This document shows, piece by piece, positions 1 through 32,000 of a DNA stretch of 32,000 nucleotides (positions are counted from its first letter, which is position 1; each line of letters starts with the position of its first letter). Source of the stretch: Exiguobacterium profundum. Its GTDB lineage: Bacteria > Bacillota > Bacilli > Exiguobacteriales > Exiguobacteriaceae. The notes under the pieces were generated by a model. That model was not told where the DNA came from. It was given only the letters and a program-made list of their open reading frames with translations, and did not search any database. The stretch lies in assembly GCF_025234635.1 (NCBI RefSeq), contig NZ_JANIEG010000004.1; one strand, written 5' to 3'. Made by a program: the position numbers and the translations under genes.

Positions 1-1
1 T

Positions 2-1036
2 CCACTCATTGTGGCCGGACTCTTCTTTTATTTCCTGGTCGGGATTGTCGACTTCTTAGAGAAACGCTTAAAAGGGAAGCGAACGTTAGCTGTAGCCATC
101 ACACTGATCGGACTCGTGCTTATTTTTACACTTGTCTTCAGTATTCTCGGACCGGTTTTAGGCGAACAAATTACGTCGCTCGTCAACGCTATGCCGAGTA
201 TCGCAAAAGAACTTCAGAAACAGGCGTTCGCTGTCCGTGACACGTTGCTACAAAATGAGTTCTTTGCACGCTTCATGGCAGAAAATGACGAGATGTTCCG
301 TAACTTGACGACGAACATCACGTCGTACTTAGGAGACTTATTCGGAAACATTGCCTCATCATTCGGTCAAGTCGTCGGATTCGTGACGTCAGCGGTCATC
401 ACGATCGTCGTTATCCCGTTCATGCTTCTCTACATGTTGCTTGACGGGAAACGTCTACCGGACGCAATCGTCAAATTGCTCCCATCGAGCTATGAAAAGG
501 AAACGCGTCACATCTTGCATGACATGCACGAGACGGTGCGGAGTTACGTCAACGCTCAGTTGCTCGTCGCATTCTTCGTTGGAATCACGTCACTGATTGG
601 TCTCTGGATCGTCGGTGTAGATTATGCCATCTTGCTCGCACTCTTCATGATGGTAACAAATATTATCCCTTACGTTGGACCGTTCCTAGGGGCTGCACCG
701 GCAGTGGTCGTGGCATTCATTCAAGATCCAATCAAGGTATTATGGGTCATCGTTGTCATCATCGTCGTGCAACAGATTGAGTCGAACGTCATCTCGCCAC
801 TCATTCAAGGGAAGTCGTTAAAAGTACACCCGCTCACGATCATCATCGTCTTGCTCGTAGCCGGAAATTTGGCTGGTATCATCGGAATGCTCATCGCTGT
901 ACCGTTTTATGCGGTCGCCAAAACGGTTGTCCAGAATATCGTTCGCATCTATAAATTACGAGAACGAGAACATTATTTGGACAAAGAGGAACCTGAGAGT
1001 TCGATTATCACGGACCCGAACTCGCCAAATCTATAA
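2..1036 (+). CDS. AI-2E family (UPF0118/PerM-like) membrane transporter; 5' end probably lies outside the window
   Basis: The frame is open from the window edge (the ORF track GTG at 11 is probably internal). The protein is multi-pass and hydrophobic. It has the motif VQQIESNVISPLIQGKSLKVHPL typical of the AI-2E/PerM family and a hydrophilic C-terminal tail. Confidence 0.8.
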   Translation, partial: PLIVAGLFFYFLVGIVDFLEKRLKGKRTLAVAITLIGLVLIFTLVFSILGPVLGEQITSLVNAMPSIAKELQKQAFAVRDTLLQNEFFARFMAENDEMFRNLTTNITSYLGDLFGNIASSFGQVVGFVTSAVITIVVIPFMLLYMLLDGKRLPDAIVKLLPSSYEKETRHILHDMHETVRSYVNAQLLVAFFVGITSLIGLWIVGVDYAILLALFMMVTNIIPYVGPFLGAAPAVVVAFIQDPIKVLWVIVVIIVVQQIESNVISPLIQGKSLKVHPLTIIIVLLVAGNLAGIIGMLIAVPFYAVAKTVVQNIVRIYKLREREHYLDKEEPESSIITDPNSPNL

Positions 1037-1045
1037 GAAGAAAGG

Positions 1046-1081
1046 GTAGGAATGGAGTTTCGCCATTTCTACTTCTTTTTG
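1046..1081 (+). terminator. Rho-independent terminator after the transporter gene
   Basis: GTAGGAATGG (1046-1055), 7-nt loop, CCATTTCTAC (1063-1072) with one mismatch, followed by TTCTTTTT. Confidence 0.75.
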
Positions 1082-1146
1082 TCACAAAAAGTTCTTATTT
1101 TATTTCAGGAAAATCAAACAGAAGATTATAGTTACCAGATAAGAAC

Positions 1147-1155
1147 TGTTATAAT
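1147..1155 (+). promoter_or_regulatory. Putative extended -10 element (TGtTATAAT) of the hem operon promoter
   Basis: TGTTATAAT at 1147-1155, about 65 nt upstream of the hemA ATG. I found no convincing -35 hexamer. Confidence 0.35.
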
Positions 1156-1221
1156 GTACGGTAGAGATTGAAATAAAGAAGAGATAACCGTCGGTGGATT
1201 TTAGATGAGGGGAAGAGATAC

Positions 1222-2568
1222 ATGCATATTGTCGTCGTTGGACTAAATAACAAGACAGCCCCTGTCGCGATTCGGGAGCAGTTCTCGTTTGGGGAGCAAG
1301 AAATCGTGGATGCGATGATTGCACTTCGCGAAGAGAAGAGCATTTTCGAGTCGGTTATTTTGTCTACGTGTAACCGGACAGAGCTGTACGTCGTGACAGA
1401 TCAACTCCATACTGGACGTTATTACACGAAACGTTTCTTGGCGAACTGGTTCAACTTAGAGATGGAGCAGTTCACACCATACTTGTCGATTCGAGAAGGG
1501 GAAGAGGCGATTCGCCACTTGTTCCGTGTAACGTCGGGCCTCGACTCGATGATCATCGGGGAAACACAAATTTTAGGTCAAGTGAAGACGAGTTTCTTCC
1601 GTGCCCAGGAGCATGGAACGACAGGAACGGTCTTCAACAAATTATTCAAAGAAGCGGTTACACTCGCCAAGCGCGCCCATACGGACACGCAAATTGGGGA
1701 AATGTCTGTATCGGTCAGTTCGGCTGCCGTGACGCTCGCACAAGAGATGTATCAACAGCTTGAAGACAAACAAGTCGTCGTCGTCGGAGCCGGTGAGACG
1801 GGTGAATTGACGACACTCAACTTATTTGAAGCTGGTGCGAAACAAATCGCTGTCTTCAACCGGACGGAGAGCAAAGCAAAAGCTGTAGCGGATAAGTTCA
1901 AAGGCCGTGCCCATTCGATTCGTGAGATCGCATGTGGATTACTTGATGCAGATATTTTGATTAGTTCGACCGGGGCGAAGGATGCCGTCATTGGATACGA
2001 CGATGTAGCGGCTGCACAGTTGCTGCGCCGCGAACGTCCGCTTCTTCTCATTGACATCGCTGTGCCGCGAGATATCGATCCAGCGGTCGCGACACTTCCG
2101 GGTGTGCATTTGTTCGATGTCGATGATTTGAATGGAATCGTAAACAAAAATCTTGAAGCGCGTCTCGTCGAGGCTGAAAAGATTGAAATGAAAATCGATG
2201 AAGCGATTCAAGAGTTCCAAACATGGCTCATCACGCTTGGTGTCGTGCCAATCATGAACGAGTTGCGTGCTCGTGCCCTTGATATTCAAGAAGATACGAT
2301 GACGAGTCTTGAGCGTAAGCTCGACCATTTGTCAGCACGAGACAAGAAAGTCATCGGGAAGCACATGAAGTCGATCATCAATCAAATGCTTCGTGACCCG
2401 ATTGACTACATTAAAGATGCAGCGGCTCAACCGGACGCGAACGTTCGAATCGCTCAATTCATCGAGACGTTCGGACTTGATGTCGAGTTGCCGGAACAAC
2501 CTGTAGACGAAGTGGAAGAAACAGATGCCACTTCTGCCAAAGCACCACTTCGCGCATTGATGCGCTAA
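1222..2568 (+). CDS. hemA: Glutamyl-tRNA reductase
   Basis: N-terminus MHIVVVGLNNKTAPVAIREQFSF, the active-site context STCNRTELY, and the NADPH-binding motif VVVVGAGETGE. RBS GGGGAAGAG lies upstream. Its position at the head of the hemCDBL cluster fits. Confidence 0.97.
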   Translation: MHIVVVGLNNKTAPVAIREQFSFGEQEIVDAMIALREEKSIFESVILSTCNRTELYVVTDQLHTGRYYTKRFLANWFNLEMEQFTPYLSIREGEEAIRHLFRVTSGLDSMIIGETQILGQVKTSFFRAQEHGTTGTVFNKLFKEAVTLAKRAHTDTQIGEMSVSVSSAAVTLAQEMYQQLEDKQVVVVGAGETGELTTLNLFEAGAKQIAVFNRTESKAKAVADKFKGRAHSIREIACGLLDADILISSTGAKDAVIGYDDVAAAQLLRRERPLLLIDIAVPRDIDPAVATLPGVHLFDVDDLNGIVNKNLEARLVEAEKIEMKIDEAIQEFQTWLITLGVVPIMNELRARALDIQEDTMTSLERKLDHLSARDKKVIGKHMKSIINQMLRDPIDYIKDAAAQPDANVRIAQFIETFGLDVELPEQPVDEVEETDATSAKAPLRALMR

Positions 2569-2579
2569 CAAGACAAAAA

Positions 2580-2600
2580 GGCGACGCGTGTCGCCTTTTT
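2580..2600 (+). terminator. Short intrinsic-terminator-like hairpin between hemA and hemC
   Basis: GGCGAC-GCGT-GTCGCC followed by TTTTT, starting 12 nt after the hemA stop and preceded by an A-run. Confidence 0.55.
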
Positions 2601-2620
2601 CTATGAAGGAGAGATTGAAC

Positions 2621-3538
2621 ATGCGGAAAATCATTGTCGGCTCACGCCGTTCCCAACTCGCCATGACTCAAACAAAATGGGTCATCGAGCAGTTGAAGCA
2701 AGCTGGAGCAAAGAACGAGTTCGAGATTAAAGAAATCGTGACGAAAGGTGACCAAATCGTCGACGTGCAATTGTCGAAAGTCGGTGGGAAAGGGTTGTTC
2801 GTCAAAGAGATTCAACAACAGATGCTCGATGGGGACATCGATTTCGCCGTACACAGCATGAAAGACGTTCCGGCCGAACTACCAGAAGAACTCTATATTA
2901 GCTGCATGCCGAAACGTGTCGATGCGCGTGACGTCCTCATCTGTGAGAACGGCTACACGTTCGAGACGCTTCCAAAAGGTTCGATTGTCGGAACGAGCTC
3001 ACTCCGTCGTGGTGCTCAAATCTTGGCAGCCCGTCCTGACCTTGAGATTCAATGGATTCGTGGAAACATCGACACGCGTCTGAAGAAGTTAGACTCCGAG
3101 AACTACAATGCCATCTTGCTCGCGAAAGCCGGACTTGAACGGATGGGGTGGACAGATCGTGTCAACTTCGAAGCGCTTGACCCGGACGTCATGGTACCTG
3201 CTGTCGGACAAGGCGTACTCGCCATCGAGAGCCGCAAGGACGACGCAGAAGTGACGGCAGTGCTTCAATTGTTGCATGATGATGTGACGGCGAAAGCGGC
3301 TACAGCGGAGCGTACTTTCTTAAAAGCGATTGAAGGAAGTTGTCACGTACCGGTCGGCGGTTATGCGACGGTCGACGGTGACGACGTGACACTGACAGGT
3401 CTCATCGCGTCAGTGGACGGGAAAGAAGTGCTTCGCGTGACGAAAACGTCAACGGACGGAATCGCACTCGGAATGGACGTAGCAGAAGAATTGCTCGGTC
3501 GTGGCGGGCGTGAAATCCTCGCCTCGGTCAATGAGTGA
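2621..3538 (+). CDS. hemC: Porphobilinogen deaminase (hydroxymethylbilane synthase)
   Basis: MRKIIVGSRRSQLAMTQT N-terminus and the cofactor cysteine context EGSCHVPVG. The ATG at 2621 has RBS GAAGGAGAG 8 nt upstream; the ORF-track start at 2588 lacks an RBS. Confidence 0.96.
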   Translation: MRKIIVGSRRSQLAMTQTKWVIEQLKQAGAKNEFEIKEIVTKGDQIVDVQLSKVGGKGLFVKEIQQQMLDGDIDFAVHSMKDVPAELPEELYISCMPKRVDARDVLICENGYTFETLPKGSIVGTSSLRRGAQILAARPDLEIQWIRGNIDTRLKKLDSENYNAILLAKAGLERMGWTDRVNFEALDPDVMVPAVGQGVLAIESRKDDAEVTAVLQLLHDDVTAKAATAERTFLKAIEGSCHVPVGGYATVDGDDVTLTGLIASVDGKEVLRVTKTSTDGIALGMDVAEELLGRGGREILASVNE

Positions 3539-4196
3539 CGTTTGGTACACGGGAACGAAACGAATGACCGCTTCGCAACGGGCACGGCTCGAGGCGAGCG
3601 GTCTTTCCGTTCATCATGTCCCGCTCATTCAGACGAGAGAGACGCATACACCGCCACCCGTGGAACGATTCGATTGGCTCGTCGTCACGAGTCAAAACGC
3701 GGTGCAAGCCCTTCGGAATCTGACGCGTGACGTCAAGGTCGCCGCTGTCGGAGAGAAGACGAAGCGGGCGCTTGAAGCGGAGGGCTTTACCGTCTCGCTC
3801 ATGCCGGAGACGTATACGGGTGAGGCGCTTTTTGAGCAGTTATCTGACGTTGTTTCGACCGATGATGTCGTCTTGTTTGCACGTGGCAATTTGGCGAACA
3901 CGTCCCATATGTCGATGTTGCCTCATGTACAGGACTGGGTCGTCTATGAGACGGTTCCAATCCGATTGACCTCGGACCAACAACAACAACTCGAGACGGT
4001 GAAGGCGTTACTCGTCCTGAGTCCGTCGGCCGTCGATGCGCTCACACCACACTTGTCCCACTTCAACGGGACGTGGTACGCCATTGGCGAAGTGACCGAA
4101 CGCGCCGTCCGACAAGTGTCGACATTACCGGTACGAGTGCCAGAATGTTATACTATGGATGCATTAATACAGTGTGTAGGGGAGGATTTTTCATGA
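3531..4196 (+). CDS. hemD: Uroporphyrinogen-III synthase
   Basis: Sits between hemC and hemB. HemD-like two-lobed sequence ([19 protein letters not shown]). The ATG at 3531 overlaps the hemC stop (3536-3538) by 8 nt. Confidence 0.85.
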
Positions 4197-5173
4197 ACCA
4201 GTTTGACCGTCACCGTCGTCTTCGCTCATCGAAGTCGATGCGTGCCCTCGTACGTGAAAATCATGTTCGAAAAGAAGATTTGATTTACCCGCTCTTCATC
4301 ATTGAAGGGACTAATATTAAACGTGAAGTCAGCTCGATGCCAGGCGTCTTCAATTATTCACTTGACCGACTCGAAGAAGAGATCAAAGAAATCGTCGACC
4401 TCGGTCTCCAATCTGTGCTTTTGTTCGGTGTGCCGGAACATAAAGACCCGGAAGGCAGCGAAGCGTATCATGACCACGGCATCGTCCAAGAAGCGATTCG
4501 TAAAGTGAAGGAGTGGGCGCCACAGCTCACGGTCATCGCCGATACGTGCCTTTGTGAGTACACGTCGACAGGTCACTGTGGTCTCGTGAAGGATGGGGAC
4601 GTCGATAACGACGCATCACTTCCACTTCACGTCCAGACAGCCATTACGCAAGCACAAGCGGGTGCCGATGTCATCGCACCGAGCTCGATGATGGATGGAT
4701 TCGTCGCAGCTATCCGTGAAGGTCTCGACCAAAACGGATTCAGTCACATTCCAATCATGAGCTACGGCGTCAAATATGCGTCTGCGTATTACGGACCGTT
4801 CCGTGACGCAGCCCAATCGGCTCCTGGTGAAGGCGACCGTAAAGGGTATCAGATGGACCCGGCGAACCGTCGTGAGGCGTTCCGTGAGTCACAATCGGAC
4901 GTCGAACAAGGTGCCGACTTCATGATCGTCAAACCGGCTCTCGCGTTCATGGACATTATCCGTGACATGCGCGACTCACTCGATATGCCAATCGTAGCGT
5001 ATAACGTGAGCGGTGAGTATGCGATGATCAAAGCCGCGTCACTCAACGACTGGGTCGATGAAGAACGCATCGTCATGGAGACGATGGTCGGATTCAAACG
5101 TGCCGGTGCCGATCTCATCGTCACGTATTTCGCAAAAGACGTCTGTCGCTATTTGGAAGGAGACTACGCATGA
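4193..5173 (+). CDS. hemB: Porphobilinogen synthase (delta-aminolevulinate dehydratase), Zn-type
   Basis: [15 protein letters not shown]-terminus, the cysteine-rich metal site [14 protein letters not shown], and the Schiff-base lysine context FMIVKPAL. The ATG at 4193 forms an ATGA overlap with the hemD stop. RBS AGGGGAGGA at 4178-4186. Confidence 0.96.
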
Positions 5174-6474
5174 CATACAACCAAACGCGCTCACAGGAAG
5201 CGTTCGAACAAGCTCGTCCACTAATGCCAGGCGGTGTCAACAGCCCGGTCCGTGCCTATAAATCGGTCGGGATGACGCCAATTTTCGCCGAACGTGGTGA
5301 AGGCTCACGCGTCTATGACATCGATGGCAATGAATATATCGATTACGTCCTCTCATGGGGACCACTCATCCTCGGTCACCGTGATCCGGTCGTCACGAAA
5401 GCGATCCAAGAACAAGCTGAAAAAGGCTGGACGTTCGGGACGCCGACCGAGCTTGAAACGAAGATGGCAGAACTCGTCATCGACCGTGTCCCATCGATCG
5501 AGATGGTCCGCATGGTCAACTCGGGAACGGAAGCTACGATGGCGGCACTTCGCCTCGCACGCGGCTATACCGGAAAGACAAAGATTTTGAAATTCGAAGG
5601 ATGTTACCACGGACACGGTGACTCGCTTCTCATCAAAGCCGGGTCTGGCGTCGCGACGCTCGGTCTTCCAGACTCACCAGGTGTACCGAAAGAGCTCGCG
5701 AGCCATACGCTCACGGTTCCTTACAATGATTTGGACGCAGTCCGCGTCGCATTTGAGAAATACGGAGACGACCTCGCTGGGGTCATCGTCGAACCGGCCG
5801 CAGGAAACATGGGCTTCGTGCCACCACAACCAGGATTCCTCGAAGGACTTCGTGAAATCACGGAACAAAACGGCGCGCTTCTCATCTTTGATGAGGTAAT
5901 GACGGGCTTCCGTGTCGGATACAACTGTGCACAAGGGTACTTCGGTGTCACACCGGACCTCACATGTCTCGGGAAAGTCATCGGCGGCGGACTTCCGGTC
6001 GGCGCTTACGGCGGGAAACGTGAAATCATGGAACAGATCGCACCGCAAGGTCCAATCTATCAAGCAGGTACGCTCTCGGGTAACCCTCTCGCGATGATTG
6101 CCGGCTACACGACACTCTCGCAACTCAAACCTGAGCACTACGCCGAGTTCGAGCGTAAAGCAGACCGTCTCGCGGAAGGCTTCACGCAGGCTGGTGAGAA
6201 ATACAACATCCCACACGACACGAACCGTGCTGGCTCGATGTTCGGTTTCTTCTTCACGAACGAGAAAGTGACGAACTTCGAGAAAGCGAAGTCGGCAAAC
6301 CTCGAGATGTTCCGTTCGTACTATCAGAAGATGGCGGCGCGCGGCGTCTTCTTGCCACCGTCACAGTTCGAAGGATTGTTCCTATCGACGGCTCATACGG
6401 ACGAGGATATCGAGAAGACGATCGCAGCGGTCGGGGCGACGTTCAAGGAGCTTCAAGAAGAGTTTTCACTCTAA
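5170..6474 (+). CDS. hemL: Glutamate-1-semialdehyde 2,1-aminomutase
   Basis: [12 protein letters not shown] motif and the PLP-lysine context [21 protein letters not shown] overlap with the hemB stop. Confidence 0.97.
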
Positions 6475-6476
6475 TC

Positions 6477-6505
6477 TTGACTGCTGACGTTTCTGTCGCT
6501 ACAAT
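6477..6505 (+). promoter_or_regulatory. SigmaA-type promoter of valS (TTGACT-17 nt-TACAAT)
   Basis: TTGACT at 6477-6482, a 17-nt spacer, TACAAT at 6500-6505. It lies immediately upstream of the T-box leader. Confidence 0.7.
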
Positions 6506-6511
6506 TATTTA

Positions 6512-6770
6512 ACAGATACGATGAATGGCTTTGATGAGGAGTAGTACGCATACTCCATTCCTTTTAGAGACGCGACCGCTTGGTGAAAGGTTGCGAGGGA
6601 TGGACGCGGAAGTCGCCTCGGAGCTGACTTTCTGAATGGAGTAGGAAAGTTCGGTCCATCGACCGTTATTCGATTTTGAGGGCGCCATTTTTTGGCGAAC
6701 TAAGGTGGTACCGCGGAAGATCACGGCTTCTTTCGTCCTTAGCATATAGGACGAGAGAAGCCGTTTTTGT
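6512..6770 (+). promoter_or_regulatory. T-box riboswitch leader, valine specifier (GUC)
   Basis: GA/K-turn TGATGAG (6532-6538), AGUA S-turn, AGAGA bulge, and GGTGAAA distal loop. Specifier loop GAA-GUC-G, with GUC at 6612-6614 closed by a GAGG/CCTC helix. Conserved T-box AACTAAGGTGGTACCGCGG at 6698-6716. Terminator CGGCTTCTTTCGTCCT (6724-6739) / AGGACGAGAGAAGCCG (6748-6763) followed by TTTTT. Confidence 0.9.
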
Positions 6771-6801
6771 GTTCACCAATAAGATAGAGGAGGCGCTACA
6801 C

Positions 6802-9453
6802 ATGGCCCATGAGACAAATGAAATCACCATGCCGACGAAGTACGACCCAAGTGCGACGGAGTCAAAATGGTACGACTACTGGTTAGAGAACGATGTATTT
6901 AAAGCAGACGAGGACGATTCGAAACAACCGTACACGATTGTCATCCCACCACCGAACGTTACCGGGAAACTTCACCTCGGTCACGCCTGGGACACGACGC
7001 TTCAAGACTTGTTGACACGTCTCAAGCGTATGCAAGGCTATGACGTGCTCTGGCTCCCAGGGATGGACCACGCCGGAATCGCGACACAAGCGAAAGTCGA
7101 GCAAAAACTCCGTGAAGAAGGCGTCATGCGTTACGACCTCGGACGTGAGAAGTTCCTCGAGAAGACGTGGGAATGGAAAGACGAGTACGCGAAGACGATT
7201 CGCGACCAATGGTCAAAACTTGGTCTCGGTCTCGACTACTCGCGTGAGCGCTTCACACTCGACGAAGGGCTCTCAAAAGCCGTTCAAGAAGTATTCGTCC
7301 GTCTTTATGAAAAAGGCTTGATTTACCGTGGCGAATACATCGTTAACTGGGACCCGGCTCAAAAGACGGCCGTTTCAGATATCGAGGTCATTTACCAAGA
7401 AGTCGAGGGTGCATTCTATCACATGAAATACCCACTCGCTGACGGTTCGGGTCACATCGAGATCGCGACGACACGTCCCGAGACGATGCTCGGTGATACG
7501 GCGGTTGCCGTCAACCCGAAAGATGAGCGTTACACACACCTCATCGGCAAGACGATCATGCTTCCAGTCATGAACCGTGAAATCCCGATCGTTGCCGACG
7601 ACTATGTCGACATGGAGTTCGGTACAGGTTGCGTGAAGATCACGCCAGCACACGACCCGAACGACTTTGAAATCGGAAACCGCCACGAGCTTCCACGCAT
7701 CCTCGTCATGGATGAAGGCGGGAAGATGAACGAGAATGCTGGTAAGTACGAAGGGCTCGACCGCTTCGAATGCCGCAAGCAACTCGTCAAAGACCTTGAG
7801 GCGGACGGCACACTCGTGAAGATTGAGCCGCACACGCACTCGGTTGGTCACTCAGAGCGTTCAGGCGCAGTCATCGAGCCATACCTTTCGAAACAATGGT
7901 TTGTTGACATGGAGCCACTCGCGAAAGCGGCACTTGAGGCACAAGGAAACGACGACACGAAAGTCAACTTCGTCCCAGAACGCTTCGAAGGCACATACCT
8001 CCGTTGGATGGAGAACATCCGCGACTGGTGTATCAGCCGTCAACTTTGGTGGGGCCACCGCATCCCGGCTTGGTACCATAACGAAACAGGAGAAGTGTAT
8101 GTAGGGAAAGAAGCGCCAGCGGACAGTGAGAACTGGACACAAGACGAAGACGTCCTCGACACATGGTTCTCGTCAGCACTTTGGCCGTTCTCAACAATGG
8201 GCTGGCCGGATGCGGACGCACCGGACTTCAACCGTTACTTCCCGACGAGCGCGCTCGTCACGGGATACGACATCATCTTCTTCTGGGTATCACGGATGAT
8301 CTTCCAATCACTCGAGTTCACAGGGAAGCAACCGTTCAACGACGTCCTCATCCACGGTCTCATCCGTGACTCGGAAGGACGCAAGATGTCGAAATCACTC
8401 GGTAACGGCGTTGACCCGATGGAAGTCATCGACCAGTATGGAGCGGATTCACTCCGTTGGTTCCTCCTCACAGGTTCGACACCAGGGAACGACCTTCGTT
8501 TCTATTGGGAGAAGATCGAGTCGACATGGAACTTTGCGAACAAGATTTGGAACGCAAGTCGTTTCGCGCTCATGAACATGGATGGACTCAAAGTCGAAGA
8601 CATCGACCTAACGGGTGAGAAGACGCTTGCTGACAAGTGGATCTTGACACGCTTGAACGACACGATTGACCAAGTGACACGCCTCGTCGACAAGTACGAG
8701 TTCGGTGAAGCCGGTCGTTACTTGTACAACTTCATCTGGGAAGAGTTCTGTAACTGGTACATCGAGATGGCGAAACTCACGCTCTACGGTGAGGACGAAG
8801 CGGCGAAGCACACGACACGTTCGGTCCTCGCGCATACGCTCGATTCGATCATGCGTCTCATGCATCCGTTCATGCCGTTCCTCACAGAAGAAATTTGGCA
8901 ACACTTGCCGCACGAAGGCGATTCAATCGTTCGTGCAAGCTACCCGACGAGTCGTGACGACCTTCACTTTGCGGATTCGGTTCCAGCGTTTGAAGCTGTG
9001 ATGAACGTCATCCGCTCGGTTCGTAACATCCGTGCCGAAGTGAACGCACCGATGTCGAAACCAATTCAGCTCTTCATCTCGACGAGCGATGATGCGACAC
9101 AAGGTTACTTGAGCGCGAATGAAATGACGATCGGCAAGTTCACGAATGCGACAGAGCTTGAAATCGGACGTGGTCTCACGGCCCCGGACAAGTCGATGTC
9201 AGCAATCATGACGGGAGCAGAGCTCTTCATCCCGCTCGCAGACCTCATCAACTTCGAAGAAGAAATCGCTCGTCTTGAAAAAGAAGTGGCGAAGTATGAG
9301 AAAGAAGTCGAGCGCGTGCAGAAGAAACTCGGAAACCAAGGCTTCATCGCCAAGGCGCCGGCTCACGTCATCGACGAAGAGAAAGCAAAAGAAAAAGACT
9401 ACCTCGACAAGCGTGACGCGGTCCGCGCCCGTTTGGAAGAGTTGCGTAAGTAA
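6802..9453 (+). CDS. valS: Valine--tRNA ligase
   Basis: HIGH-type motif [18 protein letters not shown] motif, and a C-terminal coiled coil. The ATG at 6802 has RBS AGAGGAGG; the ORF-track start at 6676 lies inside the T-box leader. Confidence 0.98.
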
Positions 9454-9460
9454 GACTCAC

Positions 9461-9500
9461 ACCTTCTTTGGAGATTGATTCTCTGAAGAAGGTTTTTTTT
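9461..9500 (+). terminator. Rho-independent terminator after valS
   Basis: ACCTTCTT (9461-9468) pairs with AAGAAGGT (9486-9493), followed by a run of 8 T. Confidence 0.8.
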
Positions 9501-9548
9501 GTGTTTTGGTAGAATTTGGAGATATGGGCGTAGAAAAGGGGATATGAG

Positions 9549-10313
9549 ATGAGACGAATCGGGGTAATATGTATTCTTGTCTTGGGACTAGCGGGGTGTA
9601 TGACACCAAAAGAGACGAAATCTATCGAAACAGTGGATGTGATGGATGTGGAAGAGATTGAGAAGGAGAGAGTGATTGATGAATCCCAATTTCCAGACGT
9701 AGAAGTGACGGGGACGACGATTGTTGAAGTGCCAGCAAGAACGAAACAGATTTCAGATGCCGTTGTGGCACAAACGACCCTTCAATATGAAGATGGGTCG
9801 ACGAGACATTTATCGAAAGATCACATTTTAACGGAGACGATGGTCGGAGGAATTGGTTTAGTTGCGATGACCGTCCCTGACCGTGAGAACCCGTTTGGCG
9901 TATTCATTTACGATGTGAGAAATGAGTGGGCGCAGCGTGGAATGCAACGTTTCGGGATTCCAGAAACATCATCAGCGTTCGTTCACGGATTAGATCTTCC
10001 TAATAAAGAGATGGAGGCCATCAGTACGGATTATTCAGGTAGCGATTGGTCGGTGAAGCTTTGGACGTTATATGACGAGACACGCCTCATCAGTATCATT
10101 GTGACGGATTCTTTCACTGAAGTAGAAGGGGAGATGTCGGAACAGCCAGAACCGTATGTTTTGGAACAATCATATGGGAACGGTTTATACTATTTATCAC
10201 AAGGAAGACTGATTATCGTGACAGGAAATATCTCAGAAGAAGAGTTATTGGTACTCACTGACTCGCTACCGGAACCTTCGTCTGTATCGTTTCCGTTTCA
10301 TGATCCGGAGTAA
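9549..10313 (+). CDS. Hypothetical lipoprotein
   Basis: Signal peptide with lipobox: MRRIGVICILVLGLAG|C. I recognise no family with confidence. The C-terminal segment LYYLSQGRLIIVTGNISEEELLVLTDSL is faintly reminiscent of DUF4367-type domains. Spot-checked lines in the neighbouring GNAT gene and in valS gave 22/60 versus 36/60 G+C. Confidence 0.75.
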   Translation: MRRIGVICILVLGLAGCMTPKETKSIETVDVMDVEEIEKERVIDESQFPDVEVTGTTIVEVPARTKQISDAVVAQTTLQYEDGSTRHLSKDHILTETMVGGIGLVAMTVPDRENPFGVFIYDVRNEWAQRGMQRFGIPETSSAFVHGLDLPNKEMEAISTDYSGSDWSVKLWTLYDETRLISIIVTDSFTEVEGEMSEQPEPYVLEQSYGNGLYYLSQGRLIIVTGNISEEELLVLTDSLPEPSSVSFPFHDPE

Positions 10314-10359
10314 AGATGAACACGCACACTTATAGAACCGATGAAAAGGAGGGGGCCTG

Positions 10360-10806
10360 TTGCTCAATCGAAAGGAAATGATTCTACGAATTCGTACTGC
10401 TGAAATGAATGATGTAGCTGCACTGTCAGAATTAATGGGAGAGTTGGGATACCCGACTACAGAAAAGCAGATGGCAATCCGTTTGATGAATATTCAACAA
10501 GATTCGAATTATCACACATTTGTAGCGGTGGAAAATCAAGAAATTGTAGGGATGATTGGTTTTTTTAGAGGAGTGTCTTATGAAGTAGATGCATCCTACA
10601 TTCGAATCATTGCTCTTGTAGTGAAGGCATCTCATCAAAAAAATGGGATAGGGGCTTCTTTAGTGAATCATGTTCAAGAGTGGGCACATCAACATGGCAT
10701 AATGAAAATAGCGGTCAATACAGGAAATCGACGAACGGGTTCACACGTATTCTACAAAAAGATGGGCTTTGATGGAACAGGGACAGGCTATTATAAGTCC
10801 ATTTAG
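10360..10806 (+). CDS. GNAT family N-acetyltransferase
   Basis: Acetyl-CoA-binding motif A VVKASHQKNGIGASLVNHV and C-terminal FYKKMGF. TTG start at 10360 lies 6 nt after RBS AAGGAGGG; the ATG at 10378 is an alternative. Confidence 0.88.
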   Translation: MLNRKEMILRIRTAEMNDVAALSELMGELGYPTTEKQMAIRLMNIQQDSNYHTFVAVENQEIVGMIGFFRGVSYEVDASYIRIIALVVKASHQKNGIGASLVNHVQEWAHQHGIMKIAVNTGNRRTGSHVFYKKMGFDGTGTGYYKSI

Positions 10807-10876
10807 TAGGAGATAAAGAAAGCATTTTTCAAATTCAAATTGGAGCAGAAAAAACGATGGAAGGACGTCATATATT

Positions 10877-11211
10877 TTGCCAATCCATGAATTCGATACA
10901 TGGCATCGAGAGTTAGATTTACCAATCTACGTATCAAATCATCCTACATATACGAAGGTTCATGACGAATTGATCCAGGAATTGATGGAGGCGCGTTCGA
11001 TTGTACGTACCTACTATCATTCATACGATCGCCTTCGGTTTGGATTGTGTTATCACGGCATAACCATTATCCCAAACGAATCTTTGCCACATCTTTACGA
11101 GATTGTCATAGAATCACAATCTTCAATCATGCCGAGGAGTTGAATGACTTGGCAACCCTCATTCTCTCAGCTCAACGCGAAGGAATGGATGTAGTTCATT
11201 TTGGTATATAA
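10877..11211 (+). pseudogene. Small hypothetical protein, paralog of 11230-11577, apparently frameshifted near 11115
   Basis: The ORF 10877-11143 aligns with the downstream paralog (HEF..., YHSY, GITIIPNESL versus GITLIPHASL). The conserved C-terminus AEELNDLATLILSAQREGMDVVHFGI* is encoded in a different frame and ends at 11211. Compare ATSELGQLIIKIIKARDEGKDMIHFGL* in the paralog. Confidence 0.6.
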
Positions 11212-11229
11212 AGATATGGGGGGAGTATT

Positions 11230-11577
11230 GTGTCTTATTATCACGAATTTGGAATAATCGATTCCATTCATGGGGAAGAGCTTCATGTGCAGTATATACC
11301 GGAAAGATACGGATGTGTTGTGGTGGATGGGGAAGAAGTGGAGCAATGGATTGAACAGTTAAGTGACATGCGCACATTCTTTCACTCATATCATTGTCCT
11401 GGCCATGGATTGGATGAGTGCGGCATTACATTGATTCCGCATGCATCTTTATCATTCTTTTTTGAAGTCGTGTTGAATAGAATGAACAATCAGGCAACTT
11501 CGGAATTGGGGCAGCTGATTATAAAAATTATCAAGGCGCGAGATGAAGGGAAAGATATGATTCATTTTGGTCTTTGA
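11230..11577 (+). CDS. Small hypothetical protein (intact paralog of 10877-11211)
   Basis: GTG start preceded by GGGGGGAG. 115 aa, no signal peptide or TM segment, no family recognised. Confidence 0.7.
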   Translation: MSYYHEFGIIDSIHGEELHVQYIPERYGCVVVDGEEVEQWIEQLSDMRTFFHSYHCPGHGLDECGITLIPHASLSFFFEVVLNRMNNQATSELGQLIIKIIKARDEGKDMIHFGL

Positions 11578-11592
11578 ATTAAAATGTAAGGT

Positions 11593-11636
11593 AAAACAAT
11601 CCCTCGAACAGATTGAAGTGTTCGAGGGATTGTTTT
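11593..11636. terminator. Bidirectional terminator between convergent genes
   Basis: Perfect 17-bp stem AAAACAATCCCTCGAAC / GTTCGAGGGATTGTTTT with a 10-nt loop. A/T runs on both sides allow it to serve both 11577(+) and selO(-). Confidence 0.85.
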
Positions 11637-11637
11637 A

Positions 11638-13074
11638 TCACGTGCCACAAAACGTTTGATACGGATACGTTCGTGGTGGACCTGCCGATATATATTCAGC
11701 CGGTTTGTCGTAGTTATATGGGTCACGCAAAATGGTGAGTAGTGACTCGGTCGGTCCGAAGTCACCGCGTTCTGCTGCTTGAATCGCTTTTTCAACATGA
11801 TGATTTCGGGGAATGACGGCCGGGTTATATTGGCGCATGATTCGACTGACGTCCTCGTCCGGGAGACCTTGCTCACTCAAACGTTTCTGCCAAGCGTCAA
11901 TCCACGCCTTCCCATCTTCCCGGGTTGAGAATGGGAGAGATTCACTCTCACCAAGCGTCAGCGAACGGAACGTATTCGTATAATCTGCCTCCGTCTCCAT
12001 CATCAAGCGAAGCAGTTCATCCGTTAGCTCATCGTCACCATCTTTTCGGACGAATAGGCCAATCTTATGTGCGAGTCCGGTAAAGTACGCTTCTTTATAC
12101 AACTCGGTATAACGGGTGAGTTGCTTGTTCGCGACATCAACCGCTTCTTCTTTCGTTTCGCCAAGGAGCGGCAGCAACGTCTCCGCCAGTCGGGCGAGGT
12201 TCCAAGACCCGATATATGGTTGATTCGCATAGGCGTAACGTCCCTCTCGGTCGATCGAGCTGAAGACCGTCTCCGGATGATACGTGTCCATGAACGCGCA
12301 TGGTCCGTAATCTAGACCTTCTCCGCTGATGAACATATTGTCCGTATTCATCACCCCATGAATGAACCCGATGAGTTGCCAGTTGGCAATCAGTCTCGCC
12401 TGTCTTTCGACGACGCGTCCGAGGAATTGTTCATAGCGATTCGTTGCATCGATCAAGTCTGGATCGTGTCGTTTGATTGCTACTTCAGTAAGAGCGATGA
12501 CGTCATCGATGGAGCCGGCGCCTGCTGCGAATTGGAATGTTCCGACACGAAGATGACTTGAGGCGACCCGAGTCAGGATCGCTCCATGCTTCGGACCTTG
12601 ACGCATGATGGCTTCCCCTGTCTGAACGACGGCGAGCGCCCGGTTCGTCGGAATGCCGAGGGCGTGCATCGCCTCGCTGATGATGAACTCGCGTACCATT
12701 GGCCCGAGTGCGGCTCGTCCGTCGCCCCCTCTAGAATACTCCGTCGGTCCAGAACCCTTCAGTTGCACATCGACACGCTTCCCGTTCGGAGTCACATGTT
12801 CCCCGAGCATGAGGGCGCGTCCGTCCCCGAGCATCGTCAAGTTGCCGAATTGGTGTCCAGCGTATGCTTGTGAGAAAGACGTCTCTGTTTGACGATTGCC
12901 GGCAAGTAAATCGATGTCTTGTTTGAGGCTTTGCGCATCAAGGCCGAGCGAAGCGGCTAATGGATCGTTAAACAAGACGAGTGTCGGATTGTCGACCGGA
13001 TGGATGGGCCCACGGTCGTAAAAGATGTCACGTAGTTCGAGGTAAGTCGCCTCGAAGTTCCAGTCAGTTGTCAT
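11638..13074 (-). CDS. selO: Protein adenylyltransferase (AMPylase/UMPylase) SelO/YdiU family
   Basis: Motifs AGHQFGNLTMLGDGRA, HGVMNTDNM and DYGPCAFMD, plus the C-terminal TFCGT typical of bacterial SelO. The ATG at 13074 has RBS GAAGGAGG. The ORF-track extension to 13395 overlaps folC and is spurious. Confidence 0.93.
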   Translation of the reverse strand: MTTDWNFEATYLELRDIFYDRGPIHPVDNPTLVLFNDPLAASLGLDAQSLKQDIDLLAGNRQTETSFSQAYAGHQFGNLTMLGDGRALMLGEHVTPNGKRVDVQLKGSGPTEYSRGGDGRAALGPMVREFIISEAMHALGIPTNRALAVVQTGEAIMRQGPKHGAILTRVASSHLRVGTFQFAAGAGSIDDVIALTEVAIKRHDPDLIDATNRYEQFLGRVVERQARLIANWQLIGFIHGVMNTDNMFISGEGLDYGPCAFMDTYHPETVFSSIDREGRYAYANQPYIGSWNLARLAETLLPLLGETKEEAVDVANKQLTRYTELYKEAYFTGLAHKIGLFVRKDGDDELTDELLRLMMETEADYTNTFRSLTLGESESLPFSTREDGKAWIDAWQKRLSEQGLPDEDVSRIMRQYNPAVIPRNHHVEKAIQAAERGDFGPTESLLTILRDPYNYDKPAEYISAGPPRTYPYQTFCGT

Positions 13075-13183
13075 GGCGCATGCCTCCTTCTTCGCTTCGA
13101 GTATAGCACAGACTGTTTTCCATAACGGCTGTCGTGAATTTTGATAAGATGAAACAGAAGTGTAAACAGTAGGAGTGTGGAAG

Positions 13184-14386
13184 ATGAAGACGAGACAAGA
13201 TGTATTCGATTGGTTGAGTGGACAGCTTCGCTTCGGGATCAAACCGGGTCTTGAGCGGATGAGCTGGATGATTGAGCAGTTAGGGTTAGAAGAACGCCGA
13301 TCCATCCATGTGGCCGGGACGAACGGAAAAGGGTCGACCGTCGCGTTTTTACGGGCGATGGCGATGGAGAACGGCTTATCCGTCGGCACATTCACTTCCC
13401 CTTATATCATTCAGTTCGAGGAGCGAATCATGTTGAACGGCGAACCGATTCCGGAAGACGCGCTCGTCGACGTGGCAAATCGAGTCAAAACGTGTGCGGA
13501 CAAAGCACCAGAGACGTTGACGGAGTTCGAACTCTTGACGATGATGGCATGGTGCTATTTTGATGACACACGTCCAGACTTGATCATTTGGGAAGTCGGT
13601 CTCGGGGGCCGTCTCGATTCGACGAACGTATTGAAGCAGCCACTCGCGACGATCGTCACGTCAATTGGACATGACCATCAAGGGATTCTCGGCGATACGC
13701 TTGAAGAAATTGCGCTGGAAAAGTACGGCATCATGAAACGTGGCGTGCCGATGTTCCATAGTATCGAGAAGAAATCGTTGATTGAGTTGTTGCATCAAAG
13801 AGGGGACGATGTAGGTTCTTCCATTCAAGATGTTCGTCCAATCGTGAAGAAGATTGTGGACGGGGCAGAGACCGTCGTGACGTATGAGGATACGCCATCT
13901 GTCGTGCTCGGCTTGACGGGGCATCATCAAGCATACAACGGGGCGTGCGCCGTGGCGGTTGCGCGTCACCTCGGCTGGAGTGATGACGCAATCCGAAGAG
14001 GTCTCGAGCGAGCACGGCATCCTGGGCGGTATGAGCTCGTCTCCAAACGACCGCGTATCATTTTAGACGGGGCACATAATCCGGAAGGCATCGAGGCCTT
14101 GGTTTTACAAGCCAAATATGAGACAGACGTGGCAGTGTTGACGGCGATTTTAGAAGATAAAGACCGTGACAAGATGATTCACGCGCTTCAAGAAATTGGA
14201 GACGTTTACGAAACGACATTTGACTTTCCGCGTGCTAGAACGAAAGCCCAACTAGAGAAAGATGGGGCGCGCTTTGTCGAATGGAAAGCATGGCTACAGA
14301 ATTGGGTCGAGTCGCCGACAAGCGAGACGTTGATTGTGACCGGGTCTCTTTATTTCATCAGTGAAGTGAGACGTTTCCTAAGCTAA
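13184..14386 (+). CDS. folC: Bifunctional folylpolyglutamate synthase / dihydrofolate synthase
   Basis: P-loop HVAGTNGKGST and Mur-ligase-type motifs (EVGLGGRLDSTN, DGAHNPEG). The ATG at 13184 lies 8 nt after AGGAG. Conserved valS-folC neighbourhood. Confidence 0.93.
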   Translation: MKTRQDVFDWLSGQLRFGIKPGLERMSWMIEQLGLEERRSIHVAGTNGKGSTVAFLRAMAMENGLSVGTFTSPYIIQFEERIMLNGEPIPEDALVDVANRVKTCADKAPETLTEFELLTMMAWCYFDDTRPDLIIWEVGLGGRLDSTNVLKQPLATIVTSIGHDHQGILGDTLEEIALEKYGIMKRGVPMFHSIEKKSLIELLHQRGDDVGSSIQDVRPIVKKIVDGAETVVTYEDTPSVVLGLTGHHQAYNGACAVAVARHLGWSDDAIRRGLERARHPGRYELVSKRPRIILDGAHNPEGIEALVLQAKYETDVAVLTAILEDKDRDKMIHALQEIGDVYETTFDFPRARTKAQLEKDGARFVEWKAWLQNWVESPTSETLIVTGSLYFISEVRRFLS

Positions 14387-14478
14387 AACATTTACCTGAT
14401 GTCAAAGAAATAGATGTATATTTTTTCAAGTGGGTGGGATAATTAGTAGTGAAGACTAAAAATAGGGAGGACTATTCA

Positions 14479-17400
14479 TTGCGTAAACTCATGCAATACA
14501 TAGCGGTTCTCGTATTAATCATATCCATTATTCCACAGAGAGTAGTTGCGGAGACCAATCAACCGATTTTAAACGTGTTGGTTCTTCGTGATGCTTTTAC
14601 TGCTTCGAAAGTACTTTCAGTGACTGAATACAATAATGCGGTGAATTCGTATCGTGCTTCACTGAATGTAAATACTGCAAAAGTGAATGCGCAATTCATG
14701 ACAATTAAACAATTTAACGCATCCCGTTTTCCGATGACAGGTGCATTCGATGCGGTCATGATTGGGAGCAGTCCTTTAACTGAGAAATATAAAAATGGGG
14801 CGCTTGTCGTCAACTCGAAAAATCATGACACGACAAATCAATTGAACGATTTGACAGAATTGAAAGCTACGGAACTATTTAATACAGTTGTCCGTGTCGG
14901 CTTGCCGCTTCTGATGCATGAGGATGCTGCGAACGGCGATACACAGTTAAAACGCTTGGCAGCCTATCAACGTGATTATGCGAACGTGAAAGTCTTTAAT
15001 CGAAATGATCAACAGAATGTCGATCGTGAGATGGCGCAGCAGTTGAATCAACTCACCATTTCCCGTCCGAGATTTCAATCAACTGAAGTGAAGTACAACA
15101 ATCAGTCGATTAGCAATCAGACGATTCAAGTAAAAGATGGTGTCCGTCATCCAATCAACTTTGCCTATACTTTATCGCAACCACCAACTCCTTCGGCATT
15201 CGTAGAATTGTATATCGATTACGACCATAACGATCGATTTGATGCGGATGAAAAAGTCATTGAGCAACAGGCAAAAGAATCGGGAACGCTCAATTTCACA
15301 TTATCGCGTCCGACGTTTAGCGGACCGAAGAACTGGATGCTCGTCGTCAAGGATTCGTTGACAGGTCGAGCGGATTATCGTAAGGGGAGTATTCTTTACC
15401 TCGATGAAAAAGTGAAAGCGAACATCTTACAGCTCACTGCAGGAACTGGCACGAACGGAAGAATTTCAAGCTATTTATCTAATATGTTAGTAGACCCGTC
15501 TGGGAATTATGAATTCAATTTAACGGACGGTACAACGAGTCAGTTTGAGGGTGGTACTTATGATCAGGCATTACTCAATAACGACTACGATATGCTGATC
15601 TTTGGTTTCCAAGATTCGTACAACGTTTATGGAAGCATGAATGCTGCGGCCACTGCGAAAGTTAAACGTTTCAGTGAAACAGGACAAGGCGTCATGTTGA
15701 CGCACGATACGATTTTCCGTACGAATAGTTCGTCATCGCCTACGTCCGAGTGGGAACGTCAATTTGTGAATGCCAATCCTTCACTGAATATCTCAGGGCA
15801 AAAAATGTACACGAACATGGGATTTGGTGCTCCTGAAACAACCAATAAGGCAGTCAAGGTACAGGATGGGATTTTCACTTCTTATCCGTATCGCCTCGAC
15901 GATTCGATTAAAAATATCTCAAATACCCATAACCAATATTTCACACTCGATTTGAATGATCCGGATGTGACGCCTTGGTACAACCTGTATTCAACAGGTG
16001 GAAATCGTGTATATGGAGATGCAAACAATCATTACTATACGTATACAAAAAACAATTTCACCTACTCCGGTGCTGGGCACACAAACAAGTTTTCGGTAGA
16101 AGATGAGAAGAAAATCTTCATCAATACGATGTATCGCGCCTTTATCGGAGCAAATCATAAACCTTACAACGTGATTGAGTCCGTCAGTGATTCAAACCAG
16201 TCCTATACTTCTGCTGATTTAAAAGCCGGGTCTGTCGAAGTGACTGCGGGACAAGATGTCAAATTGATGTGGCGGCCGAGCGATTATGACTTCCAAGACT
16301 TGTTCCTCAATTCAACAATCACGTATAACGGGAAACAGGTCGCATTCGATAACTTACGCAACTACGAAGTTAAAGAGTTTACGATTCCGGCAGCGGATGT
16401 TGTCGCAGATCGGCCGATTGAAGTGAAAATCGAGACGTCCGATCAACGGAATGCGAAGGTGATCGATACGTTCACCATCAACGTCAAACGTGCGGAGAAT
16501 GTTTCCGACTTGATTCAAGTGTCCCGTTCGATTGACCCGTCGACAATCAACTTGTACGAAACGGGAACGATTCACTATCAAGTTCAATATCCTGAACGTT
16601 TCGATCGATTGCCGAATCAGTTGGGCGATAAGTTTTTACGAGTGGATTCAACCTCTTTCTCAGAAAAACTGCCAAGTCAACTCGAAGTCGTGGCGATTCG
16701 TGACGCGAACGGAAATGAATATCCTGTCACGAAGCCGAATGAAATCAAGTTACAGTTGAAGCCGGACTTGTACTATGAACGAAATGGGAACACGAACATT
16801 TTCCTTCCGAACGATAGTGGAGACCGGACCGTGAAGTTTGAAGTAGTCGTCCGAGCCATCGAGCCTTCTGCCTCACTCATCCAGTTGAAAAAAGCGGATA
16901 ACCAATTAACGACGTTAATTGAGTATTCGAAGAAGCAAGATCACATTTTAGATAAACTTAACGACTGGGATAAGGAATTAGAGGTTCAATCATCGTTCCC
17001 AGACTTGCTGATCAATATCGGGGCGCCGTATGCGTATGAAGCGAAGATTCCTGACGTCACCTTACAAATTGGGGCACAGCAAATTGTGAGTCCGACCATC
17101 ACGGATGCGAAAGGAAACACCTTTACGAACCCGAAATGGAGTAGCTTGAAGTGGGAAATCGTCGATGCGAGCGGTGTCGCGAGACTCGTCACGCAAGGGA
17201 ACAATGCGATTGTGACCGGTTTGAAAACAGGAACTGCGAAGTTGCGATTGACAATCGATCCGGGCGATAAGAGACCCCTTGTCGTAGCGGAGTCGAAAGT
17301 CAATGTAATCAGTCCACCTGAGCAACTTACTATTCAGTCGAAAGAGTTGTATGTCGGTCAAACGACTACGGTCACACCAAAAATCATGCCCGAAACGGCT

Positions 17401-18213
17401 CAATACAAGTCGGTTCGCTATGTCGTCGAATCTGGGGATAGTGTGAAGTTTGAACAAGTTGGCAACAACTTGAACATCATTGGACTGAAACCAGGTACGA
17501 CTCAGTTTAAGGCGACTGTGGATGTCGGTGACCTCTTCGGTGGCTTGAATATCGCTACTCCGAGCACCGTCTTTACCATCCAAGTCAAGGCACCATCCTT
17601 GAGCCAAACGCCGAGCCAACTCGACCTTTGGGTATGGGATAGTTTGGATGAAGAAAAACGCGTGAACGAAGTCGCCTCGATTCAAGTGACCTCAACACCA
17701 ACCGTATCCATTCCGTTTGAACGAATCGGGTCCATCCCATCTGCTTTGACGGTGACACAAAGTGCGACAGGATATGAATTACGTGCCAACCATGGTTACG
17801 GAAATAATGGTGTCGTGACTGACATTCCAATTCAGACGACATTCGATGACAATGCGTTACGAAACATTCGTTCGAACACGTCGATTGTCCGTGTCAACGA
17901 ATACCCGAACCAATTGATGTCAAAAGACATGACAATCAATATTGGTGAAGGGACGGCACCACGACTACCTCTTCTTGATTACTGGCCTACGACTTCGACT
18001 TGGCGTGACTATCGCATGGAGATTGTATCCGGCGAAGAATATGTTCAAGTGAGTGGATCAGGAAAAGAGTTGATTCCAGTGAAACCTGGTGTGGCGAAAG
18101 TGGAAGTCTACACGACGCTTCCGGCTGGAAAACCGTTTGAAGCCGTGAAGGACACGTTTTATGTACGCATCATCCAAACGAATGCCTCGGGACAGGATGA
18201 TGACCGTTATTAA
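14479..18213 (+). CDS. Large secreted multidomain protein: two alpha/beta (GATase1/ThuA-like, possibly DUF5057-type) modules, Ig-like domains and C-terminal Big_2 repeats
   Basis: Likely TTG start at 14479, 8 nt after AGGGAGG, giving signal peptide MRKLMQYIAVLVLIISIIPQRVVA|ETNQ (the ORF track starts at 14449). It has Big_2-like repeats with VTGLKTGTAKLRL, IIGLKPGTTQFKA and LIPVKPGVAKVEV. There is no LPXTG motif, no prepilin motif and no TM anchor. Spot-counted lines gave 23/60 and 24/60 G+C. Confidence 0.85.
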   Translation: MRKLMQYIAVLVLIISIIPQRVVAETNQPILNVLVLRDAFTASKVLSVTEYNNAVNSYRASLNVNTAKVNAQFMTIKQFNASRFPMTGAFDAVMIGSSPLTEKYKNGALVVNSKNHDTTNQLNDLTELKATELFNTVVRVGLPLLMHEDAANGDTQLKRLAAYQRDYANVKVFNRNDQQNVDREMAQQLNQLTISRPRFQSTEVKYNNQSISNQTIQVKDGVRHPINFAYTLSQPPTPSAFVELYIDYDHNDRFDADEKVIEQQAKESGTLNFTLSRPTFSGPKNWMLVVKDSLTGRADYRKGSILYLDEKVKANILQLTAGTGTNGRISSYLSNMLVDPSGNYEFNLTDGTTSQFEGGTYDQALLNNDYDMLIFGFQDSYNVYGSMNAAATAKVKRFSETGQGVMLTHDTIFRTNSSSSPTSEWERQFVNANPSLNISGQKMYTNMGFGAPETTNKAVKVQDGIFTSYPYRLDDSIKNISNTHNQYFTLDLNDPDVTPWYNLYSTGGNRVYGDANNHYYTYTKNNFTYSGAGHTNKFSVEDEKKIFINTMYRAFIGANHKPYNVIESVSDSNQSYTSADLKAGSVEVTAGQDVKLMWRPSDYDFQDLFLNSTITYNGKQVAFDNLRNYEVKEFTIPAADVVADRPIEVKIETSDQRNAKVIDTFTINVKRAENVSDLIQVSRSIDPSTINLYETGTIHYQVQYPERFDRLPNQLGDKFLRVDSTSFSEKLPSQLEVVAIRDANGNEYPVTKPNEIKLQLKPDLYYERNGNTNIFLPNDSGDRTVKFEVVVRAIEPSASLIQLKKADNQLTTLIEYSKKQDHILDKLNDWDKELEVQSSFPDLLINIGAPYAYEAKIPDVTLQIGAQQIVSPTITDAKGNTFTNPKWSSLKWEIVDASGVARLVTQGNNAIVTGLKTGTAKLRLTIDPGDKRPLVVAESKVNVISPPEQLTIQSKELYVGQTTTVTPKIMPETAQYKSVRYVVESGDSVKFEQVGNNLNIIGLKPGTTQFKATVDVGDLFGGLNIATPSTVFTIQVKAPSLSQTPSQLDLWVWDSLDEEKRVNEVASIQVTSTPTVSIPFERIGSIPSALTVTQSATGYELRANHGYGNNGVVTDIPIQTTFDDNALRNIRSNTSIVRVNEYPNQLMSKDMTINIGEGTAPRLPLLDYWPTTSTWRDYRMEIVSGEEYVQVSGSGKELIPVKPGVAKVEVYTTLPAGKPFEAVKDTFYVRIIQTNASGQDDDRY

Positions 18214-18217
18214 GTGA

Positions 18218-18880
18218 ATGGCAGAAAGTTGGCGAATGATGAATCGCAAGCGAATAATGATTGGCATCACCGGATTGATTCTCGTCATCGGATTGGGAGG
18301 GCTCCTGTACTGGAGTCAATCCCAACCCGAGCTCTCGCAGTTATCCGGTGACGAGTTAGTGAAAGAAGTGAGTCAACGCTCTTCGGTGACAGAAGAAGAA
18401 TTGACAGATTTACAGGCAAGGGAAGAATGGGAGGCCGTCCGACTTGTTTTAGAGGACCAAAAAGTTGTGCCGACAGCCGAACAATTCGCCACAGCAGTGA
18501 CGCTCGCACCTCTAGACGTGATTGAAGCATACTTCGAGCAAGGGATTGACCCGTTCGAGGAAGTGGAAGGGATTCCCGTTATCACACCATTGTTCAGTGC
18601 GAACGGCAGTCCGGATCAATGGAAGTTGGCGATGCGTTATGTTGAAGACGATCGACTTCTTGGCATCGCGGTCGACTCGTTGAACCTTGATGCGGTCAAA
18701 GAACTCCTCGGACAAGGCTATATGATTCAAGATACCGAATCGGTGTTATTGCAGCCAGTCCGTCACAATCAGGTCGAGTTGACGCAACTGCTTCTCGATA
18801 ACGGCGCGCAATGGACGAAAGCAATGGAACAGATGGCCAAAGACTACAACTCGGACCTCATTTTAAAGATGGGGAACTAA
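18218..18880 (+). CDS. Membrane-anchored protein with ankyrin-repeat-like C-terminal region
   Basis: Starts 4 nt after the stop of the giant gene. N-terminal TM segment IMIGITGLILVIGLGGLLYW. Ankyrin-like helices LGIAVDSLNLDAVKELLGQGY and LLQPVRHNQVELTQLLLDNGAQ. The ATGs at 18236 and 18239 are alternative starts. Confidence 0.7.
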   Translation: MAESWRMMNRKRIMIGITGLILVIGLGGLLYWSQSQPELSQLSGDELVKEVSQRSSVTEEELTDLQAREEWEAVRLVLEDQKVVPTAEQFATAVTLAPLDVIEAYFEQGIDPFEEVEGIPVITPLFSANGSPDQWKLAMRYVEDDRLLGIAVDSLNLDAVKELLGQGYMIQDTESVLLQPVRHNQVELTQLLLDNGAQWTKAMEQMAKDYNSDLILKMGN

Positions 18881-18884
18881 AAAA

Positions 18885-18922
18885 ATCGGCTTCTTCTCAA
18901 TCAGAGAGGAAGCCGATTTTTT
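18885..18922. terminator. Bidirectional terminator between convergent operons
   Basis: ATCGGCTTCTTCTC / GAGAGGAAGCCGAT with one G-U pair and a 5-nt loop. Flanked by AAAAAA upstream and TTTTTT downstream. Confidence 0.85.
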
Positions 18923-18926
18923 GAAT

Positions 18927-20576
18927 TCATTTCAATTGAACCGGATGACTGACGAAGAATTGAAGTTGATTCGTGACCGGTAATGTTTCAAGTTGATTGA
19001 ACACGGAATCGTTATACGTCAGTTTTAATCGAGACTTTTCGGCTTCGTGAGCTGGAACTTGACGGTCGAAGTTCTCAGCTGGGCTTAAGCCGTTGCCCCC
19101 AGTAAATTCCCCTCTAAAGACGTTCACTTCGAGTGGTCCTTTACTGTACAGACCTCCGTTGACTTCGAGAATAGATCCGACCGCATACACATAGGTCGGT
19201 TCGTTCGAGTCACTATACATGAACGCCTGGAGCGTCGTCGGAGTGTCATCAAACTCGTTGATTCGGTTCAACAGAATCTTTCCTTTGGATAACAGGATGA
19301 GTGAGTTCCCTTTGTCTGCATCAATCGGAAGAATATTGGCTCGGTCGATGAACGTATCACCGAGCGTGTAGACTGTCGAACTGAAGGAGACGTTCCCTTT
19401 AATGGTCAAGTCACCACGTACGATCAGTGGCCGTGCAATCGTCAGCTTCTCGAGTGATTCAATGACGACGTCCCCGTCGAAAAGAAGCGGGGCATTCGAC
19501 TCGGTGATGGATTCCGTGACATACATGGCGCGATCCGAAATGGCATCCGGTAATGTCACGATGGTCGGGTCGGTGAGGGCGTTGTAGGCATCCGCCCGTA
19601 AGTACGAAGTCGGGCGTTCGATAATAGATGTCCCATCTTCCGAGAGCACGCGCTCGAGTTCGAACACTTGATTGGTCGAGCGAATCAGACCTTCTTCAAA
19701 GATTATTGAATCGACGTCATTTGTGTATGCGAGCGGTGTGTCGAGTCGTCGATTTAAAAATTCGATGATTGAGTAGTCGTATTGGAATGGAGAAAAGCGA
19801 CTCGGGGACACCCCGGCGTCTGCCTTCTCGCCAGCTTGTTCCGGACCTACCGTGAAGTAGTTCTCTTGCTGGCAACTCAAGCAATCGCTCAATTCGACTA
19901 AATCGATTCGGCCATTCAAGTGAAGACGACTAGAATCGACATTTTCAATCTGCTTCGCCACACCATCCAATTGGAAGTTCGCTTGACGCATGAAAGCGAG
20001 AGGACCACCTGAATAGATATTTCCTTGAATCGTCGGCATGCCGTTCACGTCCAACTGTTGGTCGGACCCGAGGACGTAGTATAAAAAGGACGGGAGAGCC
20101 GTCAAGTATAAGTCTTGCGTGTATTCAACGGTAAGCATCGGTTGTTCCGGATTCACTTGTCGCGATGCCGTGACGTTCACTTGGAGAATCGTCGTGAACG
20201 GCGCCGTCTGAATGGCGGTATCCGTAGCATCTTTCTTCAGCTCGATGGAATAGCGGACCTCACTATCCGTAGTCAATGCCGTGAACGGTTCGTCACTGAC
20301 GATGAGCGACTGAACCTTGCTTTGGAATGCCGCTTCCGATTCCATATGAGTCGGGACTTCCGCTTCTCCGTGAAGCGGGAACTGGGTCCGAACCTCATCG
20401 GCGATGAGGCGAAGTGCGCTTTTCGCATCTTCATTCAGTTGAGTATCTTCTGTACGGATGACCGTCAATTTATTCGACGCCAAGTTGACTTGCATGGCGG
20501 CGAGCGAGAGGACGGCGAGAGCCGCCATCGTCACGAGAACAAGCACGAGAACATATCCGTCTTCACGTTTTCGCAT
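18927..20576 (-). CDS. Large PilX/PilK(GspK)-like minor pilin-like protein (549 aa)
   Basis: The ATG at 20576 is preceded by a perfect AAGGAGG. N-terminus MRKREDG|YVLVLVLVTMAALAVLSLAA is a prepilin-like leader and hydrophobic helix lacking Glu+5. The long C-terminal part has repetitive beta-helix-like G/N-rich segments. It is the last gene of the minor-pilin operon. Confidence 0.75.
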   Translation of the reverse strand: MRKREDGYVLVLVLVTMAALAVLSLAAMQVNLASNKLTVIRTEDTQLNEDAKSALRLIADEVRTQFPLHGEAEVPTHMESEAAFQSKVQSLIVSDEPFTALTTDSEVRYSIELKKDATDTAIQTAPFTTILQVNVTASRQVNPEQPMLTVEYTQDLYLTALPSFLYYVLGSDQQLDVNGMPTIQGNIYSGGPLAFMRQANFQLDGVAKQIENVDSSRLHLNGRIDLVELSDCLSCQQENYFTVGPEQAGEKADAGVSPSRFSPFQYDYSIIEFLNRRLDTPLAYTNDVDSIIFEEGLIRSTNQVFELERVLSEDGTSIIERPTSYLRADAYNALTDPTIVTLPDAISDRAMYVTESITESNAPLLFDGDVVIESLEKLTIARPLIVRGDLTIKGNVSFSSTVYTLGDTFIDRANILPIDADKGNSLILLSKGKILLNRINEFDDTPTTLQAFMYSDSNEPTYVYAVGSILEVNGGLYSKGPLEVNVFRGEFTGGNGLSPAENFDRQVPAHEAEKSRLKLTYNDSVFNQLETLPVTNQLQFFVSHPVQLK

Positions 20577-20592
20577 CAGGATGCCTCCTTTC

Positions 20593-21102
20593 TTAGAATG
20601 GGATGGAGCTTTCAAATGTCGTAACAGAATCGGAATCGTTTGATTGAGTCAAATCCAACTCGATTTCGATGAGTCCACCGGTCATGTAAGTCGGGCGTCT
20701 CGGATCGAACACGGGATCTTTTAACTGGATGGTCATCCGTTCGACTGTGATTTGTGGATTAGAAGGCGTAAACGAATCCTCTGAGAGAACCAAGTCGGTC
20801 GGGACGTATCCCGCCTCCCGGTAAATCATTCCGGTTTCCGATATGTCTGGAGCGGACAATCGATAAAATTGAAACGAGCCGTCCACTTCCGTCACGGCGT
20901 CGAATTCGGTCCGGTTCACGTCAGAGAGCACGGAGGCAATCAAATAGTCGGCCTCGCTTCGAAGGTCACTCGTCTCGTTCGTCATTTGAAAACCGAGCGT
21001 TCCAGTGATAAAGGCCGTAATGATGACGCCACTTAAAATCGAAGCGACGACGACTGTGACGAGCAACTCGACGAGCGTGAAGCCGTCTTCACGTTTCTCC
21101 AT
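20593..21102 (-). CDS. Minor (pseudo)pilin with prepilin-type N-terminal cleavage/methylation motif
   Basis: MEKREDG|FTLVELLVTVVVASIL from the ATG at 21102, 1 nt after the upstream stop. The ORF-track start at 21156 would give an unusually long leader. Confidence 0.85.
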   Translation of the reverse strand: MEKREDGFTLVELLVTVVVASILSGVIITAFITGTLGFQMTNETSDLRSEADYLIASVLSDVNRTEFDAVTEVDGSFQFYRLSAPDISETGMIYREAGYVPTDLVLSEDSFTPSNPQITVERMTIQLKDPVFDPRRPTYMTGGLIEIELDLTQSNDSDSVTTFESSIPF

Positions 21103-21103
21103 C

Positions 21104-21559
21104 TCAGTCAGTTGTCGGGACAGCCGTTTCAGGGAACGGTTCGCGCAATGTCGCATTCGAAATGACTCCTTTCAAGGTGACGGGCGTTTGCAAACGGTCG
21201 GTCGTCACCGAAATTTCAACTTCAATTGTATGTCCGGGTGAAGTGGACAGCGATTGAATGGTTGCGATATACGTATCCCCATGGATTCGGGTATCTTCGC
21301 AGAAGTCGCACGTCGAGCTGATCCCGTCCCGATTCAACAATTGACGCAGTTCGAGCGGTTCATCAACGGACGCGGCCCGTCGATTTAAAGTATGTAACGT
21401 GTTTTGCGCCACTTGGTTCGCAATCGTTTGATTGAGGCTGTCGTGTGTCGTCTTCAAACTTTGGCTGAAAATCGAAAGTAAAGAGAATGAGACAATTGAA
21501 AGAACAACGATGGAGACGAGCACTTCGACGAGCGTAAAACCTTTTTCGGAATGCGACAA
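21104..21559 (-). CDS. Minor (pseudo)pilin with prepilin-type N-terminal cleavage/methylation motif
   Basis: TTG start at 21559, 8 nt after AGGAGG. N-terminus MSHSEKG|FTLVEVLVSIVVLSIV. Confidence 0.88.
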   Translation of the reverse strand: MSHSEKGFTLVEVLVSIVVLSIVSFSLLSIFSQSLKTTHDSLNQTIANQVAQNTLHTLNRRAASVDEPLELRQLLNRDGISSTCDFCEDTRIHGDTYIATIQSLSTSPGHTIEVEISVTTDRLQTPVTLKGVISNATLREPFPETAVPTTD

Positions 21560-21716
21560 GACATTGACCTCCTATTCAAAAAAAGTAAAACAATCGGAAA
21601 ATAACGTATGCAATACTGAATTAAATGTTATTTTTTGTACAATACATATTATACTAAAGTTATACGCTGAACGGATATATAGAATAGAAGTCGGATTAGA
21701 CACGGGGGGATTTTAC
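21560..21716. promoter_or_regulatory. AT-rich divergent promoter region between the minor-pilin operon (-) and the vanW-like/pilB operon (+)
   Basis: 157-nt AT-rich spacer between divergent start codons. A perfect TATAAT reads on the minus strand at 21653-21648. I could not assign a convincing -35 element. Confidence 0.5.
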
Positions 21717-22931
21717 ATGAAGCGGTATGGGATGCATCTTATCATTTTGATTGGACTCGTCGTACTCGTGACATTACCGACGATTGGACTCGTCAATTAC
21801 TTAGATGCGTCTGCTGAGTCGAGTGCTACATACAAAAAAGATACGACGGTCGCAGGTGTCGACGTATCAGGGATGACGAAAGAAGAAGCGGACGTTCGTC
21901 TCGATAATGCGATTAAAGATTTTAATACGACACCCTTTTCAATCAATTTGATGGATGGGACGGTCATGGAGATTGGAAAAGAAGTCGTGACGTTCGATGT
22001 ATCGAATACGTTAGACTCCATTAAAGATACAGGTGACTATCCGCTGTTGACATCCGTAGATGAAACGAAAGTCGAGCCTTATCTCGAAGGTCAACCCGTC
22101 ACGCTGACGATGATTGCCCCGGCGTTGATGGATGCCGCATCGATGTTGGAGTCATCTGTGACATTAGAGCAAGTCGCGGCAGAAAATGAAGTCGTCGCCT
22201 CGTTCACTGTGAGCCCGACACCGGCTATGCAGTCAGCCCTTGATCGAATGAACGGATTCGAGATGGCAGCGGGAGACATCTTTAGTCTCAAATCGTTCGG
22301 AGAAGATTACGAAGCGCTCACTACATTAGGGTCTTCATTCTATCGCCTATTTGCGGCGACACCGTTCGCCATTCTCGAACGTGTGCCTCACGAAACACTT
22401 CCTTCCGGGGTAGAGCTAGGCTATGACACGAAAGTAGATGAGCGCTCGAACTTTGCTGTTCAAAACCGAGAAGACACATCATATGCCATCCTCGTTTTGA
22501 ATGAAGGGGGTTCTGTGACGGTTCAATTGCTCGGTCAACCTTTTGACGCCGCTTTCGAAGCGAGAGTTGAAGAAGTGAAGACGGTACCGCATCAAAAAGT
22601 CGTTCGCTTCTCATCTTCGCTCCCGTCAGGCAGTTCATCGGTCACCCAGTCAGGTCAAGATGGACAGTCAGGTAAGCTCTACCGGGTCACTGTGACTGAA
22701 GAAGGGGAGACGTTGGAATTACTCGGGTTTGATTTTTATGCACCGACACCGGAAATCGTGACGAAGAGTTCCGTTCCGCTTCCGCCACCGGATCCGGTCG
22801 AACCGGTCATCCCGACATTCCCGGATGAGGACGAGGAAGAAGACCCGTTCCCGAATGATTCGAACGACGACCCATTTGAGGCAGAACCGCCCGTATTAGA
22901 AGAACCTGCAGAAGAGGAGGCAGTGGGATGA
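21717..22931 (+). CDS. Membrane-anchored YoaR/VanW-family-like protein (PG_binding_4-like, degenerate VanW, G5-like, acidic Pro-rich tail)
   Basis: ATG at 21717 after GGGGGGA. TM anchor HLIILIGLVVLVTLPTIGLV. It has VAGVDVSGMTKEEADVRLDNAI (PG_binding_4-like), and GDIFSLKSFGE...LGSSFYRLFAATPFAILERVPHE...GYDTKV (VanW-like layout without the usual GGG-C-Q signature). It also has TQSGQDGQSGKLYRVTVTEEGE (G5-like) and a tail PPPDPVEPVIPTFPDEDEEEDPFPNDSNDDPFE. Confidence 0.7.
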   Translation: MKRYGMHLIILIGLVVLVTLPTIGLVNYLDASAESSATYKKDTTVAGVDVSGMTKEEADVRLDNAIKDFNTTPFSINLMDGTVMEIGKEVVTFDVSNTLDSIKDTGDYPLLTSVDETKVEPYLEGQPVTLTMIAPALMDAASMLESSVTLEQVAAENEVVASFTVSPTPAMQSALDRMNGFEMAAGDIFSLKSFGEDYEALTTLGSSFYRLFAATPFAILERVPHETLPSGVELGYDTKVDERSNFAVQNREDTSYAILVLNEGGSVTVQLLGQPFDAAFEARVEEVKTVPHQKVVRFSSSLPSGSSSVTQSGQDGQSGKLYRVTVTEEGETLELLGFDFYAPTPEIVTKSSVPLPPPDPVEPVIPTFPDEDEEEDPFPNDSNDDPFEAEPPVLEEPAEEEAVG

Positions 22932-23218
22932 TCGGCTATTTGATTTTACTCGGCTTTTGGGTACTCGCCACATTGACACTGTTCGCTTTATCCGTTCCGA
23001 TGACGAGAAAACGTGAAACGAAGCTTGTCATCAGCCTGTGGACTGCCCTTCTGTCTGGTGGCGTCTATTTGATGGTAGAAGAATCACTCGTTCAAACATG
23101 GTGGGCATGGGTGATTCTTATCGTTGCATTGATTGGAGGGGTGGCTGCGAGCGTCTTTGTCGAAGAACGGAACGACAAGACCGAGCAGGAGGAGGCTCCT
23201 CAAAGGATGGTGAAGTAA
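22928..23218 (+). CDS. Small integral membrane protein (3 predicted TM segments), unknown function
   Basis: ATGA overlap with the upstream gene. Three hydrophobic segments and a charged C-terminus EERNDKTEQEEAPQRMVK. It ends 1 nt before the pilB start. Confidence 0.7.
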   Translation: MIGYLILLGFWVLATLTLFALSVPMTRKRETKLVISLWTALLSGGVYLMVEESLVQTWWAWVILIVALIGGVAASVFVEERNDKTEQEEAPQRMVK

Positions 23219-23219
23219 C

Positions 23220-24890
23220 GTGAGACGAACGAAACGAAGATTAGGTGAGATGCTCATCGAGGCTGCGCTCATTACGACGAGTCAGCTCGATGAGGCGCTT
23301 GCACAGAAGCGTCCCGGAGAAAAACTAGGGGATGCTTTAATTCGACTAAACCATATTACCGAGACACAGTTGATTCAAATGATTCATGAACAGCTGCATG
23401 TGCCAATCATTGAGTTGTACTCCTACGACATCAATGTGACGGTCACGAAGCTCGTACCGAAAGCGTTGGCACAAAAGCACGATATCATGCCATTTGAATT
23501 GAACGGGAATACGCTTCATGTCGCGACGGCCGACCCACTCGATCTCATTGCCATTGATGACGTCCGTCTTCAGACCGGGATGAACATCGAGATCGGCATC
23601 GCCACGAGAGAGCAGATTCGAAAGACGATCAGTCGTTACTACGAGATGGACCACTCCCTCGTCGAAATTTTGAAAGAAGATGCTCCCGAAATCGAACGAC
23701 AAGAAACAATTAGTCGAGACGATGCACCGATTATCCGCCTCGTGAACCAATTGTTCTTAAGCGCCATCGACCAACGTGCATCGGACATCCATTTCGATCC
23801 ACATGAGAAGCAACTCCACGTCCGTTTTCGAATTGATGGGGACTTGCGTACCGAGACGGTCTATCCGAAAAAGATTCAGAGCGTCATGCTGACGCGTCTT
23901 AAAGTCATGAGTAACCTCGACATCACAGAAAGTCGTCTGCCACAAGATGGACGGATCAAGTACACGCTACGCAATCGCGCCTATGATTTCCGCGTCTCGA
24001 CGCTCCCGACGATGTATGGAGAGAAAATCGTTATTCGGGTCCTCGACTCATCTCAAGGACTGACCGATTTGACGAAACTCGGATTTGGCGAACGAAACGA
24101 ACAGGCGTACCGTGACATGCTGAAACGTCCGAATGGAATTATCTTGATCACCGGTCCGACCGGTTCAGGGAAATCCTCGACATTGTATGCTTCGTTAAAA
24201 GAACTGAATGATGAGACGAAAAACATTATTACGGTAGAAGACCCGGTCGAGTATCAACTTGACGGCATCAACCAGGTTCAAGTCAACTCGAAAGTCGGCT
24301 TGACGTTCGCGTCAGGGCTTCGTTCGATTTTACGTCAAGACCCGAACATCGTCATGGTCGGAGAGATTCGAGACACGGAGACGGCTGAGATTGCCATTCG
24401 TGCCTCGCTCACCGGTCACCTTGTATTGTCAACGCTACATACGAATTCAGCAATCAGCTCCATCACCCGTCTCGTCGATATGGGAGTTGAGCCGTTCCTC
24501 GTCGCCGCTTCGACGACGGGACTCGTGGCACAACGACTCGTTCGACGCGTCTGTCGTGATTGTGGTCAAGTCGAACCGGTATCGAAGAGTGAACGTAGCC
24601 TGTTCGACGCTGAAGGTGTTCACATCGACCAGATTATTCGGGGTAAAGGCTGTGCGTCATGCAACTTCACAGGGTACCGTGGGCGCCTCGCCATTCACGA
24701 AGTCATCCCGATTGATGAAGGCTTGCGCCGGATGATCATGAACCAGGCGACCGAGTCTGAGATGGTCGACTATGCCAAGTCACAAGGAGCGACATTCCTG
24801 CTTGAGGACGGATTAGAAAAAGTCGCCGCCGGTTTGACGACGACTGAGGAAATATTACGAACGGTCATTACGGAGAATGCTTATGATTAA
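23220..24890 (+). CDS. pilB: Type IV pilus assembly (extension) ATPase PilB (GspE family)
   Basis: N-terminal T2SSE_N/MshEN-like repeats RLGEMLIEAALITTSQLDEALAQ and KLGDALIRLNHITETQLIQMIHEQ. Walker A ITGPTGSGKSST. Asp and His boxes. Tetracysteine CRDCG...CASCNFTGYRGR. GTG start. Confidence 0.95.
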   Translation: MRRTKRRLGEMLIEAALITTSQLDEALAQKRPGEKLGDALIRLNHITETQLIQMIHEQLHVPIIELYSYDINVTVTKLVPKALAQKHDIMPFELNGNTLHVATADPLDLIAIDDVRLQTGMNIEIGIATREQIRKTISRYYEMDHSLVEILKEDAPEIERQETISRDDAPIIRLVNQLFLSAIDQRASDIHFDPHEKQLHVRFRIDGDLRTETVYPKKIQSVMLTRLKVMSNLDITESRLPQDGRIKYTLRNRAYDFRVSTLPTMYGEKIVIRVLDSSQGLTDLTKLGFGERNEQAYRDMLKRPNGIILITGPTGSGKSSTLYASLKELNDETKNIITVEDPVEYQLDGINQVQVNSKVGLTFASGLRSILRQDPNIVMVGEIRDTETAEIAIRASLTGHLVLSTLHTNSAISSITRLVDMGVEPFLVAASTTGLVAQRLVRRVCRDCGQVEPVSKSERSLFDAEGVHIDQIIRGKGCASCNFTGYRGRLAIHEVIPIDEGLRRMIMNQATESEMVDYAKSQGATFLLEDGLEKVAAGLTTTEEILRTVITENAYD

Positions 24891-25920
24891 TCAATCGATC
24901 GAAACCATCTTGACGAATGCGGTCGAGAAACGCGCCTCGGATATTCATCTGACAGCCGGTTCTCCTCCGATCATTCGAGTAGACGGGAGTCTTATTACGA
25001 TGGGCGAGGAGAAGGTGTTGCCGCACCATCTCGAAGGATATTTAAAAGAAATCATGACCGACGATATGCGCGAACGTCTCGAGCATGAACGAGATCTTGA
25101 TTTCTCGTTCGGCGTTCCACGTGTCTCCCGTTTTCGGGTCAACGCCTATTATCAACGAGGCACGATTGCCATCGCGTTCCGGTCCATTTCCGGGGAAATC
25201 CCGACTTTGAACGAACTCAATCTGCCGACGGTACTGAAGCGTCTGATTGAGAAACCACATGGTCTTATCTTGGTCACGGGTCCGACGGGTTCAGGGAAAT
25301 CGACGACGCTCGCGGCGATGATTCATGAAATCAATCGGACGCAGCGAAAACGAATCATCACGCTAGAAGATCCGATCGAGTATTTACATTCCCATGACCA
25401 AAGTATTGTCGACCAACGGGAAATCGGCTCTGACGTCATGAAATTTGTGAGTGGTCTAAGGGCCGCCTTACGGCAAGACCCTGACGTCATTCTGCTCGGG
25501 GAGATGCGTGACTTGGAGACCATCTCGACGGCGATGACCGCCGCAGAGACGGGGCACCTCGTCATGGCAACGCTCCATACATCGAGTGCGATGTCGACGG
25601 TGAGTCGAATCATCGACGCGTTCCCAGCTGAGCAACAGGACCAAATCCGGACACAACTCGCGAACGTCTTACTCGGTGTCGTGAGTCAACGGTTATTTCC
25701 ACGGATTGATGTGCCGAAAGGACGCGTCGCCGCCATGGAAATCATGTTAGGGAATCCGGCTGTTGCCAACTTGATTCGAAATGAAAAAGAGTTCCAGTTG
25801 CCGACCGTCATCCAGACGAGTCGCCAGCACGGGATGCAGTCGATGGATGCTGCCATCGAACAACTTGTTCGGCAAGGGATCATCAATCCGAACGCCGTCC
25901 CGACAGAAGAGATGAGGTGA
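24883..25920 (+). CDS. pilT: Type IV pilus retraction ATPase PilT
   Basis: RASDIHLTAGSPPIIRVDG, Walker A VTGPTGSGKSTT, and PAVANLIRNEKEFQL (AIRNLIRE-like). About 345 aa with no N-terminal extension. The ATG at 24883 lies 7 nt after GGAG; the ATG at 24877 is the ORF-track alternative. Confidence 0.93.
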   Translation: MINQSIETILTNAVEKRASDIHLTAGSPPIIRVDGSLITMGEEKVLPHHLEGYLKEIMTDDMRERLEHERDLDFSFGVPRVSRFRVNAYYQRGTIAIAFRSISGEIPTLNELNLPTVLKRLIEKPHGLILVTGPTGSGKSTTLAAMIHEINRTQRKRIITLEDPIEYLHSHDQSIVDQREIGSDVMKFVSGLRAALRQDPDVILLGEMRDLETISTAMTAAETGHLVMATLHTSSAMSTVSRIIDAFPAEQQDQIRTQLANVLLGVVSQRLFPRIDVPKGRVAAMEIMLGNPAVANLIRNEKEFQLPTVIQTSRQHGMQSMDAAIEQLVRQGIINPNAVPTEEMR

Positions 25921-25926
25921 TGAGTG

Positions 25927-27144
25927 ATGGCGATATTTCAGTATGAAGGAAAGCTCCTGAACGGGAAGCGTAAGAAAGGTCGCGTCACGGCCGTCTCGCT
26001 TCGGGAAGCGAAAGAAAAGTTGCGTCAAGAATCTATTCTCGTAACGGACTTGGCCGAGCTCGAATCGACTGGACTGAACAAAGAGGTCAACTTGCTGCCA
26101 GAACGAGTCAAAATCGAACACTTGATCATGTACGTCCGTCAGTTCGCGACGCTCATCCGGGCGGGTGTCCCGATTGTTCGTGCGACTTCAATCTTACGGG
26201 TACAGACCGAGTCGAACGTATTGAAGAAAGCACTGAGTCAAATCGAGGATGATTTGAAGGAAGGGATTGCCTATTCCGAGGCGATCAAAAAGCACCCACG
26301 AGTCTTTTCGAACTTCTTTAGTTCGATGGCACTTGCCGGGGAGACGAGCGGGAACTTGGAGGAGGCGCTCGATCAAATCGGGCTCCAACTTCAAAAACAA
26401 TATGATGTGAAGCGGAAGGTCATTTCTGCCCTCACGTATCCGTTTGTCGTCTCCATCGTCGCCATTGGCGTTGTCGCCTTTTTAATGGTGAACGTCGTCC
26501 CGACGTTTGCGAGCATCTTTGGTCAACTCGGCGGTGAGCTTCCGCTCATCACGCGCATTGTCGTCGCGGTCTCCGATTTCATCGCGACCTTCTGGTGGTT
26601 GTTACTCGGACTCGCGATTCTTGGAGTTCTCACCTTCACCTGGATGTTGAAGCGGGACCGGGAACGATTCGTCATCGATGGCTTGCTATTGAAGATGCCG
26701 ATTTTTGGAACGATTGTGATGAAGTCTCAGATTGCATTGCTAACGCGAAGTTTAGCGGTCCTTCTACAAGCGGCCGTCCCGATTTTGACGGCGATTGAAA
26801 TCACCGAACGTATCGTATCGAACCGCGTCATCCGGAAAGGACTGACGGAGGCACGTGACATGATGGCGCAAGGGGTTCCGCTTCACGAGCCGCTCATGCG
26901 AAATGCGAACTTCCCGGCACTCATGACTCAGATGATCGCCGTCGGGGAAGAGAGCGGTGATTTGGATTCGATGTTGAACGAAGTCGCTGAGTTTTATGAG
27001 ACGGAGGTCGAGACGACAACCGACCGCTTGAAGTCGATTATCGAGCCACTTCTCATCGTCGTATTGGCAAGTGTCGTCGGGGTCATCGTCATCTCGATCG
27101 TCGTCCCGATGTTCCAAATCTATGGTGATATTCAGAATCAGTAA
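25927..27144 (+). CDS. pilC: Type IV pilus platform protein PilC (T2SS F family)
   Basis: MAIFQYEGK... N-terminus, duplicated T2SSF-type domains, three hydrophobic spans, and C-terminal VVPMFQIYGDI. The ATG at 25927 follows GAGGTGA; the GTG at 25924 is an alternative. Confidence 0.93.
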   Translation: MAIFQYEGKLLNGKRKKGRVTAVSLREAKEKLRQESILVTDLAELESTGLNKEVNLLPERVKIEHLIMYVRQFATLIRAGVPIVRATSILRVQTESNVLKKALSQIEDDLKEGIAYSEAIKKHPRVFSNFFSSMALAGETSGNLEEALDQIGLQLQKQYDVKRKVISALTYPFVVSIVAIGVVAFLMVNVVPTFASIFGQLGGELPLITRIVVAVSDFIATFWWLLLGLAILGVLTFTWMLKRDRERFVIDGLLLKMPIFGTIVMKSQIALLTRSLAVLLQAAVPILTAIEITERIVSNRVIRKGLTEARDMMAQGVPLHEPLMRNANFPALMTQMIAVGEESGDLDSMLNEVAEFYETEVETTTDRLKSIIEPLLIVVLASVVGVIVISIVVPMFQIYGDIQNQ

Positions 27145-27160
27145 AGCAATATGCAAGCTT

Positions 27161-27189
27161 TTGAAAATATACCTTTTCAATACTATATT
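27161..27189 (+). promoter_or_regulatory. Putative sigmaA-type promoter of pilA (TTGAAA-17 nt-TATATT)
   Basis: TTGAAA at 27161-27166, a 17-nt spacer, TATATT at 27184-27189. It lies about 95 nt upstream of the pilA ATG in the pilC-pilA gap. Confidence 0.55.
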
Positions 27190-27200
27190 TAGAAGGTATA
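27168..27200. repeat. Inverted repeat TATACCTT-N17-AAGGTATA overlapping the putative pilA promoter
   Basis: TATACCTT at 27168-27175 and AAGGTATA at 27193-27200, spanning the promoter spacer, the -10 element and the predicted start site. Confidence 0.5.
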
Positions 27201-27285
27201 GTAAAATTGTTCTACTTCTATATTAGGTCTAAAGTAATTTATCTAGTTTACACACAGCACATTACGTAAAAGGGGAGAATGAATT

Positions 27286-27762
27286 ATGGTAGAGAAGTTG
27301 AAAATGATTTGGCAAGATGCCAAACAGTTAAAAGATGAGCGTGGGCTCACACTCGTCGAGTTACTCGTCGTCGTCGTTATTTTAGGAATTATCGCAGCCA
27401 TCGCAGTCGTTGCGATTGGTGGGATCATCGAAAACTCGAAGAAAGATGCAATGGTCGCCGATGCGAAACAAATGGTTAGTGCGGCGAAGTTGTATGTTGC
27501 TTCGAATGAAGTAGGCAACGGAGCGGTGATTCGATTCGTCGGAACAACAGGAACTGGTGAACTCGACGCTAAAAATATGATTGATACAATGAAAGATCCG
27601 TTCGGTTCGAACTACAATAACGGGGTTGTATATGTCACAAAAGGGTCAGACAATAAGTATACGTATAAAGTATGGCTTGATGGAGCCAAAGATATCGGAA
27701 CTGCAGCTACGGATGCAGGCACGGTTGCAAGTAGTGGATTGAAGAAAGACTCAGTTAACTAA
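27286..27762 (+). CDS. pilA: Major type IV pilin (prepilin)
   Basis: Leader MVEKLKMIWQDAKQLKDERG| followed by LTLVELLVVVVILGIIAAIAVVAI, with Glu at +5 and Leu rather than Phe at +1. RBS AGGGGAG lies 8 nt upstream. 158 aa, no cysteines. It has its own promoter and terminator. Confidence 0.92.
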   Translation: MVEKLKMIWQDAKQLKDERGLTLVELLVVVVILGIIAAIAVVAIGGIIENSKKDAMVADAKQMVSAAKLYVASNEVGNGAVIRFVGTTGTGELDAKNMIDTMKDPFGSNYNNGVVYVTKGSDNKYTYKVWLDGAKDIGTAATDAGTVASSGLKKDSVN

Positions 27763-27774
27763 TATTTGCTTATG

Positions 27775-27820
27775 CCGGCTGGCGCTGGGCACTCGCTCAG
27801 CCTAGCCGGTTTTCTATTTT
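27775..27820 (+). terminator. Imperfect terminator/attenuator hairpin after pilA
   Basis: CCGGCT (27775-27780) pairs with AGCCGG (27804-27809), enclosing a partly self-complementary GC-rich segment, followed by TTTTCTATTTTT. Confidence 0.6.
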
Positions 27821-27851
27821 TGGCATATACTGACAAAAGGAGGGTCCTTCC

Positions 27852-28604
27852 TTGATTGAATCGATTGGATTCCTATATAGCATCGTCCTCGGGGCGGTCA
27901 TCACATCGTTCACCAACGTCGTCGGGCTCCGCGTGCCACGTCAGCAATCGATTGTGACGCCGCGGTCACATTGTCCGTCTTGCGGTCACGAATTGTCACC
28001 GTGGGAACTCATCCCGATTTTCGGCTATCTCGCCTTAAGAGGCAGATGTCACGGGTGTGGCGAGCGGATCGCGCCGACGTATCCGATCTTTGAATTACTT
28101 GGAGCCATTGGATATGGCTATAGCTTTTCACTCTACGGATTTAGTGTGACGACGCTTCTCGCGTTCGCTTTCTTGTCGACCTTACTCGCTTTGGCGATGT
28201 CTGATTTATCGACGATGCTCGTGCCGAATGTCATCTTGCAATTCACGGCACCGGTATTACTCCTCCTCACCTATCTGACAGGGGCATCTTGGTGGACGCC
28301 ACTTGTGGGGGCGTTGCTCGGATTTTCGCTCCTAGCGACCGTCTTTTTCGTGTCAAAAGGGGGACTTGGGGCAGGGGACGTCAAATTGTTTACTATGATT
28401 GGTCTTGTGCTCGGTCCGCGTGACGTGCTCGTTGCCTTGTTTCTATCGAGTTTGATTGGGGCAATTGTCGGGATCGGGTTGATGATCACAAAAAAAATCG
28501 GGCGAAAGCAACCGATTCCGTTTGTCCCGTCGATTGCGCTCGGGACGATGTTGACGTTTTGGTTTAGTGAAAGTTTTTTTGATTGGTATTTTGAGTTGAT
28601 GTAG
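27852..28604 (+). CDS. pilD: Prepilin peptidase / N-methyltransferase (A24 family; ComC/PilD)
   Basis: Zn-finger CPSCGHEL...RGRCHGCGE and catalytic Asp contexts AMSDLSTMLVPN and GAGDVKLF. TTG start 7 nt after AAAGGAGGG. It occupies the position of B. subtilis comC downstream of folC. Confidence 0.93.
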   Translation: MIESIGFLYSIVLGAVITSFTNVVGLRVPRQQSIVTPRSHCPSCGHELSPWELIPIFGYLALRGRCHGCGERIAPTYPIFELLGAIGYGYSFSLYGFSVTTLLAFAFLSTLLALAMSDLSTMLVPNVILQFTAPVLLLLTYLTGASWWTPLVGALLGFSLLATVFFVSKGGLGAGDVKLFTMIGLVLGPRDVLVALFLSSLIGAIVGIGLMITKKIGRKQPIPFVPSIALGTMLTFWFSESFFDWYFELM

Positions 28605-28616
28605 GGGGAAACGATC

Positions 28617-30188
28617 ATGAGTCGTGGGATAGAGAAAGGGACGGTCACGTATTTTTCGTTTGATGCGCTCAGCATCCACGGGGCCGTCATCAAACAAGGG
28701 GTGTTCAAACGAAGCGCCTCGGTTCAGTTAGCAAAAGATGCGTATGGAGAAGGGAAGATTCTCGATGAGACGGCGTTCAGTCTCGCTTTCGATGAACTCT
28801 GTCGCAAGTTGAAAGTGCGACGCGGGATGACGTGTGCGGTGGCATTGGACGAGACCGAAGTGTTGTCACGGAAAGTCGAGATTCCTTCTTCGATTCCGAA
28901 GGACGAGATTCGTGGCTATCTCTTCATGGAAATCGGGAGTTCGATTATCTTGCCGTTCGATGACGTGTCGTTCGACTACGAAGTGTTAGGAGAAGACGGG
29001 GTCAAGACGGACGTTATGTTGCATGCCGTTTCGATTGAATTGACGAAGTCGCTCCGTGCGTACATGAAAAAGCGTGGTCTAGCGTTGAAGAAGATCACGC
29101 CACGTTCTGTCGCGGTCGCCAATGGGGTCATACGTTTATCGGAGATTGATCCGCTTCAATCGACATTACTCTGGCATATCACGCCGTTTTCACATCAATT
29201 GCTCGTCCTTGAGGAAGGGCAGATCCGTTTCATCCGCTCGATTGAACTGGACCTCCCGTACCAAGTCGGGACGAAAGATGGTGTCGTGACCTATACATAT
29301 GATGGGACCGGTGAGATGAAGGCTAATCAGTTGGATGACTGGTTGAACGAACTCGCTCGCTTCCTCGATTTCTATCGTTACTCGCTGCGGACGGATGGTC
29401 GGGCCATCGATGAGTTATACGTCTCGGGAACTGTTCCGGAAGTCGATGATCTCGTCCGTATGATTCAGGCTGAGTCCCTCGTCTCGGTGACGCGTGTCGA
29501 GCAACCGCTCGCCATCGCTCACGGGACACCTCTATCGCATCAAATGTTGCCACTCCTTGGGATGGCGACGCTTCAGCGCGATCGTGACACGAACTTCATC
29601 AATTCGACGGACGTGACACTCCGTTGGCCGATCGTGACAGGTCTCGTCGCCCTTCTTCTCGGAGGAGGGGCGGCCGGATACTTGTACTATGAGGTCGACC
29701 AACTAAAAGCAGAACAGACGCGAATCGAAGAAGAGTTACAGCTCGTTCAAATTTACCAAACCGAACAAGTGAATTCGAAAGCGCAACAAGTGCTCTCGCT
29801 CGACCAAACCGTGACGGCGTTGACCGACATGGAAAAGGATGCGGTCCCAGCACTGCGCGCGTTGACTGAGCAGTTGCCGCCTACTGGCTACGTCTTGACG
29901 TATAACTACGCGGATGGCTCCATCATGAGCGTCCGAACTCAATTCGAGACGTTAGAAGACTTGAACGCATTCCAGCGCTCGCTCATGACCGATGAGCGGT
30001 TCCTCGACGTCAAACTCCTCGGTGTGACGACGGAGTTGAAAGCGGATGTGGATGCAGAAGAAGAGGAAAACTCATTAGAAGAAGATCCGCTTCCACGCTA
30101 TATCGGAGAGTTTACGTTCATGTTCCAAGACGTGGAAGACGAGTTGACAGAGGAAGAGGACACGGATGAGGAGGTGGTGAGTCAATGA
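28617..30188 (+). CDS. pilM: PilM-PilN fusion protein (cytoplasmic actin-like domain, TM segment, coiled coil) with acidic C-terminal tail
   Basis: About 340 aa of PilM-like region (LLWHITPFSHQLLVLEEGQIRFIRSIEL), then TM WPIVTGLVALLLGGGAAGYLYY, then PilN-like coiled coil EVDQLKAEQTRIEEELQLVQ. The tail is rich in E/D. It sits between pilD and pilO. Confidence 0.75.
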   Translation: MSRGIEKGTVTYFSFDALSIHGAVIKQGVFKRSASVQLAKDAYGEGKILDETAFSLAFDELCRKLKVRRGMTCAVALDETEVLSRKVEIPSSIPKDEIRGYLFMEIGSSIILPFDDVSFDYEVLGEDGVKTDVMLHAVSIELTKSLRAYMKKRGLALKKITPRSVAVANGVIRLSEIDPLQSTLLWHITPFSHQLLVLEEGQIRFIRSIELDLPYQVGTKDGVVTYTYDGTGEMKANQLDDWLNELARFLDFYRYSLRTDGRAIDELYVSGTVPEVDDLVRMIQAESLVSVTRVEQPLAIAHGTPLSHQMLPLLGMATLQRDRDTNFINSTDVTLRWPIVTGLVALLLGGGAAGYLYYEVDQLKAEQTRIEEELQLVQIYQTEQVNSKAQQVLSLDQTVTALTDMEKDAVPALRALTEQLPPTGYVLTYNYADGSIMSVRTQFETLEDLNAFQRSLMTDERFLDVKLLGVTTELKADVDAEEEENSLEEDPLPRYIGEFTFMFQDVEDELTEEEDTDEEVVSQ

Positions 30189-30892
30189 AACGTTCGACAA
30201 TCTACGCGTTATTTGCGATTTGCCTCCTTGCCGCAATCATCGCACCGGCTTACTTTGGCTATACGTATTACGTCAAACAAGGAGAGGTCGAAGCGCTTGA
30301 ACGCGACCTCTCGCTCGAACAAACAAAACTGGAGTTATTGCGCCAAGAAGGAAAAGCCGTTGATGTAGCGGACTCTCAGACGCTTCAGACACGGGTTCCA
30401 ACAGTTCCTGCCCTCGACACGGTCGTTGAGGCGTTGTCGCAGGCAAGTCTTCTTGCGGGTGTCAATGTGACAAGTATCGCATTTGCGGATGGCGTTGTGG
30501 CTGAGTCAGAAGTGCCGGAAACGGTCGAGCCGTTCAATCCGGCTGATGTGAGTGCGACGAATGAACCGGCTGAACCAACGGACGTTGCACCTGTCAACGC
30601 TTCGACGGTCCGTTCAACGGTCAACTTGCAAGCAGAGACGTATGAAGCGCTCGTCTCCTTCTTGGAGTCGATCGAGTCGATGAATCGGATTCACGTGTTA
30701 CGGACGGTTCAATTTACCGGACCTGCCGAGACGGGACCGAATACGGTCGAAGAAGTGCAGTCGCTCGAGTTTACAGTCGAGCTTGATGCCTTCTATCGTC
30801 CGGACCTCGACCAACTCGTTCCAGACCGATACATTCCGGAACCGGCGTTTGAGCAAAAGGATATCCCGGTATACGACTATACGACACCATAA
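30185..30892 (+). CDS. pilO: PilO-like pilus alignment protein
   Basis: ATGA overlap with the upstream gene. N-terminal TM IYALFAICLLAAIIAPAYFGY, then coiled coil GEVEALERDLSLEQTKLELLRQEG, then a ferredoxin-like C-terminal region. An acidic, Pro-rich linker is inserted. Confidence 0.75.
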   Translation: MKRSTIYALFAICLLAAIIAPAYFGYTYYVKQGEVEALERDLSLEQTKLELLRQEGKAVDVADSQTLQTRVPTVPALDTVVEALSQASLLAGVNVTSIAFADGVVAESEVPETVEPFNPADVSATNEPAEPTDVAPVNASTVRSTVNLQAETYEALVSFLESIESMNRIHVLRTVQFTGPAETGPNTVEEVQSLEFTVELDAFYRPDLDQLVPDRYIPEPAFEQKDIPVYDYTTP

Positions 30893-30897
30893 GTCGG

Positions 30898-30930
30898 CAC
30901 GTCCCTTCGCAATTGAAGGGGCGTGTTTTT
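30898..30930 (+). terminator. Rho-independent terminator ending the pilus operon
   Basis: CACGTCCCTTC / GAAGGGGCGTG with one G-U pair and a 6-nt loop, followed by TTTTT. Confidence 0.8.
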
Positions 30931-30942
30931 CGTCGCGGGTAA

Positions 30943-30971
30943 TTGTGTTTAGGAGGCACGTTGCCTACAAT
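30943..30971 (+). promoter_or_regulatory. Possible maf-radC promoter (TTGTGT-17 nt-TACAAT)
   Basis: TTGTGT at 30943-30948, a 17-nt spacer, TACAAT at 30966-30971. The -35 element is weak. Confidence 0.35.
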
Positions 30972-31032
30972 CAACAGTGAAGACCGAAACGGGAAGGAAC
31001 GCCGTTTTGGAAGAAGAGAAGGAGTCGATACA

Positions 31033-31617
31033 ATGAATTCAACACAGAAGCGTGTCATTCTCGCCTCGATGTCACCGCGACGTACCGAGCTATTGACGAA
31101 AGCAGGAATCAAACATGAGGTCATCCCATCTACCGTGACGGAAGGGACGGACGGTCGGGAGACACCGAGTGATTACGTCGCTCGTCTGGCCCGGGAGAAA
31201 GCGATGGACGTGGCAAGGCATCACCGTGATGCTATCGTCATCGGCGCGGACACGGTCGTCGTCTTGAACGGCATCATTTTAGAGAAACCGACAGACCGGG
31301 AGGATGCGAAACGGATGCTTGAACGATTATCCGGTTCGACCCATGAAGTGCTGACGGGTGTGAGCATCATCGGTAAGTCCCAAGATTTGTTCGTCACGAC
31401 GACGCGTGTGACGTTCGCTGAGATTCCTGAAACCTGGCTAGCGGATTATTTGGATTCGACAGAGCCCTACGATAAGGCGGGTGCGTATGGGATTCAAGGA
31501 TCGGGTGGTCTCTTCGTCGAAGGAATCGAAGGGGATTTTTATAATGTCGTTGGATTGCCGATCCATCCGCTCGTCAAGACGCTCGACCGGCATGGGGTGA
31601 CGCCTCGCTTCCTGTGA
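31033..31617 (+). CDS. maf: Maf-like nucleoside triphosphate pyrophosphatase (septum formation protein Maf)
   Basis: VILASMSPRRTELL, IGADTVV and KAGAYGIQG motifs. The ATG at 31033 follows AAGGAG. The ORF-track start at 30943 lies in the terminator/promoter region. Confidence 0.93.
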   Translation: MNSTQKRVILASMSPRRTELLTKAGIKHEVIPSTVTEGTDGRETPSDYVARLAREKAMDVARHHRDAIVIGADTVVVLNGIILEKPTDREDAKRMLERLSGSTHEVLTGVSIIGKSQDLFVTTTRVTFAEIPETWLADYLDSTEPYDKAGAYGIQGSGGLFVEGIEGDFYNVVGLPIHPLVKTLDRHGVTPRFL

Positions 31618-31637
31618 ACTTGAAAGTAGGTGAAGGA

Positions 31638-32000
31638 ATGACCATGGTGCTTGACCGTAGTGTAGAGACCGCCATCGCCAGATTGCTTCAAATCGGAGGA
31701 CGGGGACCGGACCCGATGGAGACGGCTCGTCGTATCTCGGACGTCTACCCGACGTTACGGGCGCTGTCACAAGCGTCCGTTCACGATTTATGTAAAATCG
31801 AAGGGATGACGAAGAAGAAGGCGGAGCAACTCCTCGCCGCGTTCACAATCGGGATTCGATACGTCGAGGAACCGAAAGCGAGTATGCCGACGATTCGTTC
31901 GCCGCAAGACGCCTATGAGTTGTTGCGGGATGAATTGAGACTGTTGAATCAGGAGCATTTCGTCTGTTTGTATTTGAATACGAAGAACCAACTGATCGCT
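31638..32000 (+). CDS. radC: RadC-family (UPF0758, JAB-domain) protein; 3' end outside the window
   Basis: It is absent from the ORF track because no stop lies within the window. My own translation from the ATG at 31638 (after AGGTGAAGGA) gives MTMVLDRSVETAIARLLQIGGRGPD...LCKIEGMTKKKAEQLLAAF...SPQDAYELLRDELRLLNQEHFVCLYLNTKNQLIA. This is the RadC N-terminal HhH region and the start of the JAB domain. Conserved maf-radC synteny. Confidence 0.88.
   Translation, partial: MTMVLDRSVETAIARLLQIGGRGPDPMETARRISDVYPTLRALSQASVHDLCKIEGMTKKKAEQLLAAFTIGIRYVEEPKASMPTIRSPQDAYELLRDELRLLNQEHFVCLYLNTKNQLIA

Follow-up and report, generated by a model that had tools for sequence, protein, structure and literature searches.

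A 32,000-nt stretch of Exiguobacterium profundum DNA (the window) carries, at 14.4–30.9 kb and between folC and maf, a locus with the genes of a type IV pilus (T4aP). An earlier note on this DNA had placed such a locus in this interval, the position of comC in B. subtilis, and both flanks are indeed identified by profile matches (TIGR01499 for folC, Maf for maf). Open reading frames together with Pfam and NCBIfam profile searches recover every gene named in that note at its place: pilB, pilT, pilC, pilA, pilD, a pilM-pilN fusion and a pilO-like gene. Beside this core lie three minor-pilin genes in a convergent operon and four accessory genes, which the note had likewise described, calling the latter non-canonical. 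The gene content that it assigned to 14479–30930 therefore stands, but the right end does not, as the last gene stops at 30892. Every frame of the locus is open. The hemACDBL-valS backbone lies upstream of folC, and the ORF after maf is radC (RadC/HHH matches). The true start of maf is probably near 31033. The features, with profile scores and curated cut-offs where available, are as follows.

13175–14386, plus strand: folC (TIGR01499, 342 bits), left flank of the slot
14449–18213, plus strand (start may be 14479): secreted DUF5057/Big_2 protein of 1254 aa (DUF5057 32.7 bits, cut-off 27.9; Big_2)
18218–18880, plus strand: 220-aa protein with an N-terminal transmembrane helix (ORF), 4 nt after the giant gene
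18880–18922, no strand: bidirectional terminator-like hairpin between the convergent units (19-pair stem, flanked by A and T runs)
18927–20576, minus strand: 549-aa GspK/PilX/ComZ-like large minor pilin (from sequence and AF2 fold; dN/dS 0.05)
20593–21156, minus strand: second small minor pilin (N_methyl 29 bits, TIGR02532; dN/dS 0.03)
21104–21559, minus strand: PilV/GspI/ComGE-like minor pilin, leader MSHSEKG followed by FTLVE (N_methyl 32 bits)
21560–21716, no strand: AT-rich divergent intergenic region between the minor-pilin and assembly operons, putative promoter region
21717–22931, plus strand: 404-aa membrane-anchored VanW-like/G5 protein (G5 29.5 bits, cut-off 23; VanW 25.2 bits, below its cut-off of 27)
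22928–23218, plus strand: 96-aa small membrane protein (ORF; no family match above cut-off)
23220–24890, plus strand: pilB, extension ATPase with MshEN-type N-terminal domain (T2SSE 467 bits, MshEN 76 bits)
24877–25920, plus strand: pilT, retraction ATPase (TIGR01420, 470 bits, cut-off 319)
25924–27144, plus strand: pilC, platform protein (two T2SSF domains, 197 bits)
27286–27762, plus strand: pilA, major pilin (N_methyl, 30 bits)
27774–27821, plus strand: terminator-like hairpin and T-tract after pilA, read from the sequence, putative terminator
27852–28604, plus strand: pilD, prepilin peptidase, in the comC position (A24_N_bact 107 bits, Peptidase_A24 65 bits)
28617–30188, plus strand: pilM-pilN fusion with an acidic tail (PilM_2 42 bits, cut-off 27)
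30185–30892, plus strand: pilO-like gene (PilO match E 0.006, below cut-off)
30943–31617, plus strand: maf (Maf, 210 bits), right flank, with radC next

Counts of consensus promoters and terminators barely exceed those in shuffled sequence (28 vs. 17.6 ± 4.3 and 22 vs. 18.4 ± 4.6, respectively), and of the predicted terminators we use only the strong 19-bp hairpin at 18880–18922 and the hairpin after pilA. An Rfam scan at gathering thresholds found no riboswitch in the pil locus, its sole match being the valS T-box.

Pilus machinery and minor pilins

PilB covers positions 2–561 of the 564 of TIGR02538 with 626 bits, slightly below the 676-bit equivalog cut-off, and its top PDB matches are PilB and PilF (E 1e-149). 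Walker A and a four-cysteine motif are present, and the protein passes the c-di-GMP motif model NF053729 with 55.5 bits against a cut-off of 38. PilT aligns with Aquifex PilT (2ewv, E 2e-101) in Walker A, Walker B and the His box; in both ATPases Walker A reads GPTGSGKS, as had been noticed before. The PilT signature, AVANLIRNEK, departs from the canonical AIRNLIRE and is a variant common across Bacilli. The pilC product covers the PilC and GspF models end to end, and the ATPase and platform protein of the window score best on PilB/GspE and PilC/GspF models. PilA has a class III signal peptide (DERG, then LTLVELLVVVVILGII) with Gly at −1, Glu at +5 and the mature N-terminus LTLVELLVV, and its best PDB match is S. 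sanguinis PilE1 (8pfb). PilD is the single A24 peptidase match in the genome, and its Asp118, Asp176 and four cysteines are invariant in 14 homologues. The PilM half of the fusion is as previously assigned, while PilN and PilO are assigned chiefly by their position and topology: the fusion has a transmembrane helix and a coiled coil after residue 335 and no family match in its PilN half, and the pilO-like gene, placed after pilMN, encodes a protein with an N-terminal transmembrane helix.

The combination of a PilB-type ATPase, PilT, a two-domain platform protein, a two-aspartate peptidase and a class III major pilin is that of a T4aP. Type II secretion systems are distinguished by a secretin, GspC/L/M and the lack of PilT; here PilT is present, and no secretin was found in the genome (99.98% complete), in line with the earlier note. 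Com pili have a short operon of ComGA/GB/GC types with neither PilT nor PilMNO, unlike this locus, and a separate comGA-GB-GC-GD-GF operon lies on contig 15. Our preferred reading, which we hold with good confidence, is that this is a vertically inherited chromosomal T4aP locus of Exiguobacterium, working by the mechanism proposed below.

Among the minor pilins, the product of 21104–21559 matches the ComGE, PilV and GspI models at E 1e-10 to 1e-7, all below the cut-offs, and the gene annotated at 20593–21156 probably starts at 21102, giving the leader MEKREDG followed by FTLVE. The 549-aa pilin has the leader MRKREDG, then YVLVLV, and lacks both Phe at +1 and Glu at +5. Its AF2 model (pLDDT 84.6) consists of a 60-residue N-terminal helix, a beta-sheet and a beta-solenoid, and the sole significant PDB match is ComZ of Thermus thermophilus (6qvi; E 1.4e-7, probability 1.00), likewise a large minor pilin in which a pilin module is joined to a beta-solenoid. 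Because the TM-score is low (0.24–0.26) and the identity 13%, just the architecture is shared. No GspH/FimU-like fourth minor pilin was found, nor any further N_methyl gene in the genome outside comG.

The ComZ match, along with the presumed sharing of PilD between the pil and Com systems, could suggest that the pilus is mainly a DNA-capture organelle, in which a ComZ-like tip would bind DNA and PilT-driven retraction would deliver it to ComE/ComF as in Thermus, ComG being redundant or otherwise used. We consider this unlikely, given that the complete comG operon is retained, that the resemblance to a protein from a different phylum is limited to architecture, and that beta-solenoids are frequent also in adhesins and ice-binding proteins; DNA binding by the 549-aa protein is conjectural.

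Accessory genes

The giant DUF5057 protein carries a Sec-type signal peptide; sortase and pilin motifs are lacking. Homologues annotated as "DUF5057 domain-containing protein" are present in Exiguobacterium, Neobacillus, Cytobacillus, Aneurinibacillus, Paenibacillus, Brevibacillus and Cohnella, and adjoin pil genes in five of the compared loci (L015, L016, L020, L022 and L023). The gene is absent or replaced in L014, an Exiguobacterium genome, and in the majority of full loci from other families. An AF2 model of residues 35–760 (pLDDT 87.5) shows two alpha/beta domains and beta-sandwiches, and a comparison with the PDB gave no informative match, returning multi-domain beta-sandwich look-alikes at TM ~0.12. 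There is also a weak PDB match to an oligosaccharyltransferase subunit, from which we draw no conclusion. A literature search on DUF5057 found no paper. The VanW/G5 gene is the first of the assembly operon, and in other Bacilli 31 of the 53 full loci have a homologue on the pilB strand, within 1.5 kb upstream of that gene. Of the two small membrane proteins, the 96-aa one is 60–87% identical within the genus; the 220-aa one, with a weak match to Ank_2 (E 0.013) and to no other family, is conserved in only some members of the genus (84% and 42% identity) and missing from L014 and L015. The accessory genes (DUF5057, VanW/G5 and the two small membrane proteins) are inherited together with the locus. 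Our guess is that the DUF5057 protein is an adhesin or a substrate, and that the VanW/G5 protein serves in passage through, or anchoring in, the cell wall.

A secreted protein that has no anchor, and whose gene adjoins pil genes in several families, might be the cargo of a secretion or display machine resembling a type II pseudopilus, without long motility pili, and the likeness of the minor pilins to GspI and GspK would fit such a machine. This is very improbable: PilT, PilM, PilN and PilO are hallmarks of T4aP and not of type II secretion (PMC6916266), the presumed cargo gene is gone or replaced in L014 and most full loci of other families, and there is no outer membrane to cross.

Conservation in the family and distribution in Bacilli

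Names of matching proteins point to the genus of this DNA (Exiguobacterium sp. s59 at 94%, E. marinum at 91%), as do matches from the sister genus (E. artemiae). The entire 16-kb arrangement is preserved across Exiguobacterium and its sister genus, with locus genes full-length in every relative compared. PilT was found in 21 of 21 Exiguobacterium genomes and 3 of 3 of the sister genus, and in a wider sample the locus is retained in all 34 genomes of the family. Against the closest relative, dN/dS is 0.02–0.13 across the locus genes and 0.37 for pilA, at dS of 0.4–1.3; by this sequence measure the locus genes are under strong purifying selection. PilA is 60% identical to its counterpart in the closest relative, compared with 96–99% for that relative's other pil proteins, and divergence is far quicker in both pilA and the DUF5057 protein than in the genes around them, which fits parts predicted to be surface-exposed. 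In one Exiguobacterium genome (G009) pilT is split into three pieces, which may be an assembly error since that genome is 88% complete and consists of a single contig. The concern that the ATPases or platform protein could be pseudogenes is not borne out; the gene set appears complete and intact, and open frames, catalytic motifs and low dN/dS rule out a pseudogene reading of the locus. That the locus is silent or decaying towards a comC-only state, with only pilD needed (for ComG), is hardly credible: the comC-only state has arisen several times in Bacillaceae and pilT is fragmented in one relative, but purifying selection at dS up to 1.3, full-length genes in the relatives compared and retention in every genome of the genus, sister genus and wider family sample argue against it.

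The earlier note had proposed comparing the folC-maf interval across genomes, and this comparison, run across Bacilli, finds the same gene order and chromosomal neighbourhood in many Bacillaceae, Caryophanaceae, Anoxybacillaceae and Paenibacillaceae. Of 401 Bacilli genomes sampled, 219 have a PilT that passes the curated cut-off, representing 98 of 145 genera. Among 80 PilD loci, 53 have pilB, pilT and pilC, with maf downstream in 36 of the 53; pilO-like homologues occur in 18 of the 80, and 11 have valS-folC-comC-maf alone, as in B. subtilis. For the latter organism the order folC-comC-spoIIB-maf is documented (PMC7232415), so that comC and spoIIB occupy its interval as had been claimed. The implied rarity of such loci, on the other hand, is not supported, as PilT is present in over half of the sampled genomes and Imam et al. 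had already listed the Exiguobacterium sibiricum pil operon, pilT included, in 2011 (PMC3244431). The notion that the locus "fills" the comC slot probably has the direction reversed: the PilD tree groups by taxonomy and its comC-only loci branch from within full ones, which makes a lone comC look like the leftover of such a locus. Horizontal acquisition is ruled out, as the G+C content is close to that of the flanks (except for 43–44% at 14–17 kb, over the giant DUF5057 gene), slot and gene order are common to several families, and the PilD tree follows taxonomy.

Such pil loci are common in Bacilli and probably ancestral there. A more far-reaching proposal, which we put forward tentatively and with some doubt, is that a folC-maf T4aP locus is ancestral in Bacilli with B. 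subtilis comC as its last survivor, and that the VanW/G5 and DUF5057 proteins are class-wide, monoderm-specific pilus parts that have gone undescribed. If this were so, B. subtilis would have kept comC because its Com pilus needs a peptidase.

Proposed working and relation to known systems

From the gene content, integrity, conservation and synteny observed, we infer each functional step of the T4aP as follows. PilD would cleave the leaders of PilA and the three minor pilins, of which the I-like and J-like small ones and the ComZ/GspK-like large one would initiate assembly and finally sit at the tip of the pilus. PilA would be polymerised by a PilB hexamer seated on the PilC platform, with PilM-N and PilO holding it in place, and PilT would take the place of PilB and depolymerise the filament. 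Through this exchange the pili would extend, bind and retract, resulting in adhesion, twitching or both, and dynamic, twitching-capable pili are thus predicted. Since no second prepilin peptidase is encoded in the genome, maturation of the ComG competence pilins must presumably fall to this PilD as well. Extension is probably coupled to c-di-GMP through the MshEN domain of PilB; GGDEF matches in the genome number 27. Riboswitch control as in C. difficile was ruled out, since the Rfam scan found no c-di-GMP riboswitch in the locus, which makes control via the MshEN domain more likely.

The T4aP clusters of clostridia (the primary cluster of C. difficile, and C. perfringens) are those of monoderms without a secretin, with clustered genes, a PilM-N fusion ahead of PilO, three minor pilins including one large PilK-like protein, and long pilin leaders. 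The Exiguobacterium locus resembles them in this make-up, with a putative PilM-N fusion and a PilO-like gene, but differs in having pilT inside the operon between pilB and pilC, the minor pilins in a separate convergent operon, and the VanW/G5 and DUF5057 genes alongside. The pil locus of S. sanguinis is thought to have been acquired horizontally. Its major pilins number two and its core minor pilins four, and it also encodes modular pilins carrying vWA and lectin modules; the Exiguobacterium locus, in a slot inherited vertically, has a single pilA and three minor pilins. Both are Bacilli-class T4aP with PilT, PilE1 being the best PDB match of PilA; S. sanguinis pili are retractile and drive twitching by experiment (PMC6916266). 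B. subtilis comC shares the chromosomal position (PMC7232415) and the enzyme family of pilD, and in both organisms maturation of ComG pilins would fall to this enzyme, in Exiguobacterium as the product of the single A24 gene; B. subtilis, however, keeps the peptidase alone, whereas here it is embedded in a full pilus locus, without spoIIB. The operons catalogued by Imam et al. (E. sibiricum 255-15, Geobacillus and Bacillus sp. NRRL B-14911) include, for E. sibiricum, the same pilB-pilT-pilC-pilin-pilD core; their list is confined to gene identifiers and covers neither the operon of minor pilins nor the accessory genes, nor does it address the synteny with folC and maf or how the locus relates to comC.

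The locus is real but ordinary, a further predicted Gram-positive T4aP of a type already catalogued in the genus. The comparative data nevertheless suggest an account of the isolated comC of B. subtilis, in which widespread retractile loci in one conserved slot were repeatedly reduced to a lone comC. Experimental study of T4aP is scarce in Bacillales according to a 2019 review (PMC6916266), and our literature searches found no functional work on T4aP of this kind in the order, in agreement with the earlier note; basic experiments would therefore be new. How type IV pili pass through the thick peptidoglycan of monoderms is a named open question (PMC6916266), and the VanW/G5 gene, conserved as the first of the assembly operon, offers a concrete candidate for a role in this passage or in anchoring. 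If the ancestral reading is true, Exiguobacterium or a tractable Bacillaceae relative would be a model for how pili cross the Gram-positive wall.

Gene content of the folC-maf interval

The genes named in the earlier note for the interval between folC and maf were all located using a six-frame ORF list combined with Pfam and NCBIfam scans, and its inventory is right. The features of the window are as follows.

Gene map of the window (coordinates, strand where given, feature)
1.2-6.5 kb: hemA-hemC-hemD-hemB-hemL, the left backbone
6522-6743: T-box leader ahead of valS (129 bits)
6.5-9.5 kb: T-box leader and valS
9454-13395: low-GC group of small genes followed by minus-strand selO, between valS and folC
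13175-14386, plus: folC, left flank of the pilus region
14449-18213, plus: 1254-aa secreted DUF5057/Big_2 protein
18218-18880, plus: 220-aa membrane protein
18880-18922: strong bidirectional hairpin
21559 down to 18927, minus: three prepilin-like genes
157 bp between the minus-strand prepilin genes and the plus-strand VanW/G5-like gene: AT-rich divergent region
21717-22931, plus: VanW/G5-like gene, then a 96-aa membrane protein, pilB, pilT, pilC and pilA
24877-25920, plus: pilT
27286-27762, plus: pilA, with a hairpin and T-tract after the gene
after the pilA hairpin, plus: pilD, pilM-N fusion and pilO-like gene, the last ending at 30892
30943-31617: maf, right flank, with radC next

Acidic, Pro/Glu-rich low-complexity stretches end or lie within the products of pilM-N (29990-30188), the VanW/G5-like gene (22800-22931) and the pilO-like gene (30500-30892). 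On the left flank, the selO ORF (11638-13395, minus) overlaps folC by ~220 nt. Since tblastn returns "SelO" matches of 70-80 aa opposite folC even in genomes that have no selO, the first ~90 codons of the ORF represent only folC antisense, and the true start is probably near 13125. In the sister genus (loci L015 and L016; same family) valS directly adjoins folC. In the window the two are kept apart by a group of small genes of 41-44% G+C, comprising genes for a 254-aa protein and a GNAT acetyltransferase plus two small ORFs, and by selO; in each of the three other genomes of the genus that were examined, selO is likewise the neighbour of folC.

Integrity and predicted function of the pilus machinery

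The earlier note took both the extension and the retraction ATPase to be intact, while allowing that they might prove to be pseudogenes. That objection can be closed: the expected motifs are in place, all genes of the locus are full-length relative to those of the closest relative in the genus, and dN/dS in the same comparison is 0.02-0.13 (dS 0.4-1.3) for every gene except pilA. PilT aligns with Aquifex PilT (2ewv) over 328 residues (E 2e-101) and contains the Walker A, Asp box, Walker B and His box motifs. Its signature at residues 295-304 reads AVANLIRNEK, compared with AIRNLIRE. In Bacilli the motif is A[VI]ANLIRNEK, the arginine at position 3 being replaced in most of the ~70 PilT sequences collected, and because AVANLIRNEK or a close variant of it occurs more often than any other form in the collected Bacilli loci, we regard it as a trait of the lineage and not as damage. 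PilB, which matches solved PilB and PilF structures with an E value of 1e-149, has a Walker A and a four-cysteine motif, and its N-terminus scores above the cut-off of an MshE-type c-di-GMP motif model (55.5 vs 38 bits). There are 27 GGDEF matches in the genome, making it plausible that PilB-mediated extension is under c-di-GMP control. The two catalytic aspartates and four cysteines of PilD are kept and are invariant across 14 homologues. In one genome of the genus (G009:C1:922425-923453), pilT is present as three overlapping pieces in different frames; given that this genome is a single contig with 88% completeness, assembly indels are as likely as a genuine pseudogene.

The rest of the 2.8 Mb genome (99.98% complete) places the locus beside a separate competence system. 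Three T2SSE-type ATPases are encoded: PilB, PilT and a third on contig 15, whose gene is the first of a comGA-GB-GC-GD-(GE)-GF operon. The six N_methyl matches are divided equally, three per system, and the only A24 prepilin peptidase is the pilD of the pilus locus. We infer that PilD is the orthologue of ComC and matures pil and ComG pilins alike. No secretin was found in the genome, in line with the earlier note.

Among the minor pilins, the 549-aa protein (91% identical to an E. marinum protein) has a leader like those of its two neighbours, but neither the Phe (+1) nor the Glu (+5). In the AF2 model of the protein (pLDDT 84.6), an N-terminal helix of 60 residues is combined with a sheet resembling that of pilins and a beta-solenoid. 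ComZ, a competence pilin of Thermus, is its sole significant match in the PDB (E 1.4e-7); the two have a common architecture, although the TM-score is only ~0.25 and the identity 13%. Together with the PilV/GspI-like pilin and the second small pilin, it would probably form a priming and tip complex.

Two proteins stand out by their divergence from the closest relative. PilA is only 60% identical (dN/dS 0.37), compared with 96-99% for the other pil proteins, and the DUF5057 protein is 73% identical. Such divergence is as expected for exposed surface parts, and suggests that alleles were replaced or that these parts are under diversifying pressure. The DUF5057 protein, which carries a Sec signal and no anchor, shares 94% identity with its counterpart in Exiguobacterium sp. 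s59, compared with 69% for the AT1b protein EAT1b_2653. An AF2 model of its N-terminal 726 residues (pLDDT 87.5) has two alpha/beta domains and beta-sandwiches; comparison of this model with known structures gave no informative structural relative. Uncharacterised homologues occur in several Bacilli families, some of them adjoining pil genes. At one homologous locus of the genus (L014; G002:C2, 13600-15100), the DUF5057 and 220-aa genes are replaced and the remaining locus is kept; the only resemblance of the replacement to window positions 14449-18880 lies in repeats of Big_2-like type at the C-terminus, which are 25% identical over 300 aa.

Distribution in Bacilli and the origin of comC

The earlier note presented such pili as hardly studied in Bacillales. 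This holds for bench work, but in genomic terms the system is not rare: PilT scores above the curated cut-off in 219 of 401 sampled genomes of the class (98 of 145 genera). A separate count found PilT in 21/21 genomes of the genus, 3/3 of the sister genus, to which E. artemiae belongs, and most other sampled families. Genus and sister genus keep the whole folC-maf arrangement, with the genes for the giant DUF5057 protein, the minor pilins and the VanW/G5 protein all part of it. A PilD profile scan yielded 80 named loci. The gene order B-T-C-...-D is found in 48 of them, and 53 have pilB, pilT and pilC; these 53 full loci frequently also have a pilM-N homologue (45), maf downstream (36) and a VanW/G5 homologue immediately before pilB and on its strand (31). 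The full loci span Bacillaceae, Caryophanaceae (Planococcus, Sporosarcina, Lysinibacillus and relatives), Anoxybacillaceae, Paenibacillaceae and Sporolactobacillaceae.

In B. subtilis, the space between folC and maf holds comC and spoIIB (PMC7232415). A reduced form, valS-folC-pilD/comC-...-maf-radC lacking pilB, pilT and pilC, accounts for 11 of the 80 PilD loci. In a maximum-likelihood PilD tree these 11 are scattered among full-locus Bacillaceae lineages, and the well-supported branches require at least four changes of state. It is likely that the full folC-maf locus is old and was repeatedly trimmed to the peptidase, which was kept for the Com pilus; we go no further than "likely" because the tree is unrooted and built on a single short protein. 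One record, L086 (JAGGRA010000019.1, "Pseudomonas sp. ISL-84"), has a Bacillaceae-type valS-folC-comC-maf-radC arrangement, and the PilD tree places it with Cytobacillus; it is probably mislabelled or contaminated.

Relation to known type IV pili

Imam et al. 2011 (PMC3244431) described one pil and one com operon in E. sibiricum 255-15, with gene identifiers for the ATPases, platform protein, peptidase and a pilin, and remarked that many Gram-positive pil operons carry pilT. "Type IV Pili" also appear among the secretion genes that a clinical genome paper gives for Exiguobacterium (PMC5521131). The only studied Firmicutes named in a 2019 review of monoderm pili (PMC6916266) are Ruminococcus, Clostridia and S. 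sanguinis, and the same review considers pilus passage through peptidoglycan an open question. Experimental work on pili of Exiguobacterium or other Bacillales was not found in the literature searched, where coverage of subscription journals is thin. The locus is uncharacterised and belongs to an already known kind of pilus system, and the prediction of a functional pilus is reasonable and, at the level of sequence, well supported. What is added here is modest: the picture of folC-maf as an ancestral slot, and a conserved candidate wall-associated gene.

Follow-up and report, generated by a model that had tools for sequence, protein, structure and literature searches.

The stretch of DNA analysed here, referred to as the window, comprises 32,000 nucleotides of an Exiguobacterium profundum contig (NZ_JANIEG010000004.1). 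It holds a gene for a large protein of the DUF5057 family that faces a minor-pilin operon, in the following arrangement:

14464–14471, plus strand: ribosome-binding site AGGGAGGA, located 7 nt before the TTG, read from the sequence
14479–18213, plus strand: DUF5057-family gene, TTG start, precursor of 1244 aa (ORF and translation)
14479–14550, plus strand: predicted Sec-type signal peptide, residues 1–24, cleavage MRKLMQYIAVLVLIISIIPQRVVA/ETNQ, assigned by eye from the sequence
18218–18880, plus strand: gene for a 220-aa ankyrin-repeat protein, 4 nt past the DUF5057 stop
18880–18922, unstranded: bidirectional intrinsic terminator, 19-bp stem between A and T runs
18927–20615, minus strand: last, large gene of the minor-pilin operon, 562-aa ORF (translation; weak PilX_N match)
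20593–21156, minus strand: minor pilin with prepilin motif GFTLVE (N_methyl, 29.2 bits)
21104–21559, minus strand: minor pilin with prepilin motif GFTLVE, encoded first in the operon (N_methyl, 32.3 bits)

The precursor is 1244 residues long, rather than the 1245 given in an earlier note on this DNA, and the mature form has a computed mass of about 136 kDa and a pI of 5.3. Homologs share its start, MRKLMQY, and have equivalent N-termini, the closest being an Exiguobacterium 'DUF5057 domain-containing protein' with 95% identity. The N-terminus indeed has the look of the Sec signal peptide, ending in VVA/ETNQ, that had been proposed: the sole hydrophobic 19-mer of the protein falls at residues 4–26, and no second hydrophobic segment or anchor is present. 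Sequence scans detected neither a prepilin motif nor an LPXTG-like motif (the protein ends in ...QDDDRY), and Pfam returned no N_methyl match and, for the whole protein and fragments, no wall-binding module, confirming the absences listed in the earlier note. Cysteine is lacking throughout. The guess that the protein relates to DUF5057 proved right, as PF16480 scores 32.7 bits on the whole protein and 39.8 bits on one module alone (module 2 below), with a cut-off of 27.9. We infer a modular, non-pilin surface protein, apparently exported via Sec.

Downstream of the signal peptide, the protein divides as follows:

14551–15063, plus strand: alpha/beta module 1, residues 25–195 (AlphaFold2 model; 22-sequence alignment)
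15064–15411, plus strand: Ig-like beta-sandwich, weakly GEVED-like, residues 196–311 (AlphaFold2 strands, model residues 175–296)
15412–16173, plus strand: alpha/beta module 2, residues 312–565, the most conserved part, fold weakly ThuA/class I amidotransferase-like
16174–17040, plus strand: variable middle region, residues 566–854, no Pfam match above noise
17041–18168, plus strand: C-terminal Ig-like region, residues 855–1230 (Pfam; one Big_2 above cut-off and one weak)
18169–18210, plus strand: extreme C-terminal tail ...NASGQDDDRY-COOH, conserved

An AlphaFold2 model of residues 25–575 (pLDDT 79.5, pTM 0.82) runs from alpha/beta through one beta-sandwich to alpha/beta, thereby recovering both of the alpha/beta modules previously suggested; the Ig-like separator is likewise present, as a single domain instead of several, and GEVED scores 24.0 bits on it against a cut-off of 24.4. 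The middle region, 46–47% identical to divergent alleles, is presumably beta-rich and Ig-like in character. At least three Big_2 repeats had been claimed for the C-terminal part, of which Pfam passes only one (about residues 953–1017, 25.4 bits on its own, cut-off 22.8), a second being weak (about residues 860–931, 14.5 bits). The terminal Tyr of the tail is invariant in 22 aligned homologs; in the wider family 133 of 235 proteins end in Tyr, and for clostridial members the ending is ...P-x-L-F/R/Q or the like.

Module 1 carries the invariant motif H116-x-T-x4-N-D-[IL]-T-x-L-K in the 22-sequence alignment, and module 2, with which the final third of the DUF5057 profile aligns, has H409, D410, H484, H518, H534, E543 and H560 as invariant residues. 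Using module 2 as query, Foldseek placed STM1381 (putative ThuA-like), STM3548 and the glutaminase domain of CTP synthase at the top (E 7e-4 to 2e-2, TM 0.3–0.4), whereas the 551-residue model matched only glycosidase Ig/barrel structures in the PDB (TM about 0.15), which tells little. The ThuA profile (PF06283) did not match the window protein at any E up to 10; module 2 of one homolog reached 27.4 bits (E 4.8e-6), below the 33.4-bit cut-off. Sequence searches of all PDB chains (phmmer with the whole protein, and a profile of the N-terminal part) retrieved no relevant match. A ThuA/class I amidotransferase-like fold, which the earlier note had read into both modules, is weakly supported for module 2 only. 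A classical class I glutamine amidotransferase with a Cys-His-Glu triad is ruled out, since the protein has no cysteine.

The conservation of module 2, where six of the roughly 12 His of the protein (1.0% of 1244) never vary in the family, could also reflect a biogenesis factor or enzyme, with the ThuA-like module and its invariant His/Asp acting on the wall or on a glycan, for pilus passage or subunit modification, and the Ig-like region as a spacer. The nearest folds are of the enzyme-type alpha/beta kind, one homolog has the ThuA match given above, and how the pili of monoderms get through peptidoglycan is acknowledged to be an open question (PMC6916266). On the other side, the ThuA profile leaves the window protein unmatched, and no characterised enzyme family was found, an outcome on which the earlier note had made its own proposal depend. 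We consider an enzymatic role improbable, on grounds that also include the allele and module data below.

The ankyrin-repeat gene, missed previously, is co-transcribed with the DUF5057 gene, and its product has an N-terminal membrane anchor with predicted ankyrin repeats on the outer face. Ank_2 matches weakly here and clearly at the orthologous position elsewhere (Pfam), and an ankyrin gene directly follows the DUF5057 gene in 34 loci of seven Bacillales genera. The terminator at 18880–18922 serves both the DUF5057-ankyrin operon and the minor-pilin operon that converges on it; the earlier description of a convergent gene with a shared terminator is thus correct as to convergence and terminator, except that the ankyrin ORF lies between the two. 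All three minus-strand neighbours have a prepilin motif or a PilX-like variant of it, the 562-aa protein displaying a PilX/GspK-like N-terminus, G/YVLVLVL, without Glu5. Searching the PDB by sequence with this protein yielded nothing, and we regard it as the candidate docking partner of the DUF5057 protein.

To what extent such an arrangement recurs was addressed by a genome scan, from which the best-scoring 80 of 209 loci were taken, 76 being informative and covering 12 Bacillales genera. Type IV pilus genes lie within 10 kb in 75 of these 76, and the large protein of the minor-pilin operon is encoded convergently just downstream of the DUF5057 gene in 70. This pair persists despite differences in the outer flanks, and despite the pilB operon lying on opposite sides in the Bacillaceae-type and Paenibacillaceae layouts. 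Outside Bacillales, linkage was sampled rather than surveyed, through nine hand-picked distant loci (Clostridia, Turicibacter, metagenomes): prepilin-motif genes adjoin the DUF5057 gene in all nine, and in eight it directly follows minor-pilin genes on the same strand. Members from Caldicellulosiruptoraceae, Caloramator, Clostridium and Turicibacter, and most of the metagenomic ones examined, have their gene inside the main pil operon, immediately after a prepilin of about 290 aa, a protein of about 750–880 aa and, in some, a prepilin of about 180 aa. One genome, that of Alkalihalobacillus bogoriensis, retains the DUF5057-ankyrin pair next to folC, and pilus genes are missing from the 10 kb around it.

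The linkage elsewhere on which the earlier proposal hinged accordingly held in 75/76 Bacillales and 9/9 distant loci. A surface or biofilm protein of the ordinary kind, with no relation to pili and neighbouring them by local synteny in one genus only, is strongly disfavoured and in our judgment very improbable: the gene is on the strand opposite to the minor pilins, in an operon of its own here, and one genome retains it away from pilus genes, yet linkage extends across 12 Bacillales genera in two layouts and, in Clostridia and Turicibacter, into the pil operon itself. By our own estimate, with a pilus cluster of about 15 kb in a genome of 3–8 Mb, a random gene would fall within 10 kb in under about 1% of cases. 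We see the DUF5057 family as a conserved accessory member of the type IVa pilus gene clusters of Firmicutes.

Comparison with close strains exposed a recombining segment:

14496–18713, unstranded: recombining cassette, comprising the DUF5057 gene and the ankyrin gene up to three quarters of its length

Towards Exiguobacterium sp. s37, blastn alignments (92–94%) stop at 14495 and restart at 18714. The DUF5057 protein is 54% identical in amino acids to that of the strain with the swapped allele, with flanks at 90–95% DNA identity, and module 2 holds 72–83% where the remainder drops to 40–65%. The putative docking partner is 96% identical in the same strain, so any interface would be confined to the few conserved parts. 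The phylogeny of the DUF5057 alleles disagrees with that of the flanks, and the borders of replacement are sharp, which may be taken as signs of surface exposure. For a housekeeping biogenesis enzyme, swapping of alleles between close strains would not be expected. The G+C content of the gene, 44.7% (GC3 48%), is lower than the 50–53% (GC3 55–65%) of its neighbours, in agreement with the earlier counts. Separate acquisition or diversifying turnover had been offered as reasons; the sharply bounded allele replacement speaks for turnover, while horizontal acquisition was rejected as the whole cause, as the gene keeps its syntenic position throughout the genus and G+C is just as low in pilA. Recombinational allele exchange fits better.

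An exhaustive HMMER search recovered 2104 cluster representatives of the family at E<=1e-3, spanning Bacilli, Clostridia and Erysipelotrichia; among the best 150 of these, almost all are 1000–2500 aa long. A profile search with the N-terminal alignment against a word-indexed protein database had returned a single protein and is superseded by this search and the genome scan. Accessory domains vary between relatives and include pAdhesive_15, PKD, Big_2 and VWA, with RicinB_lectin_2 sub-threshold; gain of lectin, VWA and adhesive modules is again unexpected for a housekeeping biogenesis enzyme. None of the papers searched in full text mentions DUF5057 or PF16480.

How does this family relate to known pilus-associated proteins? 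PilY1 and PilC1-PilC2 of the type IVa systems of Pseudomonas, Neisseria and Myxococcus are also large, Sec-exported, non-pilin and encoded with minor pilins, and clostridial and Turicibacter relatives have their DUF5057 gene at the position that pilY1 occupies in the Gram-negative minor-pilin operon. PilY1 likewise combines a conserved domain with variable adhesive parts. In P. aeruginosa it bears an N-terminal VWA, as do some DUF5057 members, with the VWA N-terminal to the conserved pilus-linked domain. In contrast, the beta-propeller of PilY1 is C-terminal while the conserved part of DUF5057 proteins is an alpha/beta-Ig-alpha/beta unit near the N-terminus, and the gene in the window is convergent to, not co-directional with, the minor pilins. 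Membership of the PilY1/PilC family was rejected, as its defining beta-propeller domain gave no Pfam match (E<=1 for the whole protein, E<=10 for fragments). By analogy, a likeness to PilY1 in function, not in family, is plausible.

Among monoderms, tapirins are similarly secreted non-pilin adhesins encoded beside pilus genes, although restricted to one genus, whereas DUF5057 extends over Bacilli, Clostridia and Erysipelotrichia; similarity to the solved tapirin C-terminal domain was not detected, as general PDB-chain searches (phmmer, profile) gave no relevant match. Streptococcus sanguinis PilB (VWA) and PilC (lectin) offer a precedent for adhesive modules on a monoderm type IV pilus, of the same kinds as in DUF5057 relatives (PMC6916266). 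These two are nevertheless true pilins with a prepilin leader, located in the fibre, while the DUF5057 protein carries a conventional signal peptide and lacks a pilin domain.

TcpF of V. cholerae and CofJ of enterotoxigenic E. coli are, like the DUF5057 protein, Sec-exported, soluble and encoded at pilus loci, with a short conserved terminal peptide as plausible docking signal; homology to the DUF5057 protein is absent. Both are small, have their signal at the N-terminus, belong to type IVb pili of diderm bacteria and dock on the tip minor pilin. According to Oki et al. (2018 and 2022), it is reportedly a short terminal segment of TcpF and CofJ that docks there.

The analogy also accommodates a pilus-dependent exoprotein, pushed through the thick peptidoglycan by the machinery and released, in a type II secretion-like manner, with the C-terminal tail as recognition signal for the minor-pilin tip, comparable to TcpF, CofJ and BsaC of C. 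perfringens. A mature protein of this mass without any anchor, the conserved terminal peptide motif and the tight minor-pilin linkage would all agree with it, and pilus-dependent secretion has been reported in a Gram-positive bacterium (bioRxiv 10.1101/2024.11.04.621531). Known pilus-secreted factors are, however, small to mid-sized and lineage-specific, compared with more than 2000 clusters across Firmicute classes, and it is cell-associated adhesins that typically have long Ig-like stalks and modules of the VWA or lectin type. We deem release as an exoprotein unlikely, if by no means far-fetched. It overlaps with presentation on the pilus, in the form of transient docking followed by release.

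The main pilus operon of C. perfringens ends with CPE2277, annotated as 'protein of unknown function' (PMC6958937; bioRxiv 10.1101/2024.11.04.621531). In Clostridium zeae, Clostridium sp. CTA-5 and Turicibacter, the DUF5057 gene has the place that CPE2277 takes in pilM-N-O-CPE2280-CPE2279-pilA3-CPE2277, and judging by gene order cpe2277 is probably the ortholog. The C. perfringens protein was not found among the clusters of ten clostridial-type representatives (metagenomic entries or 'Clostridium sp.'). BsaC is still secreted by a cpe2277 mutant (bioRxiv 10.1101/2024.11.04.621531), which would count against a pilus role, and the literature searched yielded no reported phenotype of that mutant.

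We see about an even chance that the DUF5057-family protein is a pilus-presented, non-pilin accessory adhesin of Firmicute type IVa pili, the docking, the tip location and the adhesion itself all being putative. Following export, it would be held at the membrane face, in Bacillaceae by the co-transcribed, membrane-tethered ankyrin-repeat protein. It would then be recruited by a priming complex in which the large PilX/GspK-like protein joins the two small minor pilins, and the growing pilus would take it through the cell wall for display at the tip or close to it. The alpha/beta-Ig-alpha/beta core, above all module 2, may contact the pilus machinery together with the invariant C-terminal tail, leaving the variable Ig-like modules to face outside, where relatives have lectin-like, ice-binding-like adhesive and von Willebrand A modules. 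As a counter-point, the invariant His/Asp/Asn in an enzyme-type fold would fit a catalytic or metal site just as readily as a surface for docking.

More tentatively, and in our view somewhat short of an even chance, DUF5057 proteins may be the missing non-pilin, pilus-associated part of Firmicute type IVa pili from Clostridia to Bacilli, a counterpart of PilY1 unrelated in fold. They would dock on the minor-pilin tip complex via the ThuA-like core and the C-terminal tail, be handed over in Bacillaceae by the extracytoplasmic ankyrin-repeat protein, and exchange adhesive alleles as a cassette. In a review of type IV pili in monoderms, the component mediating adhesion and the crossing of peptidoglycan figure as open questions (PMC6916266), and type IV pili are a virulence factor in Paenibacillus (PMC9765702). 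If the DUF5057 protein is a pilus-presented adhesin or a pilus-exported factor, it would represent a concrete, genetically tractable candidate, with the C-terminal tail and the ankyrin partner as precise experimental handles, and it would be of relevance to Clostridium, Paenibacillus and environmental Bacillales.

The closest match to the secreted protein under study is 'DUF5057 domain-containing protein [Exiguobacterium sp. s59]' (95% identical), and the window derives from an Exiguobacterium-type genome. Translation starts at a TTG at 14479, preceded by AGGGAGGA, and homologs begin at the same residues. The product, 1244 aa with a mature mass of about 136 kDa, contains a single hydrophobic segment, the signal peptide, and the entire sequence is devoid of a prepilin motif, an LPXTG-like motif and cysteine. 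Pfam recovers DUF5057 at 32.7 bits for the whole protein and 39.8 bits for module 2 (residues 312-565; cut-off 27.9). Judged from the features of the reading frame, the Pfam matches and an AlphaFold2 model, the earlier note had described gene and product essentially correctly, with three slips. Where at least three Big_2 repeats had been counted, one exceeds the Pfam cut-off and one is weak. The two alpha/beta modules are indeed separated by Ig-like structure, however by one domain (with a borderline GEVED-like Pfam match) rather than several. Finally, the terminator described as shared with the convergent minor-pilin operon is bidirectional, but an overlooked ankyrin reading frame intervenes. 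The region is organized as follows:

6676-9453, valS, first gene in the order described
10314-11637, low-G+C islet with a GNAT gene, between valS and selO
11638-13395, minus strand, selO
13175-14386, plus strand, folC as listed, directly before the DUF5057 gene
14479-18213, plus strand, DUF5057 gene
18218-18880, plus strand, ankyrin ORF, 220 aa
18880-18922, bidirectional terminator
18927-20615, minus strand, 562-aa protein with a PilX/GspK-like N-terminus (G/YVLVLVL, cleavage at the slash) without Glu5
20593-21156, minus strand, prepilin with a GFTLVE leader
21104-21559, minus strand, prepilin with a GFTLVE leader
about 21720-22931, VanW/G5-domain protein, between the minor-pilin operon and pilB
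22928-23218, two-helix membrane ORF of 96 aa, immediately 5' of pilB and overlapping the VanW/G5 stop

Beyond the membrane ORF, the order continues with pilB, pilT, pilC, pilA, pilD, pilM, pilO and maf. The islet (G+C about 0.41) holds the GNAT acetyltransferase gene at 10360-10806 and two small ORFs; s37 and s48, both close relatives, lack it or carry a replacement, and blastn alignments break exactly there. As listed, folC shares about 220 nt with the 5' end of selO, and the true folC start is probably further downstream, near 13400. The VanW/G5 protein, which may be a wall-related pilus accessory protein, occupies this place in almost every locus of the valS-folC layout, and the 96-aa ORF is kept in the closer Exiguobacterium loci. 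The pilM ORF (28617-30188) encodes 523 aa, of which the PilM_2 profile matches residues 31-160 only; similar Paenibacillus genes encode 535-541 aa, and the ORF may represent a PilM-PilN fusion.

Linkage to pilus genes in other genomes, on which the earlier proposal of a monoderm analog of a PilY1-type tip adhesin hinged, holds across the 12 Bacillales genera sampled. Screening one genome per species yielded 209 relatives, and for the 80 best the locus was queried with the window's own pilus proteins; four are interrupted by contig ends, leaving 76 informative loci. The genera covered are Exiguobacterium, Bacillus, Neobacillus, Peribacillus, Jeotgalibacillus, Aneurinibacillus, Brevibacillus, Anoxybacillus, Alkalihalobacillus, Paenibacillus, Cohnella and Saccharibacillus. 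Among the informative loci from these best 80 of 209, pilus genes lie within 10 kb in 75/76, core pilus machinery is found in 74/76 and minor-pilin-operon proteins in 72/76, and a homolog of the 562-aa protein is convergent and just downstream of the DUF5057 gene in 70/76. Two Brevibacillus loci negative by tblastn nonetheless carry convergent prepilin-motif ORFs. The sole exception is Alkalihalobacillus bogoriensis, where the order is folC-DUF5057-ankyrin and pilus genes are missing within 10 kb. Two layouts recur (arrowheads, direction; large, 562-aa homolog; mp, minor pilin): valS-folC-DUF5057> [ank>] <large-mp-mp VanW/G5> pilBTC... in Exiguobacterium, Bacillaceae genera, Aneurinibacillus and some Brevibacillus loci, and <pilM...D-A-C-T-B DUF5057> <large-mp-mp; the latter has unrelated outer flanks and is seen chiefly in Paenibacillus, Cohnella and Saccharibacillus. 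In both, the DUF5057 gene and the minor-pilin operon remain paired convergently.

The association extends to nine further loci whose members are only 26-30% identical or carry extra domains (Caldicellulosiruptoraceae bacterium, Caloramator mitchellensis, Clostridium zeae, Clostridium sp. CTA-5, Turicibacter sp. and four metagenomic contigs). In eight of these loci, namely those of all the named genomes and of three contigs, the DUF5057 gene is directly 3', on the same strand, of a prepilin gene (about 260-320 aa), a gene for about 690-880 aa and, in some, another prepilin gene (about 175 aa); in the named genomes this is the end of pilB-pilC-pilA-pilM-pilN-pilO. The fourth contig, L089, has the convergent, Paenibacillus-type layout. 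Thus, chance adjacency of DUF5057 and pilus genes is effectively excluded, and the data establish a conserved functional link with the type IV pilus, more precisely with its minor-pilin module, though the link alone and not the role of the protein.

In these distant operons the DUF5057 gene occupies the position that pilY1 holds in Gram-negative minor-pilin operons. CPE2277 of Clostridium perfringens is placed likewise, in the operon pilM-N-O-CPE2280-CPE2279-pilA3-CPE2277 (PMC6958937), and by gene order alone it may be equivalent to the DUF5057 gene. CPE2277 is a protein of unknown function, deletion of which leaves BsaC secretion unaffected (bioRxiv 10.1101/2024.11.04.621531). That the DUF5057 protein is itself exported by the pilus and released, in the manner of TcpF, CofJ or BsaC, overlaps mechanistically with presentation on the pilus, and we regard it as rather unlikely. 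An exhaustive HMMER search returned 2104 cluster representatives (E<=1e-3), and among the best 150 of these nearly all proteins measure 1000-2500 aa.

As no beta-propeller domain was detected, membership of the PilY1/PilC family was rejected. The protein is likewise neither a pilin nor a sortase substrate, and it has no detectable relationship to tapirins. The AlphaFold2 model of residues 25-575, built from an alignment of 14 sequences (pLDDT 79.5, pTM 0.82), comprises an alpha/beta module with five strands, a beta-sandwich and another alpha/beta module of larger size. Sequence searches of solved structures with the full protein and with the N-terminal profile found no relative, and Foldseek with the whole modelled fragment returned nothing informative. 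Module 2 modelled alone, at lower confidence (pLDDT 66), matched STM1381 best (3soz, E 6.8e-4), along with 'putative ThuA-like protein' (4jqs, 4pxy), STM3548 (2gk3), CTP synthase glutaminase domains and, at rank 46, the DJ-1-family protein 4k2h (E 0.036), with TM 0.25-0.42 throughout the best matches; module 2 of one homolog, P0105, gave a sub-threshold ThuA match (27.4 bits, E 4.8e-6, cut-off 33.4). This evidence for the previously suggested class I amidotransferase-like/ThuA-like fold is weak but consistent, whereas a classical amidotransferase is contradicted by the lack of cysteine. No characterised enzyme family matches the modules, so the proposed accessory role is not opposed from this side. 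The His-rich ThuA-like core could alternatively serve biogenesis or an enzymatic function, perhaps in wall crossing, which we deem distinctly improbable.

Across the family the alpha/beta-Ig-alpha/beta core is constant and the surrounding modules vary. Up to six Big_2 repeats occur, as do PKD domains and a domain named 'pAdhesive_15' that is ice-binding-like; some relatives give sub-threshold N-terminal matches to DUF7910 and ricin-type lectin, and those of Clostridium and Turicibacter begin with a von Willebrand A domain. In L089 (10001-14570), the protein is split into a 791-aa ORF with the core and an adjacent 726-aa ORF with pAdhesive_15 and Big_2, which could be a frameshift or a genuine division of docking and adhesive parts. 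Module 2 is always best conserved (72-83% identity vs 40-65% elsewhere). Over 22 aligned sequences, H116, T118, N123, D124, T126 and K129 are invariant in module 1, and D371, H409, D410, H484, H518, H534, E543 and H560 in module 2. The invariant module 1 motif H-x-T-x4-N-D-[IL]-T-x-L-K (within residues 100-129, 14776-14865) adjoins the single long loop that AlphaFold2 predicts with low confidence (model residues 79-98, pLDDT below 50); high conservation combined with apparent disorder hints at a partner-binding or metal-binding loop.

The C-terminus ends in Tyr in 22/22 aligned homologs, after D/N and R/K/V (e.g. ...DDRY, ...GDVY); among 235 collected family proteins the last residue is Tyr in 133, Phe in 17 and Trp in 11, and clostridial-type members end in ...(L/P)-P-x-L-(F/R/Q/D/E). 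Retention over such evolutionary distance suggests that the free C-terminal peptide is a recognition element. The putative partner encoded next to the DUF5057 protein is the 220-aa protein, whose ORF begins 4 nt past the DUF5057 stop and which combines a positive-inside N-terminus and a single membrane helix with weak ankyrin matches; orthologous ORFs give clear Ank_2 matches. In bacteria it is unusual for an ankyrin-repeat protein to be extracytoplasmic and tethered to the membrane. Directly 3' of the DUF5057 gene, a same-strand ankyrin ORF is present at 34 loci of seven genera (Exiguobacterium, Bacillus, Neobacillus, Jeotgalibacillus, Peribacillus, Anoxybacillus and Alkalihalobacillus), for instance at 13586-14275 in L004/L005 and 13775-14659 in the A. 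bogoriensis locus L049, where a lipoprotein-type leader (...FMSGC) replaces the membrane anchor. A function as holder or hand-over factor would fit. The ankyrin ORF is absent from Paenibacillus-type and clostridial layouts. As the C-terminal tail is present in Paenibacillus, the putative receptor of the tail is more likely a shared pilus component than the ankyrin protein.

Diversifying turnover of the gene, previously suspected from its low G+C, gains support. G+C is 44.7% (GC3 48%) vs 50-53% (GC3 55-65%) in the neighbours; that of pilA is as low. Relative to Exiguobacterium sp. s37, flanking genes mostly share 90-95% DNA identity (the minor pilin mp187, 83.5%), while blastn alignments end at 14495 and restart at 18714: the DUF5057 gene has been replaced together with the first three quarters of the ankyrin gene, with 54% amino acid identity and just 35% of the gene aligning, at 69% DNA identity. 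In Exiguobacterium sp. s48, the DUF5057 gene (94.6% DNA, 97% amino acid identity) is instead closer than its flanks (folC 86%, 562-aa gene 84%, pilB 86% DNA identity). These contrasts indicate that the cassette (14496-18713) has a history different from that of its flanks, apparently through recombinational allele exchange, matching the expectation for an exposed surface protein.

Aggregated, conservation of the putative docking core and tail next to variable adhesive modules, placement with the minor pilins, von Willebrand A variants and strain-level allele turnover argue for a pilus-presented adhesin working like PilY1, to which we give an even chance. In the literature searched, no mention of the DUF5057 family was encountered; its only catalogue entry is that of a domain of unknown function. 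Such a component is missing from a review of type IV pili in monoderm bacteria, which counts adhesion and wall crossing among the unsolved questions (PMC6916266). We rate the DUF5057 protein as a candidate for an accessory role akin to that of PilY1 but exerted through an unrelated fold.

Follow-up and report, generated by a model that had tools for sequence, protein, structure and literature searches.

A Cysteine-Free VanW-Like Protein Encoded Before pilB as a Candidate Wall-Binding Accessory of Type IV Pili in Exiguobacterium and Other Bacilli

The 32,000-nucleotide stretch of the Exiguobacterium profundum genome analyzed here (contig NZ_JANIEG010000004.1; the window) contains a gene, termed gene A, that lies two genes upstream of pilB and encodes a membrane protein of 404 aa with a VanW-like core and a G5 domain. 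Our main reading, to which we assign a probability of roughly 0.5, is that gene A encodes a non-catalytic accessory of the pilus machine that would bind the cell wall. How type IV pili pass the peptidoglycan of monoderm bacteria was explicitly described as unresolved (PMC6916266). No dedicated component is known with which these pili cross, and pull against, the thick monoderm wall, and gene A is a specific, conserved candidate that can be separated genetically. The function of the VanW family was assigned only in 2024, and activity and sacculus-labeling assays already exist.

Organization of the Locus

Gene A occupied positions 21,717–22,931 of the forward strand. It was followed on the same strand by gene B (22,928–23,218), which encodes 96 aa with three hydrophobic segments, and by pilB for the extension ATPase (23,220–24,890), pilT for the retraction ATPase (24,877–25,920) and pilC for the platform protein (25,924–27,144). 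Full-length PilB orthologues with 52–57% identity followed a VanW-like gene in other Bacilli, and the order of pilT and pilC was kept in related loci. The start of gene A was the ATG at 21,717, where all orthologues opened with MK(R/Q)(Y/F). Its TGA (22,929–22,931) overlapped the ATG of gene B (22,928–22,930) in the form ATGA, and a GAGGAGG box was located 8 nt upstream of this ATG. The TAA of gene B ended at 23,218, and the GTG of pilB began at 23,220 after a gap of 1 nt. The coordinates, the ATGA overlap and the 1-nt gap reported in the first-pass annotation, as well as its description of gene B as a protein with three transmembrane segments, were all correct on the sequence. The same annotation placed gene A at the head of the operon. 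Judged by gene order and the coupled junctions, gene A does appear to be the first gene of a pilB-pilT-pilC operon, whereas a simple scan upstream of it revealed no sigma-70-like promoter and no convincing promoter or terminator.

A longer open reading frame starting at 21,432 was rejected as the true gene A, because it overlaps a divergent minor-pilin gene and the orthologues use the start at 21,717. The locus sits in a conserved envelope neighborhood (valS-folC...maf-radC-mreB). The PilO encoded in the Exiguobacterium locus is short (235 aa).

Domain Architecture of the Gene A Product

The protein was predicted to be anchored by one transmembrane segment at about residues 7–29 (21,735–21,803, forward strand, as for all features below), a hydrophobic stretch that AF2 modeled as a single long helix over residues 2–36; the N-terminus, which is basic, would face the cytoplasm. 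The ectodomain comprised a reduced N-terminal part at about residues 40–160 (21,834–22,196), modeled with pLDDT values mostly of 76–88 that were lower at both ends. It continued with a VanW-like core without the Gly-rich Cys loop at about residues 161–275 (22,197–22,541; pLDDT > 90) and a G5 domain at about residues 276–352 (22,542–22,772; pLDDT ~90). An acidic, Pro-rich and disordered tail formed residues 353–404 (22,773–22,928), with pLDDT < 50 from about residue 370.

The domain order PG_binding_4, VanW and G5, which had been proposed from the sequence in the first place, stood for its last two members. The G5 domain (PF07501) was matched in Pfam with 29.5 bits over residues 283–332 (cut-off 23) and was also matched in 20 of 22 members of the family that lack the loop. 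The solved G5 domains matched by gene A in Foldseek were HP0197-G5, the IgA1 protease G5, SasG/Aap and RpfB (E-values of 4e-7 to 5e-4), with TM-scores of 0.67–0.72 when normalized to the single-domain targets. The VanW match reached 25.2 bits, which is below the Pfam cut-off of 27, and covered only positions 62–129 of the 130 in the profile; relatives in other genera scored 34–42 bits, likewise in the C-terminal half only. In profile-profile comparison (hhalign), gene A matched canonical VanW proteins of the PG4/VanW/G5 type at 99.4% over the whole length, and matched full-domain pilus-linked relatives at 100% (E = 3e-43) from the transmembrane helix through G5. NCBIfam returned nothing meaningful for gene A or gene B.

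The PG_binding_4 assignment fared less well. No match to this family (PF12229) was found in gene A at E ≤ 10, and none of the 22 loop-deleted members matched it at E ≤ 1 in Pfam. The N-terminal region of gene A aligned, with large deletions, to pilus-linked relatives of the full type, and 13 of 13 of those carried PG_binding_4. The N-terminal ectodomain is probably a shortened remnant of this domain. An hhalign comparison of the region with the N-terminal parts of long canonical VanW proteins gave an uninformative 0.2%, as that target set was probably not of the PG4 type. The VanW-like and N-terminal parts had no Foldseek match in the PDB, and a lack of structural matches was also reported for the VanW fold itself (PMC11348318).

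The 52 residues of the tail included 14 Pro, 12 Glu and 7 Asp, which bears out its earlier description as acidic and proline-rich. The tail was variable, but its C-terminal end, AVG, was conserved in the genus, and in relatives from other genera it ended in conserved short motifs.

Loss of the Catalytic Cysteine Loop

The VanW domain is that of an L,D-transpeptidase with a triad of Cys, His and Asp, in which the Cys is conserved and essential (Bollinger et al., 2024; PMC11348318). The gene A protein contained no Cys at all, and about 14 alignment columns including the Gly-rich loop (GGGxCQ) were missing relative to the canonical enzymes in both the hhalign and MAFFT alignments. The residue aligned to the catalytic Cys was Thr202 (22,320–22,322). 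The residues aligned to the triad His (ERxxH) and the triad Asp (GxD) were His225 (22,389–22,391), which was kept in Exiguobacteriaceae, and Asp237 (22,425–22,427). The protein retained several canonical motifs, namely FS, S..Y, ER, G.D/E and F.N, and the family-invariant residues Y209, E221-R222, G235 and N250 were common to the active VanW enzymes. Not one of 123 family representatives had Cys at the catalytic position, while the position of the triad Asp was acidic in all 123 (Glu in 110 and Asp in 13). The loss of the signature motif suspected at first was thus confirmed. Gene A descends from VanW-type L,D-transpeptidases with loss of the Cys and the Gly-rich loop, and we consider it about an even chance that its product is a pseudoenzyme.

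The cautious wording of the first-pass annotation, "possibly catalytically inactive," can be made more precise: the nucleophile and the loop are gone, whereas His and Asp are unusually kept in Exiguobacterium. The strongest alternative holds that gene A still encodes an enzyme. As an L,D-carboxypeptidase or endopeptidase, it would trim or cleave stem peptides near the pilus machine, so that cross-linking is locally lowered for passage of the fiber. The C286A mutant of Ldt4 and the C298A mutant of Ldt5 lost transpeptidation and still made disaccharide-tripeptide (PMC11348318), and this residual carboxypeptidase activity, together with the retention of H225 and D237, makes some remaining catalysis possible. 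Ser or Thr stood at the Cys position in 94 of the 123 representatives, and in four full-type proteins of Aneurinibacillus a Ser at this position was paired with the His. However, the loop that presents the nucleophile was deleted throughout the loop-deleted group, the Cys position was also occupied by N, H, G, Q, K, I or V, and the triad His was kept in only two of the 123 representatives and lost in 121. The Ser or Thr may simply cap the following helix. We regard a remaining enzymatic role as unlikely.

Public records name these proteins "VanW family protein" or "vancomycin resistance protein YoaR." Because the catalytic Cys is absent, they are not to be counted as L,D-transpeptidases or resistance determinants, and, on the sequence evidence, 3-3 cross-linking or a role in vancomycin resistance should not be expected of gene A despite such names.

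Linkage to Type IV Pilus Genes in Bacilli

The connection with the pilus operon extended well beyond this genome. In a class sample of 151 Bacilli genomes, about 81 had a full-length PilB; in about 37 of these, pilB was immediately preceded by a VanW-like gene (24 of the loop-deleted type and 13 of the full PG4-VanW-G5 type). Among the high-scoring places in this sample, 24 of 25 were directly upstream of pilB on the same strand, a small membrane-protein gene being allowed in between. All 29 Exiguobacteriaceae loci examined had the order gene A, gene B, pilB, and type IV pilus genes adjoined the gene on three of three independent contigs. Two outcomes that the first-pass annotation had named as refuting its idea, an absence of VanW/G5 similarity and of co-occurrence with pilus operons, were not observed. 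No paper describing a link between VanW-like proteins and type IV pili was found. About 44 of the ~81 PilB-bearing Bacilli sampled had no VanW-like gene before pilB. To our knowledge, pili of the Streptococcus sanguinis type are built without a VanW-like component, and gene A is thus not universally required.

The full-domain proteins of Aneurinibacillus, Brevibacillus and Desulfuribacillus resembled gene A in being encoded directly upstream of pilB. They differed in keeping a Pfam PG_binding_4 domain, a full-length VanW domain (100–143 bits) and the Gly loop, none of which was found in gene A. Compared with these types, the Exiguobacterium form, with its 404 aa, was the most reduced. The Cys was absent in 12 of the 13 full-type proteins. 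The remaining VanW genes obtained from these sampled genomes kept the Cys motif, and only the pilus-linked forms had lost it. Running from Cys-bearing proteins to Cys-substituted and then loop-deleted ones, this series would illustrate clearly how an enzyme becomes a structural component of a machine.

The position before pilB could also be inherited synteny in an envelope neighborhood, with gene A encoding a general cell-wall protein that has no role in the pilus. Among the matches listed from a 250-genome sample of the phylum, no direct upstream neighbor of pilB came from outside Bacilli, where canonical Cys-bearing VanW genes were located 3.7–5.4 kb upstream of pilB. They lay in a housekeeping block with ruvX-like, mltG-like and U32-peptidase-like genes, the three non-VanW names being read from N-termini only. 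Since these canonical genes were already near pilB, the proximity may predate any functional link. In addition, one genome (G048) carried a second copy away from pilB. Synteny of this kind does not readily account for the immediate same-strand adjacency seen in 37 of the sampled genomes, which belong to several families and differ in their flanks, for the coupled start and stop codons at the junctions of gene A, gene B and pilB, or for the confinement of Cys loss to the pilus-linked forms. Moreover, one genome lacked pilB-pilT-pilC at this site and still had the gene before pilD-pilM. Inherited position without a pilus role is improbable.

Conservation, Selection, and Phylogeny

Gene A was present and intact in 43 of 43 Exiguobacteriales genomes. 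The dN/dS ratio was 0.05–0.12 overall and was lowest in the VanW-like and G5 parts, with values of 0.01–0.11 in the VanW-like core. A chance origin of the pattern was excluded by this conservation together with purifying selection, and the possibility that gene A is a decaying pseudogene was rejected on the same two grounds.

A homologue search with the single protein recovered only Exiguobacterium sequences and one Alteribacter protein, and a search with an alignment as the query added mostly Planococcus. In the phylogenetic tree, 31 canonical enzymes formed a separate clade (SH-aLRT 99), and the loop-deleted type made up one side of a branch with a support of 94. The grouping of all 35 pilus-linked rows into one clade was not rejected (AU test, p = 0.35). 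The tree data are compatible with one origin of the Cys-less pilus-linked VanW proteins.

Comparison with Known Systems

The proteins most similar in layout are Ldt4 of Clostridioides difficile (CDR20291_1285) and YoaR of Bacillus subtilis (PF04294), which share with gene A the transmembrane anchor, the peptidoglycan-binding-type region, the VanW core, G5 and the disordered tail; for Ldt4 the architecture was given as TM-PG4-VanW-G5-IDR (PMC11348318). Gene A differs from both in having no catalytic Cys, no Gly-rich loop and no PG_binding_4 domain recognizable by Pfam. It also stands at the head of a predicted type IV pilus operon, whereas Ldt4 and YoaR are encoded alone. The words "pilus" and "pili" do not occur in the study of Bollinger et al. 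(2024; PMC11348318).

The extended PilO of S. sanguinis, a monoderm with a type IVa pilus, was speculated to serve wall passage or anchoring in monoderms (PMC6916266). It is an alternative candidate for this task; in Exiguobacterium, by comparison, PilO is short and the candidate is a separate gene derived from VanW.

Two further groups of proteins offer functional parallels. EnvC and NlpD of Escherichia coli are catalytically dead LytM factors that activate amidases at the septum. The likeness is that of a peptidoglycan enzyme fold without catalytic residues, which an envelope machine retains in a non-catalytic capacity. However, the folds are unrelated, and no partner hydrolase of gene A is known or encoded beside it. 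Gram-negative type IV pili and type II secretion systems have wall-binding accessories such as FimV and TsaP with LysM domains, the AMIN domains of PilQ, and ExeA/GspA. These modules anchor or position a type IV filament machine at the wall, and we propose them as the model for gene A, although they have no kinship with it in sequence or fold and work with an outer-membrane secretin that is absent here.

Proposed Role at the Cell Wall

If gene A encodes a wall-binding accessory, its ectodomain would still bind the stem peptides of peptidoglycan through the remaining substrate site. The transmembrane anchor, perhaps jointly with gene B, would keep the ectodomain beside the PilC/PilMN/PilO platform. 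In this way, the protein would tie the pilus machine to the wall and position it under a gap in the wall, or keep such a gap open, for passage of the fiber. G5 would serve as a stiff spacer, with the disordered tail extending into the meshwork of the wall. For penicillin-binding proteins, C-terminal disordered regions were suggested to locate gaps in the sacculus (PMC11348318).

A more far-reaching version casts the Cys-less VanW protein, perhaps joined by its 3-TM partner, as the wall component still missing from the known type IV pilus machinery of many Bacilli. The pseudo-transpeptidase would hold uncross-linked stem peptides and the tail would find or keep a sacculus gap above the PilC platform, so that the fiber crosses the wall and the wall bears the force of retraction. 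We put this forward as a tentative speculation.

The least probable alternative is a surface module for adhesion or sensing, in which G5 and the tail mediate Zn-dependent cell-cell adhesion or sensing and the transmembrane helix signals to the pilus motors: the G5 domains of Aap/SasG, which mediate Zn-dependent intercellular adhesion, were among the top structural matches and the tail ends in conserved short motifs in other genera, but a protein of ~400 residues with one G5 and an N-terminal anchor would hardly reach past a thick wall, and it has no cytoplasmic signaling domain, with only about six residues predicted inside.

The Small Membrane Protein Encoded by Gene B

Gene B was present in 29 of 29 Exiguobacteriaceae loci examined. 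Its Pfam matches were weak, fell into assorted families of membrane proteins, and were all below the cut-offs; they were probably driven by hydrophobic composition. The gene for the 3-TM protein lies between the VanW-like gene and pilB in Exiguobacterium, whereas in the genera with the full type it is found upstream of the VanW-like gene. An hhalign comparison of gene B with the 3-TM proteins whose genes precede the VanW-like gene in other genera gave 57% over 38 columns, which makes them at most putative homologues.

Gene order and domain composition

Gene A, which encodes the VanW-like/G5 membrane protein, lies on the plus strand between an ATG at 21717 and a TGA at 22929-22931, and its translation comprises 404 residues. 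The ATG of gene B (22928-23218, plus strand), preceded by a GAGGAGG box, overlaps the stop of gene A (ATGA), and a single base separates its TAA from the pilB start codon, a GTG at 23220 (plus strand). The first-pass annotation had these coordinates and junctions right, as well as the size (96 aa) and the three hydrophobic segments of the gene B product and the acidic, proline-rich tail of gene A, in which residues 353-404 contain 14 Pro, 12 Glu and 7 Asp among 52. On the same strand pilB is followed by pilT, pilC, pilA, pilD, a pilM-N fusion and pilO, and three divergent minor-pilin genes are found upstream of gene A. The start of gene A was placed at 21717 because all orthologues begin at that position; a longer reading frame from 21432 overlaps the divergent minor-pilin gene and was rejected. 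A simple scan of the window identified no promoter upstream of gene A. The nearest database proteins were 98% identical and named "G5 domain-containing protein [Exiguobacterium]".

Bollinger et al. (PNAS 2024; PMC11348318) showed VanW domains to be L,D-transpeptidases in which a Cys is conserved and essential and is accompanied by a His and an Asp. In the C. difficile enzyme Ldt4 a TM segment is followed, in order, by PG_binding_4, VanW, G5 and a disordered region. The order proposed earlier for gene A is that of Ldt4, and it stood in part. In Pfam, G5 exceeded its cut-off (29.5 vs. 23 bits; residues 283-332), VanW was just under its own (25.2 bits, cut-off 27) and matched along positions 62-129 of 130 alone, the latter half of the profile, and a direct test of PG_binding_4 failed because gene A and 22 of 22 relatives lacking the Gly-rich Cys loop (the loop-deleted type) were unmatched at E ≤ 1. 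In the proteins before pilB in Aneurinibacillus, Brevibacillus and Desulfuribacillus, here called the full-domain type, PG_binding_4 and the whole VanW profile were matched in 13/13 and G5 in 11/13. Profiles of the two types aligned from TM helix through G5 (100% probability, E 3e-43, 373 columns), and the N-terminal region of gene A appeared as a shortened version of the PG_binding_4-bearing region. Transitively, through these relatives, it may be regarded as PG_binding_4-like.

The protein is membrane-anchored, and its bulk is predicted to lie outside. An AlphaFold2 model computed from 34 family sequences (mean pLDDT 80.8, above 90 for residues ~160-350) showed a single long N-terminal helix (residues 2-36) and a tail disordered from about residue 360. 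A Foldseek search of the PDB returned only solved G5 domains (HP0197-G5, IgA1 protease G5, SasG/Aap and RpfB; E 4e-7 to 5e-4) and no match to the VanW-like part; no structural match to the VanW fold was reported in PMC11348318 either.

Loss of the catalytic nucleophile

Gene A is VanW-derived and has no nucleophile. It contains no cysteine, and a 22-member family profile aligned with canonical, Cys-bearing VanW proteins over the whole length (99.4% probability) with a gap of ~14 columns that removes the Gly-rich loop before the Cys. In a MAFFT alignment of 67 proteins, the canonical enzymes, including the 280-aa paralogue of this genome, read G-G-G-x-C-Q-V-S-S-T-L-Y; in gene A the conserved F-S motif is followed almost at once by T-T-L-G-S-S-F-Y, Thr202 occupies the Cys position, and H225 and D237 align with the His and Asp of the triad, both of which are present. 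The motif loss suspected earlier can be put more strongly, as both the nucleophile and its loop are gone in the two alignments. The 280-aa paralogue is the only other VanW gene of the genome (G000:C29:25358-25759; fetched locus L001:1276-2118, minus strand); it has an intact G-G-G-L-C-Q, no obvious TM segment, and a long, compositionally odd branch in the tree.

The full-domain type (n = 13) kept the Gly loop, and its Cys was replaced by S, T, G, I or V in 12 of 13 proteins; that of Desulfuribacillus stibiiarsenatis was the only one with G-G-G-V-C-Q. Among 123 representatives of the loop-deleted type, the Cys position held S in 73, T in 21, N in 15, eight other residue types in 14 and Cys in none; the His position held S in 75, G in 39, His in 2 and others in 7; the Asp position held E in 110 and D in 13. 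The His retained in Exiguobacteriaceae is unusual for this type. Residues Y209, E221, R222, G235 and N250 are invariant in the family and common to active enzymes, from which we infer that a substrate-binding surface may have been retained.

Linkage with pilus genes

Gene A is conserved, and it is tightly linked with pilus motor genes in many Bacilli. It was present in all 43 genomes of the order, and the order gene A, small ORF, pilB was found in 29/29 loci examined. The orthologues were Cys-free except for a single Cys in 3 of the 29, which was within the TM helix in the one sequence inspected. A Pfam VanW search of 151 Bacilli genomes gave ordinary full-length matches and a set of weak half-domain matches, and 15 of the 16 weak matches fetched were immediately upstream of pilB-pilT-pilC. 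Family-profile scores in these genomes were bimodal: 24 genomes had 25 places scoring above 339 bits, and the highest of the remaining scores was 140 bits. By PilB coordinates, 24 of the 25 abut pilB; the one that does not is an additional copy in its genome. The 100-140-bit class and two Desulfuribacillus genes, which are the full-domain type, also abut pilB (13 genomes). The survey proposed earlier, of whether VanW-like genes recur in Firmicutes type IV pilus operons, showed co-occurrence: ~37 of ~81 sampled Bacilli with full-length PilB carried one directly before pilB, as counted by hand from the score and PilB coordinate tables, in samples whose related genomes are not independent. As about half of the PilB-bearing Bacilli sampled had no such gene, a gene A-like protein cannot be universally required.

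A search of 1.84 billion representative proteins gave 438 at E ≤ 1e-30, and nearly all of the best 150 of the 438 were full-length matches of ~400-600 residues. Three representatives checked independently all lay among pilus genes, two in the order of the window. The third (L113:6001-7491; GCA_002813025.1, CP025024.1) preceded pilD-pilM without intervening pilB-pilT-pilC and had folC/GGDEF genes on its other side; the VanW-like gene therefore remains beside the other pilus genes even if those for the motors lie elsewhere or have been lost.

Upstream of 20 pilB loci that had no VanW-like gene, there were minor pilins, pilM-N-O, folC with a Mur-ligase-like gene, or nothing on the strand. The folC arrangement characterized one Bacilli group (L095, L096, L098, L105, L106); its Mur-ligase-like gene (463-492 aa) resembles MurC/Mpl at the N-terminus and is another peptidoglycan-related neighbor, maybe by coincidence. 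In Aneurinibacillus and Desulfuribacillus, a gene of ~240-320 aa whose N-terminus reads like a PRC-barrel was directly upstream of the pilus-linked VanW gene (L079:685-1416, L088:352-1308, L089:272-1240, L090 on the minus strand, L076:5674-6444), and also of the second copy, the one not linked to pilB, in genome G048. A canonical VanW gene lay ~7.5 kb away from pilB, on the strand opposite to it, in two Bacilli of family f16 that have large genomes (G057:C1:6287025-6296637, G115:C4:82640-92312).

In a 250-genome sample of the phylum, only the window's genome and one Planococcaceae genome exceeded 130 bits among the matches listed. No VanW-like gene was directly before pilB outside Bacilli among these matches, and the nearest cases were ordinary Cys-bearing VanW genes 3.7-5.4 kb upstream of pilB. 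They form a block with ruvX-like, mltG-like and U32-peptidase-like genes (names other than VanW read from N-termini), and this old neighborhood may be a source of the pilus-linked copy. Taken by lineage, the canonical VanW gene preceded pilA-pilB by a few kb in two and pilB by 8.6 kb in the third (genomes G414, G317, G331; L115:1207-2682, L116:1041-2345, L117:193-1548).

Gene B and three-TM neighbors

Gene B was conserved in 29/29 Exiguobacteriaceae loci, its product having 106 aa in the sister genus and, in Exiguobacterium, 93-97 aa with a conserved PQRMVK end. Other genera lacked an intervening gene between the VanW-like gene and pilB, and in many of them the gene immediately upstream of the VanW-like gene encoded three TM segments and an acidic tail of variable length. 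Such proteins, 140-315 aa in size and with the acidic tail long, were found at L070:5668-6186, L072:5268-6215, L074:5892-6317, L112:3145-4047, L114:2639-3505 and as the upstream ORFs of L081-L086. They resemble gene B in topology and in the basic motif that follows TM segment 1, and hhalign gave 57% over a short alignment of 38 columns. Possibly, the two are one conserved membrane partner that swapped position.

Evolution and selection

In the ML tree, the 31 canonical enzymes formed a clade (SH-aLRT 99), a branch (94) divided the loop-deleted type from the rest, and in between lay the pilus-linked proteins of the full-domain type. The AU test did not reject a clade uniting all 35 proteins linked to pili (p = 0.35). 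The simplest history, on a tree whose root is not established, is that the pilus operon recruited a VanW enzyme once, and that the Cys was then lost and the loop deleted after it. Pairwise dN/dS between gene A and eight Exiguobacterium orthologues was 0.05-0.12 overall; the tail had 0.10-0.33 and the VanW-like and G5 parts 0.01-0.11. These values are rough because dS is near saturation, but gene A is not decaying. Besides this selection test, the present analysis contributed the graded series of forms, the sampling inside and outside Bacilli, and the peculiarities of Exiguobacterium, in which the His is retained, the form is the smallest and gene B separates gene A from pilB.

Possible role in the pilus machine

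How monoderm type IV pili cross peptidoglycan was considered an open question in a 2019 review, which speculated on PilO (PMC6916266). Full-text literature searches found no papers linking VanW or G5 with type IV pili, pilB or pilT; the words "pilus" and "pili" are absent from PMC11348318, and a P. thiaminolyticus preprint mentioned vanW in one insertion and a pilus operon in another. We propose, with a probability of about 0.5, that gene A is a non-catalytic, wall-binding accessory of the pilus machine. It would bind peptidoglycan stems without turnover and thus dock the machine to the wall or position it beneath a gap; the G5 domain would serve as a spacer, and the disordered tail would reach into the wall. 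For PBPs, it has been proposed that the disordered C-terminus locates gaps in the sacculus (PMC11348318).

The main rival, which we consider unlikely, is that gene A keeps residual hydrolytic activity. It holds this rank because Cys-to-Ala mutants of Ldt4 and Ldt5 still released D-Ala (PMC11348318) and the Exiguobacterium proteins keep His and Asp. Mere synteny with pilB is very improbable, and an adhesion or sensing role slightly more so.

The variable tail ends in short conserved motifs that differ by subfamily: Y-D-K-G-G-N, L-W-G-K-P-N-E, G-H-P-I-K-G-Y, x-I-Y-L-N in the full-domain type and A-V-G in Exiguobacterium. Read from columns 601-642 of the family alignment A1 (representatives P0125-P0262), they look like docking motifs for a partner.
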